Position numbers and translations under genes: made by a program. Under the pieces are notes generated by a model. That model had not been told where the DNA came from and did no database searches. It worked only from the letters and a program-made list of their open reading frames with translations. From contig MTMF02000009.1 in assembly GCA_002011125.2 (NCBI GenBank), positions 1,850,286-1,914,285 on the forward strand: a stretch of DNA of 64,000 nt, read 5' to 3'. Shown one piece after another: positions 1-64,000 of the stretch. How positions within the stretch are numbered: position 1 is the stretch's first letter; each line of letters starts with the position of its first letter. This DNA comes from Candidatus Hydrothermarchaeum profundi. Its GTDB lineage: Archaea > Hydrothermarchaeota > Hydrothermarchaeia > Hydrothermarchaeales > Hydrothermarchaeaceae.

Positions 1-267
1 ACCAAAGTCCTCTTCTTCTTGGTATCTTGTAGATCTTGCTGTATGAGACGCTATCCTGTGCTCCAGCAACTCCCTACTGAGAGCCACGCTTATTCCGGAA
101 AGGTTGAAAGTGAAAGATATGTGCTCCAATGCACTTGAGTAGTCGTTCTCAACTATCATTCTAACTATCTCTTCATCGCTCATGCCTCCTGGGACACCAC
201 TCACCCTAGCTGACTGGGCTACTAGCTCTATTCCTCCCTCGGTATATTTCAACAGCTCTACCTTCAT
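1..267 (-). CDS. thyX: FAD-dependent thymidylate synthase ThyX, N-terminal part (runs off window edge)
   Basis: Not in ORF track. Manual translation MKVELLKYTEGGIELVAQSARVSG...SALEHISFTF...SRELLEHRIASHTARSTRYQ contains the EH..FTF and xHRx7S ThyX motifs. Confidence 0.8.
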   Translation of the reverse strand, partial: MKVELLKYTEGGIELVAQSARVSGVPGGMSDEEIVRMIVENDYSSALEHISFTFNLSGISVALSRELLEHRIASHTARSTRYQEEEDFG

Positions 268-314
268 TTTACACCCAAAAATTTTACTTTCTCTAAAGGC
301 ATTTAAATACTTCT

Positions 315-1088
315 ATGGAATTCGCAATAGTAGGAAATCCTACTATAGACCTTGTGAATGATGAAGAGAGGATAGGAGGTGCAGTGATATATACATCTCT
401 CACCATTGCGAATTTAGGGTATCCAGTGACGGTGATCGGAAATCATGGCACTGATTTTAATTTTTCAGACGAGCGTATTGACTCTCGTCTTAAAGAGAGA
501 GGGAGGACTGCTAGATTCTCTTTTAACAGCGGATTTGAGATAATCGAAAAAGGAGAGGCGATATCAGTAAAAGATGTAAAGGGCATAGAAGGCAAAATTA
601 TCCACTGTGCTCCGATATTTAATGAGATTAGTCCTTCACTGTTACGCTACTTAAGAAGAATAACGCCCTTTCTTTCTGCCGACGCTCAGGGATTCCTGCG
701 CAGAGAAAAAATGAAAAAAGTGTATCTCGCTGACTATAGCCTCCCAGTAAAACTCGATTTTCTTAAAGCTTCTGAGGAAGAGTCACTATTTATCGAGGCA
801 GAGAGCGATATACTTTCAATTACTTTAGGGGATAGAGGTGCCAAGATTATAGCGGGAGAGGTCTACAAGATACCGGCTTTTAAGACGAAGGCAGTGGACT
901 GCATTGGCGCTGGAGATGTATTTTGCGGGGCCTTTTTAGTTAGATATATGGAAACAAAGGATGTATACCAATCTGGTTTATTTGCATCAGCGGCTGCATC
1001 TATTTCTTGTGAAGGTAGGGGAATACATTCCATACCACAGAGGAACGAGGTCATTGATAGAATTAGAAAGTATGAAATGAATTACTAA
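315..1088 (+). CDS. PfkB/ribokinase-family carbohydrate kinase
   Basis: N-terminal GG..Y motif and C-terminal DCIGAGDVF PfkB signature. Confidence 0.85.
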   Translation: MEFAIVGNPTIDLVNDEERIGGAVIYTSLTIANLGYPVTVIGNHGTDFNFSDERIDSRLKERGRTARFSFNSGFEIIEKGEAISVKDVKGIEGKIIHCAPIFNEISPSLLRYLRRITPFLSADAQGFLRREKMKKVYLADYSLPVKLDFLKASEEESLFIEAESDILSITLGDRGAKIIAGEVYKIPAFKTKAVDCIGAGDVFCGAFLVRYMETKDVYQSGLFASAAASISCEGRGIHSIPQRNEVIDRIRKYEMNY

Positions 1089-1134
1089 GTCCTCTAACGT
1101 AAAACTCGAATGTTAGTGGAAATCAACTCAGAGG

Positions 1135-1269
1135 TTAATCAGACCCAAGGAAGTTTTTCTTACATTCCTCAGAGCAGAAGTCTTTTCCTTCCATCACAGG
1201 GGCATTACAGTTAATGCACCTATGCTTTGTATCCCATCCAAAATACTTGGGTTTTCCTAGTGCCACCAT
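1135..1269 (-). CDS. Small Zn-ribbon protein (DUF2116-like), 44 aa
   Basis: GGAGGG upstream of ATG at 1269; HRCINC...FCSEEC. The longer track ORF overlaps hel308 and is likely over-extended. Confidence 0.7.
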   Translation of the reverse strand: MVALGKPKYFGWDTKHRCINCNAPVMEGKDFCSEECKKNFLGSD

Positions 1270-1378
1270 AACCCTCCAACGAAAATTGGGATATTTCTTA
1301 AGGTATATATGCTTTTGGGTATACTTCCACTGGAAATTGTAATTAAGGTTTTTAAATACCTCCCAATAAACTCTCTCT

Positions 1379-3580
1379 ATGCACGTTGATGAACTCGTTG
1401 ACAGCGGGATTCCTACAAGAGTTATAGAAGTTCTAAAAGATAACGGTATTACAAAACTGTATCCCCCACAGAGAGATGCCGTATATGAAGGACTTCTAGA
1501 TCTTAAGGAGTCTTTTGTCATAGCAGTTCCAACCGCCAGCGGAAAGACTCTAATAGCTGAGCTTCTAATGGTTAAATCCATACTTGACCGAGGGGGAAAA
1601 TGCCTGTATATCGTGCCCTTGAGAGCTCTAGCTAACGAGAAGCTTGAAGAGTTTAGAAAATACGAAAAGTTAGGGATAAGAGTAGCTATCTCTACGGGGG
1701 ATTATGACTCCTCTGATCCCTGGCTTACCAACTATGATATTATAATTACTACGAGCGAAAAAGCAGACTCGCTACTTAGGCATAGAAGCGAATGGCTAGG
1801 GATGGTTAAAGTACTTGTAGCAGATGAGATCCATCTGATAAACGATGCTGGCAGAGGACCTACTCTCGAGGTGACTATAGCTAAACTCAGGCATCTTAAC
1901 CCGCAGCTGATAGTCCTAGGATTAAGCGCAACAATCAAAAATGCAGATGAGATAGCTTCATGGCTTAACGCAAAGCTAATTAAAAGCGAATGGAGGCCAG
2001 TTACCCTGCGAAAAGGAGTGTACTTTAACGGCGAAATCTTATTTGATGACTCAAGTATAATTGAAGTAGAGCCTCTCACTAATGGAGAGCTGTTTAACCT
2101 TGCCCTAGAACCGGTTAAAGAGAGCGGGCAGAGCCTAGTTTTTGTAAATACTAGAGCTAGTACAGAGAGATTTGCACTCGATATCTCGCGGATTTCGAAG
2201 AAATTTATCTCAAACTCAGAAACCAAAGCTTTGAAAGATATAGCTGATGAGGCTCTTAACGTACTTGCTGAACCGACTAGAATATGTAAGAGACTAAGCA
2301 AATGTATTGAATGTGGATCAGCTTTTCATCATGCAGGGCTAGCCGCTGAGCAGAGACGTATCGTTGAAGAAGCTTTCAAGAATAATCTAATAAAAGTCCT
2401 CTCTGCAACACCTACTCTTGCTGCAGGAGTAAATCTGCCTGCTAGGAGAGTTATTATACGAGACTACAAGCGCTATGAGCCTTCTCTAGGACAGTCCCAT
2501 ATACCTGTATTAGAGATTCATCAAATGTGTGGCAGGGCTGGAAGACCGAAATACGATGAGTATGGGGAGGCTATACTAGTAGCAAAAAGCTTTGATGAGA
2601 GGTCTTTTCTGCTTGACAATTATATTTTAGCAGAGCCTGAAGCGATTTATTCAAAGTTAGCTATGGAATCCGTACTCCGGGTTCATACCCTTGCGACGAT
2701 AGTGACAGGGTTTGCGAATACCAAGCAGGGCCTCATAGATTTCTTCTCAAAGACTTTCTTCTCCTTTCAGCAGGACCCTTGGGTACTAGAGGGTGCAATA
2801 ATGAAATCACTCGAGTTTCTAATGCGTGAAAGCCTACTAGAAGAGAAAGGAGAATATATTACCCCAACCCCCTTTGGGAGTAGAACCTCCGAGCTTTACA
2901 TTGACCCTGTAAGCGCGGTAATTTTAAGAAATGCCTTATTTAAAGCGAGAGATAGGGATACAAATGAGATATCATATCTTCAGGCTATCGCTGGTACCCC
3001 TGAACTCGGGAAAATGTATCTGAGGAAGAAAGACTATGATGCATGCCTCGAATTTGCTTATGAGCATGAGAACTATCTACTATTTGGGATACCAAGTGAG
3101 ATAATCGATCCATGGAATTTTGAGGAGTTCCTCTCAAATTTGAAAACTGTAATGTTTTTTAAAGACTGGATAGAGGAGGTAAGTGAAGAATTTCTCTTGA
3201 AAAAGTATAATCTAGGCCCGGGGGATATCCATAATAAGGTAGAGCTAGCTGACTGGCTACTCTACTCTATGGCAGAGATAGGGAAGCTCTTCAAGATACC
3301 TAAGATCAGAGAAGTTTTAAAACTACGTGTGAGGGTAAAGCATGGAATAAAAGAAGAACTTCTACCGCTGATAACTCTCAGAGGTATAGGTAGAGCACGT
3401 GCGAGGAGGTTATTTGCTAGAGGATATAGAACTTTGGGTGATATACGTAAGGCAGATGTAAAAGAGCTTTCTAGAGTTGAGATGATAGGAGAGAAGCTAG
3501 CTAAAAGTATAAAGTCACAACTCGAAGGAAAAGAAGAAAAAGTAGGTATAGAAAGACAAAGTAGACTTGCAGATTTTTAA
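1379..3580 (+). CDS. hel308: Ski2-like SF2 DNA helicase Hel308/Hjm
   Basis: PTASGKT Walker A, DEIH, QMCGRAGRP motif VI, C-terminal HhH. Confidence 0.95.
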   Translation: MHVDELVDSGIPTRVIEVLKDNGITKLYPPQRDAVYEGLLDLKESFVIAVPTASGKTLIAELLMVKSILDRGGKCLYIVPLRALANEKLEEFRKYEKLGIRVAISTGDYDSSDPWLTNYDIIITTSEKADSLLRHRSEWLGMVKVLVADEIHLINDAGRGPTLEVTIAKLRHLNPQLIVLGLSATIKNADEIASWLNAKLIKSEWRPVTLRKGVYFNGEILFDDSSIIEVEPLTNGELFNLALEPVKESGQSLVFVNTRASTERFALDISRISKKFISNSETKALKDIADEALNVLAEPTRICKRLSKCIECGSAFHHAGLAAEQRRIVEEAFKNNLIKVLSATPTLAAGVNLPARRVIIRDYKRYEPSLGQSHIPVLEIHQMCGRAGRPKYDEYGEAILVAKSFDERSFLLDNYILAEPEAIYSKLAMESVLRVHTLATIVTGFANTKQGLIDFFSKTFFSFQQDPWVLEGAIMKSLEFLMRESLLEEKGEYITPTPFGSRTSELYIDPVSAVILRNALFKARDRDTNEISYLQAIAGTPELGKMYLRKKDYDACLEFAYEHENYLLFGIPSEIIDPWNFEEFLSNLKTVMFFKDWIEEVSEEFLLKKYNLGPGDIHNKVELADWLLYSMAEIGKLFKIPKIREVLKLRVRVKHGIKEELLPLITLRGIGRARARRLFARGYRTLGDIRKADVKELSRVEMIGEKLAKSIKSQLEGKEEKVGIERQSRLADF

Positions 3581-3909
3581 TGGAGAAACTTTATTTTATC
3601 GTAATTCTTTTATTCGATAGAGTTACGTTGGGTAATAGGATGTACCCTGTGCTGTTAGAACTCTTCTTTTCGAAAGATTCCTCTGAGGTTGGAAAAGTTA
3701 GAGAGATCGCAGTTAAGGCCTTGAAAAAGCTAGATGTAGCCGTTTTAGTGGAGAGGGATATTTCAGAATATTCTAATACGGAACTAGCTGCGAGATATGG
3801 GATAAAATATTTCCCCTCCCTTCTCCTGAACCATGCTTACAAGATAGGAATCCCCAGATCTGAAAGAGAACTACTCTGGATATTCAGGAGATATGGATTA
3901 AAAGTATAG
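3580..3909 (+). CDS. Thioredoxin-fold protein without CxxC (true start may be 3640)
   Basis: ELFFS...AARYGIKYFPSLLLN resembles the Trx cis-Pro motif; no cysteines. Confidence 0.5.
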   Translation: MEKLYFIVILLFDRVTLGNRMYPVLLELFFSKDSSEVGKVREIAVKALKKLDVAVLVERDISEYSNTELAARYGIKYFPSLLLNHAYKIGIPRSERELLWIFRRYGLKV

Positions 3910-3947
3910 ATATCCTTTTCTAACTAGCAACCAATGGACATCGCTAA

Positions 3948-4706
3948 TCAAATGCTTGGAAGATTTGAAATCCCGCCGCTAATGAAGATAGCACCCAGTA
4001 TTATGCTCAGTATTGCGGTAAAAAGTGCAACTACTTTATAAACACCCTCTCTAGTTAATGACTTTTTATATCCAAAAGTGGCTAGAACTCCCAACAAAGA
4101 GTTGTTAAGTATAACTCCAAAAGTGAAGATGCCTATCATAACGGCTCCGATAAAAGTCTTATCAGCTATTCCAGCAGTTGTAGCTAGTACAAAAACGAGC
4201 ATCTGTGTAGGAGTCTCTGCCCCCAGAGCATGAATTCCTCCAATCATGAAGGCAGTTTTACCTCCATAGCCACTTTCCAAGATTTTTCGGGTTTTTCTTT
4301 CTTTTCCTATAAGTTTTGCTGCTAATATATCATATGCTGTTAGTATACCGTTAAGAAGAAGCGCCCATCTTGGGAGTAATCGAAAATCTGAGTTAGCGTG
4401 TTTATAGAGAGAATAAAAAACATATCCTCCCAAGAAAATCAATGTAAAACCAACTACCTTTTCCATTATAGTTAGAAACTCTTTAGGGATAGAAAGACCT
4501 AGCCACAGACCCACTAAACCTATAAAAGCCACTATAGTACCATGACCAATACTATAGAAAAAGCTAAGGATTAAGCCCCGATGAACACTCGTTTGTGAGC
4601 TTGTTATATCGAATATAGCTGCGATATGATCGTAGTCTAGTCCATGTTTAAAACCAAGGAAAAGAGAAGCAATAATAAGTAAAAATACCTGAGTATTATG
4701 AAACAT
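3948..4706 (-). CDS. NiCoT/HoxN-like nickel/cobalt permease
   Basis: HGLDYDH signature, GHG motif, multiple TM segments. Confidence 0.8.
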   Translation of the reverse strand: MFHNTQVFLLIIASLFLGFKHGLDYDHIAAIFDITSSQTSVHRGLILSFFYSIGHGTIVAFIGLVGLWLGLSIPKEFLTIMEKVVGFTLIFLGGYVFYSLYKHANSDFRLLPRWALLLNGILTAYDILAAKLIGKERKTRKILESGYGGKTAFMIGGIHALGAETPTQMLVFVLATTAGIADKTFIGAVMIGIFTFGVILNNSLLGVLATFGYKKSLTREGVYKVVALFTAILSIILGAIFISGGISNLPSI

Positions 4707-4823
4707 GCAACTATCCTAACTTAAATTAGTTTTTATAATTAACGATTCTAATAACATTTATTATCTAAATGAATAAGATTTAAATTTTTTATCATTGTTA
4801 GATATCCCTTTAATTTCGGTATT

Positions 4824-5387
4824 ATGAGATTCCTGCTACTCTTCTTCCTCCTCTTAGCTCTCCCATCAGCTGTTGGAGCCTCAGAAACTGTGCTCTACGT
4901 CGAGCTGACAAGCGGAAAGAACGCCTACTTGACGATAGAAAAAATTTCACCAGAGAACTTTGCCGAGATTAAAAAGCTTATCTCAAATCCTATGGTACAG
5001 TCTGCTATAATTCAAAGATTGGCTGTATTATATTGCGGGAATATACGGGACTTCTCAATAACAGCTAGCGCAGAGCGTGTTTATGTTGATGTCCAATGTG
5101 CTTTCGCAAGCAACGAAGGGAGTTATTGGATGGTTGAAAAGAAGGATCTGACCGGGGAGGCAACTCCATTTTATCTTGAGATAAAACTGCCAAAAGGATA
5201 CGAGCTGGTACATACTGACCCAAATCCTGATGTAATTTCTGGGAACATTCTAAGATGGAAAAAAACAACTATAATACCAATGCTCGTCTATAAAAAAAGC
5301 CATCCATATTTAAGAATCTTCCTAGCGAACTGGGGCGCTACTATTCTCGTTGCTTTAATATATGCACGTAAAAAAGCACTACGATAA
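4824..5387 (+). CDS. Secreted, membrane-anchored hypothetical protein
   Basis: N-terminal signal peptide, C-terminal TM followed by basic tail. Confidence 0.6.
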   Translation: MRFLLLFFLLLALPSAVGASETVLYVELTSGKNAYLTIEKISPENFAEIKKLISNPMVQSAIIQRLAVLYCGNIRDFSITASAERVYVDVQCAFASNEGSYWMVEKKDLTGEATPFYLEIKLPKGYELVHTDPNPDVISGNILRWKKTTIIPMLVYKKSHPYLRIFLANWGATILVALIYARKKALR

Positions 5388-5738
5388 TGCTTCTTTTAAT
5401 GCGCTCTTTTCTGTGAAACCGATAAAGACGGTCTTCACCCCGCCACTTTGATTGAAAACTACTATAGTAGGAAGGGTACCTGTAATACTATACCTCGCCA
5501 GAAGCTTCCGATTCTCGTCTGCATTTAACTTCAGAAAAACTATTTTGTCGTCGTATTCCTCTTTTAGTCCCTGTATGATCGGCTCTTGTTGTTTACAAAC
5601 TGCACACCACTCGGCATAGAAGTATAAGACTACAGGTTTGCCTGAGTTTAAGGCTGAATTCAATTCCTTCTCGCCAATCTCCTGAGCACTTCCAAGGCAA
5701 CCCGCTATGAGTAAAAGTATAAGTATCCCTTCTCTCAT
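5379..5738 (-). CDS. Exported thioredoxin-family protein
   Basis: Lipobox-like LIAGC and WCAVC active site. Confidence 0.85.
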   Translation of the reverse strand: MREGILILLLIAGCLGSAQEIGEKELNSALNSGKPVVLYFYAEWCAVCKQQEPIIQGLKEEYDDKIVFLKLNADENRKLLARYSITGTLPTIVVFNQSGGVKTVFIGFTEKSALKEALS

Positions 5739-5923
5739 TTTTCTTTAGCCATTTCGAGTAAGATAGCAATACCTAGTACAACGAGTAATAGGCCGAAAAA
5801 GTACGCTATGTAATCTTCAATGGTATAGTCCCTTACACCTGCCTCTGTGGCAGATACTATTTGAAATTCTAATAGCACTGCAACAACGCTTATAATGCGC
5901 ACAGGTAATAAGTGACCTAACAC
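5735..5923 (-). CDS. Small membrane protein
   Basis: Two hydrophobic segments; 4-bp overlap with the thioredoxin gene. Confidence 0.5.
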   Translation of the reverse strand: MLGHLLPVRIISVVAVLLEFQIVSATEAGVRDYTIEDYIAYFFGLLLVVLGIAILLEMAKEK

Positions 5924-6046
5924 CTTATAATAATTTTTCTAAAAGTATATACATAAATAAAAACTCTATTTTTGAGCTATTTACAAAATTTTACTAGGTA
6001 TTTCCTTTGGTTTATAAGGTTAAATCTATACTGGAGATGAAAAACT

Positions 6047-6856
6047 GTGGAACCCTTTAGATTAGCATTCTGGATGTTTCCAGAAAAAATAAAAATAGCA
6101 TTTTATTTACTTTTTTTATTATCTATTACCCTTTTCTTAGTAGGCTTCTATAGTAGGCTTTCTATCTGGATGAAAGGGAAAAACAACTGCGATAAATTAT
6201 CTGGATTAAATAAATTGGGATTGTTAAAACTTATTTTTTTAAAAATGTTTTCTAGAGATTGCATTTTAGCCAAGAGAGTATTCGCACAGAGTTATCTACG
6301 TGGATTCGCATTACTTGGAATAATCTGGAGCCTGATATTAATATTTCTTAGTACAGTCTTAGTCACTGTAGACCATATTTTAGGAACTAACCTTATAACC
6401 GTTAATAACGTCACCTTTCCCTATTATTCCTTTTTATTCGATATAGCTGGTTTCTTTCTGCTTTTTGGACTCATCTTTGCGCTGACGAGGAGATACCTAT
6501 TTGCTAAAAATATCAGCACATTCGAAGATTGGGGTATACTCTTACTGATTCTAATGATAGTAATCACAGGATTTCTCTCAGAAGGGCTGAGACTTGCAGC
6601 CTGGGGTTTAACTGATCTTACTACTCTAGAATCCCCGTTCGGAATGCTTGTAGCTTATTTACTCAGTTCTCTAACAAACTTGGAAGTAGTTGAAACAATA
6701 AACATTCTTAGAATAACGATGGCTTTGCATCTTTTATTCACGATTTTCTTAATAGCATACATTCCATTCTCTAGTCTTTTCCACATGTTTGCAGCGCAGA
6801 TAACAACATTCATATCATCTACACGATACGAGGGTTATATCCATGAAGAAAATTGA
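6047..6856 (+). CDS. NarI/HdrE/DsrM-like membrane (cytochrome b type) subunit
   Basis: TRRY, ITGFLSEGLR and LH...YIPFSSLFH pattern; several TM helices. Confidence 0.8.
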   Translation: MEPFRLAFWMFPEKIKIAFYLLFLLSITLFLVGFYSRLSIWMKGKNNCDKLSGLNKLGLLKLIFLKMFSRDCILAKRVFAQSYLRGFALLGIIWSLILIFLSTVLVTVDHILGTNLITVNNVTFPYYSFLFDIAGFFLLFGLIFALTRRYLFAKNISTFEDWGILLLILMIVITGFLSEGLRLAAWGLTDLTTLESPFGMLVAYLLSSLTNLEVVETINILRITMALHLLFTIFLIAYIPFSSLFHMFAAQITTFISSTRYEGYIHEEN

Positions 6857-8045
6857 CTTGATATCAGGGCTTAATAAAAGAGAGCTAATCGAACTAGACG
6901 CCTGCACGAGATGTAGAAAATGCGTCGAATGGTGTCCAATTGTATCTACTACGGGTAAATATGATAACACTCCTATGGACAAAATTAAGAGTTATAGGAG
7001 CTTTATACAAAATACTCACGGGCTACGAGGGCGCCTTTTAGGTAGTAGAATAGACGAGCGTAAACTCGAAGAGTTCGCTTATAATCTCTATGACTGCACT
7101 TCATGTGGGAGATGCGGCGTAGTATGCCCCGTTGGAATACATTGCCAAGAGCTTTGGGTAGACGTACGAGCGATTATGAGGAAACTTGGATACGGCCCTC
7201 AAGACAAGGTTGACGTTGCCCTCCACATTATGGAAAAAGTGCATAATCCATTCGACTTGCCTATAGAGAAGAGGAACGAGTGGATCCCAGAAGACCTTCT
7301 AGTTCAAGAAAAGGCAGATCTAGCATTCTTTGTAGGATGTGAATTAGCCTACCGAGCCAAGCCTATGGCGGTAGGTGCGGTTAGACTACTTCAAAGCTCT
7401 GAAACACCTTATACCCTTCTAGATGACGAATGGTGCTGTGGATTCCCTCTATATATCCTAGGGGAGAGAGGTATGGAATTTATTGGAGAAGTCAAAAATA
7501 ACGTTAAAAAACTAAGAGAAAAAGGAGTTAAGGAGGTGACTACTTATTGCCCATGCTGCCTTAACGTTATGAAAAGGGGCTGGCCAGAAGTCATAGAGGT
7601 GCCATTCAAAATTTCCCATATCTTCCAGATACTATCAGAAAAAATTAAGGCAGGTAGATTAAAATTCACTAAAAGCTTTGATGGAAAAGTTACTTATCAC
7701 GATCCTTGTTATCTTTCAAGAGGATGGAAGGAGGGTGAAAACATAATAGAAGAACCAAGAAGGATAATAAACAGTATTCCCGGAGCTGATCTAGTTGAGA
7801 TGGAGCACAATAAGAAGCTTTCCTTATGTCCTGGATCTGGAGGAGGATTAAGGAGAATCAATCTTCCTTTATCCCATAAAATGTCGGTACCTGTGTTAAA
7901 GGAAGCGGACGCTACAGGAGCAGAGGTCTTACTCACTGCCTGCCCCGCGGTATATGAAAGGCTGAAGATGACGGTAGAAGAAGGGATATATGCCCCAAAA
8001 GTTGAGATAATGGACTTATTACAATTTGCTTCAAACCACTTATAA
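6843..8045 (+). CDS. HdrD/GlpC-like Fe-S oxidoreductase with CCG domains
   Basis: Two CxxCxxCxxxCP ferredoxin motifs, WCCG, CPCC, YHDPCY. Confidence 0.9.
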   Translation: MKKIDLISGLNKRELIELDACTRCRKCVEWCPIVSTTGKYDNTPMDKIKSYRSFIQNTHGLRGRLLGSRIDERKLEEFAYNLYDCTSCGRCGVVCPVGIHCQELWVDVRAIMRKLGYGPQDKVDVALHIMEKVHNPFDLPIEKRNEWIPEDLLVQEKADLAFFVGCELAYRAKPMAVGAVRLLQSSETPYTLLDDEWCCGFPLYILGERGMEFIGEVKNNVKKLREKGVKEVTTYCPCCLNVMKRGWPEVIEVPFKISHIFQILSEKIKAGRLKFTKSFDGKVTYHDPCYLSRGWKEGENIIEEPRRIINSIPGADLVEMEHNKKLSLCPGSGGGLRRINLPLSHKMSVPVLKEADATGAEVLLTACPAVYERLKMTVEEGIYAPKVEIMDLLQFASNHL

Positions 8046-8186
8046 GACTGGTACTTTTTTTAAAGATTATTAGGCATTAACATTTTTTTATTCAGATGAT
8101 AACTTTTAATTATAGATACATACCATATTAAATGAGGGGGCCATATGTTTGGCTCTGGTGTTGTGTTTTTTAGGAGGTGAGTTGTT

Positions 8187-8633
8187 TTGGCTGAGGCTAA
8201 GGAGTTGTCTGCGGAGGAGGCCGACAGGTATATGGAGGAGGTCATGGGCTTTACGCCCAGGATGTTTAAGGTGATTAACACGGTTAACCCTGAGGCTGGT
8301 AAGACCTTCGCGGACTTCTATAACAGTATATGGAAGGACGCCGCTCTTTCTAAGAAGGTTAAGGAGCTTATCTTCACCGCCATAGGCGTCGCCAACATGT
8401 CCCCTAGGTGCCTTATACACGTTATACCCGCGTTAAAGGCAGGGGCTACGACGGCAGAGATATTTGAGGCGGTATCGGTCGGCGTTATAGCCGCTGGCTT
8501 CGTGCCCAACGGCAAGGGCATACCCTACGCCTTCGAATACGCTGCCAAGGTACTAGAGATAGCAGACAAATACAGCAAAGGCGAAGAATGGGAATACCTG
8601 CTGCCGCCAAAATTCGACCACGGCATACATTAA
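8187..8633 (+). CDS. Carboxymuconolactone decarboxylase/AhpD-like protein
   Basis: LSKKVKELIFTAIGV..SPRCLIH..ALKAGATTAEIFEA pattern; strong SD before TTG. Confidence 0.85.
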   Translation: MAEAKELSAEEADRYMEEVMGFTPRMFKVINTVNPEAGKTFADFYNSIWKDAALSKKVKELIFTAIGVANMSPRCLIHVIPALKAGATTAEIFEAVSVGVIAAGFVPNGKGIPYAFEYAAKVLEIADKYSKGEEWEYLLPPKFDHGIH

Positions 8634-8648
8634 ACAGTTTGATACCTA

Positions 8649-9017
8649 ATGAGCGATAAAAGGATTATATTCCTATTGAAGACGGGCTTTAATCAACCGG
8701 GCATTACTAGAGCTGCCTTAATGTTTTCCTCTATTAGTGCGGCCATGGACGTAGATACCATTGTTTACTGCGTTCAGGAAGGCGCGGATATCTTAGTTAG
8801 AGGAGCAGTAGACAAGGAAGAAGCTAAGCCGGGTATCCCAACGATAAAGCAACGGCTTGAAGAAGCCATAGATGCGGGGGTTAGATTTGAGATATGTGAC
8901 GCTACAGCTAAGGTTAGAGGAATCAAAAAGGAGGAACTAATTCCTCAAGCCAGGATAGTTGGCGCAGCCAGGTTGATAGACTTGGCCTTGGATAGTGATA
9001 AAGTAATTAGTTTTTGA
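8649..9017 (+). CDS. DsrE-family sulfur carrier/peroxiredoxin-like protein
   Basis: GVRFEIC conserved Cys, IVGAA..IDLAL.SDKVISF C-terminus. Confidence 0.8.
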   Translation: MSDKRIIFLLKTGFNQPGITRAALMFSSISAAMDVDTIVYCVQEGADILVRGAVDKEEAKPGIPTIKQRLEEAIDAGVRFEICDATAKVRGIKKEELIPQARIVGAARLIDLALDSDKVISF

Positions 9018-9035
9018 TATGGAGGGTAAGGGATA

Positions 9036-9275
9036 ATGGTGACTGAGTATAAAGCCGACAGAGTACTTGACGTTAAAGGGCTCACTTGCCCGTATCCTGT
9101 ACTGAAGACTAAGAAATTAATGGATCAAATGAAGCCTGGAGAAATCCTTGAAGTCATTGCTACAGATGATGGCTGTAAGACGGACTTGCCTGCATGGGCA
9201 AAGCGCACTGGAAATGAATTCCTAGGAATGTTTGAGAATACCAACTTCACTAGATTCTTTATTAAGAAAAAGTAG
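9036..9275 (+). CDS. tusA: TusA-family sulfurtransferase
   Basis: LDVKGLTCPYP motif. Confidence 0.9.
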   Translation: MVTEYKADRVLDVKGLTCPYPVLKTKKLMDQMKPGEILEVIATDDGCKTDLPAWAKRTGNEFLGMFENTNFTRFFIKKK

Positions 9276-9330
9276 AATACTTCAATAGCCTCACTCAGAG
9301 AAACCATTATATCAAGCCTTATGGTAGATT

Positions 9331-9992
9331 TCACTCAGGTACAATCCTAGAGAATTCATCGAATTTATCATAGTAGGCATCCAGCACATATATTTCTCTT
9401 ATCCCGTTTTCTTGCATAACCAGCACATTTACTGCGTCATCAAAATCAATTTCATATTCTTCAGCCATGAGTGCTGCATTCTCTATTAACTACCCTATCT
9501 AACAGAGGGACCCATTTAATGTTTAAGGATTTCAGAGCCCTCATGGCTAGAGTTAATCTATCTTATCAAAGTTTTCTCTATTTTCTAAGATGAAATAAAA
9601 TACTGCGGATGTTAAGAAAGTAGTAGTAACTCTCTCTATGTTGATTTTAGGAGATAACCGTAAGAGCAAATTTTGCCTCCATGATAATATTCTTCTGGTT
9701 GCTTTAAAGCAACGCATAGGAAGATTCCTACATTAAAGAATCTCATATAAGCCTGATTTCCTTTCAAGAAACTTTTCTGCCGCCTTTTTCTTTAACTCTG
9801 TAACCTGATACCTCTCTAGTAGACCATCGAAAATCTCTACAGGATTTTCGATCTTTTAACGACTATCAATTTGATACCATCTTCTTCAGGTTTAAATATA
9901 ACCTCATCCCCTTCTCTAATTAAGTATTTCTTACAAATCTCTTTAGGTATGGTAATCTGATATTTAGAAGTCACTTTTGATTTTCCTTTCAA
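9331..9992 (-). pseudogene. Degraded AbrB/MazE-type antitoxin plus PIN (VapC) toxin pair
   Basis: TTG at 9992 gives MKGKSKVTSKYQITIPKEICKKYLIREGDEVIF (AbrB fold), then a frameshift. PIN fragments MRFFNVGIFL... and ...EYEIDFDDAVNVLVMQENGIREIYVLDAYYDKF lie in different frames. Confidence 0.75.
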
Positions 9993-10049
9993 AATAATTC
10001 TCCTTATTATAGCTATTGTCGATTACCGGGCAAAAATTTTATAAAATTT

Positions 10050-10343
10050 ATGAAAATAATCATACTAATGACATATATCGCTACTCTTGTAGATATAAAA
10101 GAAGTAAAGAGGCTACCGCCTGAGATAAGGCCCTACGTTGAATTTAAAGCACAACTCGAGAGCCGGGAATTAACCGGCAATGAGAAAGTTGCCATATTTA
10201 ATATAGCTACTACAACCGCTTATATCCCTGTGTTCCTAGATGAAGGTAAGTCTATAGAAAAAATTAAAAAAGAAATAAAGGAGGATGGACACGCATCAAT
10301 CAACCCTGATAGTCTCAGAAGATTAAGAGGGCTTCTCCATTAG
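10050..10343 (+). CDS. DUF749-like conserved archaeal protein
   Basis: PYVEFKA...KVAIFNI.TT..Y.PVFL pattern; convergent with mtd. Confidence 0.6.
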   Translation: MKIIILMTYIATLVDIKEVKRLPPEIRPYVEFKAQLESRELTGNEKVAIFNIATTTAYIPVFLDEGKSIEKIKKEIKEDGHASINPDSLRRLRGLLH

Positions 10344-11141
10344 CTTTCTTTTACTCAAGAGCTTTCCTTCAGCAGAATGCGGTCTTCTTAGGACGTTATC
10401 TTCCCCCTTTTCTATCTTTCTTACCTCATCGCACAGAAGAGCAGCCGCCCTTAATAGTTCATGGGCAGACGCTACTATAGGAATATATTCTTCGGAATCT
10501 TTCACTATAAAGCAACCTTTCACATTAAGCTCTCCAACTTTTTCAGCCATTTCATAAGCTGCCATTGCCATCGACTTAGCATATGGATTGTTTATCCCCG
10601 ATCTTTCTACTGCTTTTTTACTGTCAATAATAATTCTCGGTAGATATTCTTCCCCATTTTTTATTGCATCAATAGATTTGTCGATCTCTTCTTGTAATAC
10701 CCTAAAGGCTCCTGTTATAGATAATACTTTCAGCATCTCAGCATTAAAAATCGCCATCTCTATAGGATCTAAGAATTCCCTCCTAGCGCCTATCATAGAA
10801 TCGCCTTTCACAAAGACATATCCGAGACCCTCTTCTTCTAGTTTATCTTTTATTCTTATTCCCGGAGCATCTCCTATAATCACTGCCTTTTTCTTTGAGA
10901 GATTCTTAATTACCTTAGCCGGTCCAGGAGCTGAAGGGTTTGGAGTTGAATATAGTATAAGGTCTGGGTTTTGCTTCAGTACTTCACTCACAGGCTCTTC
11001 AACATCCTTCGGGCCCATCTTCGCCCCAGATGTCACCACTCTTACTTTTAAATCCTTTCTGTCCGCTCTTTCATCTAATAGAAGCTCTAACACTAGGGAA
11101 GAAGCAATATTCCCTGTTTTAATTACACCTATCTCTACCAT
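10323..11141 (-). CDS. mtd: F420-dependent methylene-H4MPT dehydrogenase
   Basis: GNIASS..LLLDERADR, SGAKM, DSMIGARREFLDPIEMAIFN; start taken at MVEIG. Confidence 0.95.
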   Translation of the reverse strand: MVEIGVIKTGNIASSLVLELLLDERADRKDLKVRVVTSGAKMGPKDVEEPVSEVLKQNPDLILYSTPNPSAPGPAKVIKNLSKKKAVIIGDAPGIRIKDKLEEEGLGYVFVKGDSMIGARREFLDPIEMAIFNAEMLKVLSITGAFRVLQEEIDKSIDAIKNGEEYLPRIIIDSKKAVERSGINNPYAKSMAMAAYEMAEKVGELNVKGCFIVKDSEEYIPIVASAHELLRAAALLCDEVRKIEKGEDNVLRRPHSAEGKLLSKRKLMEKPS

Positions 11142-11213
11142 ATTTCTCTTACCTCCCACCCCCATCTGGGTCCACTAAATATTTAAATATAGTGGGCTAC
11201 ATCAGGATTTAAT

Positions 11214-11486
11214 ATGTGTTTAAACTATAAGGACGGTAACTGCATAGTGACGAATAAGAAGTGCAAGTTCGGTGAAGACGGAGAGGACCTTTCCATGGGA
11301 GACTGTGATCTTCACGGGGATTACGATGTCTGGGTTACTGATAAGAAGATAATTGTTGCCAAAACTGAAAAAGGGTCTAAAGGAGAAGGAAAAGTTTTAG
11401 GCTATGGATTGAATTTTTTGGTAGCTGATGAACTAGCCTATAAGAAGTCTAAAAAACTGGAATTACCCGTAGATTACATAGAATAG
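11214..11486 (+). CDS. Hypothetical protein with Cys/His-rich N-terminus
   Basis: ORF with C-x8-C-x6-C...CDLH; TATA-like TTTAAATA upstream. Confidence 0.6.
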   Translation: MCLNYKDGNCIVTNKKCKFGEDGEDLSMGDCDLHGDYDVWVTDKKIIVAKTEKGSKGEGKVLGYGLNFLVADELAYKKSKKLELPVDYIE

Positions 11487-11488
11487 AG

Positions 11489-11728
11489 GTGAGACAAATG
11501 ATAGGTTTTGTACAAATTGGTACCGAGCTAGGTAAAGAGAGAGAAATAGCAAATAAGCTCCGTAAATTACCTGAAGTTAAAGAAGTCTATGGTACTTTTG
11601 GACACTTCGACATACTGGTTAAGGTAGAAGGAAATACGCCTCAAGACATTGGAGAAATCGTAATCGAGAAGATAAGACGTATTTCCGGAGTAAATATGAC
11701 CGAGACTATCATAACTGTGGAACTTTAA
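11489..11728 (+). CDS. Stand-alone Lrp/AsnC ligand-binding domain protein
   Basis: EVYGTFGHFDILVKVE...IRRISGVNMTET; likely start ATG 11498. Confidence 0.85.
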   Translation: MRQMIGFVQIGTELGKEREIANKLRKLPEVKEVYGTFGHFDILVKVEGNTPQDIGEIVIEKIRRISGVNMTETIITVEL

Positions 11729-11797
11729 CCTGAAAAACTTCTACCTGTACCAAGACAAAGAAATATATCATACCTACGGATATTGACAGTTGTTTAG

Positions 11798-12148
11798 ATG
11801 AAAATAAAAGAAGGAGACTGGATTTATAGAGAGGGATATAGAAAAAAGATACTCTCAGACGAAAAAAATTTAGGAAAAGGAAACTTAGTTCAAATCGTAG
11901 AAATAAAGCCAGGCTGGAAAGTAAAGCCCCATTATCACCAAATACAAACCGAATTTTTCTATATACTTCATGGAGAAGCAACACTATCAATAGGTGGTGA
12001 GGAGTATATAGCAAAGCCGGGTGAATGTTATCTATGCAAGCCAGGCAAAATCCATTTCGTAGAAAATCATGGAGAAGACGACTTCATGCTTCTAGTATTT
12101 AAGACTAATTGGAGAGAGAAAGACTCCTACTGGGAAGTCGATCTCTAA
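11798..12148 (+). CDS. Cupin-domain protein
   Basis: PHYH...EFFYILHG and PGKIH cupin motifs. Confidence 0.85.
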   Translation: MKIKEGDWIYREGYRKKILSDEKNLGKGNLVQIVEIKPGWKVKPHYHQIQTEFFYILHGEATLSIGGEEYIAKPGECYLCKPGKIHFVENHGEDDFMLLVFKTNWREKDSYWEVDL

Positions 12149-13249
12149 TTAATGAAGCCAGTTGTATAGGGTATCCCTCTGCCTAGGAACCCTACCTGCC
12201 TCAAGGATCATACGCTCAATTTCTTCTTTAGTTAGCATCCTAGAAGCAACCCCTGCAGCCCTAGATATGTTCTCCTCCATGAGGGTACCTCCAAGATCAT
12301 TAGCACCAAAATTTAACAGCACTTGTGAGAATTTTTCACCAAATTTAACCCAAGAAGCCTGTATATTCCTGAAGTTATCTAAAAAGATTCGAGAGACCGC
12401 TATTATTCTAAGGTCTTCCACGCCTGTGGCACCTCCTCTGCTTTCTCCGGAGAGGTATATAGGTGCATTAAAATGCACAAAAGATAATGGTATGAACTCT
12501 GTGAATCCCCCTGTTTCGTCTTGAATATCCCTTAAAATGCTTAAATGTTTAACTTGATCCTCCGCTGTTTCAATATGGCCGTAAAGCATTGTCGCAGTAG
12601 TGGGTATCCCTAGATTATGCGCCTCTTTTATGGTCTCTATCCACTCTTTGGTAGTGAGTTTAGTTGGACAGATTTTTCTCCTCACATCGTCATCTAGTAT
12701 TTCGGCAGCGGTACCAGGTATAGAATCTAATCCTGCGTTTTTTAATAACTCTAACGTTTCGTGTATGCTAATCCCTGATCTCTCAGAAGCATATTTTATC
12801 TCCATGGGTGAAAAAGCATGGACATGTACAGCTCCAATCTCTTTTATTCTCTTTATAATCTCGGTGTAGAATTCTACATCAATATCCGGGTGTAGCCCGC
12901 CCTGTATACATACCTCGGTTGCGCCCACCTCTAAGGCTTCATGGGCTTTAGCTACTATTTCTTCAAGTTTTAAAAAGAAGGCTTCAGCGTCCCCTAGTCT
13001 TCTTTTAAAAGCGCAGAAACCACAGCTTCCAATACATATATTCGTGAAGTTTATGTTCCTATTGACAACGTAGGTAACAAAATCCCCTACATTCCTCTCC
13101 CTTAACTTATTCGCTACAAGTCCAATAGCAATAAGGTCATCAGCGTTCGCGTGCATTAGCACTAATGCTTCTTCGGGAGTTATCCTTTTTCCGTCTAAAG
13201 CTTTCTCTAATATCTCTTGAACCTCAGGGCTTACGCTAACTAGCTCCAT
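12149..13249 (-). CDS. cofH: FO synthase subunit 2 (radical SAM)
   Basis: NRNINFTNICIGSCGFC, PGTAAEIL, NDLGGTLMEENIS; adjacent to cofG. Confidence 0.92.
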   Translation of the reverse strand: MELVSVSPEVQEILEKALDGKRITPEEALVLMHANADDLIAIGLVANKLRERNVGDFVTYVVNRNINFTNICIGSCGFCAFKRRLGDAEAFFLKLEEIVAKAHEALEVGATEVCIQGGLHPDIDVEFYTEIIKRIKEIGAVHVHAFSPMEIKYASERSGISIHETLELLKNAGLDSIPGTAAEILDDDVRRKICPTKLTTKEWIETIKEAHNLGIPTTATMLYGHIETAEDQVKHLSILRDIQDETGGFTEFIPLSFVHFNAPIYLSGESRGGATGVEDLRIIAVSRIFLDNFRNIQASWVKFGEKFSQVLLNFGANDLGGTLMEENISRAAGVASRMLTKEEIERMILEAGRVPRQRDTLYNWLH

Positions 13250-14235
13250 TTTACTAGGCCCTCAGAATCAGAATATGAATGTATCAAATCCTTGAGCTTC
13301 TCGGAATACCATCCTTTTGATATAAACCTCGGGTAAATGGGTAGCCTCTCTCTAAGCCTAACTCCGAGTTTTCTGGAAACCATTTCTAAATCCTCAATTT
13401 TTGGCCAATCTGCCTCAGGGTTTATATAATCTTTGGTGAAAGGAGAGATCCCCCCTAGATCATTAGCTCCAGCATCCAAATAGAGTTCTAATGATCCCAA
13501 GATTAGATTTGGAGGGACCTGTATACTCATAGTAGGCATTGTCTTTCTTGCAAGCCTTACAGCCTCCACCATATATCGTATAGAAGGCTCTGGGCGATTT
13601 TCCATAGGGGTACCCGGCTTTGGTTTAAAGTTTTGGATTATGACTTCTTGGATATGCCCATATTTATCATTAAGACTTTTTAATAGCTTAATAGAATCTA
13701 AAAGCTCGTCCCAAGTCTCTCCTATACCAATAAGCACGCCGGTTGTAAAAGGTATCCGCAACTTTCCAGCGGTTTCAATTACCTTAATCCTCTCCTTAGG
13801 GTTTTTTCCAGGACTATAATAGTGAGGCATGCCTTCTTGGCATAGTCTCTCGCTAGAATTCTCAAGCATTAACCCCATACTTGCATTGACCTCTCTTAGA
13901 AGCCTCATGTCTTCTTCGCTTATCACTCCCGGATTAGAGTGGGGTAGTAGGCCATATTTTATTGCATCCTCACAAAGCTTGTAAAGATACTCTATTATAC
14001 TGGAATATCCCCAATGTTCTAGTTTTTTCTTTATCTGGGGTATTACCTCCGGTTTTTCACCGAAAGTAAAGAGAGCTTCTTTACACCTTGCCCTTCTACC
14101 TTTCTTAAGTATATCCACAACTTCCCTTTTACTCATTATACGTGGTCTATCAGAACGAAACCCACAATAGCCGCATCTATTCCTACACGCATTAGTCAAG
14201 GGGATGAATACATTCTTTGAGTAAGTTAGTTGCAT
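13240..14235 (-). CDS. cofG: FO synthase subunit 1 (radical SAM)
   Basis: TYSKNVFIPLTNACRNRCGYC, SMGLMLE, DYINPEADWP. Confidence 0.95.
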   Translation of the reverse strand: MQLTYSKNVFIPLTNACRNRCGYCGFRSDRPRIMSKREVVDILKKGRRARCKEALFTFGEKPEVIPQIKKKLEHWGYSSIIEYLYKLCEDAIKYGLLPHSNPGVISEEDMRLLREVNASMGLMLENSSERLCQEGMPHYYSPGKNPKERIKVIETAGKLRIPFTTGVLIGIGETWDELLDSIKLLKSLNDKYGHIQEVIIQNFKPKPGTPMENRPEPSIRYMVEAVRLARKTMPTMSIQVPPNLILGSLELYLDAGANDLGGISPFTKDYINPEADWPKIEDLEMVSRKLGVRLRERLPIYPRFISKGWYSEKLKDLIHSYSDSEGLVKWS

Positions 14236-14296
14236 AAGACTTTACCTATTCCTTTACACAAATTTAATTAACGCGTAAAAGCTAAGTATATATGGG

Positions 14297-14926
14297 ATGA
14301 AATGTAAGATTTGTGGGAGAGAAAATTCCTGCTCTTCAATCATCTGTCCTTTAAGCGAGAGCAAAAAACAAGAGCAAGAAAAAACTAACTTAATTACTTT
14401 ATGGTCTAATAAGCTCCCTACTGAAAGCAAAAAAGACCCCTGGAATTTCTTTTACTCTATCGTTGGCTTCTTTGTATTAGGATTTATGGGGTCTTGGTAC
14501 TTTTTCAAGGATGGAGAGAAGATATTCAATGAGGACCTGGGTATAGTGCCAAGAGTTTTCAAGGCTTCAGCAGATAACCTTGCAAGAGGAGAGATATCTC
14601 TATACTTTGAGGTATATAACTGGAGCAAAGAAAAAGTCGTGCTAGAAGATGTTGACTGCCTTATCTCTATAAACAATACGCCAATACAACAATGTTCCGT
14701 AAAAATTGAATGCGAGATAGAACCCGGAGAAAACAAGGATCTAAAGCTAAAAGTTCCATTCTCATATGCAGAAGCGGGTAAAGCCGTGGTGGAAATACTA
14801 TCCGCTAGAAGACCCCGGTGGAACATATCCGGGGTCTCAGAGTTCCGCCTCCCCAAAGGCAAAACAAAACTGGTTTTCTCTCAAGATATTTACGTCGATG
14901 GTTATGGCAAAAATATGTATATCTAG
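14297..14926 (+). CDS. Membrane protein with LEA_2/WHy-like domain and N-terminal Cys cluster
   Basis: CKIC..C...C, one TM, beta-rich EVYNWS domain. Confidence 0.55.
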   Translation: MKCKICGRENSCSSIICPLSESKKQEQEKTNLITLWSNKLPTESKKDPWNFFYSIVGFFVLGFMGSWYFFKDGEKIFNEDLGIVPRVFKASADNLARGEISLYFEVYNWSKEKVVLEDVDCLISINNTPIQQCSVKIECEIEPGENKDLKLKVPFSYAEAGKAVVEILSARRPRWNISGVSEFRLPKGKTKLVFSQDIYVDGYGKNMYI

Positions 14927-15144
14927 TATTTTTTGGGTTGAAGTATATTGAATTTTAATAATTTTTTATCAGAGGAAAAGGGCATTTTTCGCCTGTTTTC
15001 TAGCATCTTCATCCCTATCTATGTCTTTTTTAGTTGTATAAAAAAAATAAGCTTAAATCTGGATTTTTTCATGTTTAAATGATGATTTCAATGTAAATAG
15101 AGAATTTATCATAGCTTTATCTCTAATGCGTGCAAAAAAATTTT

Positions 15145-15291
15145 TTAGACCTCAAACATGCCTATCCGGGGCTTCTTCTTAGGCTTTTCTTTGGGCCATA
15201 TGTTCTGGAAGATATCATCCTCTACTACAATGCCCTCTCCTACCTTAAGGTTCCACACGTCTTCAACGGTCACTTTCTTTTTACATACCAT
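15145..15291 (-). CDS. 48-aa putative antitoxin
   Basis: Not in track. MVCKKKVTVEDVWNLKVGEGIVVEDDIFQNIWPKEKPKKKPRIGMFEV begins 7 bp after the toxin stop. Confidence 0.45.
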   Translation of the reverse strand: MVCKKKVTVEDVWNLKVGEGIVVEDDIFQNIWPKEKPKKKPRIGMFEV

Positions 15292-15297
15292 GATCCT

Positions 15298-15564
15298 TTA
15301 TTTCACCTTCTTTTTATATAGCCTTTTCTCTTTATCATTGGCATCTCTTGCTGTAATCCCTTTCATGTAGAACATGTCTTTATAGGGTTCAGCGATTACA
15401 GCTAATATTCTTCCATAGTAACTGCACAGGATCAAGTATCTGTTATGCGTCGTCCTTTTAACGAACTTTTTACCTTTTAGAGCCTGGTTGACTTGCGACC
15501 TAGACAAACCATGCCTGGCGATATGCTGCTCGGCCTTCTTAGTCCACTTAACCCTGATCTTCAT
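15298..15564 (-). CDS. BrnT/DUF4258-like toxin
   Basis: W..KA.QHIARHGLS, GRILAVI, ITARDANDKEKRLY; start taken at MKIRVKW. Confidence 0.7.
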   Translation of the reverse strand: MKIRVKWTKKAEQHIARHGLSRSQVNQALKGKKFVKRTTHNRYLILCSYYGRILAVIAEPYKDMFYMKGITARDANDKEKRLYKKKVK

Positions 15565-15714
15565 GAATACCCAAAGCAAAAAAAAGCCTATGAAATAAGA
15601 AAAAAACATATAAAAACCGAATTTAAATAGTTAGACATCTTATTTTTAGTGGGAATACCGACTCCTAAAAAAATCTTTAAATAACATGAAGATTAGTTCT
15701 TTCTGGGTTTTAAC

Positions 15715-16407
15715 ATGATAGTGAGAAAACTAAAAGAAGTGGATGAACTACAACAAATGCTACAAAACTATAAGAGAGTAGCAATAATAGGTTGCGCGGG
15801 CTGCTATGGAGAGGGAGGAGTTAAAGGAGTAAAAAATACAGCAGCTGCGCTCAGAGAAAGGGGGATAAACATAGTAGCAGAAGGATTTACGGGAAGACAA
15901 TGTGCGTGGATGGAGTGGGCCTCAGAGAAAGGCTTGTCAGGTGAGGAAGCCATAACAAACCTTGCAAAAAACGTTGAATTAGAGAAGATTAAAAGCGCTG
16001 ACGCCTTTTTATCCTTGGCATGCGCCGTAGGAGCTCAAACTCTATTGAATTTCGTAGGAAATAGAGCATTGCTTCCCGGTTTTAACACATTTCTCAAGGG
16101 GAGGAGAGAGGGAGAAATATTTAAAGAGCAATGCCTAGGGTGCGGCAACTGCATGATCCATCGTACAGGAGGCCTGTGTCCTGTGACAAAATGTCCCAAA
16201 AGCGACATGAATGGGCCATGCGGGGGAGTTAGGACTAATGGCAACTGCGAGGTTCACCCAGACAGAGAATGCATTTGGCTGAGGATATATAGGCGACTTA
16301 AAGAGATAGGAGAGCTTGATAGGTTAAAGGAGAGAATTCCCGAGAAGGATTTCTCCCTAAGGACGCATCCAAGAACCTTGCCTAGAGGAGGGTGGTGCGA
16401 TGTATAG
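15715..16407 (+). CDS. metV: Methylene-THF reductase Fe-S/Zn subunit MetV
   Basis: CLGCGNC...GLCPVTKCPKSDMNGPCGG..GNCEV...CIW motif; overlaps metF. Confidence 0.85.
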   Translation: MIVRKLKEVDELQQMLQNYKRVAIIGCAGCYGEGGVKGVKNTAAALRERGINIVAEGFTGRQCAWMEWASEKGLSGEEAITNLAKNVELEKIKSADAFLSLACAVGAQTLLNFVGNRALLPGFNTFLKGRREGEIFKEQCLGCGNCMIHRTGGLCPVTKCPKSDMNGPCGGVRTNGNCEVHPDRECIWLRIYRRLKEIGELDRLKERIPEKDFSLRTHPRTLPRGGWCDV

Positions 16408-17287
16408 TAAACTCATGAAATCTCTAAAGGAAGAAGAATTTACTATAAGCGGGGAAATAGACCCTCCGAAAGGAGCTAACAGAGAAACTATAGTGCACCA
16501 AGCTAAGCTATTAAAAGACCATGTCGTCGCTGCAAATGTCACAGATAACCCATTAGGAATAGTTATAATGAACACACTAGTTCCCTGCCATATAATGCAA
16601 AACGAGGTCGGACTTGAGGCTGTTTATCAGATGACATGTAGGGATAGAAATAGGATAGCGATGCAGGCGGACTTGCTTGGGGCAGCTGCCCTTGGGATAC
16701 GCAATGTCCTCGCTCTATCAGGAGATCATCCGAGATGGGGCGATCATCCTCAGGCAAAACCGGTTTTTGACCTCGACTCAGTACAGTTAACTGCGATGAT
16801 CAGAAAAATGGTCGATGAGAAAAAAGACTGGGCTGGAAACGATCTTGATGTCGCTCCACAGATGCATATAGGTGTAGGACTCACAGCAAATATGGTATCA
16901 CTAGAAGCCGAGATAATAAAGCTCGAGAAGAAGATTGAAGCGGGAGCCGAGTTTGTTCAAACCCAGCTTATATATGATACTAAAGTGATGGAGAAGCTAA
17001 AAGAGGCGACATCACATTTAGACGTTCCAATCTTGATAGGTGTTGCTCCCTTAAAATCCGTGGGTATGGCAAAGTTCATGGCAAAGAATGTTCCTGGAGT
17101 CGTAATACCCGACGACATGATGAAAAGGCTTGAAGACTCAAAGAATATAAGAGAAACGACAATAGATATAACCGCAGATCTTATCCGAGAAATAAAAGAA
17201 CTAGGATTTGCAGGCGTACATATAATGCCCGTAGGGATGGAGGATGCTGTAGGGGAGATAATAAAAAGATCCGGAGTTAAGAAATAA
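16400..17287 (+). CDS. metF: Methylenetetrahydrofolate reductase
   Basis: EIDPPKG, NVTDN, TCRDRNR, LSGD, GAEFVQTQ. Confidence 0.9.
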   Translation: MYSKLMKSLKEEEFTISGEIDPPKGANRETIVHQAKLLKDHVVAANVTDNPLGIVIMNTLVPCHIMQNEVGLEAVYQMTCRDRNRIAMQADLLGAAALGIRNVLALSGDHPRWGDHPQAKPVFDLDSVQLTAMIRKMVDEKKDWAGNDLDVAPQMHIGVGLTANMVSLEAEIIKLEKKIEAGAEFVQTQLIYDTKVMEKLKEATSHLDVPILIGVAPLKSVGMAKFMAKNVPGVVIPDDMMKRLEDSKNIRETTIDITADLIREIKELGFAGVHIMPVGMEDAVGEIIKRSGVKK

Positions 17288-17289
17288 AC

Positions 17290-19071
17290 TTATTCCACTC
17301 TCTTCGAGTATACACGTAATATATCCTGCCTAGTGACTATCCCAATAATTCTAGAAGGATTTTCTTTATCCACTACAAAAAAAGTCTGAATTCCAGTGTT
17401 ATCCATATTTTTTATAACATCGAAAAGAGAGCACTCGGGATAGATTATGGGGGGATCGCTAAGTATATCGCCAACACGAGTTTCACCCCACTTTTCGAAC
17501 GGTATATCCATAATTCTCTTTAAGGTAACAGCGCCAATAAGCCTACCATTGTCAACCACAGGCAACGAATCCAGTCCATATTTTATATGAACTACCGCTT
17601 TGCTCAGCATTGTGTCTGGAGGAACTGAGATGAACTCCTGCCTGGTGGCCTCCATAACTGTAGGTATCTTGAGAAGAGACATGAAATACTCTCGCATATG
17701 AGCAGGAGAATCCAGTCTCGTCGGAACTTTCTCGCTATAAATGGATTTATCACCTGTCAAAATCAATGATCCTACAATAGCAACCATAGCTGGAAAAAGA
17801 AGCGAAAAGTCATTAGTCATCTCACTAACCATGATAATAACTGCGACTGGTGCTCTTGCCACACCACCAAATAAAGCCATCATCCCGATAACTACAAATG
17901 CGGGAATAGCCTCAATAGGAACAATTGCAGGGAAAAACATGTTAAAAACCGCACCAATCACTCCTCCTACCATCGCTCCAATAAATAGTCCCGGAGCAAA
18001 TACTCCTCCACTACCCCCCGAGCCTATAGTAAATGAAGTCATAAATATTTTAGTAAAAAGTAGTATAAGCATGATCTTTATTGGGAGATAGTTATACATC
18101 GCGAGTTGTATAAAACCATATCCCATTGCTAGTCCACCAATCCCCGCTACACCACCATGTTCTGGAATTAATGTAGCTAGAATAACTGCTGAAACACCCA
18201 CAATAGCCGCGCCTACAGCTGGCTTAAAGTGAACCGGTATTCTCAGAGCTTTAAAGAAATCTCTCGTTTTATAAAAAGAAAATATGTAAAGCCTCCCTAT
18301 AACTGCACAAGCCACTCCAAGAATAACGAAAAGAGGAATTTGCCCAATATTCCACGGGTAATGCTCTGCATAGAACACAGGATCAAATCCCTCGAAGGAA
18401 GAGAAAATGCTAAAGCCAACTATAGAGGCTATAACGGAGGGTATAAGCGCCTCTTTCTCGAAGTCGTTCATATATAGTATCTCTGTACTAAGAAGTGCCC
18501 CACCTAAAGGAGCTTTAAAGATGCTTCCTACACCCGCACCTATCCCTACCGTCACAGCTAACCTTCTATCATGAGCATTTAGTTTCAAAATAGAGCCTAT
18601 AATAGAGCCAAATCCAGCAGCTACTTGAGCAATTGGACCTTCCCTCCCAGCACTGCCTCCGGTAGATATAGTTAAAATCGATGCAACCATTTTAACAAGC
18701 GGTATCCGTTTCTTAATAACTCCTTCCTCCTTATGGAATGCCCGTATAGCAGCGTCAGTACCATGTCCTTCTGCCTCTGGAGCAATAGTGAATACAATCA
18801 TGCCAGAAAGCAGGCCTCCTAGAGTCATTATTACTGGAATCGCCCAAAGTCTAGATGGCTTGTCCCAATTGAGAGTTTCGCTCAAACCTTTTCCGGACTC
18901 TGGAGGAAAAAATCCGGCTCCATATCCAAGAAAATAGTATGTTCCATATTTAAGACCTTCATAAAAGATTATGGAACCAATCCCTGCAACTATGCCGATA
19001 AGCAATCCTATGAGTGTCCATTTCTTTAGATAGCTTATCTCAGCACTTTTTAGGAGTTCATTAAGATGCAT
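17290..19071 (-). CDS. ClC chloride channel/antiporter with CBS pair
   Basis: GHGTD, GREGP, GGVFAP motifs; C-terminal CBS domains. Confidence 0.92.
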   Translation of the reverse strand: MHLNELLKSAEISYLKKWTLIGLLIGIVAGIGSIIFYEGLKYGTYYFLGYGAGFFPPESGKGLSETLNWDKPSRLWAIPVIMTLGGLLSGMIVFTIAPEAEGHGTDAAIRAFHKEEGVIKKRIPLVKMVASILTISTGGSAGREGPIAQVAAGFGSIIGSILKLNAHDRRLAVTVGIGAGVGSIFKAPLGGALLSTEILYMNDFEKEALIPSVIASIVGFSIFSSFEGFDPVFYAEHYPWNIGQIPLFVILGVACAVIGRLYIFSFYKTRDFFKALRIPVHFKPAVGAAIVGVSAVILATLIPEHGGVAGIGGLAMGYGFIQLAMYNYLPIKIMLILLFTKIFMTSFTIGSGGSGGVFAPGLFIGAMVGGVIGAVFNMFFPAIVPIEAIPAFVVIGMMALFGGVARAPVAVIIMVSEMTNDFSLLFPAMVAIVGSLILTGDKSIYSEKVPTRLDSPAHMREYFMSLLKIPTVMEATRQEFISVPPDTMLSKAVVHIKYGLDSLPVVDNGRLIGAVTLKRIMDIPFEKWGETRVGDILSDPPIIYPECSLFDVIKNMDNTGIQTFFVVDKENPSRIIGIVTRQDILRVYSKRVE

Positions 19072-19156
19072 TAAAACAAGTCTATAATATTATTGATAAG
19101 ATAAAAGTTTCCTAGCTACGTTAATTATAAATAATCTTCAGACCTAACGGCTGGTA

Positions 19157-20152
19157 ATGATTGGGATGATCCTCTGTGGGGGCTATGGCAAGAGGCTTAG
19201 CCCTTTAACTGAAAGCATACCAAAGGCTCTAATAGAGATAAAAGACGGGTACACCATCCTCGATAAACAGCTTTTTGATTTTAGGAATGCTGGCGTAGAC
19301 GAAGTTATTTTATTAACTGGGTATCTCTCTGAACGGATAGAAGAGAGATATGGAGATAATTATAATGGAATGAGAATCCTTTATGAAAAAGAGAATAAGC
19401 CCCTAGGTACTTTAATGGCTATAAAAATGGGACTGAATAGAGCTGGAGAGGATGTAGTAATCCGGAATGGAGATGTAGTTTCAGATGTAAATATTAGAAA
19501 GATGGCAACCAGAGCAAAACAGTCTACCTATCCAATCACTGTTTATATAACTAGGATGAGAAGCCCATATGGGGTTGTTGAGATAGGAGAGGATAGCATA
19601 AAATCCTTCGAGGAAAAACCTCTACTAGATTATTATATAAACGCCGGTATCTACTATGCTAAGCAAGAAGCCTTTGAACTATTTGAAGGATTTGACTCAG
19701 GAGATGTGGAGAAGACCCTGTTTCCCATATTAGCTAGAGATAACAAACTTGGATTCTACAAGGAAGATGCCTTCTGGATGTCCATCGATACCACAAAGGA
19801 TCTAGAGGAGATCAGACGGGAATATGAAAATAGAAAAGACAAACCATGGGGATGGGAGAAGATCCAAATTAGTACCGAGAAATATCTTACAAAAGAACTC
19901 TATATAAAAGAAGGGTATCAAACGTCATTCCACTATCATAACAATAAAGATGAAACTATGTTTGTGATCAAAGGCTCAGGTTATATTCAGTTCAAGAACA
20001 AAAAAGAATATTTCAAGAAAAATGACAAACTTAGGATAAAGCCTAAAGTACCTCACTCGATTCATGCCTATGAAAATACGATAATTCAGGAAGTCTCTAC
20101 GCCACATCCTCTAGATACCGTGAGAGTCGAAGACCTTTATGGCCGAGAGTAG
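19157..20152 (+). CDS. NDP-sugar pyrophosphorylase fused to C-terminal cupin (mannose-6-P isomerase-like)
   Basis: [14 protein letters not shown] and KPWG.E...SFHYH..KDET. Confidence 0.85.
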
Positions 20153-20260
20153 AATTTTATATTATTTTAGCTTCTTTTCAGAGGACCCATCACTTTTCCT
20201 GCGCTCTAGGATAAGAGAGTTATAGGTAATAACTCACTTGTTTATGTAAGGTGTTTAGAA

Positions 20261-20506
20261 ATGGAAGTAAAGCTGTATTGTATTTGGTGTGGTGGAAAAC
20301 TAGGAGTAGAAGATGAACACATATTTTGCTTTAACTGCGATACGATATACTCTAACATCCTCCTATCTGAAAGTGAAGTAAAAAAAGAAAACCAGATAAT
20401 ATTTGAGAAAAGCATTAGCATCGATTGTTTAAGTATTAAAGATCAGAAAAATCCGTCTATTGAAAACCATACTTTCCTACTAGAATCAGCTGCAATCTAT
20501 GAATAA
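20261..20506 (+). CDS. Small Zn-ribbon protein
   Basis: CIWCGG...CFNC. Confidence 0.55.
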   Translation: MEVKLYCIWCGGKLGVEDEHIFCFNCDTIYSNILLSESEVKKENQIIFEKSISIDCLSIKDQKNPSIENHTFLLESAAIYE

Positions 20507-20507
20507 C

Positions 20508-20560
20508 GAGAGGGAACCTCCATCGCTAATACCCCCTTTGTGGCGGCTCCCTCTCTCATT
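20508..20560 (+). terminator. Hairpin followed by T-rich tract
   Basis: GAGAGGGAACC (20508-18) / GGCTCCCTCTC (20545-55), one mismatch. Confidence 0.45.
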
Positions 20561-20607
20561 TATTATTTGGAAATATTTATACATGCATAAAAAAAATGTG
20601 ATATTAT

Positions 20608-21714
20608 ATGGGGAAATTTAAGGATATATTGGCGTATGACGAAACGCTTTTTAAAGATGAAAGAGTCTTCGATCAGGATTATATTCCCAAAGACTTTAAT
20701 TACCGTGATTCTCAGCTAGAGGCTATTGCAGTATGTATCAGACCCGCATTAAGAGGAGGAAGACCAATAAATGCTAGAATATTTGGCCCTCCAGCAACAG
20801 GGAAAACCACCGCAGTAAAACTTGCTTTTAAAGATGTTGAAGAGGTTACAGATAAAGTTGCTTGTGTCCATATAAACTGCCAGGTACATTCATCAAAATT
20901 TGCAGTATTCTCACAAATTCATAAGAAAGTAGTTGGCCATGCTCCACCTGAAACGGGAGTACCTTTTCCTAGGGTTTATGAGGCTGTATTCAAAAAATTA
21001 GCGAGAAACGGAAAAAGTCTAATCGTAGCATTAGATGATATGAACTACTTATTTTATGATAGACATGCCAATGAGATAATCTATGATATCTTAAGGGCTT
21101 ATGAGATATTTCCTGGCGCAAAAACAGCTATCTTTAGTATCTTATCTGAGCTGGAGTTTCCTTATAAGCTTGACTCAAAGGTAGCCTCAATGTTTAGACC
21201 CCAAGAAATATTCTTTCAACCTTACAAATATAGCGAAATTTTGGATATTCTAAAAGACCGTGCAGAAGTTGGGTTCTACCCCGGAGTAATATCAGAGGAC
21301 CTCATCGAAAAGATAGCCGAATATGCTTTTTCAAATGGCGACTTAAGGGTAGGCATCGAAATATTAAGAGTGAGCGCCCTGATAGCTGAAGCAGAGGCCT
21401 CAAGAAAAGTGAAATTAGAACACGTAGAGAAAGCTCTCGAAAAATCAAAGAATCTCCATTTAAAAAATCTTATCAACTCGCTTAGTTCTGAAGAATTAGA
21501 ACTCCTAAAGATATTGGCATCAGAAAAAGAGAATGAATCAGGTAAGGTTTATGAAATATTTAAAAAAAATACGGGTTTAAGCTATACGAAATTTTATAGG
21601 ATTATAGAAAAGCTTGAGGGGATAAGACTAATAGATACAAAGTTTGCAGATAAAAGCGGGAAAGGAAGAACCAGGAACATTTTCCTTAGAGTAGATAAAA
21701 ATGAGATACCATGA
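20608..21714 (+). CDS. cdc6: Orc1/Cdc6 replication initiator
   Basis: [14 protein letters not shown] Walker B, GDLR, C-terminal wHTH. Confidence 0.93.
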
Positions 21715-22214
21715 TCGAAGTTCTTAGACTCGGCCATAGACCTCTACGGGACAAAAGAATCACTACTCACACGGGGCTAGTTGCCAGAGCATTTGGTGCT
21801 GACGGCATAGTGTTGACTACCGAGGACAACGCTGTTATAAATAGCATAAAAAAAGTCGTGAAAAACTGGGGCGGCAATTTCTATGTAAAAGTTATTAAAG
21901 ACTGGGAGAGCTATATCAAAAATTGGAGGGGAGTAGTTGTTCACCTTACCATGTATGGTTTACCTGTAGAAGAGACTATTCGGGACTTAAGAGGCAAGGA
22001 TCTATTAATTATTGTAGGCTCACAGAAAGTTCCAAAAGAAGTATTTGAGCTAGCTGACTTCAATGTATCTATTGGCACCCAACCTCACTCGGAGGTAAGC
22101 GCCTTAGCGATATTCTTAGATAGACTTTTTGAAGGTAGAGAACTCTATAAGGAATTTAACGGACATTTAAAAATTATTCCTTCTGAAAAATCAAAGAAAC
22201 TCCAAAAAATTTAA
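21711..22214 (+). CDS. trm56: tRNA (cytidine56-2'-O)-methyltransferase
   Basis: [28 protein letters not shown]. Confidence 0.95.
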
Positions 22215-22258
22215 TAATAACCAGTACTAATAACATATTGGTGGCAGCCTAGTGAAAT

Positions 22259-22792
22259 TTGTCTGGAGGCACTCTTGTGGATAACGGTAAAACAATTCTA
22301 GCGAATCCTGAAATAAAACAGTTAATTCTTGAACTTGTTGGTGAAGAAGGATTAGATGTAGTCAGAGTCTTAATGGGGAAAAAAGCAACAGATGAAGAAA
22401 TTGCAGAAGAAACGGCCCTAAAAATAAATACTGTGCGAAAAATCCTGTATAAACTCTACGATTATAGACTCGCCAGGTACATTAGAACCAAAGATAAAGA
22501 GATTGGATGGTATATTTATACATGGGAACTCGACTTAGACCGGGCATCAGAAATAGTTTCTGCTAGAAAACAAAGAATTCTTGAAGAGTTAAGTAAGCAA
22601 TTAGAATTTGAAATGAACCATGTATTTTTCAGCTGTAAAAACGACTTTTCAAAAATTCCTTTCGGAGAGGCAAGTGAAAACAACTTCAGATGCCCGAAAT
22701 GCAATGGGATTTTAGAGTATGTAGATAATCAAGAGAATATAATGAAACTCGAAAAGGAAATAGAGAGACTTAAAAGAACTTTAAAACACTAA
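22259..22792 (+). CDS. tfe: Transcription factor E alpha
   Basis: TDEEIAE..NTVRKILY.LY, GWYIYTW, FRCPKC. Confidence 0.95.
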   Translation: MSGGTLVDNGKTILANPEIKQLILELVGEEGLDVVRVLMGKKATDEEIAEETALKINTVRKILYKLYDYRLARYIRTKDKEIGWYIYTWELDLDRASEIVSARKQRILEELSKQLEFEMNHVFFSCKNDFSKIPFGEASENNFRCPKCNGILEYVDNQENIMKLEKEIERLKRTLKH

Positions 22793-22796
22793 TTTT

Positions 22797-23294
22797 ATGA
22801 AAGACTTAGAAATTTTTAGAAAATTAAATTGCCCAGAAAATGTGATCCAACATTGTCTTGCAGTTTCCAAAAATGCTGTTCTAATAGCTGAAAAGGTAAG
22901 AATACCTATAGACAAAGAGCTGGTAAGACTAGGTGGACTTTTTCATGACATTGGAAGATGTAGAACCCACAGTATACGCCATGCCATTGAAGGAAGCAAA
23001 TTAATCCGTAAACTAGATTTAGGAGAAGAGATTGCCAATATAGCCGAACGGCATATAGGAGCAGGCATTACACCAGAGGAAGCTAAAAAATTAGGACTCC
23101 CGGTTAAGGATTATACTCCTCGGAGTCCAGAAGAAAAAATAGTAGCTTATGCAGACAATCTAACTCAAGGGAATGGCATGATATCCTTTGAGGAGAGCCT
23201 CAAGAGATTTAAAAGGGAATTGGGGGAAGATCACCCCTCGATAAAGAGAATGATAGACCTCCATAAGGAAATACAGGCGTGGATTAATAGATAG
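22797..23294 (+). CDS. HD-domain protein (TIGR00295-like)
   Basis: HDIGR, ERHIGAG, EEKIVAYAD. Confidence 0.9.
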   Translation: MKDLEIFRKLNCPENVIQHCLAVSKNAVLIAEKVRIPIDKELVRLGGLFHDIGRCRTHSIRHAIEGSKLIRKLDLGEEIANIAERHIGAGITPEEAKKLGLPVKDYTPRSPEEKIVAYADNLTQGNGMISFEESLKRFKRELGEDHPSIKRMIDLHKEIQAWINR

Positions 23295-23787
23295 TGATTT
23301 TTTTTATCCCTTCAAGGCTTTTTAATTCCTCAAGGAGTTCTCCACTTATCTCATGCTCCGTAATTACAGTAAGCTCGGGATTTTCTGTGAGATAGGGGTC
23401 ATCTGCAATCGCCTGTCTTATTGAAATCCCATGCTCAGCGATCTTGCTTGCGACTCTGCCGATAATTCCAGGTTCTGATGCATCTTCAGGGGATATAACA
23501 ACTACTCCTAGACCCAAATGGGGGGCTGCGTCTCTTAAAAAAGCAATTGAATGAAGGTTTTGAAAGACTTTTTTAAGATTTTCGTTTTTTATTATCCTTT
23601 CAACTGTCGCATCAACAGCCCGCCTGTCTACACCTAACTCATTAGCTATCTGAGCATGCGCGACCTCTATACCTCCTGCGGATATTCTCCTATTTTTCCC
23701 TATTTGAAATCCTTTTTTTAATAAGAATTGAGCTACCTTCATTTGAGCAGGATACCCTTTGAAATATTTCTCAATTTCCGCCCACAT
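23284..23787 (-). CDS. ACT-domain regulator of amino acid metabolism (archaeal family)
   Basis: IA.ELGVDRR.V HTH, PGII, ISIRQAIADDP. Confidence 0.85.
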   Translation of the reverse strand: MWAEIEKYFKGYPAQMKVAQFLLKKGFQIGKNRRISAGGIEVAHAQIANELGVDRRAVDATVERIIKNENLKKVFQNLHSIAFLRDAAPHLGLGVVVISPEDASEPGIIGRVASKIAEHGISIRQAIADDPYLTENPELTVITEHEISGELLEELKSLEGIKKITIY

Positions 23788-23883
23788 ATACTTAGTTCTA
23801 TTTAGTTATTTTTTCTTATAAATCCATGCATTGAGATTCATGCTATATGCTATTTTTTAATGAAATGTTATCTTAGTACTATA

Positions 23884-23910
23884 GTGTTACTATATAGGAA
23901 ATAGTAATAC
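23884..23910. promoter_or_regulatory. NikR-like inverted-repeat operator upstream of cbiM
   Basis: GTGTTACTAT-N7-ATAGTAATAC (9/10 match); the same GTGTTACTAT recurs at 23975-23984 over the start codon. Confidence 0.6.
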
Positions 23911-23982
23911 AATTAGTATATAAGAAGAAATTTTTACGCAGAAAAGTATATATAGTATTATTTTTTTAAAAAAAGTGTTACT

Positions 23983-24624
23983 ATGCATATTCCAGACGGC
24001 TTTATACCTCTATGGCAATGCGCGATATATTTTGCAATCGCATTACCTTTCATAATAAAGTCATTCAAATGGGCTCGAAAGGAGATGGGAGAAGCTAATC
24101 TACCACTCTTTGCTACTCTTGCTGCAGGCATTTTTGCAATCCAGGGATTAAACATCCCTATACCTTGGGGAACAAGTGGCCACATGGTAGGCGGTGTTAT
24201 GACCGCAATCCTCCTTGGAAGCCCTTATGCTGGAGTACTTTTACTGACTATAGTACTGATGATTCAAAGCTTACTATTCGCAGATGGAGGAATCACCACA
24301 TTAGGTGCAAACATCCTTGACATGGGAATAATAAGCACTTACGTGGGATTTTACATATTTAAAAGCTTAAAATATAGATTAAACATATCGGTTGCATCCT
24401 TTACTGGAGCATGGCTAGGGTTATTCTTATCGTCATTAGCTGTAGCCATACAACTTGCTATTGCAGGCACTTTTCCTTTAATTCAAGGGCTTTTTTTTAT
24501 GGGGCTCTATCATACTATTATCGGCCTAATAGCTGAGGGAACTCTAACAAGCATAGTTATTACGACCTGCCTAAAAGTAAGTCCTGGGCTTTTCCCAGCC
24601 ATATCGGAGGAGGCAATGCGATGA
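23983..24624 (+). CDS. cbiM: ECF Co/Ni transporter substrate-binding component
   Basis: MHIPDGF N-terminus, GTSGH, DGGITTLGAN. Confidence 0.93.
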   Translation: MHIPDGFIPLWQCAIYFAIALPFIIKSFKWARKEMGEANLPLFATLAAGIFAIQGLNIPIPWGTSGHMVGGVMTAILLGSPYAGVLLLTIVLMIQSLLFADGGITTLGANILDMGIISTYVGFYIFKSLKYRLNISVASFTGAWLGLFLSSLAVAIQLAIAGTFPLIQGLFFMGLYHTIIGLIAEGTLTSIVITTCLKVSPGLFPAISEEAMR

Positions 24625-24923
24625 ATATTAAAAGAATTGTTATTGTAGGTTTAGGGATCTCTCTTTTAATCTCTGTTCTATCCCCTTATCTAGCTTCAAC
24701 TAATCCTGATGGGCTCGAAAGTACTGCTCAAAAATTTGAAGACGTTATAGGCAAGGAGTATCACGCGATACAATCGCCATTTTCAGATTACTTAGTGCCC
24801 CAATTCGGTGATAGCAAAAAATCAAGCATGCTAGCATTAGTATTAGGAACGCTAATAACTTTTGGAGTTGGCTACATTGTCGTTAAAGTCATAAGAAAAC
24901 GGGATTTTCATGCAAATAATTGA
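24621..24923 (+). CDS. PDGLE-domain ECF accessory subunit (NikN/CbiN-like)
   Basis: ASTNPDGLE motif, two TMs. Confidence 0.88.
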   Translation: MNIKRIVIVGLGISLLISVLSPYLASTNPDGLESTAQKFEDVIGKEYHAIQSPFSDYLVPQFGDSKKSSMLALVLGTLITFGVGYIVVKVIRKRDFHANN

Positions 24924-25785
24924 AACCAAAAACCTACGATACGTTTACTCCGACGGAACAGAAGCCCTCAAAAACGTAAATTTCCAAGCCTACGAAAATG
25001 AGATAGTGGCTGTGGTAGGCGCTAATGGCGCGGGGAAGACTACTCTATTTAAGCATTTTAATGGACTCTTAAAACCAACTTCGGGTAAAGTCTTAATTAA
25101 TGGAGAGGAAATAAGAAAAGATAATCTTCTTCAAGTACGTAAGACGGTAGGACTAGTATTCCAAAACCCTGACGACCAGCTTTTTGCACCAACCGTAAAA
25201 CAAGATGTAGCATTTGGGCCGATGAATCTTGGGCTTCCAGAAGATGTCGTAACACATAGAGTTAGAGAGTCCCTAGAGCTAGTTGGGATGTCAGGATTCG
25301 AAGACAGGACACCTCATAACCTAAGTTTCGGCGAGAAGAAAAGGATTGCAATAGCAGGCGTCCTAGCGATGCAGCCCCGTGTTTTGGTGCTTGACGAGCC
25401 TACCTCAGGGTTAGATCCTCAAGGCGTGGTTAAGATCATAGAACTTCTTATAACACTCAAAAAATTAGATATTAGCAGTGTAGTAGCGACACACGATGTA
25501 GATATTGTCCCAATATTTGCCGATAGGGTTTATCTATTACACCACGGAGAAGTTGCCTTAGAGGGAACCCCGGAGGATATCTTTAATGAAAGCCTTATAG
25601 AGGAATCACATCTCAGACTCCCATATATAGCCCAACTTCTCAAGAACTTAAAAGAAGAAGGTTACGATATTGACCTCAAGCTAACTGTGTCTGAAGCGAC
25701 AGACGAGATTGTGAAATTATTGAGGGAGATAAATGGAACTTCTAGATCTAGAAAGAGAGGCATCGAGAGACAGCACGATTCATAG
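24910..25785 (+). CDS. cbiO: ECF transporter ATPase
   Basis: GANGAGKT, FQNPDDQLF, LSFGEKKR, LDEPT. Confidence 0.92.
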   Translation: MQIIETKNLRYVYSDGTEALKNVNFQAYENEIVAVVGANGAGKTTLFKHFNGLLKPTSGKVLINGEEIRKDNLLQVRKTVGLVFQNPDDQLFAPTVKQDVAFGPMNLGLPEDVVTHRVRESLELVGMSGFEDRTPHNLSFGEKKRIAIAGVLAMQPRVLVLDEPTSGLDPQGVVKIIELLITLKKLDISSVVATHDVDIVPIFADRVYLLHHGEVALEGTPEDIFNESLIEESHLRLPYIAQLLKNLKEEGYDIDLKLTVSEATDEIVKLLREINGTSRSRKRGIERQHDS

Positions 25786-26548
25786 AATAGATAGCAAAAT
25801 AAAAGTTATTTCGTTTCTTTTATTAGTTTTTTCTGCTGTATTTATTGGTAGAAGCATAAGCTCAGATTTCTTAAGCCGCATAATTAGTTTAGCCGTATTA
25901 GAGGCTTATCTGCTAGTGATCGTATCATTGGCAAGATTGGATAAATCTTTATTTCTGAAGAGAGTTCTAATGATACTTCCCTTTGGAGGAACAGTAGCGG
26001 TACTAAAACCTTTTGTTGAAGAAGGGGTTCCGATATATACTTTTCCTTTAGGGATTACTGTAACCTACGAAGGTATTAGTGAGGCTATTCTACTCTTATT
26101 TATAATGGTGGTATCAATCTCTTCTATAGTAGTCCTTTCATCTACAACTACAATCCAGGGATTAATAAATTCGATGAAAAAAATAGGATTCCCAAAAGAG
26201 CTAGCTCTCCTATTCGGTATGACATTAAGGTATATCTTCCTGTATGGTGAAACTCTTCAGAAAATTTTAGATGCCCAACGGTCAAGATGCTTTAGCATTA
26301 GAAATAGGAGAGTTAAACTTAGGTACATATTAGAACAATTAGGCTATACCGTAATGATGCTTTTTATAAGGTCTTATGAACACGGTCTAAAAATATACCA
26401 AAGCATGATAAGTAGGTGCTACACCTCTGATTCTACTCTTCTTTTAAGCCAAAGAGGGGTTACTTCTAAAGATATTTTATTCGCAATAGTCAATATCTCC
26501 GTGATCGGAAGTGCAATTTACATTAGCAGCTATGGAATCCCCCCATAA
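25733..26548 (+). CDS. cbiQ: ECF transporter T component
   Basis: IHRIDSKIK, AQRSR, LFIRSYE, MISR. Confidence 0.9.
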   Translation: MELLDLEREASRDSTIHRIDSKIKVISFLLLVFSAVFIGRSISSDFLSRIISLAVLEAYLLVIVSLARLDKSLFLKRVLMILPFGGTVAVLKPFVEEGVPIYTFPLGITVTYEGISEAILLLFIMVVSISSIVVLSSTTTIQGLINSMKKIGFPKELALLFGMTLRYIFLYGETLQKILDAQRSRCFSIRNRRVKLRYILEQLGYTVMMLFIRSYEHGLKIYQSMISRCYTSDSTLLLSQRGVTSKDILFAIVNISVIGSAIYISSYGIPP

Positions 26549-26757
26549 TATTAAGCAATCCGCTCTTTAGGATTATCGAAAGCCTATTTGATAAAAATAA
26601 TTCCTCCCGAGGAATTACCAACACAGCACTTTTCATCTAAAAATCTCTTAACCATCAGCTAAGAGAGGCTTCCTTTATAAAAAGAAACTGATAAAAACTA
26701 CTGGAGTGTCGATGGTGGTCCCGGATAGCATGGTGACGCCGGCACGGTGCTTAGTAG

Positions 26758-26830
26758 TGGGCCCGAAGGGATTTGAACCCTCGACCACCCGGTTATGAGC
26801 CGGGCGCTCTAACCGCTAAGCTACGGGCCC
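26758..26830 (-). tRNA. tRNA with CAT anticodon, most likely tRNA-Ile2 (agmatidine type)
   Basis: GGGCCCGTAGCTTAGCGGTTAGAGCGCCCGGCT-CAT-AACCGGG...GGTTCAAATCCCTTCGGGCCCA; acceptor stem is of archaeal Ile type. Confidence 0.9.
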
Positions 26831-26918
26831 TTCTAACCTCAGATAAATTCATTCAAAAATAAATATATTTCGCCAGAATATTTTGATAAAATATTAATAT
26901 ATATTCTTTTATATATTA

Positions 26919-27611
26919 TTGTTGATGACTAAAGAAAAGGGGGGAGAGGAATTTTTTAAGATACTCTCGCATCCTATACGCTTGAGATTAATTGAATTAA
27001 TACATGAAAACATCCAGTTAAGTTATAGCGAGATCCTTAATACTCTTAAAATAGATGCAGGTCAACTAAATTTTCATCTTAAAAATATGAGAGAACTCTA
27101 TGTAAAATCCAAGGGATATTATATGCTAAACGAAAAAGGAGTGTTTGCATATTCTCTCATCAATAAAGTAAGAAAAATGGAGAGATTAAGAGAATTTAGG
27201 ATTTCCCTCAAAACTGCTCCGCTTTATAAGAGAGTTGTAGCCTCTCTCATCGACGCCGTGCTTTTCGTAGGTTCTCCAGTGACTGTGGTATTGCTTATAA
27301 GCCTACTTACACCGCCTAAAGCTCTTGATCCCATACTGCTAACAGTTTTCGCCATGCTTATAATGTTTTTATCCCTCCTAGTGCTGGCTCCTATGGAGGC
27401 TAGCACTGGGCAGACTATAGGAAAATACATCACTGGGATTAGAGTCGTAAAGGACAGCGGAAGGAAGATAGACTTGTCTGAGAGTACTATTAGAAATGTA
27501 GGGAAGATATATTTTCTACCACTAGATTTACTTTTGGGACTTATGGTTAGGCGGAAAGGTTATCTTAGATTTACATGTTTTATGACCAAATCAGTAGTAG
27601 TTGAAGTATAA
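26919..27611 (+). CDS. ArsR-type wHTH fused to RDD membrane domain
   Basis: FKILSHPIRLRLI...LNFHLK; KRVVASLID, GQTIGK...IRVV, IRNV. Confidence 0.8.
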   Translation: MLMTKEKGGEEFFKILSHPIRLRLIELIHENIQLSYSEILNTLKIDAGQLNFHLKNMRELYVKSKGYYMLNEKGVFAYSLINKVRKMERLREFRISLKTAPLYKRVVASLIDAVLFVGSPVTVVLLISLLTPPKALDPILLTVFAMLIMFLSLLVLAPMEASTGQTIGKYITGIRVVKDSGRKIDLSESTIRNVGKIYFLPLDLLLGLMVRRKGYLRFTCFMTKSVVVEV

Positions 27612-27753
27612 ATTGTGAAAATGAACCGGCAGTACTTACCCTCATCAAATGGAAGATTTTTTATAGCTATAAATTCCATAAAAGTAGTAAAACCAACAAA
27701 AGAGAGAGGTGGGTGAACTTTGAAATCCTGTAAAAATAGAAGGAGGGTTAAGT

Positions 27754-28401
27754 ATGAGTAAAGAAGAGATTTTGAAGAAAGCAGCTGACGCTATTTTAAA
27801 ACAAGACGAGAAGGCTGCTGTTGAAGTTGCAAAGGAAGCGTTAGAAGCGGGTTTAGACCCTGTTGAAGTGATTGAAAAGGGATTTACAGAAGGTATCAGA
27901 GAAGTGGGGGACCTCTTCGATAGGGGTAAGCTTTTTCTCCCGCATGTAATGCTATCAGCAGACGCCATGAAAAAAGCCATCGCAGTTCTTGAGCCTGCTA
28001 TCGGCGAAGGTAAGGGAAAAGAAAAAGTGGGGACCGTCGTAATTGGAACCGTTGAAGGAGATATCCATGAAATCGGGAAAGGAATTGTTTCTATCATGCT
28101 TCAAGTGGCTGGATTCGAGGTCCATGACTTGGGTAGGGACGTGCCATTAAAAAAATTCATAGAAGCCGCAAAGGAAACAAACGCCAACATAGTCGGTGCC
28201 TCAGCTTTAATGACGACTTCCTTACCCGGGCAAAAAGAGCTAATAAATCTGTTGAAAGACGCAGGCATCAGAGATAAGGTTAAGATGATGGTAGGGGGTG
28301 CACCTGCCACTGAGAAATGGGCGCAGAAGATAGGGGCTGACGCCTACGCTGAGAATGCCACAGAGGCTGTGGCAAAGGCAAAAGAATTGGTAACATCATA
28401 A
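27754..28401 (+). CDS. mtbC: Dimethylamine corrinoid protein
   Basis: GDIHEIGK B12 motif, SALMTT; directly upstream of mtbB. Confidence 0.9.
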   Translation: MSKEEILKKAADAILKQDEKAAVEVAKEALEAGLDPVEVIEKGFTEGIREVGDLFDRGKLFLPHVMLSADAMKKAIAVLEPAIGEGKGKEKVGTVVIGTVEGDIHEIGKGIVSIMLQVAGFEVHDLGRDVPLKKFIEAAKETNANIVGASALMTTSLPGQKELINLLKDAGIRDKVKMMVGGAPATEKWAQKIGADAYAENATEAVAKAKELVTS

Positions 28402-28504
28402 GGCCTTCAACCCCCAATCGCCGGTTCGAATGGGTCAAAGGGCCTTTGATGAGAACCAGGGTATAGGTTGAAGGAATATAAAAAAGGAATTAGGAGGTGA
28501 AGTT

Positions 28505-29911
28505 ATGGATTACCGTGTTAGAATTGGAGACGGCTCATTAAAATACCTCTCCAAGAAAGAGATAAAGGAAGACATTGAAGACGGAACCAAGGACGCTGCT
28601 GACCGCGGAGAAATACCAGAACTAACTGATGACGATAAAGAGAGGCTACTTGAAATAGTAACCGAGCCTAATAAGATCGTCAGCGTTTCACCGGGCGAAG
28701 AGGTAGTTATGACAAATGACGTAGGAACACTCACTATCCAAGGTGACCAAGGGAACAGCGGGGTAGGACTACCGCTAGATCGTATACAATGTATACTTAC
28801 TCAAGAGCGTGCTTTTGGATCTGACACAATGGAACTAGCCCACACCGATTACAGCTTCAAACCCGTTAAGCCCATCATAGCAATGGAACAACAAGCTCTC
28901 GAACAGGCAGAACTATTAACAGTGATACCAGTCTTCTATGGAGCAATGCCAAACCTTGGACAGTACTATGTTATAGACGGGCCTTTCCCAAATCCGAATG
29001 ATCTATATAGAGATCTGAAAATAAAAGAAGCTCGCGAGAGCCAGGAGGAATGCGCTGAGCATGCCTCGAACAATATGAGTTGGATAGGTCAAAGACTTTG
29101 GGAGGTAGGATGCGAAGGACTAAACTTCGATACTACCGCCGCAGCCGGAGATACCGACTTCTATGCTACTCTGACAGCTACTGAAGAGTTAAAGAAGACT
29201 ACCTCTGAAATGTGCATAGAAATGGGCATGGCCGCAGAATACGTGCTCGGGATGCATGGGGAGCTAAAATATGGTGGCGAGCTTCTAGCAGGCCTGTATC
29301 CACATCAGCAAGTAAAAGTCGCAGAAAAAGCAGGAGTAGATATATTTGGTCCAGTAGTGAATACCAATACTAGCAAGTCTTTTCCATGGAATATTGCAAG
29401 AGCGCTTACTTTCGTGAAGGAATGCGTAAAACAGTCCAATATACCCATACATGTCAACATGGGAATGGGCGTAGGCGGAATCCCCATGTACGAGACGCCG
29501 CCAGTAGATGCCGTTACAAGGGCTTCTAAGGCAATGGTTCAGATTGCCCACGTCGACGGTATATAGATGGGAGTCGGCGACCCGGTGGGCATGCCTATAA
29601 GCCATATAATGGCATCTGGCATGGGCGGACTTAGAACAGCGGGAGACCTAGTTGCTAGAATGCAGATGAGCAAAAAAATGAGGATTAATGAAGCCAAGGA
29701 GTATGTAGCGAAAAAGCTAAACTTAACTCCAAGCGAGCTCTCAGACGAGTATGTCATGAGAGAAGTGAGAGAAGAGCTGGATATAGGGATTATAACACCA
29801 GTACCGGGAGCAGCGAAAGGGATAGAAGCTAAAGTCAGGATCGCTGAGCTACTGGATATAACTATAAATCCGGTAGAGAGACTAAAAAATAAAGAAAAAT
29901 TCAAAAGCTAA
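28505..29911 (+). CDS. mtbB: Dimethylamine:corrinoid methyltransferase, pyrrolysine at in-frame TAG 29564-29566 (codon 354; 468 aa)
   Basis: Two track ORFs in one frame separated only by TAG; VDGI-O-MGVGDP context matches MtbB. Confidence 0.93.
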
Positions 29912-29950
29912 GTAACCCTCCGGCCAGTAGCTGGCTATGGGTTACTTTAT

Positions 29951-29985
29951 ATCCCCCCAAGCTCTTTGGGGGGATTTATTTTCTC
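29951..29985 (+). terminator. Perfect 10-bp hairpin plus T-rich tract after mtbB
   Basis: ATCCCCCCAA-GCTCT-TTGGGGGGAT-TTATTTT. Confidence 0.7.
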
Positions 29986-30060
29986 TTTGTGTTAAACAAC
30001 TTTTCCAAGCCATATCACTTTCTAAATTTAATGATGTTATAGAGATTTTATATAACCAGT

Positions 30061-30957
30061 ATGTTAGAACTCTACGATAAAGTAAGGAAGGAAATTGTAG
30101 GCAGAGATCGAGAGCTTTTAAGAATTTTATCTGCTTTAGAAGCCAAAAAACATTTGTTACTTGAGGGACCGCCAGGTACCTCAAAGTCAACCATCTTGAG
30201 GACTATAACTAGGCTGTCTAATATCCCTTTTTATCTTTTAGAGGGTAATATCGATTTAACTCCAGCAAAGCTGGTTGGTCACTTTAATCCAGCAGAAGTT
30301 ATATCTGATAATTATAAACCGGAATACTTCAATAAAGGCCCCTTAACAAAAGCCATGGAAGAGGGCGGATTCCTTTATATTGAAGAATTTAATCGAATGC
30401 CGGCAGATGCTACAAATGTGCTATTAGTAGCTATGGAAGAAGGAGAGATAAATATTCCCAGATACGGTAAAGTAGTAGCCAAACCAGGTTTTACCGTGAT
30501 ATGCGCTCAAAACCCTCTTGACGATGTAGGTACTCTTCGTGTGAGCAGAGCATTTCTAGATAGAGTATGCAGAATAAAGCTTGACTATCAATCCGAAGAA
30601 GAAGAAATTAAAATCGTAGAAGAGAGAACAGGAACAAAAAATAAAGACTTAATTAAATTAGCGGTTAAACTGGCAAGAGAAACTAGAGACCATCCCGATT
30701 TGAAATTAGGAGTCTCTATTAGAGGACCTATTGATATGGTTCAAATAGCCGAAAAGATGCTTAGGCTTGATTTAGATGAAAGGGAAGCTCTTTTAGACTC
30801 GATGATGCTGGCTTTCAGCGGAAAAGTATGGCTTGATGAGCTTTCTGAAAAATCTCAAGAAGAGGTCCTAGAAGAAATATTTAATCAAATATATACTCCC
30901 ACGGGCGCTACTAAAAAAAAAGTAAGCCTGGAACTAATAAGAAAGGAGAAGAACTAA
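30061..30957 (+). CDS. MoxR/CoxD-family AAA+ ATPase (0-frame product)
   Basis: LLLEGPPGTSKS, YIEEFNR, AQNP, AFLDR, SIRG. Confidence 0.9.
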   Translation: MLELYDKVRKEIVGRDRELLRILSALEAKKHLLLEGPPGTSKSTILRTITRLSNIPFYLLEGNIDLTPAKLVGHFNPAEVISDNYKPEYFNKGPLTKAMEEGGFLYIEEFNRMPADATNVLLVAMEEGEINIPRYGKVVAKPGFTVICAQNPLDDVGTLRVSRAFLDRVCRIKLDYQSEEEEIKIVEERTGTKNKDLIKLAVKLARETRDHPDLKLGVSIRGPIDMVQIAEKMLRLDLDEREALLDSMMLAFSGKVWLDELSEKSQEEVLEEIFNQIYTPTGATKKKVSLELIRKEKN

Positions 30958-31844
30958 CGCAACTTGAATCTGATGATAGCGAAGAAAAACCAAGCATCGA
31001 TATAGAAAAAGAATTCGAAAAATCCCCATATCATCTCGCGAAATACTTCAATGCTAATCCTGAAGAACTAGCGAAGGTATTCAGTTCTAAGAAAGCTCTT
31101 AAGATATATGGCGATATTTCCAGCATGCTTAAACCTGAAACAAAAGAAATAGCAAAGAAGTATATTAGGAGGCTCATTATAAAACTTGGAGTATCGCTGG
31201 CCAATCCAGGATATCAGCGAGATAAGATTGTTCCCTTGAATGATATAACACTATCAGACGATATCGAGATAGATAGAACAATCGAGAAAATTATACAGGC
31301 CCCGGAACTTCCCTTAGAGGATAACATCACCGTTTTAGGCAGAAAGAAGAAGAAACAAGATATCGTGCTAATGTTAGATAGGAGCTTTTCTATGAAGGGG
31401 ATCAAAACCGTCTTGTCAGCTATAACTGCCTCTGCGATTTCTTTACATTTTAAGGGGAATGTATCTGTCCTATTTTTTAACGATAAATCAAAATTCATTA
31501 AAAAAAGAAACCAAAAGATGGTTTTAGATTCTATAGTAGATAAGATTCTCGATTTAGATGTAGAAGGAGGAACAAATATAAGGAAAGCCCTTGAAATGGG
31601 CCTACAAGAAATATCATCCTCAGACAAAAAAAGAGGACTACTTCTTACAGATGGTAACTGGACGGTAGGAGCTAATCCCTTAAGTGTGGCACAGAAGTAT
31701 GATAAGCTAGACGTAATCTGCTTCCCACCAGCTAATAGTGAGAAATCCAAGCTTTTAGCATTAAAAGGAAACGGAACCCTAGAATATGTTGAAAGGGAAG
31801 AGGATATTTTCAGAGCAATATTAAGCTGCCTACGGCTAAACTAG
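30921..31844 (+). CDS. vWA (CoxE-like) domain, probably the -1 frame continuation of the MoxR gene
   Basis: DRSFSM MIDAS, GGTN, LLTDG; frame is open from 30915, 70 codons before the first ATG (31125). Confidence 0.8.
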   Translation, partial: SKPGTNKKGEELTQLESDDSEEKPSIDIEKEFEKSPYHLAKYFNANPEELAKVFSSKKALKIYGDISSMLKPETKEIAKKYIRRLIIKLGVSLANPGYQRDKIVPLNDITLSDDIEIDRTIEKIIQAPELPLEDNITVLGRKKKKQDIVLMLDRSFSMKGIKTVLSAITASAISLHFKGNVSVLFFNDKSKFIKKRNQKMVLDSIVDKILDLDVEGGTNIRKALEMGLQEISSSDKKRGLLLTDGNWTVGANPLSVAQKYDKLDVICFPPANSEKSKLLALKGNGTLEYVEREEDIFRAILSCLRLN

Positions 31845-32425
31845 TTTTTCATATTATATCCGATGAGCAGAGTACCGTCCTTGCTTTTCTCGCAACCCAG
31901 TAAACGCTTCAAGTATTCATCAGAAGGTGTACAAGGGCTACCTGATACTATATCTTCAAGCTCTTCAAATTCCTGGAGCTCTGGAAAAGGAAGAGGCGGC
32001 ATAAGAAAATAAGGCTTTCCTTTTGGAAGTTTATTCTTATACAGTACAAAGTCAGGACCCATAAAAATAACATCTTTCCTTTTTTTCATTTCTTCCAGCT
32101 TTTTGGATCCAACCCATTCTCCAAGAATCTCCCCATCTTCGTCAACCATTACCACCCACGGGCGGGAGGGTTCCCTAAATGTTTTATCAAATAATATCAC
32201 CCATGTCTCGTCCCTTGATAAAGCCTCGAAAGTACCCTCGTTTAAAAAGTCCATCATGCCTTGTACCGCCCCTCTCTCCTGTGCTTTCTTCTCAAGCCTC
32301 AAAATCTCCTCTTTTTCATCCTGGGTAAGAAGTCTTACATCCAGTACTCCTTTAAGGTTCCTAAGCCTAAACATTATCCTTTCGTGGAGGTCTTTTGTTA
32401 CTCCACTAGTACTAGGCCGTTCCAT
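31841..32425 (-). CDS. Hypothetical protein in the methylamine cluster
   Basis: 194-aa ORF with protein-like composition, overlapping the DUF2284 gene; SGSPCTPSD motif. Confidence 0.7.
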   Translation of the reverse strand: MERPSTSGVTKDLHERIMFRLRNLKGVLDVRLLTQDEKEEILRLEKKAQERGAVQGMMDFLNEGTFEALSRDETWVILFDKTFREPSRPWVVMVDEDGEILGEWVGSKKLEEMKKRKDVIFMGPDFVLYKNKLPKGKPYFLMPPLPFPELQEFEELEDIVSGSPCTPSDEYLKRLLGCEKSKDGTLLIGYNMKN

Positions 32426-32994
32426 CTTACATTCTCCTGCGAAGATAATCCTAATGGCATGCCTATGTTTTTACAGGTCCTATAAACATCTATCCCTACA
32501 CCTTCTAACGAGGGTCTGGCCTTAAAAGGTTGATGACATAACTCCCCTTTTTTAGGGTCAGCGCACTCCTCGCAAAGCTTACAATTACCGCCAATCAGTC
32601 CCGTAGCAAGATAGTAGCCCAGCTTAAAAGCTTCTCTTTCGACTGCATTAACTATCTCATGCAACTTAAGCTCATACTTCTCATAAACCTCTTTCTCAAG
32701 TTTATCCACAAGATTTTTAGAAATAGGCTCATTTGACTTATCTAAAGAATCAACGTTCTCCATCTCAAGCTGAATGAATATTGCCTTTTTATACTTTGAT
32801 AAAATCTTCCTAAATTCATCAAATGGTATGGAATTAGGAGGACAGAAATAATATCTATTATATCCATCGCATGGGGGTACCTGACACTTTAATAAAACCC
32901 GCCTATCCATTACTATCGATCCCACATCAATAATCTTCGCCCTAGTAGCCCCTTCCCTTAGACTAACCTCTACGAGCTTCTCAAGCTTATTCAT
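32398..32994 (-). CDS. DUF2284-family Cys-rich metal-binding protein
   Basis: KC..PC..Y...FCPP, GNCKLCEEC, C..P.KARPSLEGVGIDV; start taken at MNKLEK. Confidence 0.85.
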   Translation of the reverse strand: MNKLEKLVEVSLREGATRAKIIDVGSIVMDRRVLLKCQVPPCDGYNRYYFCPPNSIPFDEFRKILSKYKKAIFIQLEMENVDSLDKSNEPISKNLVDKLEKEVYEKYELKLHEIVNAVEREAFKLGYYLATGLIGGNCKLCEECADPKKGELCHQPFKARPSLEGVGIDVYRTCKNIGMPLGLSSQENVRWNGLVLVE

Positions 32995-33113
32995 TGAATC
33001 CCACCTAAATATTATTTTCCGAGTCCTACTACTCAGATAAACATTAACAAGCCTAAAAAAATTTTCTAGAAACAATTTTATTTTTCGAAGGCAATATTCG
33101 ATGCTGATAGTTT

Positions 33114-34745
33114 ATGAAGAGGTACGGGATTGCTTTGGATATGGGCACTAGCGGTTTCCGCGCCCAAGCGATAGATTTGGATGAGGGGGAAATAATCTCA
33201 ACATCAATTACTCTGCGACATCCTATACCCGGAGCTAACGTTATGGACCATGTGACTTTCGCAATAGACGTTGGAACTGATATAACCCACGACCTAATAG
33301 TAATGACAGTAAACAAGCTAATAACAACCCTAAAAATTGACCCGACAAGAGTAGAAAGACTAGCGGTATGTGGTAATCCCTTTCAGCTTTCACTTTTCCA
33401 AAAACTTGAGATACGAGACCTAGCATACGCGGGGGAATCTAAATTAAAGGCTTTAGGAGTAAAACCGCCTAAAAGAGATGCGACCATAATGGATGCCGAA
33501 ACTATTGGACTCAATATAAACCCTGAGGCAAATGTGCTTATACCCCCAGCGGTAAAACATGAAATAGGAGCAGATGCCTTAGCAATGATGCTAAAAACAG
33601 ATTTCCTCGAAAATTCGCCAAGTATAGTCACAGACTACGGAACTAATGCAGAAATGGCGCTAAATGTAGATGGCCAGATATATTCAGGATCTGCTGCCGC
33701 AGGTCCTGCCCTAGAGGGACAACAAATTAAGGAGGGCATGCTAGCTGCTCCAGGTGCTATATCTGATGTAGATCCTGAAGACTCAAAATGGCGTTGCTCC
33801 GTTTTAAGTAAAGAGCTAATGGCTGAAGAGGGAGACCTAATAGATCCCCGCACTGGAGAAATATTTAAAAAAGGGGTCATGCACGGCAAAGTAAAAGGAA
33901 TAACCGGTACTGGCGTTATAGCTGCTATCGCTAGAGGACTACAAGAAGGGTTGGTTGTACCACCAAAGATTAAGACTCCAGACAATAAGGTCCACCTTCA
34001 AGATGGTATTACGATAACTGAGGATGACATAGTCGAGGCTGGAAAAGCTATAGGAGCTATTAGAGCAGGCCATATGACGTTGATAAATGAAGCTGGAATA
34101 AGTATGGAGGAAGTTGAAACAGCCTATATGGCTGGCGCCTTAGGAACGTATGTAGATGCAATTAAAGCTCAGAAAGTAGGCCTAGTGCCATCTACGTGCA
34201 AAAACCTAGTGCAAGTCGGAAACACCTCTCTTTCACTAGCGAGGGATCTGATTTTTGAACCTGAAAAGCTTGAAGAACTCCAAGATTACGCAAACAAGTT
34301 AAGGGCAAAACATGTTATGTTCGCGATATCAAATACCTTCAGAAACATCTTCGTTATAGAGCTTTCTCTTTGGACTGAAGGAATGCCCTTCAGCATGTAT
34401 AATGACATGTTAAAGATGTATAAATTACCGCCAATACCTATGAAGAATGTCAATGCAAAAGTGAATAAAATTGTTCAGAGAGATATTCCAATACTGGGTA
34501 AATATGGAATCACCGTTGTTGAAGATGTAGGTATAATTCTTTCAACTAGAGTATCAGAGTGCATTTACTGTAAAAAATGTATTAGAGAATGTCCTGAGGA
34601 GGCAATAGAGATAATAGAAAAAGATGGTAAGCGAATAGCATTAATAAGATCTGATAAGTGCAATGGAACAGCGTGTCGAAGGTGCGAGATAATTTGTCCT
34701 AAAAATACCCTTAAGCTAAGAGAACTAAAGATAAATACAACCTAA
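33114..34745 (+). CDS. ramA: Methylamine methyltransferase corrinoid reductive activase (ASKHA + ferredoxin)
   Basis: YGIALDMGTSGFR, HPIPGANVMDH, DYGTNAE, C-terminal 2x[4Fe-4S] Cys motifs. Confidence 0.93.
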   Translation: MKRYGIALDMGTSGFRAQAIDLDEGEIISTSITLRHPIPGANVMDHVTFAIDVGTDITHDLIVMTVNKLITTLKIDPTRVERLAVCGNPFQLSLFQKLEIRDLAYAGESKLKALGVKPPKRDATIMDAETIGLNINPEANVLIPPAVKHEIGADALAMMLKTDFLENSPSIVTDYGTNAEMALNVDGQIYSGSAAAGPALEGQQIKEGMLAAPGAISDVDPEDSKWRCSVLSKELMAEEGDLIDPRTGEIFKKGVMHGKVKGITGTGVIAAIARGLQEGLVVPPKIKTPDNKVHLQDGITITEDDIVEAGKAIGAIRAGHMTLINEAGISMEEVETAYMAGALGTYVDAIKAQKVGLVPSTCKNLVQVGNTSLSLARDLIFEPEKLEELQDYANKLRAKHVMFAISNTFRNIFVIELSLWTEGMPFSMYNDMLKMYKLPPIPMKNVNAKVNKIVQRDIPILGKYGITVVEDVGIILSTRVSECIYCKKCIRECPEEAIEIIEKDGKRIALIRSDKCNGTACRRCEIICPKNTLKLRELKINTT

Positions 34746-34754
34746 ACACTTCTT

Positions 34755-34792
34755 CAAAGAAAAAATAAAAAATAAGGGGAGAAATCCTCCCC
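34755..34792 (-). terminator. Hairpin plus T tract after mtmB (between convergent ramA and mtmB)
   Basis: GGGGAG-N5-CTCCCC, followed on the - strand by TTATTTTTTATTTTTT. Confidence 0.6.
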
Positions 34793-34812
34793 AAAGAGTA
34801 TATTCTTTACCT

Positions 34813-36192
34813 CTACTTGATGTCAACGCCGAGTTCCCGTAGAGTGTTCACGGCCTTATCATACACCTGCAGGTGCTCCTCAGTAGGAACAACCTTAACC
34901 ACGTCATAACACTCCTGGAACCTCTTACCCTTAGGCGCCGTCTTATAGTCACTCTCGTACTTCTTAATCAAATTATCCAAGATCACGTTAACCTCACTGA
35001 TATCCATGCCAGCCACAGCAATAGCCGCCTCACCCATAATCCGGGCCTCCATACCAGTCGTATAATCCAACGCAACGCCCTTAGCACTAGCACTACCACT
35101 AACAAGCTCACGGCCACTAGCAGTGTCAGTAATAGCCTGAGCAGCCGTCTCCAACAAACACATCTCAGTACACGGACCCGCCAACGGATAATACTGGTTC
35201 GAAGTCAACAAATGAGTATTCTCATCAATAGCCCTAGCCGTATGCCCAGCCACCTGCAGGGTCTCACGCGCAGTAGTGATACCCCACCTGATATGGATAG
35301 GCCCATCCAAGTGATAACTCCCATTCAACAAGGTGAAGCTCGTCAAATGAGTAGCCACGTTACAGATCGAGGTCTCCTCGACCCCGCCAGCATAGCCACC
35401 AAAGATAGGCATCTGCTCCACCATAATAATATCACCATTCTGAACCCAACCAGCAATCATATGCAGGCCACCATTATCAATCTTAAGCTCATTCAACTGA
35501 CTGATCTCATGGCTATCACAAGGCCTCAAGCCACCCAGGAGATCCCCGGCAAGACGCCCCGCACTCGTCAAGGGCGTCTCTGGGCCCTAAACCGCCATAT
35601 AGGGTCTCCCAGCCTTACGACAAGCCTCACGGATATAATACAACTCAAACAGAGTAGCCTTAATCTCCCAAGGACTACCGCTAGTAGCCTCATTACCCTC
35701 AATAGTAGCCAACACACCATTCACAATAGTATCCACCGTAGGCTCCTGAGCATAACTCTGAAACATCGGGATAAAAATATCCTCACTAACAGGAGCACCC
35801 GTAGGACCGCCCTGAATAACAGGCTTAAAACCAGGATTACCACGACGCTGCGCCATATCCACTGCGTCCTGATACTCGCCCAACACGAGCTTCCTAGGCG
35901 CCTTCTTAATAGACTCAAGAACCTCGTCCTCAGAGACCCTGATAACCCTTCCGGTGTCAATATTATAGATCCCAGTCTCCACCAACATCTCCAAGCCGGC
36001 CTGGAACAAGTTATCAATCAGCTCACTGTCCGTAGGAATAATCTCACCCGAAAACTTGATGTTATACTTCTCCTTCATCTTAGCAGCATTCTGCGGGATA
36101 ATCTTATAATCCCAGTCACGCTCACTAACCTTCTCCCCACTAATCGACCTATTATAGGTCTCATACACATCTAAAGGCCTACCAACCGCCAA
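34813..36192 (-). CDS. mtmB: Monomethylamine:corrinoid methyltransferase, pyrrolysine at in-frame TAG 35587-35589 (codon 202; 459 aa)
   Basis: AGRPYMAV-O-GPETPL context; Pyl at codon 202 as in Methanosarcina MtmB; SD GGAGGTGA before TTG. Confidence 0.95.
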
Positions 36193-36227
36193 AACAACTC
36201 ACCTCCAACAATAAACAATTATTATCC

Positions 36228-36872
36228 TTAGTCGCCAACAAGCTCCTTCGCAATCCTCACAGCCTCAGCACCATTCGGACAATAAGCGTCACCGCCAATC
36301 TCATCCACCCACTCCTGGTTAACAGGCGCACCGCCAAACAACGTCTTCACCTTATCCCGGATCCCAGCCTCCTTCAAAGCCTTAACAATCTCCCTCTGAC
36401 CAGGACGCGTAGTAGTCATAAGAGCACTAGCACCAACGATATCAGCATTAACCTCCTTAGCGGTCTCAACGAACTTATCGATAGGAGCATCCCGGCCAAT
36501 ATCAATCACATCAAAGCCAGCGCCCTGAAGCATAGCAGCAACAACGTTCTTACCGATCTCATGGATATCCCCCTCAACAGTACCGATAACCACTACCTTA
36601 CCCATCTTCTCCCCAGACTCCATGATCTTAGGCTTCAAGACCTCAAGACCCGCCTGCATAGCCTCCGCAGCCATCAAGATCTGAGGCAAAAAGATCTTGG
36701 CCTCATCAAAAAGGTCGCTGATAGTCATCATACCCCTACCCAAGCCGTCATTAATAGCCTCAAAAGGCTCAATGCCCGCCTCCAACGCCTCCTTAGCCGC
36801 AGAGCTAGCCAAGTCAGCATCATAGGTCTCCACGGCTTTCTTCAACTTATCAAGAATCTCCTGCTTAAACAA
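36228..36872 (-). CDS. mtmC: Monomethylamine corrinoid protein
   Basis: GDIHEIGKN, SALMTTT; directly upstream of mtmB. Confidence 0.9.
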   Translation of the reverse strand: MFKQEILDKLKKAVETYDADLASSAAKEALEAGIEPFEAINDGLGRGMMTISDLFDEAKIFLPQILMAAEAMQAGLEVLKPKIMESGEKMGKVVVIGTVEGDIHEIGKNVVAAMLQGAGFDVIDIGRDAPIDKFVETAKEVNADIVGASALMTTTRPGQREIVKALKEAGIRDKVKTLFGGAPVNQEWVDEIGGDAYCPNGAEAVRIAKELVGD

Positions 36873-36978
36873 GCCAAATCACCCCCGAATCCAAAAAACC
36901 TTTTTCTTAATTTATTATATGTTCTTATGGTTTAAATGTTACGGTTCCAAAAAAATAAAAAAAAGGAAGAAAGGGAAA

Positions 36979-37245
36979 TCACTCGGATTTCTCGGTTGCT
37001 TTTTTGAGTTCTTCTATGAAGCCCTCATAACCAGGCAACGTCCCTTCTTCCAGCCATTTATCCACAGCTTCTTCGTATTCCTGGTTTTCCATTTTAATCT
37101 GCCAGTAGTGCCACCAGATCCAGAGTAGTGTTGAGATTGCTACGAAGAGTTTTGTCAAACCCCACAGAGGCGATACAACCTCCATGTTCTCTGCACCAGT
37201 CCAGTCTGTTACTCCTGTTGCAATTAACAGCATTATGCTTACCAT
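36979..37245 (-). CDS. Small membrane protein coupled to the Amt gene
   Basis: TM segment LFVAISTLLWIWW; overlaps the Amt stop; SD GAGGTGA. Confidence 0.65.
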   Translation of the reverse strand: MVSIMLLIATGVTDWTGAENMEVVSPLWGLTKLFVAISTLLWIWWHYWQIKMENQEYEEAVDKWLEEGTLPGYEGFIEELKKATEKSE

Positions 37246-38843
37246 CTCAACTCACCTCGTTCCTCAAACTCTTTTTGTAGCCTTATAGCATCCTTTATTA
37301 AGTCCTCTGGACTCGGCACTCCGAGGTAATCTTTTCTACCAGTGTCTTTACTGTACGCATTGATATTCAATAGTAGGTTTCTCCCAGGCTTAGAACCCTG
37401 CTTAGCTTTTAATAGGATTCTATGAGCCTCGATTCCCTGGACCTTATCGATCTCCGAGAAGTCCTCTGGCCTGTATGGTGGGAAATACGGGTACATTTCA
37501 CCGACTGCTGGAGAAGCTATATCAAGTCCTGCAAGCTCTACTAGCGGTGGAACTCTGAGTAATCCTAGCTTCTTGAATATCCAGCTAGCACCAAAGCCGA
37601 AGAGGAATGCCCAACCTGCTTCCCAAACTGCAAGCATGAAATTACCCCAAGGCGTGGTTACCCCTTGTAGTTCGTCGAAACCAAGAGGACCTCCTCCGGC
37701 AGGATATCCCCAAAGCAATATGCCTGCATATATAAGTCCTAGTACTCCCGAATAGCCGTGGACAGCACACGCTCCTACTGCGTCGTCGATCTTGAATCTC
37801 TTTTCTACCCAGTAGTGTAGCTTATATATTATTGGAATGGTTATGAACCCTAGGAGAAACGCTTGCATCGGGTGATAAAGATCGTTTCCTGCCGAGGCTG
37901 CGATGACTCCAGCAAGCCCTCCTGAAAAAATCCAGAAGGGATTCCCTTTGCTCGCGAAGAATCCTCCCATGAAACCTCCGGTTAGAGACAATAAGAAGTT
38001 GGTCCCAATAGCAGAATTACTTGTTGGATTACCATATATGTTAACCGTTCCCCAATAGGACATCTCCATTGTCGGATCCCATGCTAGGGCTGTCGGTATG
38101 TTGCAAGCAAAATAGAATCCCCAGAACCCTGTATATATAAGGAACAATCCTATACATGTCAACCACTGGTTGTGGAGAGGGACATCCCTTGGATTTCCCT
38201 TTTCATCGAATCTTCCAATTCTAGGTCCCAAGTTTATTAGAACTCCAAGAGTATACCATCCCGCAATAGTGTGGATAATGCCACTAGCGTATGCATCGTG
38301 AGAGCCAAAGTATTTTACAGTCCATCCCCAGGGAGACCACGCCTGAGATGCTAGCCAGATCCATACAAAGGACCCTAGGAATACTGACATTAACAAAAAT
38401 GCTCCTACTCTGCACCTTTCAATAACCGCACCAGAAAGGATTGAGCCCTCTGTCAGAGAAAAGAGCAGGAACGCTGCCCAGAATGCTAACATAAAGTGGT
38501 CCTGCATATGCGTTGTCATCAATGGACTCCACGGAGCATAATCGGCTGGATCAACTATCTCTGGATATTGCCCTGGTATCAGGAAAGTGGACCAATGAGG
38601 ACCTGAGAATGCTGCATACACCCACCATCCGAAGATATAGAACGTGAAGATGATGAGTGGGAACAGCATTGCATTTTTCATCAGCGTATGACCAACGTTC
38701 TTCCTTCTAGACACCCCGACTTCGTATGTACAGAATCCTACGTGTATCAGGAACATGACTATCACTGTCACCCAGTAATACCACTCCTGATACAGATACG
38801 CTAACTGCCATATTCTTTCAGCTAGCGGATACGGTTCTACCAT
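37239..38843 (-). CDS. Amt-family (methyl)ammonium transporter
   Basis: GF..YEVG..R.KN, SGAVIER, twin His (SGIIH, AVHG), LGPRIGRF; start at ATG 38843 after AGGAGGTG. Confidence 0.88.
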   Translation of the reverse strand: MVEPYPLAERIWQLAYLYQEWYYWVTVIVMFLIHVGFCTYEVGVSRRKNVGHTLMKNAMLFPLIIFTFYIFGWWVYAAFSGPHWSTFLIPGQYPEIVDPADYAPWSPLMTTHMQDHFMLAFWAAFLLFSLTEGSILSGAVIERCRVGAFLLMSVFLGSFVWIWLASQAWSPWGWTVKYFGSHDAYASGIIHTIAGWYTLGVLINLGPRIGRFDEKGNPRDVPLHNQWLTCIGLFLIYTGFWGFYFACNIPTALAWDPTMEMSYWGTVNIYGNPTSNSAIGTNFLLSLTGGFMGGFFASKGNPFWIFSGGLAGVIAASAGNDLYHPMQAFLLGFITIPIIYKLHYWVEKRFKIDDAVGACAVHGYSGVLGLIYAGILLWGYPAGGGPLGFDELQGVTTPWGNFMLAVWEAGWAFLFGFGASWIFKKLGLLRVPPLVELAGLDIASPAVGEMYPYFPPYRPEDFSEIDKVQGIEAHRILLKAKQGSKPGRNLLLNINAYSKDTGRKDYLGVPSPEDLIKDAIRLQKEFEERGELRW

Positions 38844-39274
38844 AGAATACACCTCCTAATCGTTTCCTCCCCCCTTAGGTACTTCCCTTCTATCACTTAA
38901 GCACCTCCTACTAACCTCTTTGGACTAGGCAAGTTGGGGTTTAGTGGGTTATGTTATTTAAAATTTTCTATTTTGAATTGTAGTGAATATGATTCTTTTT
39001 CTTAAGAAATGTATTAATTAATGCTATTATCAAGTTAAAATACTTTATAAAATCTGAAAATTAAAAATAAATAACAATATGATATTGTTAGCTAAAATAA
39101 TTCTTATTTAATCTTTAAAATATTCCCTTAGAAGGTAATGTAACGAAAATTAAAATATCCCATAACATCACGCACCAGCTTCTTATTTTCAGCTTACTTT
39201 AGTAGTGTAAGCAAAAAGTTTTTATGATGACTCATAGAATCATGGGAAGTTAGAAAATAGAATACTGTGATATC

Positions 39275-39892
39275 ATGGAACTAAAAAATATCCTACTCGA
39301 TTCTCTGAGGACCGCATTAGAACTCCCAAATAGTATCCTCAGGTATATCATACTAGTCATTCTAAGTTTAATTCCCTTAGTAAACCTTACAGTCCTCGGA
39401 TATGCATACCGCTATATTGAGGAGGAGGGATTTCCTGAGCTTAGGGGGTTTGGCAAGATGTTCATTAAGGGATTTAAAATTGCCATGGTACTAACAAGTT
39501 ATTTGTTCTTGCCTATCTTCATACTTTTCGTTTTAATGATAAAAGCAGGCATATACGTGGAGTCGCACCTTGAACTAACACTTCTTACCTATAGCGTATC
39601 TTTTCTCCTAGCTATCCCAATGTTCATTGGGATTATTTTGATGATAGTGCATGATGATTACGTTAAAGCTTTCGACTTGATAAAAATCTTCAAGATTTTG
39701 AGAGGAGTATATATTGAGTACTTAATATGGCTTGCCATAACTTTCCTAGCTGGTCTATTGATTTTAACAATATATGGAGTAGAAAAAATAGGATGGATTT
39801 TTGGATCTGCTATTTTCCCCTTCTACGTCATCTTCGTTTTGAGGTCTTCCTACTTGATGTATCAATACGGCGAAAACGTATCCAAATCTTAA
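39275..39892 (+). CDS. DUF4013-like membrane protein
   Basis: IPLVNL.VLGY, FPEL.GFGKMFIKG pattern. Confidence 0.7.
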   Translation: MELKNILLDSLRTALELPNSILRYIILVILSLIPLVNLTVLGYAYRYIEEEGFPELRGFGKMFIKGFKIAMVLTSYLFLPIFILFVLMIKAGIYVESHLELTLLTYSVSFLLAIPMFIGIILMIVHDDYVKAFDLIKIFKILRGVYIEYLIWLAITFLAGLLILTIYGVEKIGWIFGSAIFPFYVIFVLRSSYLMYQYGENVSKS

Positions 39893-39940
39893 GATTTCTT
39901 GAGTCAACTTTTATTATATTCTCTTTCTCTATCATAGGAT

Positions 39941-41848
39941 ATGTTTGAAATAAAATATAGAGACGCGTTGGGGAGGTTAGGCAGGTTTGAGGTACGGGGT
40001 AAGGTCGTCGAAACACCTCTCCTGCTACCGGTAATAAACCCTAAAATACAGCGGGTACCTTTGAAAGAAATTAAGCAAATGGGTTTTTCTGGTATTATAA
40101 CAAACAGCTATATAATAAAAAAAGACCCTGAATTGAGAGAAAGTGCGCTTAAAAAAGGAATCCATAAGACAATAGGTTTCGACGGTTTAATAATGACAGA
40201 CTCGGGTTCTTATCAGCTTTATAGGTACGGAAAAATCGATGCAACCCCTGAAGAAATGGTTAAATTCCAAATTGACATCGGCTCTGATATAGGAGTTATT
40301 TTAGATGTCCCCTCTCTGCCAGACGCTAGTTGGGAAGACGCAAAAAGAAACCTACTAGAAACCCATAGGAGAGGAGAGAAGAGCATGCTTATTCCTAGAA
40401 ACGGGATGTTACTTTCAGGTACAGTGCAGGGCGGAATTTATGCTGACTTACGTGAAGAAAGTGCTAAAAAGATGAGTAAAGTAGGGTTTGATCTGTATCC
40501 TATAGGGGGAGTTGTTTCCTTACTCGAGAATTACCGCTTTAAAGACCTTGCAGAAGTAATAATGCATTCAAAGAAATTCTTACCGGTAGATAAACCTGTT
40601 CACCTTTTTGGATGCGGTCATCCTATAATATTCGCCTTAGCGGTCGCTATGGGATGTGATATATTCGATTCCGCCGCCTATGCTCTTTACGCAAGAGATG
40701 ATAGGTATATCACTTCAATGGGGACCTATAAGCTCGGACAACTTTCTGAGTTCCCATGTACTTGTGATGTCTGCTTAAACACTACTCCAGAGGAGATGAG
40801 GAGTATTGAAAAAGAAGACAGAGAAACTCTCTTAGCAAAACACAACTTATATGCAAGTCTAGAGGAACTAAAGAGAGTCAAACAATCCCTTGTAGACGGT
40901 ACTTTATGGGAACTGGTAAGCATTAGAGCCAGAAGCCACCCTAGTTTACTTGATGCTTTTAAGGTTTTATTAGGATTTGAATTTGTAGAGAAGTTCGATC
41001 CAATGACCAAAAAATCAGCCTTCTTCTATAGTAGCCAAGAGGACCTCGAAAGACCTGAAGTAAAAAGACACTTATATAGACTTAAGAATCTCGAAGTCAA
41101 GGGGGATATACTGATACTTCTTCCAGATGGAGAAAAACCCTATTCTAAAACATATGGCACCTTTAGTGATAGCAAGTATCATCTCTGTGTTGCTTCTCCC
41201 ATCTTCGGTATCATACCTCTTGAACTTGAAGATATTTATCCTCTCGGACAACATGAAATTCCTGAATTTTTAAGAAAACGCATAATAAAAGAAGTTATTA
41301 TGGAATATGCCAGAGGCTTTAAAAAAGTGTATATTTATGGAGAATTAGACATAGATCTGGGTGAAAAACTAGATTCTTTACCAGTACCTGATCTCAAAGA
41401 GGCAGACACCGTAAAAATCAGAGCTATAGGAGACTATCTTTTCGGAAAAGGAGCTGGGGAAATACTCTTCCATGATAGCCGGGTTGAAAGGTCTTCAAAA
41501 GGAAAAATAAGGAGAATAAAATCTGAAGATAACTCTCTCCTTGCAGTCATTAGAGCATCAGACGGCCAGATTATATTAACACCTAAAGGCGCTGAAAGAT
41601 TGCTAAAAATGCCATGCCCAAAAAATAGAGTTATAGTGGATGATAAAGTATCTCAGTTCATACGGGAAGGGAAAAGCGTATTTGCGAAATTTGTCGTAGA
41701 TTGCGATCCAGAGATTAGACCTTACCAAGAAGTAATCGTTGTTGATAGTGATGATGACGTATTAGCTACTGGGACAGCGATACTAAATAAGGAAGAGATG
41801 CTCGCATTTAATAAAGGTGTGGCGGTGAAAGTGAGGCACCATATATGA
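39941..41848 (+). CDS. tgtA: Archaeal tRNA-guanine(15) transglycosylase
   Basis: MTDSGSYQL, HLFG.GHP, FDSAAY, CTCDVC, C-terminal PUA. Confidence 0.95.
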   Translation: MFEIKYRDALGRLGRFEVRGKVVETPLLLPVINPKIQRVPLKEIKQMGFSGIITNSYIIKKDPELRESALKKGIHKTIGFDGLIMTDSGSYQLYRYGKIDATPEEMVKFQIDIGSDIGVILDVPSLPDASWEDAKRNLLETHRRGEKSMLIPRNGMLLSGTVQGGIYADLREESAKKMSKVGFDLYPIGGVVSLLENYRFKDLAEVIMHSKKFLPVDKPVHLFGCGHPIIFALAVAMGCDIFDSAAYALYARDDRYITSMGTYKLGQLSEFPCTCDVCLNTTPEEMRSIEKEDRETLLAKHNLYASLEELKRVKQSLVDGTLWELVSIRARSHPSLLDAFKVLLGFEFVEKFDPMTKKSAFFYSSQEDLERPEVKRHLYRLKNLEVKGDILILLPDGEKPYSKTYGTFSDSKYHLCVASPIFGIIPLELEDIYPLGQHEIPEFLRKRIIKEVIMEYARGFKKVYIYGELDIDLGEKLDSLPVPDLKEADTVKIRAIGDYLFGKGAGEILFHDSRVERSSKGKIRRIKSEDNSLLAVIRASDGQIILTPKGAERLLKMPCPKNRVIVDDKVSQFIREGKSVFAKFVVDCDPEIRPYQEVIVVDSDDDVLATGTAILNKEEMLAFNKGVAVKVRHHI

Positions 41849-42429
41849 GCCTTGAAAGAGTAATAGAAGAAACGAAAGATTTTTTCTTACCCTACGGCCC
41901 CTTGGGGTTGTTTGCGCTTGCCTTCATAGAGTCATCGTTTTTCATAGTGCCACCAGACGTTCTTCTTATTCCTTTATGTCTTGTTAACCCAGAACTCGCA
42001 TTTTTTTACGCTTCGGTATGCACTATTGGATCAGTTAGTGGCGCAATTTTCGGATATTATATAGGGAAAAAAGGAGGACGTCCTGTACTCCTTAAATACG
42101 CTTCAGAAGATAAAATAAAAAAAGTCGAAGAACTCTTCAGAAAACACGGGACACTAGCTGTCGGCCTTGCAGGATTTACCCCTATACCTTACAAAGTATT
42201 TACCATTTCGTCAGGAGTATTCAACCATAAAATCCACCCATTTATTATTGTCTCGCTAATCGGCAGAGGACTGAGGTTCTTTTCCCTTGCAGCAATAATT
42301 AAACTTTATGGAGATAAGATTATGGGAATTATATCCTCGTACTTCGAAGCTTTTTCTTTAGCTCTTGGTCTAGCGGTTCTATTAATCTATATAGCGTACA
42401 GAAAAATGTCCTCCCCGAAACGATTATAA
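41845..42429 (+). CDS. YqaA/DedA (VTT) membrane protein
   Basis: ESSFFIVPPD, GFTPIPYK, GRGLRF. Confidence 0.9.
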   Translation: MSLERVIEETKDFFLPYGPLGLFALAFIESSFFIVPPDVLLIPLCLVNPELAFFYASVCTIGSVSGAIFGYYIGKKGGRPVLLKYASEDKIKKVEELFRKHGTLAVGLAGFTPIPYKVFTISSGVFNHKIHPFIIVSLIGRGLRFFSLAAIIKLYGDKIMGIISSYFEAFSLALGLAVLLIYIAYRKMSSPKRL

Positions 42430-42455
42430 GAGCACTGTGTAGAGAAAAAGGTCTT

Positions 42456-43793
42456 ATGAAAAGGCTGATTATAGCACTTTTATTAATTACTGCAGTAGTA
42501 TACGCTGAGCCTACTCCAGGTCTTTTATGGAGATACGACACTGGAATGCCTATAAGTGATATTGCGATCTCATCTGACGGAAGCAAGATAGTAGCCGCAG
42601 CGGGGGATTATGTTTACATGCTTAACAGAAGCGGAAAGCTTGTTTGGAAAGTCAGATTAGATACTCCCCCTCAAAGTGTCGCCATAACTGAGAAAGGGAA
42701 TGTAATTGCTGGAGATGAAGAATCCGTATACCTTTTCAATACTACGGGTCATGAGATATGGAAAAAATATATTGGAGATTATATTAGAGACCTTTCAACT
42801 GGCGAGGGAAAGATCGCCGCAGGTTCTAAGACCAGGAAACTCTATATGCTGAATGAAGGCGGTGAATTTTTATGGATGCGATCTTTAGACTCAACGGTTT
42901 ATAGAGTTGATATATCTTCTCACAAAGTAGCCGCTGTGACGACTTCTGGGAGGGTTTATGTATTCGATATTCAAGGAGAACCCCTGTGGCAAGTGAATAC
43001 TAACCGTTTTGTTGAAGGGCTTACTATTTTTGGTGAAGATGTAATATCAGGAACAAATTACTTGACATATTGGAGAAACGGGAAAATTATTGGATACTTC
43101 ATCGAGAAAGGCGGCGTTACAGGACTTGATGCCAACTTGGAATACTTACTAGCAGGTTTTGGAGATGGCTATCTATATGCCGTAGAGTATAATAGAAGCC
43201 TTTTATGGAAATATGAGATTGGATCTATCAATGGAGTATCTACTAGTTTGGACGGCAATTATTTCGCTGTAGCATCTGGAGATGAGGTTCTTTTTTTAAC
43301 TCCTCCGGATACTATACCTCCAGCAGTAAAAATAGTGACCCCTAAATCAGAAAGCACTGTTTCGGGGATAGTAAAAATAAGCGCAGAAGTTGATGAAGAC
43401 GTTTCCACCATACAGGTTTTTATAGACGGAAATTATGCATGTGGAATCTTACCTTGCAATTGGGATACAAGCGCTTCAACTGAAGGAATTCATGAGATAA
43501 TGGTTAGGGCAATTGATAGCGGAGGGAATATAGGAGAGGATAAGATTGAAGTGACGGTGAGGAGAACACAGATCTCAAATTTAACCGAGCAAATAGAAGA
43601 AAAGAAAGAAGAGCTGGAAAAAAAGAAAGAGGAACTGGAAGAAAAAGTAGAAATTTTGCCTATTGTGAAGACTTCGTCCTCCAGATACCGAGAGACTCTG
43701 ATAAAAGGAATAATTTTGGTGTTTCTGGCTATATTTTTAATAGGGATAATAAAGAGAAAGAAGAGAAGAAAGTATAGATTCAAGAGAAGGTAA
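42456..43793 (+). CDS. Surface protein: PQQ/WD40 beta-propeller, Ig-like domain, C-terminal TM anchor
   Basis: Signal peptide, repeated G..LW motifs, DTIPPAV.I..P...VSG Ig motif, TM plus basic tail. Confidence 0.8.
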   Translation: MKRLIIALLLITAVVYAEPTPGLLWRYDTGMPISDIAISSDGSKIVAAAGDYVYMLNRSGKLVWKVRLDTPPQSVAITEKGNVIAGDEESVYLFNTTGHEIWKKYIGDYIRDLSTGEGKIAAGSKTRKLYMLNEGGEFLWMRSLDSTVYRVDISSHKVAAVTTSGRVYVFDIQGEPLWQVNTNRFVEGLTIFGEDVISGTNYLTYWRNGKIIGYFIEKGGVTGLDANLEYLLAGFGDGYLYAVEYNRSLLWKYEIGSINGVSTSLDGNYFAVASGDEVLFLTPPDTIPPAVKIVTPKSESTVSGIVKISAEVDEDVSTIQVFIDGNYACGILPCNWDTSASTEGIHEIMVRAIDSGGNIGEDKIEVTVRRTQISNLTEQIEEKKEELEKKKEELEEKVEILPIVKTSSSRYRETLIKGIILVFLAIFLIGIIKRKKRRKYRFKRR

Positions 43794-43805
43794 CTCACTA
43801 ATCTA

Positions 43806-43879
43806 GGGCGGGTGGTCTAGATGGTTATGACGGCAGTCTCACACACTGCAGGTCGAGGGTTCGAATCCCTCCCCGCCCA
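43806..43879 (+). tRNA. tRNA-Val(CAC)
   Basis: GGGCGGG acceptor, GCAGT-CT-CAC-AC-ACTGC anticodon arm, GGTTCGAATCC. Confidence 0.93.
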
Positions 43880-43967
43880 TATATCTGAGTCATCAACTGA
43901 GTTAATAGATTTGACTTAAGAAAAAGAGCATACGGCAAGGCATCTACGATAAAAGATTTTAACTACG

Positions 43968-44966
43968 TCATTCTAAACTTAACACAGCCGTTCCTTTGAT
44001 CTTTGATTCTTTGAGCAAACGTAGGACTTTATTAGCTTCGGCAAGTGAGAAAGTAGAAACCTCTGTGCGTATTGGTATATCCCCTGCAAGCTTAAGAAGT
44101 TCCACAGCGTCCTTTCGAGTCATATTAGCAACACTCTGAATACTGCGTTCCCCATAAATTAAGTTATAGTCCATCCTAGGTATAGGGCTCATATAGATCC
44201 CTGCTGTTACTAGCGTTCCTCCCTTGTTTAGAGTTTTCAACGCCTCAGGCACCATCCATCCAGCTGGAGCAAATATGATGGACCCATCCATCTTTTGTGG
44301 AGGAATATCACTCGCCCTTCCTACCCATTCAGCCCCAAGCTGTATAGCTAGCTTTTTATGTTCAGGGCTACGCGTAAACACAAAAACACAACACCCGAGA
44401 TGTCGCGCAACTTGAATAGTAATATGTGCAGATGACCCAAATCCGTAAATCCCGAGATTATGCCCCTCTCGTACACCACTTAATTTTAATGCTCTGTAGC
44501 CTATAACACCAGCACAGAGTAGAGGCGCTGATTCATGAAATGAAAAATCATTAGGTATAGAATAAGTGAAGTCCTCTCTTGCTATAGCATACTCTGCGTA
44601 TCCCCCATCCACATGATATCCTGTAAATTGAGCTTTTTCACAGAGATTTTCAAGGCCGTTAGCACAATATGTACACTTTCTACATGCAGAATACAACCAA
44701 GGCACTCCCACTTTATCACCAGTGTTAAATTTAGTGACTTTGCTACCCTGCTCAACTACTTCCCCTACAATTTGATGCCCCAATATTAACGGCAACTTAG
44801 AGTCCGGCAGTTCCCCTTCAGCTATATGCAAATCCGTACGACATACGCCACATGCTCGCACTCTGATAAGTATTTCCTTCTCGCTTGGGTGTGGTTTAGA
44901 AACTTCTTCCAGTAACAATGGTTCGTCTTCTATAGGTTTCGGGTTTCTGAGTACCATTGCTTTCAT
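43968..44966 (-). CDS. Zn-dependent alcohol dehydrogenase family protein
   Basis: CGVCRTDLH, GHQ, CRKCTYC...C, GFGSSA. Confidence 0.9.
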   Translation of the reverse strand: MKAMVLRNPKPIEDEPLLLEEVSKPHPSEKEILIRVRACGVCRTDLHIAEGELPDSKLPLILGHQIVGEVVEQGSKVTKFNTGDKVGVPWLYSACRKCTYCANGLENLCEKAQFTGYHVDGGYAEYAIAREDFTYSIPNDFSFHESAPLLCAGVIGYRALKLSGVREGHNLGIYGFGSSAHITIQVARHLGCCVFVFTRSPEHKKLAIQLGAEWVGRASDIPPQKMDGSIIFAPAGWMVPEALKTLNKGGTLVTAGIYMSPIPRMDYNLIYGERSIQSVANMTRKDAVELLKLAGDIPIRTEVSTFSLAEANKVLRLLKESKIKGTAVLSLE

Positions 44967-45011
44967 TGGTTATACACATCCTTGATGTGACTATTAAGGC
45001 TTATTGAAAAC

Positions 45012-45767
45012 TCAACGTATTAGGAGTACGTTAGTCTTTGCGTTTTCTAGCACGTAGAGAGACACATGCCCTAATAAGGCCCTCTCTAATTTGCCAAGAC
45101 CTCTAGGAGCTAATGCAACCAGGTCATAATGATTCGCGTTTTGAAGAATTACATCTCTAACCTGGCCCCCCTCTATCAGCTTTTTCACATTCTTTATCGA
45201 GAGCTGATTTAACATTTCTGCTGCCTTATTTACCGCTTCCTCTCTCTTTTTCTGCTCTTTATTTTCCCTAGCTACCGACAAAACCGTTATTTCTCCTTCT
45301 AAGCCCTTAGCAAACATGCCTGCAAATTTCACGGCACGGCTTGAATGCTTACTCCCATCTGTACAAACGAGGATTTTCTCTAACTTATCCCCCTTACGGT
45401 ATATTAACGTTGGAATATGGGAGTATTCAGCGATTTTTTTTGTAAGTTTTTTATCAGTATCTTTCATTAAAAGTAAATCATAGTGTTTTTCTGCCTCATC
45501 AAGAACCTGTGAGGCAACCGCTCCTCCTCTTTTAAGCATTACAACTTCCTCGCCAAGGCACTTTATTATCTTTTTTAGTGCTTTTTTCTCTTCTTCAGGT
45601 ATTTTTCCAAGTTGTATGCTAAAAGGAGAGTAATATTTCTGCGTTATATCACTTCTAACACATAGCGCTGTTATTTTTCCTTTTAGTGAGGTACAGAGTT
45701 TCATCGCAATTCTAACAAGCCCTTCACTCTCCTGGTAAGGGGGACATAACATAAGTAATATATGCAT
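45012..45767 (-). CDS. Tandem universal stress protein (UspA)
   Basis: ILVCTDGS..S..AV, RGLG...LLGHVS. Confidence 0.85.
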   Translation of the reverse strand: MHILLMLCPPYQESEGLVRIAMKLCTSLKGKITALCVRSDITQKYYSPFSIQLGKIPEEEKKALKKIIKCLGEEVVMLKRGGAVASQVLDEAEKHYDLLLMKDTDKKLTKKIAEYSHIPTLIYRKGDKLEKILVCTDGSKHSSRAVKFAGMFAKGLEGEITVLSVARENKEQKKREEAVNKAAEMLNQLSIKNVKKLIEGGQVRDVILQNANHYDLVALAPRGLGKLERALLGHVSLYVLENAKTNVLLIR

Positions 45768-47500
45768 CAGCTCACTCTCACCTTCTCACATTCGTTGAAT
45801 ACGTTTTTACTACATTCTCTACAAATACTTTTATCTAAGTAATAGTTAAAAGCACTTGAGATTGCCTCCTTCTTTGTCTCATGTACTTCTAGGTGCTCAA
45901 TCAGTCCTTCTTTTGACAGCGAGTTAACAATCTCTTCTTCAACATGGATGAGTATGAGCCTTATATTTCTCCTTTCCATCTCATCTACTAAATCTCTAAG
46001 GGCTTCGATTCCTGAGGTGTCCATATAATAGACTGCAGCCATATCTATTATAAGACATTTCATACGATTGCATTTTTCAACTAAATGTAAGATTTCGTCT
46101 CTAATTTGCTCGGCGTTAACAAATATAAAAGGTCCTTCTGGTTTTATTATGAAAAGCTGATCGCACCAGCTTTTTGGCTCTTCAGGTATGGAAATAAAAT
46201 ATCCTGTTTCTTTATCTCTCACAGTAAAATAGATCTTGGTATGCATCGTCTTCCACAAATGAAGAGCGAGAGCTAATACCACGCCTACTATTAGACCGGT
46301 GTCGGGCTTTGTAATTATAGAAACTCCGAAGGTAGTGAAAGCTACCAAGCCGTCATATCTATTTATCCTGTATATCTCCAAAAGTTGCCTTGGCTTAAAA
46401 AGCTTCATTACAGCTAAGATAACGATTACAGCTAAGATGAACTTTGGAAGATAATAAAAGAGAGGTGTTAAAACAGTGATCGAGAGTAATACGAAAAAAC
46501 TGAATATTATTATAGACATGCCAGTACGTGCACCGCTTGACCAATTAACACTAGTACCCGAAAAGCTTCCACAAACAGGATATCCTTGGAAAAGAGAAGT
46601 TAATATATTTGCCAGACCTTGAGCTCTAAATTCTTGTTCAAAATCTACTTTCTCTTTTGTATGATAGATTATAATCTTGGAAATAGAGTATGTTTCAGTC
46701 ATGCCAACTATTGCGATAAGTGCTGCTGACAGCAATAACCCCGGGATGTTAGAAAATCCTGTAATATCCGGAAGAGTGGGCATAGGAAAACCCTTGGGCA
46801 ACGCTCCAACTATCTCTACCCCCGTCTTCTCCATACCAAAGAGGTACACCACAAAAGTAAAGAAAATCAGCATAGTTATTATATCAGGAAACTTTGGATA
46901 GCGTTTCCGGACGAATATCATCACCAAAAAACTGGCTAATGACAGAGAAAATACTAGGACATTAATATTTGAAAGATTATTGACAACATTCAAAAGCATA
47001 AGTATTACATAATCTTCATTAGAACCATGTAACCCTAGGATATATCTTAGCTGAGTTATGGTGATTATTAATGCGGCAGCATTTACAAATCCTATAACAG
47101 CGGCGTGAGAGATAAGATGGAGGATAAATGTCAGATGAAGAACAGCAATGCTCAAAATTATAACACCGACCATTAAGGAAAGCAACGCCGCTAAAGATAC
47201 ATACTCATTTGATCCCGGTTGAGCTATTGGTGAGAGAGCTGTAAACACAAGCATTGTCATAACACCTACAGGTCCTGTAAAAAGTAAGCGGTTACTCCCA
47301 AATAATATACTAACGAGCGGTGCTACGAAACTGGCATATAGTCCATAAATTGGAGGCAACCCCGCAACGAGAGCATACGCCATAGCCTTCGGTATCATGC
47401 TAACGCCTAAGGATACCCCCGCCACAAAATCGAAATACAGATACCTAGACTTATAATTTTTCAACCAAGTGAGTGCCGGTATAAGTTTTTCAAGGTTCAT
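45767..47500 (-). CDS. SulP/SLC26 anion transporter with STAS domain
   Basis: PKAMAYA..AGLPPIYGLY, STAS IDMAAVYYMDTSG. Confidence 0.92.
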   Translation of the reverse strand: MNLEKLIPALTWLKNYKSRYLYFDFVAGVSLGVSMIPKAMAYALVAGLPPIYGLYASFVAPLVSILFGSNRLLFTGPVGVMTMLVFTALSPIAQPGSNEYVSLAALLSLMVGVIILSIAVLHLTFILHLISHAAVIGFVNAAALIITITQLRYILGLHGSNEDYVILMLLNVVNNLSNINVLVFSLSLASFLVMIFVRKRYPKFPDIITMLIFFTFVVYLFGMEKTGVEIVGALPKGFPMPTLPDITGFSNIPGLLLSAALIAIVGMTETYSISKIIIYHTKEKVDFEQEFRAQGLANILTSLFQGYPVCGSFSGTSVNWSSGARTGMSIIIFSFFVLLSITVLTPLFYYLPKFILAVIVILAVMKLFKPRQLLEIYRINRYDGLVAFTTFGVSIITKPDTGLIVGVVLALALHLWKTMHTKIYFTVRDKETGYFISIPEEPKSWCDQLFIIKPEGPFIFVNAEQIRDEILHLVEKCNRMKCLIIDMAAVYYMDTSGIEALRDLVDEMERRNIRLILIHVEEEIVNSLSKEGLIEHLEVHETKKEAISSAFNYYLDKSICRECSKNVFNECEKVRVS

Positions 47501-47902
47501 TTATATTCCCTAAGTAACCTCCCATGCAACACCCTTTAACATTCAAAAGTAAATTATCCTACATCAAAAATCATGATATCGGAATCACCGGAATTCATAT
47601 CAATCATAAATACTTAAAGTTTACTACTATTCTTTAGTTTCTTCCTATTATCCAAAACCGCCTTCATAAGACTTTTATATCACAAAAAAAGAAAAAAAAT
47701 AGAGGTGGATTTTTTGAATTTAAATCTTCATTTAGATAGGGTTAGATGGGGGTATTAGACGGAAAATTTTAAACATTTTTTACATAATATTACGCGTTTT
47801 ATCGCTATCCTTATGCTTATGTATTATCTAAAAAATGAACGCACTAAAAGAGTCCCAAAAGGAGGTGGACTTATCGGATATTAAATGTAAGGAGGTATAC
47901 CC

Positions 47903-48553
47903 ATGAGCAAAGATGAGATAATAAAGGCGGCTAAAGAAGCCATCCACAGCTTTGATGCAGACAAAGCAGTGGAAGTTGCAAAAAAAGCTATAGAAGAGGG
48001 GGTTGACCCAGTAGAGGTCATTGAGAAAGGCTTCACAGTAGCGATGCGTGAAGTAGGAGACCTATTCGACCAAGAGAAACTATTTCTCCCTCACGTTATG
48101 GCAGCAGCAGAAGCTATGAAAGCGGCTATAAATGAGCTTACTCCCCATATTAAAGCAGGAGCAAAAACCTCTGAAGCCATGGGCACCGTAGTAATAGGAA
48201 CAATTGAAGGGGATATCCACTCTATTGGTAAAGATATTGTTGCAACCATGCTAAAGATAGCCGGGTTTGATGTCTACGACTTAGGTAGAGACGTACCGTT
48301 AACGGAATTTGTAAACAAGGCAAAGGAAGTAAACGCCAACATCGTTGGAAGTTCTGCTCTGATGACAACAACCATGCCCAACCAAAAAGCTCTAGAAGAA
48401 TCCTTGAAGAGGGCAGGTATTAGAGAGAAAGTTAAGACAATGGTAGGTGGAGCACCAGCTACACAAGAATGGGCAGATAAAATAGGGGCTGACGCTTACG
48501 CTGAGAATGCAAGTGAGGCTATTCTTAAAGCCAAAGAGCTAGTTACAAAATAA
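47903..48553 (+). CDS. mttC: Trimethylamine corrinoid protein
   Basis: GDIHSIGKDIV, SALMTTT; upstream of mttB. Confidence 0.9.
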   Translation: MSKDEIIKAAKEAIHSFDADKAVEVAKKAIEEGVDPVEVIEKGFTVAMREVGDLFDQEKLFLPHVMAAAEAMKAAINELTPHIKAGAKTSEAMGTVVIGTIEGDIHSIGKDIVATMLKIAGFDVYDLGRDVPLTEFVNKAKEVNANIVGSSALMTTTMPNQKALEESLKRAGIREKVKTMVGGAPATQEWADKIGADAYAENASEAILKAKELVTK

Positions 48554-48570
48554 AGAAGGAGGTGAAATAA

Positions 48571-50055
48571 TTGAAAGAAGTTTTAGAGGCAGGTGTCGAC
48601 AGACTTTACGGGGCAGGATTAAACCTGTTTACTAAAGATGAACTCTACGCAATACACGAGGCTACTATGGACGTACTAATGGACCCGGGTATTATGGTTA
48701 CAGAGGAAGACGCTAGAAAAGTATTCGAAGAAAACGGGTGCATTGTAAACCACAAAGAGAAAAACGTTAAGATCCCAGAATATCTCGTGAGAAGAGCTTT
48801 ACAGACCGCTCCATCGAAGTTCCTATTAGCTGGTAGAGATAAGAAATTCGACGTAGTACAAGAAGCAGGAAAAAAAGTAAACTTTACAACCTTTGGTACA
48901 GGAGTAAGGGTCTTTAGATTTATAAATGGCAAACCAACTATCCGAGACTCAACCGAGGCAGATATCGCAGAAACTGCTATTTTAACAGACTGGTGTGAAA
49001 ATATAGAGTACTTTTCTTTACCTGTGTCTGCAAGAGACTGGTCAGACAAAGGAGCACAAGATGTCCATGAGCTTTTCACGTCACTGACAAATACGGCAAA
49101 ACACTTCCAGCATATTGACCCCGTAGGAGATAACATCGACATATACTATGAAATGGGAAAAGCCTTCTACGGAGGCGATGAAGAAGAGTTTAGAAAAAGA
49201 CCGATCTTTTCAATACTCTTATGCCCAACCAGCCCACTGCAACTCCACGATAATGGTACTAAAGTTATCATGAAAGGGGCAGATTATGGAATACCCGTCA
49301 ATGTATTAAGCATGGCTATGTCTGGAGCTACATCTCCTGTACATTTAGCTGGGACTCTAGTAACTCACAACGCTGAAGTACTTGCAGGAATAGTACTATC
49401 ACAACTATACCGCCCTGGAGCACCGGTTTGGTATGGTAGCTCAACTACTACCTTCGACTTAAAAAAAGGAACAGCCCCGGTTGGATCCCCCGAGCTGGGA
49501 TTAATCAGTGCGGCGGTGGCACAATTAGCCCAATATTATGGGCTCCCAAGCTTCGTCGCCGGCACTTAGGCTGATTCCAAAATACCGGATGCACAGGCGG
49601 GCCATGAGAAAACAATTACCACCCTGCTACCAGCTTTGGCAGGTGCCAATACAATATACGGTGCAGGAATGCTTGAGTTGGGCATGACGTTTAGCAGCGC
49701 CCAACTATTGATTGACAACGATATCATCCAAATGGTCCGCAAGGCTGTGCTTGGAATAGAGGTTTCTGAGGAAACTCTTTCTCTAGATGCCATAAAGAAA
49801 GTGGGTATAGGAAAGGACTTTCTAGCTTTGAAACAGACTAGAGACCTAATTGACTTACCCTCGGCGCCTTTGTTGATAAATAGGCTTATGAGGGGAGATT
49901 GGGAGCGTGCCGGCAGTAAAGATCTAGCGACCGTCGCACAGGAGAAAGCTGATGAAATAGTTAAAACACATGAAGTACTGCCGATCGATAAAGACATTCT
50001 AAAGGAAATGGAGAGTGTTCTTAAAAAAGCGGATAAAGCTGCGATATCGGCATAA
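48571..50055 (+). CDS. mttB: Trimethylamine:corrinoid methyltransferase, pyrrolysine at in-frame TAG 49567-49569 (codon 333; 494 aa)
   Basis: [21 protein letters not shown] context; frame stays open to TAA at 50055; SD AGGAGGTGA. Confidence 0.95.
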
Positions 50056-50079
50056 ATTTGAATTTAAGGACCCCATTTA

Positions 50080-50135
50080 AGAGGGGAATCGCTAGGCTGG
50101 TTCCCCTCTGGGGTATCCTATTTTAGTTTTTTATT
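50080..50135 (+). terminator. Hairpin plus T tracts after mttB
   Basis: AGAGGGGAATC (50080-90) / GGTTCCCCTCT (50099-109). Confidence 0.6.
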
Positions 50136-50169
50136 AACCATATTTTTTTATATTGGAAATTGAGTAGAA

Positions 50170-50688
50170 ATGAAAAAGATTAGAGGAGGCTTTAAATTAA
50201 AAATCCCATTCAAACTCCCAAGTAGGAAAAAAACATCAGAAGACTTTTGTAGGGAAGGCTATGCTTATATCAATTTATTTCGATACGATGAAGCGGCTAA
50301 TTCATTTAAAAAAGCGTTGGAGATTGAACCCAATAATATAGAGGCCCTTAAGGGTAGGGGTTTGTCTCTTCATATGCTCAAAAAATATTCCGAAGCATTA
50401 GAGATCTTTAATAAAGCTCTAGAAATAGATCCCGATAACGATGTTTTGCTATATAATAGGGGAAGCGCGTTATGCGAGCTTGGGAGATATGAGGAAGCCT
50501 TAAAGGACTTAGAAAGAGCATTAGAGATCAGAGAAAACGCTGGGCCGTGGTTTGGGAAAGCAGCCATCTTGTTTAATATGAAGAGATATGAAGAAGCTCT
50601 AGAGTGCATTGAGAAAGCACTACAACTAGATCCACATTACGTACACGCTAAAGAGCTGCAGGATCAAATTTTAAAGAAACTGGAGTGA
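50170..50688 (+). CDS. TPR-repeat protein
   Basis: Four YxEA...KALEIxP repeats. Confidence 0.9.
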   Translation: MKKIRGGFKLKIPFKLPSRKKTSEDFCREGYAYINLFRYDEAANSFKKALEIEPNNIEALKGRGLSLHMLKKYSEALEIFNKALEIDPDNDVLLYNRGSALCELGRYEEALKDLERALEIRENAGPWFGKAAILFNMKRYEEALECIEKALQLDPHYVHAKELQDQILKKLE

Positions 50689-51038
50689 GATTTATGGTTT
50701 ACTTTACTCAGTATATGGGGATAATCATTGGAGCTATTCTTGGAGCTTGGATATATCAGTCATACGCGATGAAGCTCCTTAGGAAAATTAGGGATGTGGG
50801 AGCAGTAAATTCAAAAAATGCGGTTACTAAAAAGGAAGTTGGATGTGATCGCGGTTTTAAATCTTGGATAATTGATCAATTTATCAGCCAAGGAGCACTT
50901 GTGAAAACACGTAAAAACCGGATATATTTTAATCAGATAGGTTACGAGGAATACGCAAAGAACGTTAGGAAACAAAGGATAATAGGGTTGGTAATACTTG
51001 GAATAATATTTTTCTTAGGGAGAATTGTCAGAAGCTGA
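50685..51038 (+). CDS. Small two-TM hypothetical protein
   Basis: N- and C-terminal TMs; GTGA overlap with the TPR gene. Confidence 0.6.
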   Translation: MRFMVYFTQYMGIIIGAILGAWIYQSYAMKLLRKIRDVGAVNSKNAVTKKEVGCDRGFKSWIIDQFISQGALVKTRKNRIYFNQIGYEEYAKNVRKQRIIGLVILGIIFFLGRIVRS

Positions 51039-51204
51039 ATAGAAAAAGTAGGCCGGGAGGGAGTCCATCTCCCGGCTTCCTAGTCGAAAGAGGTTCGTTG
51101 GAGGAGTCTCCTACAAATAAAATATTGTTTTACATGATAATTAACATAGCGTTAAAATGTGTAGAACAAGAGTTTAAATAAGGGTAGATTATTGAAACAC
51201 TTGT

Positions 51205-53781
51205 CTATGTCCCTATAAAGATTTTTCCTTTTTCAGTTATTTCTAGTATTTTATGCTTACCTCTTTTTATATCTAATATTAAGCCCTTATTTTCAAGCTG
51301 TACCAACTTCTTTTTGAGCGTTGCTCTAGTGATATTGAACTTATTTATCACTTCTGTATGTGTTGGTTTTTTGCCAATTCTATTCTCTTGGTAAATGAAT
51401 TTGAGTATTTCTTTAAGGTCATACGATAAGCTTTCATACTCCTTAAGCTTCAGTTCATGCGTTTCTTCTTCTAATAAGCTTATTTCCTGTGAAGTTAGGG
51501 TTTTAGGATCAATAGAAATGATAAGGATATTCTTGCTAATATAAAACAACTCGTTCAAGCGTTGTATAAAGTTTAATGTTTCCCGGAAACCATTTTGAGT
51601 AATTAAATATTCAAGCCTATCGAGCAATACTGCGCTGTTCCTAGTGAGGAAATCTCTAATTTTAGCTTCAATTAAGTCTACCTGCGGGCGGAGCGTATTT
51701 TCACCATAAGAGTGCTCGCTTAACCAGATCACTGGTCCATCAGGAAATACCTCTTTAAAGCTTTCTGGATGTTTCCTACTGATTATCAACCCCTTATATC
51801 CACATTTGATTAGATCCGAGAATACATCTAGTGTTAATTTTAGTTTTCTTTCCTTGACGAGGTAAATATTGCCCTTCTTGACCTCGTACTTAAGCATTTG
51901 CTCCCTTAAGCTGTCCTCTGCTTTTTTCATTTCTGTTATATCGGTCAAGACAAGTAGAACTCCCGCGTAATCCTCACTTATGAAAAAAGGAGTCGAGCTT
52001 ATTATGACAGGGATCTCTTGTTTTGTCTTGGTAACAAGAAACCCCTCGAACTTTTTCCTTTCTTTCTTGAGGGTAGTATTAATCTCTTTACTCATCTTAT
52101 GTTTATAATCAGGCGAGAAAATTTCGATAAGCTGCCGACCTATTAATTCTTCCTTTGAATAACCCAACATCTCCTCTACTTTGGGATTAGCGTATGTAAT
52201 ATAATCGTCAGAATCAACAACAAGTAGGCCTTCCTGCATGTTCTTTACCATGTTTTCGTTGAATTCCTTTAAAGCCCTAAGTTCCTCTTCAGCCTTTTTA
52301 CGTTCCGTGATGTCTGTTATAAATCCCTCTAAAGCTTCGAGTTCTCCATTTTCATCGAATACTCCTCTTCCCTGCTCCCAGACCCACTTCTCCTCACCAT
52401 TTGCGGTTTTAATCCGGTAAACTAGTCTAAAGGGCTCTTTTTGTTTAAGCGCTTTTTGTATTCCTTTCCATACGATATCTCGATACTCCGGCTCGATAAG
52501 GTCTCCATATGCCACTTTTCTATTAGCGATTAAATCTTCAGGATGATAACCGGTTAATTCAAAGCATCCCTCACTTACAAATTCCATCGTCCATTTTGGA
52601 TCATTAGCACATCGGTAAACCATGCCCGGCAGATTACTCATGAGCGTCATCAATGCTCTCCGGCTTTCTTTTAGTTCTTCTTCAACCTTCTTGCGCTCCG
52701 TTATATCCCTAGCGATCGTTTTTGTCCTAATCAACTCTCCGTTATCATCAAATTCAGCAAAAACATTTAAACTTGCAGTAAATATTGTTCCATCCTTCCT
52801 TACAAACTCCCTCTCAAGGTTAAGAAGATACCCCTTTTCTTTCAATCTAGGGAAATCCTCATGAAAGAGTTTTTGGGAATCATCCGTTAAAAAGTCGGTA
52901 AGCGGCCTACCTATTATCTCCTCCTTTAGGTAGCCAAGCATTCGTGCTTCAGTTTCATTACAATCTATTATTATTCCGTTCTTATCTAATGAATGAAACA
53001 TATCCGGAGCGTTATCATAAAAATCGCGATATTTTTTCTCTGACTCCCTGAGTTCTTCTTCAACTTTCCTACGCTCTTCTTCAATCTTTTCCATTTGACG
53101 CATTATTTTGTGAAGTTCTAAGCTCTTTTCTTCTAGTCTCCTTGAATACTCTCTTAAATCAACTGAATCAAGAACCGTTATTTCCTTGTCGTCAAATAGA
53201 TGCGGCTTAAACATGTTTGGAGAATATCTTCCAGAGACTTTTATAGGCTGTAAAAGGAGGTTTCCATTCATCCGAGTTATTTCAGTAAAGATCTGAGCGG
53301 AGGATTTAACGAGGGATATTGTTTCACTTTTGTGCTTTCCTTTTTCTACAGCAAAATAAGCGATACCTTTTTTAATAGAAAGACGTCTGCATATCTTCTC
53401 AAAAAATTTCCCTATTTGGTCATCATCTATATAGGATTTTAAGGAAGTTATACTATCGAATATATATGAAACACCATTGCCACTTTTCTCAATGAACTCA
53501 ACTAACTTTTTTTCTAAATCGACTTGTGTATTTAAATTTGAAAATTCTACTATCTCGATCTTCCCATTAGATACCTCGCCCAAAGTTTTCTTTAAACTAG
53601 AATCAAAACTTACATAAACCAACTTTTGATTTTGTTCTATACAATATTTAGCAAAAGGTTTTACAAAAATTTCGTAATCCTTAATATCATCTACTTGCCA
53701 TACTAAAGTATCACCCGGATTTATTTTCGAAAATAATTTGTCTAATGAAATTATACCTGTAGAGAGTGTATTATGGGACAT
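51205..53781 (-). CDS. One-component sensor/regulator: degenerate RecA/KaiC-like domain, 3 PAS/PAC, DUF835-like, C-terminal wHTH
   Basis: STGIISLD N-terminus; three DITE.KK.EE PAC ends; VLLDRLEYLITQNGF; RATLKKKLVQLENKGLI. Confidence 0.8.
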   Translation of the reverse strand: MSHNTLSTGIISLDKLFSKINPGDTLVWQVDDIKDYEIFVKPFAKYCIEQNQKLVYVSFDSSLKKTLGEVSNGKIEIVEFSNLNTQVDLEKKLVEFIEKSGNGVSYIFDSITSLKSYIDDDQIGKFFEKICRRLSIKKGIAYFAVEKGKHKSETISLVKSSAQIFTEITRMNGNLLLQPIKVSGRYSPNMFKPHLFDDKEITVLDSVDLREYSRRLEEKSLELHKIMRQMEKIEEERRKVEEELRESEKKYRDFYDNAPDMFHSLDKNGIIIDCNETEARMLGYLKEEIIGRPLTDFLTDDSQKLFHEDFPRLKEKGYLLNLEREFVRKDGTIFTASLNVFAEFDDNGELIRTKTIARDITERKKVEEELKESRRALMTLMSNLPGMVYRCANDPKWTMEFVSEGCFELTGYHPEDLIANRKVAYGDLIEPEYRDIVWKGIQKALKQKEPFRLVYRIKTANGEEKWVWEQGRGVFDENGELEALEGFITDITERKKAEEELRALKEFNENMVKNMQEGLLVVDSDDYITYANPKVEEMLGYSKEELIGRQLIEIFSPDYKHKMSKEINTTLKKERKKFEGFLVTKTKQEIPVIISSTPFFISEDYAGVLLVLTDITEMKKAEDSLREQMLKYEVKKGNIYLVKERKLKLTLDVFSDLIKCGYKGLIISRKHPESFKEVFPDGPVIWLSEHSYGENTLRPQVDLIEAKIRDFLTRNSAVLLDRLEYLITQNGFRETLNFIQRLNELFYISKNILIISIDPKTLTSQEISLLEEETHELKLKEYESLSYDLKEILKFIYQENRIGKKPTHTEVINKFNITRATLKKKLVQLENKGLILDIKRGKHKILEITEKGKIFIGT

Positions 53782-54316
53782 ATCTCGAAAATAATTGTGT
53801 TCCCTTCTTATTGAAAAAGTTTATGGTGTTTAATTAAACATATACTTATCTTATATTGTAATTTTTACCGGGATTAAAATTTAATTAATAATTCTCAAAT
53901 ATCTTAAAAATCATATCTTTGAATAAACTTGTTTTTACGTTATTTAACATAAAACTATCGCTATTATTATAGTCATGTATTATTATTTAGTGAATAGTTT
54001 ATGGAGGATAATGAGGTGAGCCAAGAGGACAAATGCATTCAAAGAAATCCTTATGATGAAGAGTCCTTTTTAACACAGGGGGGACACTTATAGCTGAGTC
54101 TAGTTCAAATAAAAGTATTAAGAAAGAAATTTGTCACATTTTACTATATCTTAGTAGCCCATTTAGGCTATCTAACTACATAGGTCACTCTCGCCAAATA
54201 TCACAATGGCGGAATAGGTCCTACGTGGGCCAAGCGTCCATAAAATGGAAAAGAGTATATACGTCGGTCCAAAAAAATATACAAGACCGATAAGGTTCTA
54301 CTAAGGAGGTGAGGAT

Positions 54317-54439
54317 ATGACGGACAACAGGATCTATAGTCCGGATATAGCAGAAAACATAGTGGCATATATCCTATTTGGATTTTTAATACTGATAGTG
54401 CCACTAATAGAGGTATACAAAGCAATAACGGCGAGTTAA
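54317..54439 (+). CDS. 40-aa single-TM protein
   Basis: Not in track. AAGGAGGTGA SD, then MTDNRIYSPDIAENIVAYILFGFLILIVPLIEVYKAITAS. Confidence 0.65.
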   Translation: MTDNRIYSPDIAENIVAYILFGFLILIVPLIEVYKAITAS

Positions 54440-54441
54440 AG

Positions 54442-54750
54442 GTGGTGGAACTTATGACTACGTCAAAAACAATGGCAGATGGGGGGGGAGAAGAATTTGA
54501 GAAGTTGCTATACTCAGAGCTAGCTAAAAGACTTGGTGTAGTTGAAGAGGAAATAAGAAAGAATAAATCACTAGTAGATATTATACACCCTAGGGACTTT
54601 TACATTTTAGTGGGCTCAATGATGTTCTTCACACTCTGGTTTTCGCTAGCCACAGGACTAACAGTATTCTATGCATTGGGAGCTATAATTATTGTACTCT
54701 TAGCTATTTGGACAATGTATGCTTGGAAAGTAATTGTAAAGGAGGCCTAA
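54442..54750 (+). CDS. Small two-TM membrane protein
   Basis: Two C-terminal TMs; tightly packed with the NCS1 gene. Confidence 0.65.
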   Translation: MVELMTTSKTMADGGGEEFEKLLYSELAKRLGVVEEEIRKNKSLVDIIHPRDFYILVGSMMFFTLWFSLATGLTVFYALGAIIIVLLAIWTMYAWKVIVKEA

Positions 54751-54753
54751 AAA

Positions 54754-56148
54754 ATGGCTGAAGAACAAGAAACAGCTGAAAGAGAAGCTTTGTTTGGTTT
54801 TTTACCTGTGCTGGCACATGAGCGTGTTTATGGTACTTGGGATTATATAGCACTCCAGATCTGTTATGGTATCGCTGCATGGGCATTTCTCGTAGGGAGT
54901 TTTACAGGATATGTCTTACCTGCAAAAGAGGCAGTGCCGGCTATCTTTATTGGTGAAGCACTTCCTCTCGGCATGATGTCCTTTTACGCCATACTATTTG
55001 CAAGGTACGGTGTAGACCAGTTTCTCCTGCCTAGGGCAGCACTAGGGTATCATGGGAACACTTTGCTATTGCTAATATGGATTCCTATCAACTGGGGATG
55101 GATCGCATACGCATCGTTCCTTTTTGGAGAAGCTGTGATTAAGCTCTTACCTGCAATAGGAGCTCCAGTACCTGAGTTCTTTACTACCGAGGTAGGGTAT
55201 GCTTCTGGAGCGACGTTTTGGGCCATAATAGCCTTCATACTAGGATTTATCCCAGCATATTTAGGTCCCCTTGCAGTACGGTGGCTTACTAGGATTGCAG
55301 CTCCTGGAATGACTATTGTTCTATTGGGATTGATTTACTATGTCATCGCAGAATATGGATTATCGAATCTATTCCAGTTGCCGGCGGTAGCTCCATATGA
55401 AGATCCGCTTCTAAATAGAGCGTTCGCTGTAGAGTGGAATGCTGGATTAGGATTCGCATGGGCGTTTTATTATGGCCAATGGTCGAGGATTGCTAAAAGC
55501 GAGACTGCAGCGTTCCATGGCCCATATTGGGGATGGGGCCCCATAATGTGTGTTGCTGTGATCTTTGCGTCGTTCACTATGTTGATAACCGGAGATCTTG
55601 ACCCAACTGCGTGGATGATTCAAGTGGGCGGACCTTCCTGGGGAGTCCTTGGCTTGATTTTAATGGCAGTAGCTAACATAACATCGAATACCCTACTGAT
55701 ATACACACAAGCCATACCAGTTAAATACACTTGGCCAAAAGTAAGTTGGTTTACAGCGGTTGCGACAGCTATCCCTGCGGTAGTATTATTTAACCTTAAA
55801 GTCTTCGAGAATTACAACGTATTTCTAACATTAGTAGGATGTCTTTGGACGGTTTATCCAGCTATACTCTTAGCGGATTTCTATGTTATCAGGCGGGGCA
55901 AGTTTGATCTTAAAGAACTATACTACAAGGGGCCCAAGTACATGTATTGGAGAGGCTTCAACGTAGTTGCAATGTTAATGTTCCCGATTGGATACCTCTT
56001 CTACTTCTCTCTCGTTGATCCTTGGAACGCTACAACTGAGGGAGCCATACTGCCATTCTTCAGGTATACTACTGGACTTATACCGACCTTTGTACTGATA
56101 TTCTTCTTGTATACTGTTATAATGAAAGCGTTGATCAAAGAGCAGTGA
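54754..56148 (+). CDS. NCS1 (purine-cytosine permease) family transporter
   Basis: About 12 TMs, ARYGV...RAALG, WSRIAKS, ANITSN, ADFYVIRRG. Confidence 0.85.
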   Translation: MAEEQETAEREALFGFLPVLAHERVYGTWDYIALQICYGIAAWAFLVGSFTGYVLPAKEAVPAIFIGEALPLGMMSFYAILFARYGVDQFLLPRAALGYHGNTLLLLIWIPINWGWIAYASFLFGEAVIKLLPAIGAPVPEFFTTEVGYASGATFWAIIAFILGFIPAYLGPLAVRWLTRIAAPGMTIVLLGLIYYVIAEYGLSNLFQLPAVAPYEDPLLNRAFAVEWNAGLGFAWAFYYGQWSRIAKSETAAFHGPYWGWGPIMCVAVIFASFTMLITGDLDPTAWMIQVGGPSWGVLGLILMAVANITSNTLLIYTQAIPVKYTWPKVSWFTAVATAIPAVVLFNLKVFENYNVFLTLVGCLWTVYPAILLADFYVIRRGKFDLKELYYKGPKYMYWRGFNVVAMLMFPIGYLFYFSLVDPWNATTEGAILPFFRYTTGLIPTFVLIFFLYTVIMKALIKEQ

Positions 56149-56166
56149 AATACGAGCGGGCCTTTT

Positions 56167-56205
56167 AGGGGAGCGGCTCCTCCCCTCTTTTTATTTTTTT
56201 TAAAT
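56167..56205 (+). terminator. Hairpin plus T tract after the NCS1 gene
   Basis: AGGGGAG-CGGCTC-CTCCCCT followed by CTTTTTATTTTTTTT. Confidence 0.65.
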
Positions 56206-56294
56206 TTATATCTAATTTCTAATATGTCCACTAGCACAGAAGGTTAGTTAAAATAAAACTAGAAATATATGGAAAAAAAGATAGGGAATGGAGG

Positions 56295-56591
56295 ATGTAC
56301 AAGCAAGAATTAATTCACATTCATCAACTACTATTGTACATTATGAAATTTTTAGATGACAGTGGAGTTCCCCGGAGTTATTTCGAGGAATACTTAAAGC
56401 TGAATATTAGTCCCCATCACATCCATAAAACTAAGGCTGATCATAAATACGCTATTTTTTCATTAGCCTACGGGATATCTAAAGCGTTAGCTGATAATAA
56501 TGAAATCGTTCCAATAGGCCTCGCAGAGGGAATGAAAGAACTCGCAGAAAGAAATAAAGAGGAATGTTTACGGATGAAACGATATATTTAA
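56295..56591 (+). CDS. UPF0058 family protein
   Basis: MYKQELIHIHQ...ISPHHIHKTKADHKYAIF. Confidence 0.85.
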   Translation: MYKQELIHIHQLLLYIMKFLDDSGVPRSYFEEYLKLNISPHHIHKTKADHKYAIFSLAYGISKALADNNEIVPIGLAEGMKELAERNKEECLRMKRYI

Positions 56592-56631
56592 CCAATTCTT
56601 TTTTATACTAAAAAACATTTTTTCTCGTGAA

Positions 56632-57183
56632 ATGATATATTTTGTAACAACCAACAAAAACAAATTTATAGAGGCAAAAGAGATTTTCAATAACTTTGGT
56701 CTTAATCTTGAAATTTTGAACATAGAATATAAAGAGATACAGGCAACTACTCTAGAAGAAGTTGTTGTCGAGGCTCTAAACAATATTAGAGAAAAGAATA
56801 TCTTCATCGAAGATGCAGGGTTATTTATCAACAGCCTCAAAGGCTTCCCAGGCGTATACTCTAGGTATGTAGAAGATACGATAGGAAACCAGGGAATTTT
56901 AAAGTTAATGAAGGATGTTAAAGACCGAGATGCGGTATTCAAGTCAGTAGTAGGATATAAAAACAGAGAAATTAAAATATTCGTAGGAGAGGTTGAAGGC
57001 ACTATTGCTCAGGAGATCAGAGGAGAGGGAGGTTTCGGATACGACCCGATCTTTCTTCCAAAAGGTTTTAATAAAACTTTTGCAGAGGATATACATCTAA
57101 AAATGAAGATATCCCACAGAAAAAGAGCACTCGAGAAGCTCGCTAAATATCTAGGAGGATACCATGGCAAGAATACATGCTAG
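56632..57183 (+). CDS. rdgB: Non-canonical purine NTP pyrophosphatase (Ham1/RdgB)
   Basis: [29 protein letters not shown]. Confidence 0.95.
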
Positions 57184-57619
57184 AAAGAAAGGTAAGGCTG
57201 GATCTACAAGGCCGTATAGGACATCCCCACCAGAGTGGATAGAATATTCTGCGGAGGAAATTGAAACTCTAGTAGTCAAGCTAGCAAAAAGAGGAGAAAC
57301 TCCCAGTAAAATAGGTGTAATTTTAAGGGACCAATATGGTGTGCCCCTAGTAAAACAGATCACAGGAAAGAGTATTACTAAAATCCTTGAGGAAAAAGGA
57401 ATAAAGCAAGATCTTCCTGAGGACCTTGTGAATTTGATTAAAAAAGCTGTAAACTTAGATAAGCATCTATCTTCAAATCCAAAGGATATGAGTTCTAGAA
57501 GAGGAATGCAACTTATTGAATCTAAAATCAGGCGCTTAGCCAAATATTATAGAAGAACCGGCAAGCTTCCTGAAAACTGGAAGTATGATATAAACCAGGC
57601 GAAACTCGTTGTAAAATAA
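57164..57619 (+). CDS. rps15: 30S ribosomal protein S15 (uS15)
   Basis: [31 protein letters not shown]. Confidence 0.97.
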
Positions 57620-57631
57620 GAGGCATATCTA

Positions 57632-59056
57632 ATGACTGCTTCTTTTGAGAAGATGCTCGAGGAGTTCAAAAAAGCTGTTGACGATCTTAAGGATCACTAT
57701 AAAGAGAAATCCGTGCGAGTGATTACGCATAATGACGCAGATGGTATCAGTTCTGGAGCTATAGTCCATAAAGCCCTCTTAAGAGAGGGTATAGGGGTGG
57801 TAACTACCTGTGTTAAACAACTTGACGAAAACATATTATCAGACCTCGTAAAAGATGACCCTGAAATTGTCGTATTCACAGATATAGGTAGTGGGCAACT
57901 ACGTGATATATCTTCAAAACTAGGAGGTAACTGCCAAGTAATAATACTTGATCACCATCAGCCGTCAGACTTTTATGTTGAAGAAATCGATCATTTAAAT
58001 CCACATCCTTGGGGAATTGATGGTGCTAGAGAAGTAAGTGGATCTGGAATGACATATTTTTTCGCTAAAGTAATGAACCCAAAAAATATCGATCTTTCTA
58101 CTCTCGCTATCGTAGGAGCTATAGGGGATATTCAAGATGCTGATGGAAGACTAGTTGGCCTAAATGAATTAATAGTGAAGGATGGAGTCACAGCCGGAGT
58201 TTTAAAAGTAGAAAAGGATCTGAGGCTGTTTGGGAGACAGACTAGGCCTTTATATAAGGCATTAGAGTATACTACAGAACCTTTTATACCGGGATTAAGC
58301 GGATCAGAATCATCCTGCATTCAGTTTTTAAGCGACCTAGATATACCTGTTAAAAAAAATGAAGAGTACACTATGCTCGCTGACCTCACTAGAGATGAAA
58401 GAAAAAGACTTGTAACCGCTCTGATACTTAAAATGATTGAACATAAGATTCCTCCAAAAACTGCAGAAAATATTGTTGGTGACGTGTTTACGTTCCTTCA
58501 AGAGGAAAAAAGAACTCCGTTGAGGGATGCTAAAGAGTATGCTACTCTCTTAAATGCCTGTGGTAAAAATGAGGATTTCAGCATTGGTATCGCCGTATGC
58601 TTAGGGGATAGAGGGAATATTTATCATCGATCCTTGGACCTGTTAAGTGACCATAAAAATCATATCTCATCTTGTTTTGAATGGATCTCTGATAATATGA
58701 ACAAAATAAAGGATGGAGGACCAATATACTATTTTCATGCTGAGGGAGAGATTAATGAGAATATCCTTGGAACTGTGACATCTATGGTACTTAATTCTAG
58801 GGTTCTTGAACCTCTAAAACCTGTCATTGGGCTTACCTACACAGATGAAGGAAAAGTAAAAGTTTCTGCGAGAGGTAATAAAGAGCTAATTGAGAGAGGA
58901 TTAAACTTAGGGAAAGCAATGATGCTTTCAGCAGAAAAAGTCGGAGGATCTGGAGGGGGGCATGATATCGCTGCAGGAGCACAAATTGATACGGGTAAGG
59001 AAGGAGAGTTCATTCAAACTGTAGTAGAGATTATTAAGGAGCAGTATGATGGCTAA
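57632..59056 (+). CDS. DHH phosphoesterase, RecJ/GAN-like
   Basis: HNDADG, DHH, GGGH; conserved position after rps15. Confidence 0.9.
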   Translation: MTASFEKMLEEFKKAVDDLKDHYKEKSVRVITHNDADGISSGAIVHKALLREGIGVVTTCVKQLDENILSDLVKDDPEIVVFTDIGSGQLRDISSKLGGNCQVIILDHHQPSDFYVEEIDHLNPHPWGIDGAREVSGSGMTYFFAKVMNPKNIDLSTLAIVGAIGDIQDADGRLVGLNELIVKDGVTAGVLKVEKDLRLFGRQTRPLYKALEYTTEPFIPGLSGSESSCIQFLSDLDIPVKKNEEYTMLADLTRDERKRLVTALILKMIEHKIPPKTAENIVGDVFTFLQEEKRTPLRDAKEYATLLNACGKNEDFSIGIAVCLGDRGNIYHRSLDLLSDHKNHISSCFEWISDNMNKIKDGGPIYYFHAEGEINENILGTVTSMVLNSRVLEPLKPVIGLTYTDEGKVKVSARGNKELIERGLNLGKAMMLSAEKVGGSGGGHDIAAGAQIDTGKEGEFIQTVVEIIKEQYDG

Positions 59057-59288
59057 GGGAAAAATAGAGTTCTATTATGATAATAGTGAAATTGCGGAAA
59101 AGATAGCTTACCTTCTAGAGTTGGACAATAGAATTGCTCCCAATGCTCTCAAAATTAGCACCTCTTGCGAGGGAAATAAAGTTATAACCAGTCTACAGCA
59201 TAATAACTTGGGAACATTTTTCGCTACAATAGACGACCTAGTCTTTTGCGAAAAGCTGATCTCAAATCTTATGGAGGCTGTAAAATGA
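59046..59288 (+). CDS. pcc1: KEOPS subunit Pcc1
   Basis: Size, LELDN and ATIDDL patterns, and conserved rps15-DHH-pcc1-serS context. Confidence 0.75.
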   Translation: MMAKGKIEFYYDNSEIAEKIAYLLELDNRIAPNALKISTSCEGNKVITSLQHNNLGTFFATIDDLVFCEKLISNLMEAVK

Positions 59289-60808
59289 GATTTGAAATGG
59301 ACGCGAGGTTCATCTGCAGTGGAAGTGTAAAGAGCGAGATTATCGATAACCTGATGAAAACCAAAGTTCCGGTACTTCTTCAGAAAGGAGCTCCTAATGG
59401 CGAAGGAGGAAAAGTGCTTTCATACTCCATTGAAGGTGATGTTATAAAGATTACACTTTCTTCAGGCAGATATGTAAGACCGCATGACGCTATAATGAGG
59501 ATTAATAAACTCCTATCAGCTGAACTTGGAAAATCTCAACACATCGGGATAAGAAAGATTGAAGTGGACCGTTATGAGATCTGGTATAATCTGACTCAAA
59601 AAGCCCTAGGAGAGATTAAACTCCCGTTTACTCGAAAAATTGAGTTCACTAATAGTGAAGCCCATATATTACTGACTGACATCGACCAAGAAGCCCTAGA
59701 AAACAAATATATAGATAGACTCCTAAAGAGACTTGAAGAAAAAATAAGGCATCAGTATACCGCAGGTAAAGGGGAGTATATCGAGACAGTTCGTAGAAGT
59801 ACACCAAAACTCCAGCAATATAGAATGCAGGAGGACCCAACGCAGGAGTTAATGAATAAAAAATGGGTACATCGATTCGGAACAGGTATTTGGACAATTC
59901 TACCCCCATATGCTGCACTGATGCGCGCTATCGAAGAGCTTATTATAGAAAAAGTTGCTAAGCCTCTAAGCTTTCAAGAGGTGTTTTTACCGAAGATAGT
60001 GCCGCTTGAAGTTCAAAGGAAGAAGGGTCAACTTGCTGGAATACCTAATGAAATATGGTGGGTCTGCCCTCCTAGATCAAGAGATCCTGCAGAATGGGAG
60101 ACATTCTCAGACTACGTAAAGATAACCGGTAAAGACGCCTCCGAAGAACTTTATAGAAACCTTGGAAGCCCGATGTTTTCTTTAGCTTATGCCCAATGCG
60201 AGCCCTTTTACGATATATGGGAAGGAAAAGTTATAGACGGCGAAAAGTTGCCCATAAAATTCATAGACAGATATGGGCCTACCTGGAGATATGAAGCAGG
60301 CGGCCTTAAGGGGTTGGAGAGATTAACTGAATTTAAAAGAATAGAGTTTACGTGGCTCGCTTCACCCGAGGAAACAGTTGAAATTAGAGATGAGGTTAGG
60401 GATAAGTGTCTCGAAATTATAGATCAGATATTCGAAATGGAGTGGAGACTAGATGCGACTACCGCCATATATTTAGAACATGCAGGAGAAAAAGTTGAGA
60501 AAGAAGAAAGGAATTACGTCAGAACATATGATTTAACGGTCCTGCTCCCATTTGAAACATCTTCTAGACCTGAAAAAGAACTTGAGATCTCAAGTTTTCA
60601 TGTGCATGAGGACTTTTACGCCAAGAATTTCCATTGGAAAGAGAAGAAGGGTAGGCCATTGTGGTCTGGTTGCGCAGGTATAAGTCCTACAAGGTGGGCT
60701 TATGTCTTTGTAATACGTCACGGTTTAGAGTTTGATGATTGGCCAAAGGAAATAAAGCAGTATATTGGAGATAAGTTGCCGAGTTTACCGGAAAATCTTT
60801 TCATGTAA
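59285..60808 (+). CDS. serS: Methanogen-type (type 2, Zn-dependent) seryl-tRNA synthetase
   Basis: SGRYVRPH N-domain, YAQCEPF, EFKRIE, WSGCAG; start at ATG 59285 overlapping pcc1. Confidence 0.9.
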   Translation: MRFEMDARFICSGSVKSEIIDNLMKTKVPVLLQKGAPNGEGGKVLSYSIEGDVIKITLSSGRYVRPHDAIMRINKLLSAELGKSQHIGIRKIEVDRYEIWYNLTQKALGEIKLPFTRKIEFTNSEAHILLTDIDQEALENKYIDRLLKRLEEKIRHQYTAGKGEYIETVRRSTPKLQQYRMQEDPTQELMNKKWVHRFGTGIWTILPPYAALMRAIEELIIEKVAKPLSFQEVFLPKIVPLEVQRKKGQLAGIPNEIWWVCPPRSRDPAEWETFSDYVKITGKDASEELYRNLGSPMFSLAYAQCEPFYDIWEGKVIDGEKLPIKFIDRYGPTWRYEAGGLKGLERLTEFKRIEFTWLASPEETVEIRDEVRDKCLEIIDQIFEMEWRLDATTAIYLEHAGEKVEKEERNYVRTYDLTVLLPFETSSRPEKELEISSFHVHEDFYAKNFHWKEKKGRPLWSGCAGISPTRWAYVFVIRHGLEFDDWPKEIKQYIGDKLPSLPENLFM

Positions 60809-61224
60809 AAGTATTTTTCTATTATTTTATTTGTAAACACAAAATTCTAAAATTTATGTGCATAATAGTTAATTATTTGCACATATATTATATATATTTG
60901 GGAATTAAAATGACAAAATGGGTTAAAAACAATGATTTAGAATACCTCTTCATGAGGAAGGAGAGGAGTTACCAAGGGTTGTCCCCACATATAACGCCAC
61001 ACCTCCCTAAACCCCCCAAACCCCTGAGAAGGAGGATTTGGAGAGCGGTACTGACTCATCCTATTTTTCTGAAATCCTCCTACAACCGCTCTCCATCCTC
61101 TTTCAAATTTAAGAAAAGTAGTTTATTCACTCTTAAAGAAAAAATAGGAGACATAAAACTTGTAGAAATAATGTATTGGAGCAAAAATAACATTAATAAC
61201 TTGAAAGAGATCTTGGGGGAATAA

Positions 61225-61725
61225 CTAGTAGGACCTGCCTACCTCATATATGAATATTCGTGGAACATCTTTTATTTCTGTCCATCCTCGAATATAAAAC
61301 TCATATGATACTACTCTTGTTCCTTGTTTCAGCTCCTTTTCTAATAACGGCGCAAGATTAGGATACATCTCGTAGCTTAAATATAGCGCCAAAACATCGC
61401 AATTTCTTACAGCATATGGCTTCTCGTTTTCATGGCCTAAATGCGCCCAGAATCTTGGAGAAAAAATATCATCACATATAATAGTCACCAGCTCTTCTAA
61501 TCCCTCTTTTTTTACCCTTTCCTCTGCCCTTTTTGCTAGTAATGGATTAATCTCTATGCCAACGCATCTTGCTTTAAATTCCCTTGCCCCAACCAGCAGG
61601 ATATTACCTTCGCCACAGCCTAAATCAAAAAGAATTTCATCTTGCTTTAAATCTACTTCCTTAAGCATCTTCTTTGCTACATCTTCTGGAGTAGGATGAT
61701 AAGGAGCCCTAGGGATACTATCCAT
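61225..61725 (-). CDS. Class I SAM-dependent methyltransferase
   Basis: APYHPTP, FDLGCGEG, GIEIN, GTRVVS; start taken at MDSIP. Confidence 0.85.
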   Translation of the reverse strand: MDSIPRAPYHPTPEDVAKKMLKEVDLKQDEILFDLGCGEGNILLVGAREFKARCVGIEINPLLAKRAEERVKKEGLEELVTIICDDIFSPRFWAHLGHENEKPYAVRNCDVLALYLSYEMYPNLAPLLEKELKQGTRVVSYEFYIRGWTEIKDVPRIFIYEVGRSY

Positions 61726-61780
61726 ACGATCGGTGCTAGGAATGATAAAATATAAATATATTTTGAATATCAAGAATTTT

Positions 61781-62131
61781 ATGCTTCGAGAAATCAACGC
61801 AATAGAACATGGCAGAAACATGTACATAAATTATACTATGGCGAACACTCATGACCTTCAGGAGGGGGACATTCTCGTAGGAGAGATTAAACGCCACTTC
61901 GATAGTCGGAGAAGATTGAAAAATGTGATTAATAAGCCCTTCGAAGTAGTGTTGAGAAGTACAAGATGGATTGAATTTGACAGAGACCTACCAGAGTTTT
62001 CCAAGTATGATATCCAAGAAGACGACTATATTGAAGTAATATTTAAAGAACTCAGACGGGGAGACGAGACAATAGAAATTTTCCCAGGCGAAAACAGGGA
62101 ATACCTTGACTTCGACCCTGATGAGGAGTAA
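61781..62131 (+). CDS. Hypothetical protein
   Basis: Acidic, protein-like ORF divergent from the methyltransferase; start taken at MLREIN. Confidence 0.55.
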   Translation: MLREINAIEHGRNMYINYTMANTHDLQEGDILVGEIKRHFDSRRRLKNVINKPFEVVLRSTRWIEFDRDLPEFSKYDIQEDDYIEVIFKELRRGDETIEIFPGENREYLDFDPDEE

Positions 62132-62144
62132 TGTACGGCTTAGA

Positions 62145-62987
62145 TTACTCGATTATTTCTTCAATTTTTTGTACTATCTCTATAAAAGCCTTTGATGAGG
62201 GAGAATCGTGCTTTAAAACAAAAGGCGTTCCATTATCACTCGTTTCAACAATCCTTGGATCAAGCGGAATTCGGCCAAGGAAAGGTACCCCATACTCTTT
62301 AGCGAGTTTCTCCCCATTCCCCGCCTTAAAAAGATTTATCTTCTCACCGCAATGAGGACACACAAGCCCGCTCATATTCTCTATTATTCCTATAACCCTG
62401 ACCCCCATCTCTCTAGACATTACAATACCTTTTCTTGCATCAAGTAAAGCTACTTCTTGGGGAGTGGTAACTGTTATCACGCCATCCATGTCATCTTTCA
62501 AGAACTGCATTATACTTAATGTCTCATCACCCGTACCAGGAGGTAGATCCACAATCAAATGATCTAACTCGCCCCAAACAACGTCTGCTAGAAACTGTTC
62601 TATCATCCCCATTATCAAGGGGCCTCTCCATATTACTGCCGATTCTTCAGTAGGCATGAGCAGAGCCATGGATATTAAGCTTATATCGCCTATTTCAGCT
62701 GGGAATATGCCCGCGGGAGTAACATTTGGAGGCATCGGCTTAATTCCTAACATCTTCGGAACATTTGGCCCGGTTATATCAGCATCCAGAATACCTACTT
62801 TGTATCCTTTTAATGCTAATGCTTGAGCTAGGTTAACTGTGACTGTGGTCTTGCCTACCCCTCCTTTTCCGCTCATAATAACTAGCTTATGCCTTATATG
62901 ACTCATCCGGCCCTTAATTGCCTCTATATTTGTTAATTCTTCAAAATCCTCCTCAGAGGGCTCATTGTATAGGTCTTTAAAATCCAT
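62145..62987 (-). CDS. Mrp/NBP35 Fe-S cluster carrier ATPase
   Basis: [26 protein letters not shown]. Confidence 0.93.
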
Positions 62988-63180
62988 CTATGTCTAAGAT
63001 ACTTACTCTTCATTAAAAAAATTTAGGAAGAAGCTTTTCTTTGTAGAGAGTTAACACAAGGATTACTGGCTTCTCATGGTGCATCTACTTTCCCCTTTAT
63101 CCCATTCTCTCTACACGGCCACATTGAAAATTAAAAATATAAATTCAGAAAATATAACGAAAAAGAAGGAGAAAAACAAA

Positions 63181-63585
63181 ATGAAACTCTCACGATTAGG
63201 AGAAGTAAAAGTCAAACAATTAATGACGAAATACATACTCATGGTACAACCAGAAATGACAGTACTAGACGCCATGGAACGCATGATAGAAAAAAACTTC
63301 AGATGCGTATTCGTTGTCAGGGAAACTCCTTACCAAGAGTTAGGGATAGTAACACGATTCGATATTATGGCAAAGGTCCTCGGAAAAGGACTAAACCCTC
63401 TAGAAGTAAGCCTAAGTGAAATACTTGAAAAAAAGATGTACTACATCGACGCAGAGAAACCAGTAAGAGAAGCGGCAGAGATAATGGGAGAAAACCAGAT
63501 CTGCCACCTACCAGTTAAAGAAAACGAGAGAGTCGTAGGAATAATTAGCAGCTCAGATATATTCAAACTATATCTAAAAAAGTAA
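63181..63585 (+). CDS. CBS-pair protein
   Basis: VKQLMT, GIVTRFDI, HLPV..VGIISSSDI. Confidence 0.85.
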   Translation: MKLSRLGEVKVKQLMTKYILMVQPEMTVLDAMERMIEKNFRCVFVVRETPYQELGIVTRFDIMAKVLGKGLNPLEVSLSEILEKKMYYIDAEKPVREAAEIMGENQICHLPVKENERVVGIISSSDIFKLYLKK

Positions 63586-63634
63586 GCTTACATAAGCCTA
63601 GCCGATCTAACGCCTATTCCAACAAGCTTTCAGA

Positions 63635-64000
<366 letters not shown>

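Follow-up and report, generated by a model that had tools for sequence, protein, structure and literature searches.

A pyrrolysine-dependent methylamine demethylation system predicted in a Hydrothermarchaeota archaeon, and candidate exits for its methyl group

We find that a deep-subsurface Hydrothermarchaeota archaeon carries what appears to be an intact pyrrolysine (Pyl)-dependent system for methylamine demethylation in a non-methanogenic host, that this system was probably acquired horizontally, and that the methyl group would most likely leave through an MtrH-like enzyme to methyl-H4MPT; to this reading as a whole we give about even credence. The window, that is, the whole stretch of 64,000 nucleotides that was analysed, corresponds to C9:1850286-1914285 and lies inside the 1.9-Mb scaffold C9.

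Methylamine genes and pyrrolysine supply

The window contains mtbC-mtbB, ramA, mtmB-mtmC with an Amt-type transporter, and mttC-mttB, all located as given in Table 1. An earlier note on this DNA had proposed that mtbB, mtmB and mttB each carry one in-frame TAG at the known Pyl position, accompanied by three corrinoid proteins, ramA and permeases. The TAG positions do match models or structures in all three genes, the corrinoid proteins and RamA exceed the cut-offs of TIGR02370 and TIGR04270, and candidate permeases of the Amt, SulP and NCS1 families were located. In mtbB, whose reading frame is open only if the TAG is read through, the Pyl TAG (29564-29566) is codon 354 and falls on position 356 of the TIGR02368 model, as the offset of two in the match predicts. 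The TAG of mtmB (35587-35589) is codon 202, and since the alignment with M. barkeri MtmB 1TV2 (560 bits, residues 5-456 on 5-456) is ungapped, this codon coincides with residue 202 in the solved M. barkeri structure (1TV2/1L2Q). A TAG also terminates mtmB (34813-34815), and a second stop one codon on (34807-34809) could back it up. In mttB the TAG (49567-49569, codon 333) falls on residue 334 of 7XCM (759 bits). Another Pyl-MtbB, paired with a corrinoid protein of its own, is encoded outside the window.

TABLE 1. Features of the window and, with the prefix C9, of other parts of the scaffold
Feature	Position	Strand	Match or remark
mtd, F420-dependent methylene-H4MPT dehydrogenase	10323..11165	-	NF002162 391 bits (cut-off 297)
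MetF-like methylene-tetrahydropterin reductase	16400..17287	+	MetF models match best, none reaching cut-off
mtbC-like corrinoid protein, cognate of MtbB	27754..28401	+	TIGR02370 271 bits (cut-off 215.3); MtbC equivalog 287 bits (cut-off 350, not reached)
mtbB, dimethylamine:corrinoid methyltransferase	28505..29911	+	TIGR02368 678.8 bits (cut-off 369.1); residues 2-461 on model 4-463
MoxR/GvpN-like AAA+ ATPase	30061..30957	+	Pfam AAA_5 75 bits; GvpN model 82 bits, below cut-off
VWA (CoxE-like) protein, of a type that partners MoxR ATPases	31125..31844	+	Pfam VWA_CoxE 41.5 bits
DUF2284 predicted metal-binding protein, divergent from ramA	32398..33075	-	Pfam DUF2284 146 bits
ramA, ATP-dependent reductive activase of methylamine corrinoid proteins	33114..34745	+	TIGR04270 790.6 bits (cut-off 500)
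mtmB, monomethylamine:corrinoid methyltransferase	34813..36192	-	Pfam MtmB 770 bits
mtmC-like corrinoid protein	36228..36872	-	TIGR02370 251.7 bits (cut-off 215.3)
Amt-family transporter, adjoins mtmC; candidate (methyl)ammonium carrier	37239..38852	-	TIGR00836 169 bits, below its 343 cut-off
SulP, permease candidate	45767..47500	-	
mttC-like corrinoid protein	47903..48553	+	TIGR02370 277.5 bits
mttB, trimethylamine:corrinoid methyltransferase	48571..50055	+	TIGR02369 706.9 bits (cut-off 525)
NCS1-family permease	54754..56148	+	Pfam Transp_cyt_pur 59.7 bits; TIGR00800 70 bits, below cut-off
Archaeal/methanogen-type SerRS	59246-60808		best matches serS_MJ-type models, below cut-off
Second Pyl-MtbB with own corrinoid protein	C9:239079-241148		
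pylT-pylSn-pylSc-pylB-pylC-pylD	C9:1317278-1321652		complete cassette
MtaA/MtbA-like zinc methyltransferase	C9:1321811-1322818		about 160 bp from pylT, divergent from it
Soluble MtrH-family methylcorrinoid:pterin methyltransferase	C9:1592155-1593075		6SJ8 278 bits; Mtr-complex MtrH 9QTP 211
Soluble MtrH-family methylcorrinoid:pterin methyltransferase	C9:1594158-1595105		8Z9U_B 221 bits; 6SJ8 191.5; 9QTP 165
MtaA/MtbA-like paralogue	C9:1599536-1600537		

A complete set of genes for Pyl supply was found elsewhere in the genome. tRNA-Pyl(CTA) was detected by aragorn, and PylSn (97.5 bits, cut-off 51), PylSc (294.6 bits), PylB (452.2 bits), PylC (380.1 bits) and PylD (221.9 bits) all exceed their cut-offs. 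The TAG of mttB is a stable feature of the gene: it stands right after query residue 332 in 51 of 51 metagenome loci, a count that covers those of 60 loci whose match reaches that residue and omits the nine that end earlier. It is kept in related contigs of other runs, the contig covering it being about 97% alike. Among the listed differences from these contigs in mttB, 21 of 23 are synonymous, as are 13 of the 14 listed downstream of the TAG, with three of these before the first possible restart codon; the region of mttB past the TAG is thus under selection.

TAG terminates 299 of 1677 long ORFs (17.8%), and Pyl insertion must therefore coexist with frequent termination at TAG. Such a common terminator, which also ends mtmB itself, could mean that the system is a decaying relic of horizontal transfer in which TAG terminates and the truncated methyltransferases are inactive. 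No RNA run is listed as containing the stretch, which speaks neither for nor against this. We consider this very improbable, given that full-length, high-scoring matches continue past the TAG in four genes, that differences past the mttB TAG are nearly all synonymous as listed above, that none of the six pyl genes is broken or below cut-off, and that RamA and the cognate corrinoid proteins are intact as well.

Host and likely origin

The genome, 97.65% complete, groups with Hydrothermarchaeota, and its housekeeping genes find their best matches in Hydrothermarchaeales MAGs. By model matches over cut-off, mcrA, mcrB and mtrA were not found in it, nor was MMP16, and mcrA was found in none of the 31 genomes of the order. 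Judged by its gene content, the organism is an archaeon outside the methanogens, and non-methanogenic, in line with the earlier placement outside the classical methylotrophic methanogens. The claim that mtbA/mtaA, mcr and pylTSBCD are missing from the window also held, as whole-genome searches gave no URO-D/MtaA-family, mcr or pyl match inside it; in the genome the pyl cassette is present and mcr was not found. Of the context genes, mtd was borne out above cut-off and the MetF-like and methanogen-type SerRS genes have the expected best matches, though below cut-off, whereas ORF 15715-16407, read earlier as metV, has no NCBIfam match. The earlier interpretation as a whole is partly supported.

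The assembly consists of scaffold C9, with three 100-N gaps, and 18 further small contigs, and it could be asked whether an ordinary methylotrophic methanogen has lost its mcr and mtr operons in such gaps, or whether the window stems from a methanogen through mis-binning or a chimeric join. This we regard as scarcely credible. At the completeness given, none of mcrA, mcrB, MtrA and MMP16 was found, nor was mcrA in any searched genome of the order; further points against are the position of the window within a 1.9-Mb scaffold, a Hydrothermarchaeales-like tgtA between the mtm and mtt clusters, and contigs of an independent run that cover the mttC-mttB stretch. DsrA, encoded on the same scaffold, likewise speaks against a methanogen.

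The methylamine system was probably acquired horizontally, as suggested by the occurrence of MttB in one of the 38 genomes of the phylum, namely the present one. PylS over cut-off is found in one of 35 genomes of the order, and the GC content of the methylamine genes is 44–50% against 39% for the genome. The Amt-family gene (46.1%) is similar to the mtm genes, and GC is also raised in the NCS1-family gene (44.3%), which we take to encode a possible methylamine permease. The genes of the MoxR/GvpN-like ATPase (37.6%, host-like) and the VWA protein (37.1%) lie lower.

Exit of the methyl group

From family membership, MtmB, MtbB and MttB with Pyl would transfer methyl from MMA, DMA and TMA to MtmC, MtbC and MttC, and RamA would reduce the corrinoid proteins to Co(I); at the sequence level, pylT-pylSn-pylSc-pylBCD encode the Pyl supply. 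[quoted passage not shown] Conversion of methyl-CoM to methyl-H4MPT costs about 30 kJ/mol, and without the sodium-driven Mtr complex direct transfer from corrinoid to H4MPT is the sole productive route. Two fates could follow for methyl-H4MPT: oxidation to CO2 through the methyl branch, with Mer and Mtd among its enzymes, or condensation to acetyl-CoA by CODH/ACS. Oxidation would send electrons to DsrAB-type sulfite/sulfate respiration. The genome encodes Mtd in the window, two Mer over cut-off, CdhC, and DsrA (454.6 bits, cut-off 393) on scaffold C9. AprA is matched below cut-off (483 vs 642 bits), and full sulfate reduction is thus not established.

Both MtrH-family proteins exceed the NF002142 cut-off of 287 bits, at 327 and 377 bits. 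Their acceptor is likely H4MPT rather than THF, to judge from the H4MPT pathway genes. MtoA, an MtrH-like enzyme, has been described as demethylating a methyl-corrinoid protein with a pterin and not with CoM (PMC8630106). The two MtrH-family genes of this genome lie about 300 kb from the methylamine clusters, none of which they adjoin, and each has its own URO-D/corrinoid pair, so that these proteins, instead of MtmC, MtbC or MttC, may be their cognate carriers. At C9:1594158-1598866, URO-D-family, corrinoid, RACo-type and MtrH-like genes stand together, with an MFS transporter nearby.

The main rival is MtaA-like transfer to CoM. The genome encodes eight MtaA/CmuA-family paralogues, two of which are close to MtaA/MtbA and have the zinc ligands; these reach 374 and 369 bits with NF004889, the model of the 'methylcobalamin:CoM methyltransferase' subfamily (cut-off 244). 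The copy beside pylT, which could be an alternative or additional exit, matches the solved MtaA 4AY7 with 238 bits, and its His-x-Cys and Cys zinc ligands align. The methyl group would then pass to CoM or a related sulfonate thiol as a methyl hub, and from there on to H4MPT via a module of MtaA-like, corrinoid, RACo and MtrH-like proteins, or to another methyl-thiol fate. This route is favored by the location of the gene beside the pyl cassette together with a cysteate synthase (495 bits, cut-off 325) and a fused ComDE (183 and 236 bits, cut-offs 148 and 221.5). It also gains from an operon in a relative (genome G025) that joins CoM-precursor genes to the module, and from an MtrH-family match in 12 of 14 genomes with a ComD match, kin that are not independent. 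On the other hand, both proteins fall short of the equivalog cut-offs for MtaA (345 vs 400) and MtbA (290 vs 600), the latter being reached by no protein of the genome, and the known last step of CoM synthesis was not found in the genome (no MMP16 over cut-off, no COG1900/HcyBio, no ComA). Methyl-CoM would moreover be a thermodynamic dead end for oxidation without Mcr or a membrane Mtr, and orthologues of 50–57% identity occur in Hydrothermarchaeota that have no methylamine genes, which implies another primary role for the enzyme in the lineage. We therefore hold the CoM route to be possible but doubtful, and continue to favor the MtrH-like enzymes. The earlier statement that no CoM-methylating step is in sight is right for the window but overstated beyond it; its "unknown methyl-acceptor step" likewise stands in that no acceptor is proven, but the genome, in which two MtrH-family genes were indeed found, provides candidates of both families.

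The G025 operon comprises, all in one direction, genes for MtaA-like, corrinoid, RACo, MtrH-like, cysteate synthase, ComDE and SsuA-like proteins, and its order is repeated in another relative, G023, as far as the end of that contig. The link of CoM-precursor genes with such a module may be new.

The methylamines could also serve chiefly as a source of ammonium nitrogen, or of methyl groups for biosynthesis, and not for energy or carbon catabolism. The Amt-family transporter, co-located with mtmB and mtmC and sharing their raised GC, fits this idea, which we nevertheless find unlikely: four Pyl methyltransferases with their corrinoid proteins and a Pyl cassette would be a large investment, the methyl group would still have to be disposed of by an MtrH-like or MtaA-like route, and the genome has both CODH/ACS and the full oxidative methyl branch (Mtd, two Mer, CdhC).

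Relation to known systems

Methylamine methyltransferase genes and mtrH, without mcr, have been reported from a Hydrothermarchaeota genome (Carr 2019, PMC6775978), MMA, DMA and TMA have been proposed to feed the Wood-Ljungdahl pathway for a genome of the phylum (Zhou 2020, PMC6946796), and pylSBCD with separate PylSn and PylSc have been described from a genome of it (Sun 2021, PMC9723677; Guo 2022, PMC9630628). As methylamine and pyl genes are already published for the lineage, novelty is low and was overstated in the earlier note. In the portions of these accounts available to us, the enzyme that demethylates the corrinoid is not named, and cysteate synthase, ComDE and their operon link to the MtrH module are not mentioned. 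Methanol use is proposed in PMC6946796, whereas no MtaB was found in the present genome.

With the Methanosarcinaceae (MtmBC, MtbBC, MttBC, RamA, MtbA) the system shares the MT1, corrinoid and RamA families and the Pyl positions. Against M. barkeri MtmB1 the score of MtmB is 560 bits, and MttB reaches 759 bits against PDB 7XCM, a solved trimethylamine methyltransferase MttB; over its N-terminal part MttB shares 68% identity with the Methanosalsum zhilinae protein. Unlike in that family, no Mcr, Mtr complex, MMP16 or protein at the MtbA equivalog cut-off was found in the genome, PylS comes as two proteins, PylSn and PylSc, TAG often serves as a stop codon, and the host is a Hydrothermarchaeota archaeon with DsrA.

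The Mto methoxydotrophy system (MtoABCD) of Methermicoccus shengliensis and Archaeoglobus fulgidus consists of the same four parts as C9:1594158-1598866, namely a URO-D-family methyltransferase, a corrinoid protein, a RACo-type activase and a soluble MtrH-like enzyme that delivers methyl to a pterin and not to CoM (PMC8630106). The module here does not adjoin the methylamine genes, and the operon link to CoM-precursor genes in G025 is absent from the Mto description as far as its available text extends. The protein of C9:1592155-1593075 resembles D. hafniense MtgA (6SJ8, methylcorrinoid:THF methyltransferase) more than MtrH of the Mtr complex by score, but with 305 bits on the MtgA model it stays below the 550 equivalog cut-off, and its acceptor would by the pathway genes be H4MPT, not THF. 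Sifarchaeia and Brockarchaeota, for which growth on methylated compounds has likewise been suggested, according to the available parts of PMC9723677 and PMC8065059 also have methylamine or methanol MT1 and corrinoid genes without Mcr, in Sifarchaeia likewise with Pyl recoding, and their MT2 step is assigned to MtbA or said to be undescribed. The present system differs from these in belonging to another phylum, in holding all three types of Pyl methyltransferase, and in offering both MtaA-like and MtrH-like candidates for the methyl exit.

Methylamine genes and their amber codons

The region 27754-50055 holds mtbB, mtmB and mttB, the genes of the di-, mono- and trimethylamine methyltransferases (MT1), together with three corrinoid protein genes and ramA, each at the place where the earlier note had read it from the sequence (see the table). 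The claim that each methyltransferase gene carries one in-frame TAG at the known Pyl position is likewise borne out, by alignments to models and structures and, for mttB, by metagenome loci. The match of mttB to TIGR02369 is full-length (residues 16-488 on model positions 2-469), and codon 333, the TAG, aligns with residue 334 of structure 7XCM, which we take to be Pyl. The TAG stands directly after query residue 332 in 51 out of 51 metagenome loci with a match reaching that residue, nine of 60 loci having been omitted as they end before it; these loci are 62-88% identical to the window MttB, with near relatives absent among them, and they served for this count only. In mtmB, the TAG at codon 202 falls in an ungapped alignment on residue 202 of M. 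barkeri MtmB (solved structures 1TV2/1L2Q), presumably the Pyl site. The TAG of mtbB is codon 354, at position 356 of TIGR02368 and inside the match, and the frame is open only if this TAG is read through. The location of the TAG codons at Pyl positions is far from chance. RamA covers positions 1-533 of TIGR04270 with residues 4-539 (cut-off 500), the C-terminal ferredoxin part included.

Positions and family matches of the methylamine and pyrrolysine genes (positions without contig are window positions; C9 is the contig of the window)
Feature	Position	Strand	Match and remarks
corrinoid protein (mtbC)	27754-28401	+	upstream of mtbB
mtbB	28505-29911	+	TIGR02368 678.8 bits, cut-off 369.1, whole length; TAG 29564-29566
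MoxR/GvpN-like AAA+ ATPase, CoxE-like VWA protein, DUF2284 protein	between mtbB and ramA		host-like GC
ramA	33114-34745	+	TIGR04270 790.6 bits
mtmB	34813-36192	-	Pfam MtmB PF05369 770 bits; TAG 35587-35589
corrinoid protein (mtmC)	36228-36872	-	
Amt-family transporter	37239-38852	-	
mttC	47903-48553	+	
mttB	48571-50055	+	TIGR02369 706.9 bits, cut-off 525; TAG 49567-49569
tRNA-Pyl, anticodon CTA	C9:1321583-1321652		aragorn
PylSn	downstream of tRNA-Pyl	same as tRNA-Pyl	97.5 bits, cut-off 51
PylSc	downstream of tRNA-Pyl	same as tRNA-Pyl	294.6 bits, cut-off 178
PylB	downstream of tRNA-Pyl	same as tRNA-Pyl	452.2 bits, cut-off 348
PylC	downstream of tRNA-Pyl	same as tRNA-Pyl	380.1 bits, cut-off 248
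PylD	downstream of tRNA-Pyl	same as tRNA-Pyl	221.9 bits, cut-off 150
second MtbB	C9:239778-241148		TIGR02368 463.9 bits; pair with corrinoid protein C9:239079-241148 (locus L086, 5070-7166)
distant MtmB homologue	C9:1059688-1061031		locus L087, 5685-7046

The interval between the mtm and mtt clusters consists of housekeeping genes: tgtA and the genes of a DedA/UptA-like membrane protein, a beta-propeller-repeat protein, an alcohol dehydrogenase, a Usp-like protein and SulP. A minus-strand frame at 31214-32425, open with TAG read through, was rejected as a gene since it matches no family and lies partly across the gene of the VWA protein. One base past the window end, a run of 23 N begins (C9:1914286-1914308).

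Searches of the whole genome with the window proteins (tblastn) revealed further methylamine-type genes, bringing the genome to seven corrinoid proteins of methylamine type, with one member of the MttB superfamily. A second MtbB, at 51% identity, again carries a TAG in frame at the homologous motif; its cognate corrinoid protein is divergent, and the locus adjoins an aldehyde:ferredoxin oxidoreductase-like gene and an aminotransferase. A distant MtmB homologue (34.5% identity) is without an in-frame TAG, has valine at the Pyl position as judged by eye, and has no corrinoid protein at its locus. Its neighbours are a radical SAM protein and a homologue of methanogenesis marker 11 (322 bits, cut-off 256).

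Probable pyrrolysine decoding in a genome where mcr was not found

The assembly, in which the window occupies C9:1850286-1914285, comprises 2.19 Mb in 19 contigs at 39% GC, with a contamination of 1.46%. TgtA, encoded between the mtm and mtt clusters, finds its best matches (53-58% identity) in MAGs titled Hydrothermarchaeaceae, Hydrothermarchaeales or Hydrothermarchaeota, followed by a next group at 40-47%. Searches for McrA and McrB, whose controls were recovered in M. jannaschii and M. acetivorans, gave no match in this genome, and mcrA was found in none of the 31 genomes of the order, the window's genome included. MtrA (PF04208) is also without a match in the genome, where the MtrH-family genes are only of the soluble type. 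Therefore, within this 97.65%-complete assembly with its three 100-N gaps, the organism is not a methanogen of any known type. The earlier note had proposed a non-methanogen, and with Pyl and the Wood-Ljungdahl pathway present and mcrA, mcrB and MtrA not found, this reading holds.

Absence of the pyl genes had been named as the finding that would speak against Pyl-dependent enzymes. The genes were sought genome-wide and all are present, so this objection falls: tRNA-Pyl, PylSn, PylSc, PylB, PylC and PylD lie adjacent to each other, and the five proteins all score over their cut-offs. That mttB is translated past its TAG is indirectly supported by related contigs. Four sequencing runs contained such contigs; two of them may be the source of the window DNA and are not independent, and the other two, from which only the substitution pattern was taken, gave contigs that share about 96-99% identity with mttC and mttB where they could be compared. 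The TAG is kept in the contig that spans the codon, and synonymous changes account for 21 of the 23 differences listed in mttB, and for 13 of the 14 downstream of the TAG, three of which precede the first possible restart codon. These synonymous differences suggest selection on the protein past the TAG, consistent with insertion of Pyl at UAG. TAG is also an ordinary stop codon in this genome, ending 299 of 1677 long non-overlapping ORFs (17.8%), and a further in-frame stop follows TAG at a median distance of 8 codons, similar to the 7 after TGA and 10 after TAA; neither avoidance of TAG nor dedicated back-up stops are thus apparent. Pyl decoding would in this way operate alongside ordinary TAG termination in one genome. 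We point out that mtmB uses TAG both for Pyl codon 202 and as its own terminator (34807-34815, minus strand), which is followed by one sense codon and then a second stop.

MttB scores over cut-off in one of 38 genomes of the phylum and one of 35 of the order, and PylS in one of 35 of the order, each time in this genome. The methylamine genes have a GC content of 44-50%, as compared with 36-41% in neighbouring housekeeping genes and 39% in the genome. The blocks at 44-50% are 27754-29911, 34813-38852, 47903-50055 and 54754-56148, the Amt-like and an NCS1 permease included, with 36-41% between them, and the cluster looks like a mosaic of blocks inserted into host sequence. Uncultured archaea provide the closest MttB fragments (82%, 75% and 74% identity), followed by Methanosarcinales at 60-68%. 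Raised GC by itself might also be due to the amino-acid content or the level of expression; the simplest reading is that the methylamine genes were probably acquired horizontally.

Coenzyme M as a possible methyl acceptor

The absence of a CoM-methylating step noted earlier is true of the window, which has no methyl-acceptor enzyme (MT2), but not of the genome, which holds clear acceptor candidates of two kinds, MtaA-like and MtrH-like. Eight paralogues of the MtaA/CmuA family are present. A URO-D match at C8:78470-79498 is not counted among them, as its motifs identify it as a true HemE and not a methyltransferase. At C8:76090-79498 this classical HemE (URO-D 443 bits) stands beside ferrochelatase-like and protoporphyrinogen-oxidase-like ORFs (assigned by eye), a neighbourhood unusual for an archaeon, on a separate 135-kb contig.

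Two of the MtaA-like proteins, both standalone and sharing 61% identity, reach 374 and 369 bits with the model of the methylcobalamin:CoM methyltransferase subfamily, NF004889 (cut-off 244). The narrower equivalog models are not reached in the genome, the best score being 289.8 bits against a cut-off of 600 for MtbA (NF041608) and 345.5 against 400 for MtaA. One of the two genes is on the strand opposite to pylT, with its start about 160 bp away, and is followed by ORFs for cobalt transport and cobamide biosynthesis (by eye, from N-termini). Its product aligns with the solved MtaA 4AY7 (238 bits), including the His-x-Cys motif and the distal Cys, which we assume to be the zinc ligands. Exit of the methyl group to CoM through such a zinc methyltransferase is not a weak alternative, since a gene beside pylT fits the MT2 role and the genome also encodes cysteate synthase (TIGR03844, 495 bits, cut-off 325) and a fused ComDE (TIGR03845, 183 bits, cut-off 148; TIGR03846, 236 bits, cut-off 221.5). 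However, the last known step of CoM synthesis was not found in genome searches: MMP16/ComF (CoM synthase, TIGR03287) had no match over cut-off and COG1900 (PF01837), the L-ASST back-up, had no match at all. A role in that last step is assigned to both in the portion of the literature we draw on (PMC12068725). ComA was not found in the genome search either.

The CoM-precursor genes have a conserved context. At C9:1572315-1578557, HdrD-like and HdrE/QmoC-like genes come before cysteate synthase and ComDE, and an SsuA-like protein comes after them. The related genome G025 has a co-directional operon (locus L076, G025:C123 3701-11684) of MtaA-like, corrinoid protein, RACo, MtrH-like, cysteate synthase, ComDE and SsuA-like genes, with an HdrD-like gene upstream and divergent; its HdrD-like and HdrE-like genes were found by tblastn, the family match being confirmed for the HdrD-like gene alone. 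The same order is seen in G023 up to the contig end. Of five genomes examined, four retain cysteate synthase, ComDE and the SsuA-like protein as a trio (G000, which is the genome of the window, G025, G011 and G026), the fifth being cut. Within the order, 13 of 35 genomes have ComD over cut-off, 21 have MtrH-family genes and 17 have the MtaA-like subfamily over cut-off; MtrH is also present in 12 of the 14 genomes in which ComD gave a match, a count among kin that are not independent. In the window, a pair of genes for a QmoC/HdrE-like membrane protein and an HdrD/TfrB-like iron-sulfur protein (6047-8045, plus strand) resembles the pair beside the CoM-precursor genes (C9:1576443-1578557).

This gene order points to a putative methyl-transfer module, linked to CoM or to another sulfonate thiol, in archaea that lack Mcr. 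Because MMP16 and COG1900 were not found, the SsuA-like protein could be a candidate for the missing thiol-forming step, as a stand-in for CoM synthase. One may go further and speculate that Hydrothermarchaeales without Mcr and Mtr run a soluble CoM-linked methyl hub of MtaA-like enzyme, corrinoid protein, RACo and MtrH-like enzyme, which we consider unlikely; the acquired Pyl and methylamine genes would then plug in via the duplicated MtaA-like gene beside pylT. If true, CoM would be a methyl carrier outside methane or alkane metabolism in archaea. Our search of the texts in a library of papers found none naming Hydrothermarchaeota together with sulfopyruvate, and the link to the CoM operon is the part most worth following up.

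Proposed direct transfer to H4MPT and comparison with known systems

The second kind of candidate consists of two MtrH-family genes (NF002142, 327 and 377 bits, cut-off 287). They have no Mtr membrane partners, as judged from the lack of an MtrA match, and a corrinoid protein and RACo are adjacent. One of the proteins scores 278 bits to the methylcorrinoid:THF methyltransferase 6SJ8 of D. hafniense versus 211 to the MtrH of the Mtr complex; a literature search on structure 8Z9U found no paper. By family and gene neighbourhood, both are candidate soluble methylcorrinoid:pterin methyltransferases of the MtoA/MtgA type.

We favor the reading that the methyl group would pass from the methylamine corrinoid proteins directly to H4MPT via such an MtrH-like enzyme. 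Moving the methyl group of methyl-CoM to H4MPT costs about 30 kJ/mol and the sodium-driven Mtr was not found, and for these reasons only the direct route would lead to oxidation or acetyl-CoA. [quoted passage not shown]

In kind, the finding is already known, because published Hydrothermarchaeota genomes report methylamine genes, mtrH without mcr, and pylSBCD; it has been in print for the lineage since 2019-2022. In the sections consulted here, Carr et al. (2019; PMC6775978) describe one Hydrothermarchaeota MAG with genes of methyltransferases that act on methylated amines; they record mtrH, but none of the mcr subunits, throughout the Hydrothermarchaeota genomes, and comment that another fate of methyl-CoM is possible. 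From the corresponding part of Zhou et al. (2020; PMC6946796) comes a MAG proposed to feed mono-, di- and trimethylamine as well as methanol into the Wood-Ljungdahl pathway, and the relevant passages of Sun et al. (2021; PMC9723677) and Guo et al. (2022; PMC9630628) each list pylSBCD, in the PylSn plus PylSc arrangement, in a Hydrothermarchaeota genome. The earlier interpretation is supported in part: the organism is a non-methanogen with Pyl and the Wood-Ljungdahl pathway, but the acceptor step, which had been left blank, has clear candidates, and the case is in print. What we add is confirmation together with acceptor candidates, namely two MtrH-like and two MtaA-like genes and a conserved link to CoM-precursor genes, which make the methyl-acceptor step directly testable in vitro. 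Pyl-dependent methylamine use outside methanogens would mean that methylamines of the subsurface and of vents can be consumed without methane formation.

Both MtrH-like genes lie in an island at C9:1584-1600 kb, together with URO-D-family methyltransferases, corrinoid proteins, a RACo-type activase and an MFS transporter. Part of it, C9:1584734-1593075 (locus L053, 1734-10075), forms a second methyltransferase module with two URO-D-family proteins, a corrinoid protein, an MFS transporter, an Fe-S protein, an NMT1-like binding protein with a Tat signal, a cupredoxin-like protein, the MtgA-like MtrH copy and a LysR-type regulator (regulator and Tat signal read by eye). In the Mto system, according to the part of its description used here, the MtrH-like MtoA took the methyl group off the corrinoid protein when the acceptor was a pterin but not when it was CoM (PMC8630106), and the parts list of that system equals that of the island.

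Follow-up and report, generated by a model that had tools for sequence, protein, structure and literature searches.

We propose that the MoxR-vWA locus at 30061-31844 of the window, the 64,000-nt stretch of archaeal DNA that we analyzed, is best explained as one recoded gene rather than two. From the sequence of the locus and its relatives, we consider it probable that programmed slippage, transcriptional and/or ribosomal, at a run of nine A residues (A9) lets the gene specify two products, an ATPase of 298 aa and a longer ATPase-vWA fusion of 594 aa. Standard decoding of 30061-30957 would give the MoxR-class ATPase, stopping 11 codons past A9. In a fraction of events one base would be gained at the run, either by RNA polymerase slipping on it to produce an A10 mRNA or by the ribosome slipping one base back on A_AAA_AAA. 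Both routes would lead to the identical 594-aa protein, with the -1 frame read through an acidic linker into a vWA domain that carries a MIDAS motif. By analogy with ChlI/ChlD, NorQ/NorD and CbbQ/CbbO, the short form may build the ATPase ring and the long form may contribute a tethered vWA domain as the adaptor gripping the client; the ratio of short to long form would be set by the slip rate.

The A9 junction in the window

The upstream ORF (30061..30957, forward strand; 298 aa) starts at ATG 30061, carries the Walker A motif GPPGTSKS and has a lysine run 11 codons 5' of its stop. In the codons of this 0 frame the junction reads ACT AAA AAA AAA GTA, with the candidate slip site, A9 (30913..30921, forward strand), occupying three AAA codons and holding A_AAA_AAA in phase. 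Eleven sense codons follow before the TAA at 30955..30957 (forward strand), which lies 33 nt past A9 and ends the short product. The -1 frame is closed by a TAA (30912..30914, forward strand) that abuts the 5' edge of the run, so that the A run is the exact point at which the vWA frame opens. This frame is open from 30915 to its stop at 31842-31844 (309 codons); the part that would be read after a slip (30921..31844, forward strand; 307 codons plus the stop) comprises the acidic linker, a Y..A.Y.N..PEEL segment and then the vWA domain. The predicted long product has 287 + 307 = 594 aa. The two frames and both product sizes agree with those proposed in the initial annotation, and its remark that the first ATG of the vWA frame has no Shine-Dalgarno (SD) sequence also held, as no purine-rich, SD-like stretch was evident on reading the sequence 5' of that codon. 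The ATG in question (31125..31127, forward strand) is the first ATG, GTG or TTG of the frame, none being present between A9 and 31125; it lies 70 codons after the frame opens and within a conserved region of the protein. The 0-frame tail of 11 codons in the window exceeds the usual 3-5 of relatives, in which the 0-frame stop is mostly 8-14 nt past the run, and the window linker lacks the DDRYVG motif found in bacterial members.

The run at 30913-30921 is the sole A9/T9 in the 64-kb window. Shuffled windows contained 4.76 such runs on average, and finding an A9 in a stretch of this length is no surprise, since 95 of 100 shuffles had at least one. Across the genome, 63 A/T runs of at least nine occur in 2.19 Mb, from which we calculated a chance of about 1 in 1000 for such a run in the 43-nt frame overlap. 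The decisive argument is the retention of the A run at the same spot in relatives, not its rarity.

We compared the window with assembled Logan contigs, from which rare variants are lost, of runs from two studies that are both possible sources of the window DNA. The contigs of run X1 (37,052 nt, depth 88.6) spanned 30300-31500 and those of run X2 (3,387 nt, depth 50.4) spanned 30300-31104, in each case with no differences and no gaps. Together with two lower-depth relatives, A9 was kept in the contigs of four runs. Homopolymers are error-prone, and relatives of the locus include in-frame fusions with A10, as would be expected if the true genome had A10 and the gene were a plain in-frame fusion. 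However, A9 is not an assembly slip, because independent contigs of the two runs agree at high depth. The lower-depth relatives likewise hold A9, and 34 lineages, represented by many assemblies, share the -1 layout. We regard a sequencing or assembly error as a highly improbable source of the junction.

Frame and run conservation among relatives

Clustering of 84 loci at 95% identity gave 57 lineages; weak vWA-only matches (L130-L167; E >= 4e-7, mostly Verrucomicrobiota) were left out of the analysis. A run of A9-A14 at the homologous spot of the linker, combined with a -1 offset, was found in 34 of the 57 lineages, including the window, so the homologues are not always in frame. One further lineage was -1 without a run and one was +1; the rest were fused (18) or had an in-frame stop (3). 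Counted by locus, the vWA frame was -1 in 34, the same in 19 and +1 in 3 of 56 scored loci, and the corresponding numbers among 39 species-representative loci were 23, 13 and 3. The first A of the run was at codon phase 0, 1 and 2 in 13, 7 and 14 lineages, respectively, and the run was always at least nine long. Within the representative loci (338,279 nt), 44 of the 55 A/T runs of at least nine fall in this linker. The A columns alone were invariant in the alignment of the junctions, and many relatives share a T/TAA or TGA at the 5' edge of the run.

In-frame MoxR-linker-vWA fusions of 599-628 aa accounted for 10 of 6205 candidates, and representatives of approximately 585-660 aa were also seen. 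Both window ORFs align end to end onto in-frame fusions, and this alignment places the Y..A.Y.N.HPEEL segment upstream of ATG 31125. The closest relative has the split layout on a single 130,457-nt contig; its MoxR protein (P0174) is 80% identical and ends in KKK plus six residues, and its vWA ORF (P0004) is 71% identical, with the alignment beginning 30 residues before the first Met. Three or more consecutive lysines are present in the last 40 residues of 91 of the 119 short MoxR homologues listed. We further analyzed the 30 nt past the run in the 12 gaplessly alignable -1 loci, a stretch that covers the overlap with the 0-frame tail. Variation was mainly at third positions of the -1 frame, with a summed entropy of 11.73 compared to 4.39 and 4.21 for the other two positions, indicating that the vWA frame of bacterial relatives is conserved from the first codon past the run.

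These comparisons bear on the proposal that the locus consists of two ordinary adjacent genes, with the vWA protein starting either at ATG 31125 or farther upstream at a non-canonical codon and the run serving as three Lys codons. MoxR/vWA pairs are usually two genes, and in many relatives gene callers report the vWA ORF, of 237-278 aa, as a gene of its own. Two distant archaeal homologues, in genomes G054 and G055 (L003 and L004), are separate genes with their own ATGA or spaced starts and no run. Among 35 genomes of the order searched for closer archaeal relatives, the gene (E<=1e-8) occurred only in the source genome (G000) and in G007, which has an A13 and, in addition, a GTG in a 4-nt overlap with the MoxR stop. 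The separate starts in G054 and G055 and the GTG of G007 suggest that independent initiation of the vWA protein is possible within the superfamily. In the window, however, the 70 codons devoid of ATG, GTG or TTG are open exactly from the run, and comparison to both P0004 and the fusions shows protein conservation ahead of the first Met. No start is conserved, the first starts of the vWA frame being scattered among relatives and often located inside the conserved region. Moreover, the -1-frame third-position variation starts right past the run, and A9-A14 is unbroken in 34 lineages although AAG equally codes for lysine. On balance, a pair of ordinary genes is an unlikely description of the locus.

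The -1 state spans Bacillota, Thermodesulfobacteriota and the window archaeon, and neither the downstream ORF nor the MIDAS residues have been disrupted. On the tree we counted at least eight changes of frame state, five of them forced by well-supported branches. Near-identical sequences in two clusters differ in both run length and offset, with A11/-1 versus A10/+1 in L014/L015 and A10/-1 versus A9/+1 in L116/L127; this variation could reflect hypermutability of the tract or sequencing errors in homopolymers. A hypermutable DNA tract would act as a phase-variable switch or mark a fused gene recently inactivated by a frameshift, such that A9 cells would have the ATPase only and the fusion would be confined to A10 (or A7) variants in the population. 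The lower-depth relatives are in keeping with such a tract: X4 (depth 3.9) has an additional A downstream of the run that would fuse the frames without recoding, and X3 (depth 4.6) has an additional A in an upstream A5. Poly-A is slippery for DNA polymerase too, according to PMC3711429. Nevertheless, the out-of-frame state is nearly always -1 (34 lineages versus 1) rather than a random mix, and it persists across the three groups named above with the reading frame and MIDAS preserved. Only one form, A9, is seen in the high-depth contigs of two runs, with the caveat that rare variants are lost in contigs, and the protein is a helper located in the cytoplasm rather than on the cell surface. We thus consider mutational switching or decay of the gene improbable and retain slippage during expression as the preferred reading.

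The slippage proposal also bears on the fused genes. At six of eight runs in in-frame genes that keep A10, insertion of one A brings a stop within 0-2 codons, and the same event would therefore toggle between short and long forms in both layouts. In a run-less fused clade, an extra MoxR-only gene is located just upstream in L018, L028 and L107, an arrangement that resembles chlI plus chlD. The MoxR-vWA family may thus have arrived at three evolutionary solutions, namely the slip site, the in-frame fusion that keeps the run, and the fusion accompanied by a duplicated ATPase gene.

Domain assignment and gene neighborhood

The upstream ORF matched the Pfam models AAA_5 (75.2 bits; cut-off 22), AAA_3 (57.5; 27) and bpMoxR (33.1; 27), and the nearest solved structures in a PDB search were the midasin AAA, MoxR 2r44, NorQ and CbbQ. 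The downstream frame matched VWA_CoxE (40.6 bits; cut-off 26.4) and VWA (30.3; 23.8); the PDB search gave no sequence match for this half. The vWA domain proper extends over 31359..31724 (forward strand; residues 149-270 of the -1 frame). Its MIDAS is complete and family-invariant, with D-x-S-x-S at 31377-31391, T at 31572-31574 and D at 31650-31652, and D155, S157, S159, T220 and D246 are invariant columns of alignment A1 (13 sequences).

Chelatase identities were evaluated and rejected. The BchD-ChlD model TIGR02031 scored 26 bits against a cut-off of 499.55, and the Cob-chelat-sub model TIGR02442 scored 29.2 bits against 779.45. In the genome search, the BchD-ChlD model gave 25.7 bits at the locus compared to 285-431 for the true chlD genes of G038, G059 and G060. 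A ChlI-type ATPase module was likewise rejected, as Mg_chelatase reached 29.8 bits with no stretch passing alone and AAA_lid_2 was absent; both were detected in the G060 chlD control. BLASTP against the N-half of the G060 chlD gave 26% identity (E 0.001). The CobN/ChlH large subunit (PF02514) was not found in the source genome (97.65% complete); of the 14 named genomes in the control search, 5 contained it. Because of the low TIGR02031 score and the lack of CobN in the genome, we assign the family, on sequence criteria, to MoxR-class AAA+ proteins (AAA_5) with a vWA partner and not to ChlD.

Upstream of the locus are genes for a corrinoid protein (27754-28401, forward strand; Pfam B12-binding) and for the dimethylamine methyltransferase MtbB, which contains an in-frame TAG (28505-29911, forward strand; Dimeth_Pyl 769 bits). 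Downstream lie a conserved 194-aa protein of unassigned function (31841-32425, reverse strand), DUF2284 (32398-33075, reverse strand) and a RACo/RamA-type corrinoid reductive activase (33114-34745, forward strand), all three of which recur beside homologues, and farther on MtmB with a TAG (34807-36192, reverse strand) and a second corrinoid protein (36228-36872, reverse strand). The in-frame TAGs of MtbB and MtmB are in line with the suggestion in the initial annotation that two kinds of recoding occur in one locus. In 20 of the 35 -1 lineages the homologous gene is preceded by MtbB, and the conserved neighbors of the family are MtbB, DUF2284, corrinoid proteins and RACo; in sister clades the neighbors are CobW and a rubrerythrin-like protein. 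From these neighbors, CobW included, the client is most likely a corrinoid protein, a methyltransferase or a cobamide-handling step, and we infer a corrinoid-linked helper role. The initial annotation had proposed a recoded chaperone for corrinoid-protein or methyltransferase maturation; the recoding part is upheld by the 34 of 57 lineages, and the evidence for the chaperone part is the gene neighborhood.

As a tentative and rather doubtful extension, the slip rate could be a stoichiometry device that equips a MoxR ring with one or a few tethered vWA adaptors. With DUF2284 and RACo, such a ring might form a dedicated machinery that matures, or loads cofactor into, pyrrolysine-dependent methylamine methyltransferases and their corrinoid proteins, and the module may have moved, slip site included, between bacteria and the archaeon. 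The helper set of MoxR-vWA, DUF2284 and the 194-aa protein, which travels with methylamine methyltransferase and corrinoid genes, offers a lead on the assembly of these methyltransferases and their corrinoid partners.

Probable slippage route and comparison with known systems

A downstream structure is usual for efficient ribosomal -1 shifts and is not needed for slippage. We found no stimulatory RNA structure in a consensus fold of 25 junctions (0 pairs), and the 89 nt downstream of the run in the window folded at -5.5 kcal/mol (z +0.89). Since the runs are at least nine long at any codon phase and no downstream structure is conserved, we lean, albeit slightly, to transcriptional slippage rather than a ribosomal shift as the main route. 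The programmed -1 frameshift of the initial annotation is thus supported by the shared run and offset and by the fused homologues, with the qualification that the event may be transcriptional. To our knowledge, slippage at such sites has been tested in E. coli reporters only, rather than with an archaeal polymerase or ribosome. By a rule of thumb given in PMC3711429, a near-exclusive -1 direction is typical for ribosomal events and less so for transcriptional ones, and the direction observed here (34 versus 1 lineages) argues against the transcriptional route.

Our literature searches found no paper on this MoxR-vWA family, although it may be included in the cluster tables supplementing PMC3711429 and PMC9227772, which were outside the search. 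Searches for transcriptional slippage with MoxR and for pyrrolysine methyltransferase with MoxR returned no papers, the search for frameshift with MoxR and VWA returned nothing relevant as judged by listing, and the partial records for DUF2284 held nothing relevant. Probably, a recoding principle already published for chlD operates here in another helper family, one that is widespread. Should both products be made, thousands of loci would be mis-described by annotation pipelines: 2585 short MoxR homologues called stand-alone ATPases were listed at E<=1e-60, and each would adjoin an N-terminally truncated 'hypothetical' vWA gene. The chlD-type logic of two subunits from one gene would then extend to a second AAA+/vWA family. 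The archaeal case would be among the few cellular recoding sites besides pyrrolysine, with both in the same operon neighborhood.

The MoxR/vWA remodelling pairs NorQ/NorD, CbbQ/CbbO, CoxD/CoxE and RavA/ViaA resemble the window locus in combining an AAA_5-type ATPase with a MIDAS vWA protein, VWA_CoxE being the best Pfam match of the window vWA, and in adjoining the metallo- or cofactor enzyme that they presumably serve. They differ in being two separately translated genes, whereas here the partner would be attached via a slip site or is joined by in-frame fusion, and a corrinoid methyltransferase client was not described for such pairs in the literature searched.

In dnaX, tau and gamma arise from an A_AAA_AAG frameshift in E. 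coli and from A9 transcriptional slippage in Thermus (PMC3711429). As proposed for the window locus, slippage on an A run lets one gene yield two products in a fixed ratio, with the slip making the long or the short form depending on the lineage. PMC3711429 describes the E. coli shift as stimulated by an SD-like element together with a hairpin; our folds gave no conserved structure. The dnaX protein is unrelated to the MoxR-vWA proteins.

Frameshifted chlD genes of class I chelatases, with which Antonov 2020 (MBE) reportedly deals, differ from the window gene in several respects: the window ATPase is of the AAA_5/MoxR type, nearest to midasin, NorQ and CbbQ; its gene is beside methylamine methyltransferase rather than chelatase genes; and its genome is without the CobN/ChlH large subunit. 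In other respects they resemble it. In both, a single gene encodes an AAA+ module joined through an acidic linker to a vWA/MIDAS domain; the linker carries a poly-A run followed within a few codons by the 0-frame stop, the downstream frame is offset by -1, and in-frame fused relatives exist. A chlD-type gene in the archaeal genome G060 has the same A9 anatomy. The chlD precedent invoked in the initial annotation is real, as PMC3711429 (Antonov et al. 2013) and PMC9227772 (Kuznetsov et al. 2022) describe short AAA-only and long AAA-vWA products made via A-run frameshifting. In the former, poly-A -1 sites of 'magnesium chelatase' genes shifted in E. coli reporters at 63% (A11), 40% (A9) and 10% (A7).

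The A9 junction in the window

We re-derived the coordinates, frames and lengths of the candidate recoding site, and the observation in the initial annotation was confirmed, including its predicted pair of a 298-aa ATPase and a 594-aa fusion. The MoxR-class AAA+ ATPase ORF runs from ATG 30061 to TAA 30955-30957 (298 aa) through A9 at 30913-30921, in the local sequence ACT AAA AAA AAA GTA. The -1 frame has TAA at 30912-30914 and is then open up to 31844 (309 codons), its earliest ATG, GTG or TTG being ATG 31125, 70 codons in. Pfam matches of the upstream ORF are AAA_3, bpMoxR and AAA_5 (75.2 bits), while the vWA domain in the downstream frame matches VWA_CoxE (40.6 bits) and VWA (30.3 bits). 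A one-base slip at A9 is predicted to yield 287 + 307 = 594 aa.

This is the sole A9/T9 of the window (shuffle mean 4.76), and at least one such run was present in 95 of 100 shuffles of 64 kb, so that an A9 somewhere in the window is not unusual. The archaeal genome (2.19 Mb) has 63 A/T runs of at least 9. Seven of these, one of them an A11, lie inside about 12 kb of its contig C9 (331580-343460), at a density far above the genome average of one per ~35 kb.

The possibility that the run is really an A10 was addressed with Logan contigs, which were assembled independently of the window's assembly and hide rare variants. Contigs of sequencing runs X1 (37,052 nt, depth 88.6; covering 30300-31500) and X2 (3,387 nt, depth 50.4; covering 30300-31104) have 0 differences from the window and carry A9; both may be source runs of the window's DNA. 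The run is also kept as A9 in two low-depth relatives, X3 (depth 4.6) and X4 (depth 3.9). The X4 contig (30929-30942) has a G>A change and one A inserted at 30941, making an A7, which would join the MoxR and vWA frames in register without recoding and may be an error at depth 3.9. The X3 contig has one additional A behind 30847, in an A5 upstream of A9; this would truncate the ATPase and may be an error at depth 4.6.

Junction states and coding across homologues

Searches near the query length found vWA ORFs of 237-278 aa; in four longer proteins (P0009, P0013-P0015) the N-terminus is the C-terminal part of the MoxR module, fused in frame. Of 6205 candidates in a search for longer proteins, 10 are MoxR-linker-vWA fusions in frame, 556-628 aa long, and both size classes were present among 416 representatives in an exhaustive search. 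The window's two ORFs together span the in-frame fusions end to end, with 54-59% identity over the MoxR half, and the A run falls in a variable linker. The closest relative encodes both halves, P0174 (MoxR) and P0004 (vWA), on one 130,457-nt contig. P0174 (295 aa) is 80% identical to the window's MoxR, with KKK and six further residues at its C-terminus; P0004 is 71% identical to the vWA ORF, in an alignment that begins 30 residues upstream of the first Met in the window.

We fetched 80 metagenome and 80 species-representative loci. Two metagenome loci with a partial MoxR match were dropped before scoring, and the 56 scored with both halves present comprised 34 at -1, 19 in the same frame and 3 at +1. 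In the species-representative set the family comprised L088-L129, with the weak vWA-only matches L130-L167 left out; a MoxR half lay upstream in 39 of the 42, with 23 at -1, 13 in the same frame (12 fused, 1 with an in-frame TGA) and 3 at +1. Clustering at 95% identity of the 84 loci with a MoxR match spanning residues ≤20 to ≥230 gave 57 lineages. The initial annotation had called for the same run and offset in homologues, and an A9-A14 run with a -1 offset was present in 34 of the 57, counting the window, whose automatic score was 0 because the MoxR match overran the run. The others were -1 without a run (L004 only), +1 (one), fused with an in-frame A run of at least 9 (seven), fused with A7-8 (three), fused without a run (eight) and interrupted by an in-frame stop (three).

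Runs in the -1 lineages were A9 (n=9), A10 (8), A11 (14), A12, A13 and A14 (one each), with the first A in codon phase 0, 1 or 2 in 13, 7 and 14 lineages, and the 0-frame stop in relatives mostly 8-14 nt past the run. Representative loci totalling 338,279 nt have 55 A/T runs of at least 9, of which 44 lie in the linker, and the A columns are the sole invariant columns of the junction alignment (25 sequences). Recorded carriers include Desulfobacterales and other Thermodesulfobacteriota, Bacillota (Thermincola, Peptococcaceae, Syntrophomonadaceae), Thermodesulfovibrionales, Nitrospinota and Methylomirabilota. Two near-identical loci on separate contigs of one MAG, L116 (A10/-1) and L127 (A9/+1), differ only in run length, which may be a homopolymer error in long-read assembly or real tract variation. 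In L002 (1322-1345; genome G007, of the same order), a distant homologue, the MoxR gene has an A13 at its end, where the -1 frame opens; a GTG also lies in a 4-nt overlap with the MoxR stop, and slippage, coupling or both are conceivable.

Coding after the run was analyzed over 30 nt in 12 -1 lineages that align gaplessly (0-frame stop 13 nt past the run). Summed column entropy at -1 frame codon positions 1, 2 and 3 was 4.39, 4.21 and 11.73, and the peptide has a conserved (D/E)(D/E)R(Y/F)VG... motif common to the in-frame fusions; both the third-position variation and the motif hold also where the -1 frame overlaps the 0-frame tail. Independent initiation of the vWA gene was considered, and no conserved start was found: first possible vWA-frame starts are scattered among relatives, often within the conserved region, and in the window's vWA frame ATG 31125 is preceded by a conserved Y..A.Y.N.HPEEL..FF segment.

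In fused genes with A10, one inserted A would bring in a stop after 0-2 codons for 6 of the 8 runs. The run-less fused clade has an extra MoxR-only gene immediately upstream (L018:501-1424, L028:877-1770 and a second MoxR match in L107), resembling chlI next to chlD. The slip-site and fused layouts, judged from their sequences, both point to two products. In two members of the run-less fused clade, L108 (3516-3518; isolate Desulfospira joergensenii DSM 10085) and L019, an in-frame TGA takes the place of the A run in the linker, and the vWA part goes on in the same frame without a start codon; readthrough or selenocysteine may here be a third route to short and long forms, or the gene may simply be broken.

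Neighbourhood, possible lateral sharing and route of the proposed slip

The gene is surrounded by a corrinoid protein, MtbB, a 194-aa protein, DUF2284 and a RACo/RamA-type activase, as well as MtmB, a second corrinoid protein and an Amt-family transporter. MtbB and MtmB carry in-frame TAG, bearing out the claim of a Pyl methyltransferase cluster with a second kind of recoding nearby. The 194-aa ORF (31841-32425, minus strand) matches no Pfam family. At 28-30% identity it is conserved beside the RACo activase in bacterial loci L094, L107, L111 and L126, and it belongs to the same helper set, as yet without a name. Within flanks of 3-3.5 kb, neighbours in 35 -1 lineages were MtbB (20), DUF2284 (23), corrinoid proteins (10), RACo (4) and a rubrerythrin-like protein (7); in 18 fused lineages they were the rubrerythrin-like protein (8), CobW (5), DBI_PRT (2) and MtbB (2). 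From these conserved neighbours we reasonably infer a putative corrinoid-linked helper role for the MoxR-vWA gene.

On the MoxR tree the -1/A-run state must have changed 8 times or more, and well-supported branches force 5 of these changes. The window's MoxR half groups with a bacterial clade and not with G007, the one other genome of its order that carries the gene; the archaeal pair L002/L004 is set apart by a 100/100 branch. MtbB of the window is 63-78% identical to bacterial MtbB, and the methylamine module (27754-36872) looks laterally shared between bacteria and Ca. Hydrothermarchaeum profundi.

The consensus fold of 25 junction sequences has 0 pairs and thus shows no conserved structure downstream, and the window's own downstream fold has z +0.89. 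Every run in the -1 lineages is at least 9 long in all three phases; for a ribosomal A_AAA_AAA site, 7 A's in the best phase would be enough. RNA-polymerase slippage is favoured by such long runs whatever the phase, together with the lack of a conserved structure. A rule of thumb in PMC3711429 makes the near-exclusive -1 direction more typical of ribosomal shifts. We consider the two routes nearly balanced, leaning slightly to the transcriptional one; either would give the same 594-aa protein.

Comparison with chlD

PMC3711429 describes a 'magnesium chelatase' cluster whose 23 genes carry a -1 poly-A site and come from bacteria as well as from Methanocaldococcus and Methanococcus; E. coli reporters in that study shifted at 63% (A11), 40% (A9) and 10% (A7). 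Both small and medium chelatase subunits come from fs-chlD, according to PMC9227772. As a positive control, the chlD-type gene of the archaeal genome G060 (L170:1558-1581) showed the published A9 -1 anatomy, with GTA AAA AAA AAC, a 0-frame stop four codons past the run and a -1 frame that stays open into a vWA domain.

Membership of the window's gene in the chlD family was rejected (the BchD-ChlD model scores 26 bits, its cut-off being 499.55; BLASTP against the N-half of G060 chlD gives only E 0.001; a search of the genome found no CobN). No paper on its family was found in the literature searched, whose supplements might list it. By its sequence, the gene holds what is probably a conserved recoding site of the published kind in a MoxR-vWA family not described in that literature. 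The conserved A run, the -1 offset, the fused homologues and the -1-frame coding support the proposed reading, in which one recoded gene would give an ATPase and an ATPase-linker-vWA fusion. The gene would work by the same arrangement as fs-chlD, a poly-A -1 site between ATPase and vWA, and differs from chlD in its ATPase, which is of the AAA_5/MoxR type, nearest midasin, NorQ and CbbQ.
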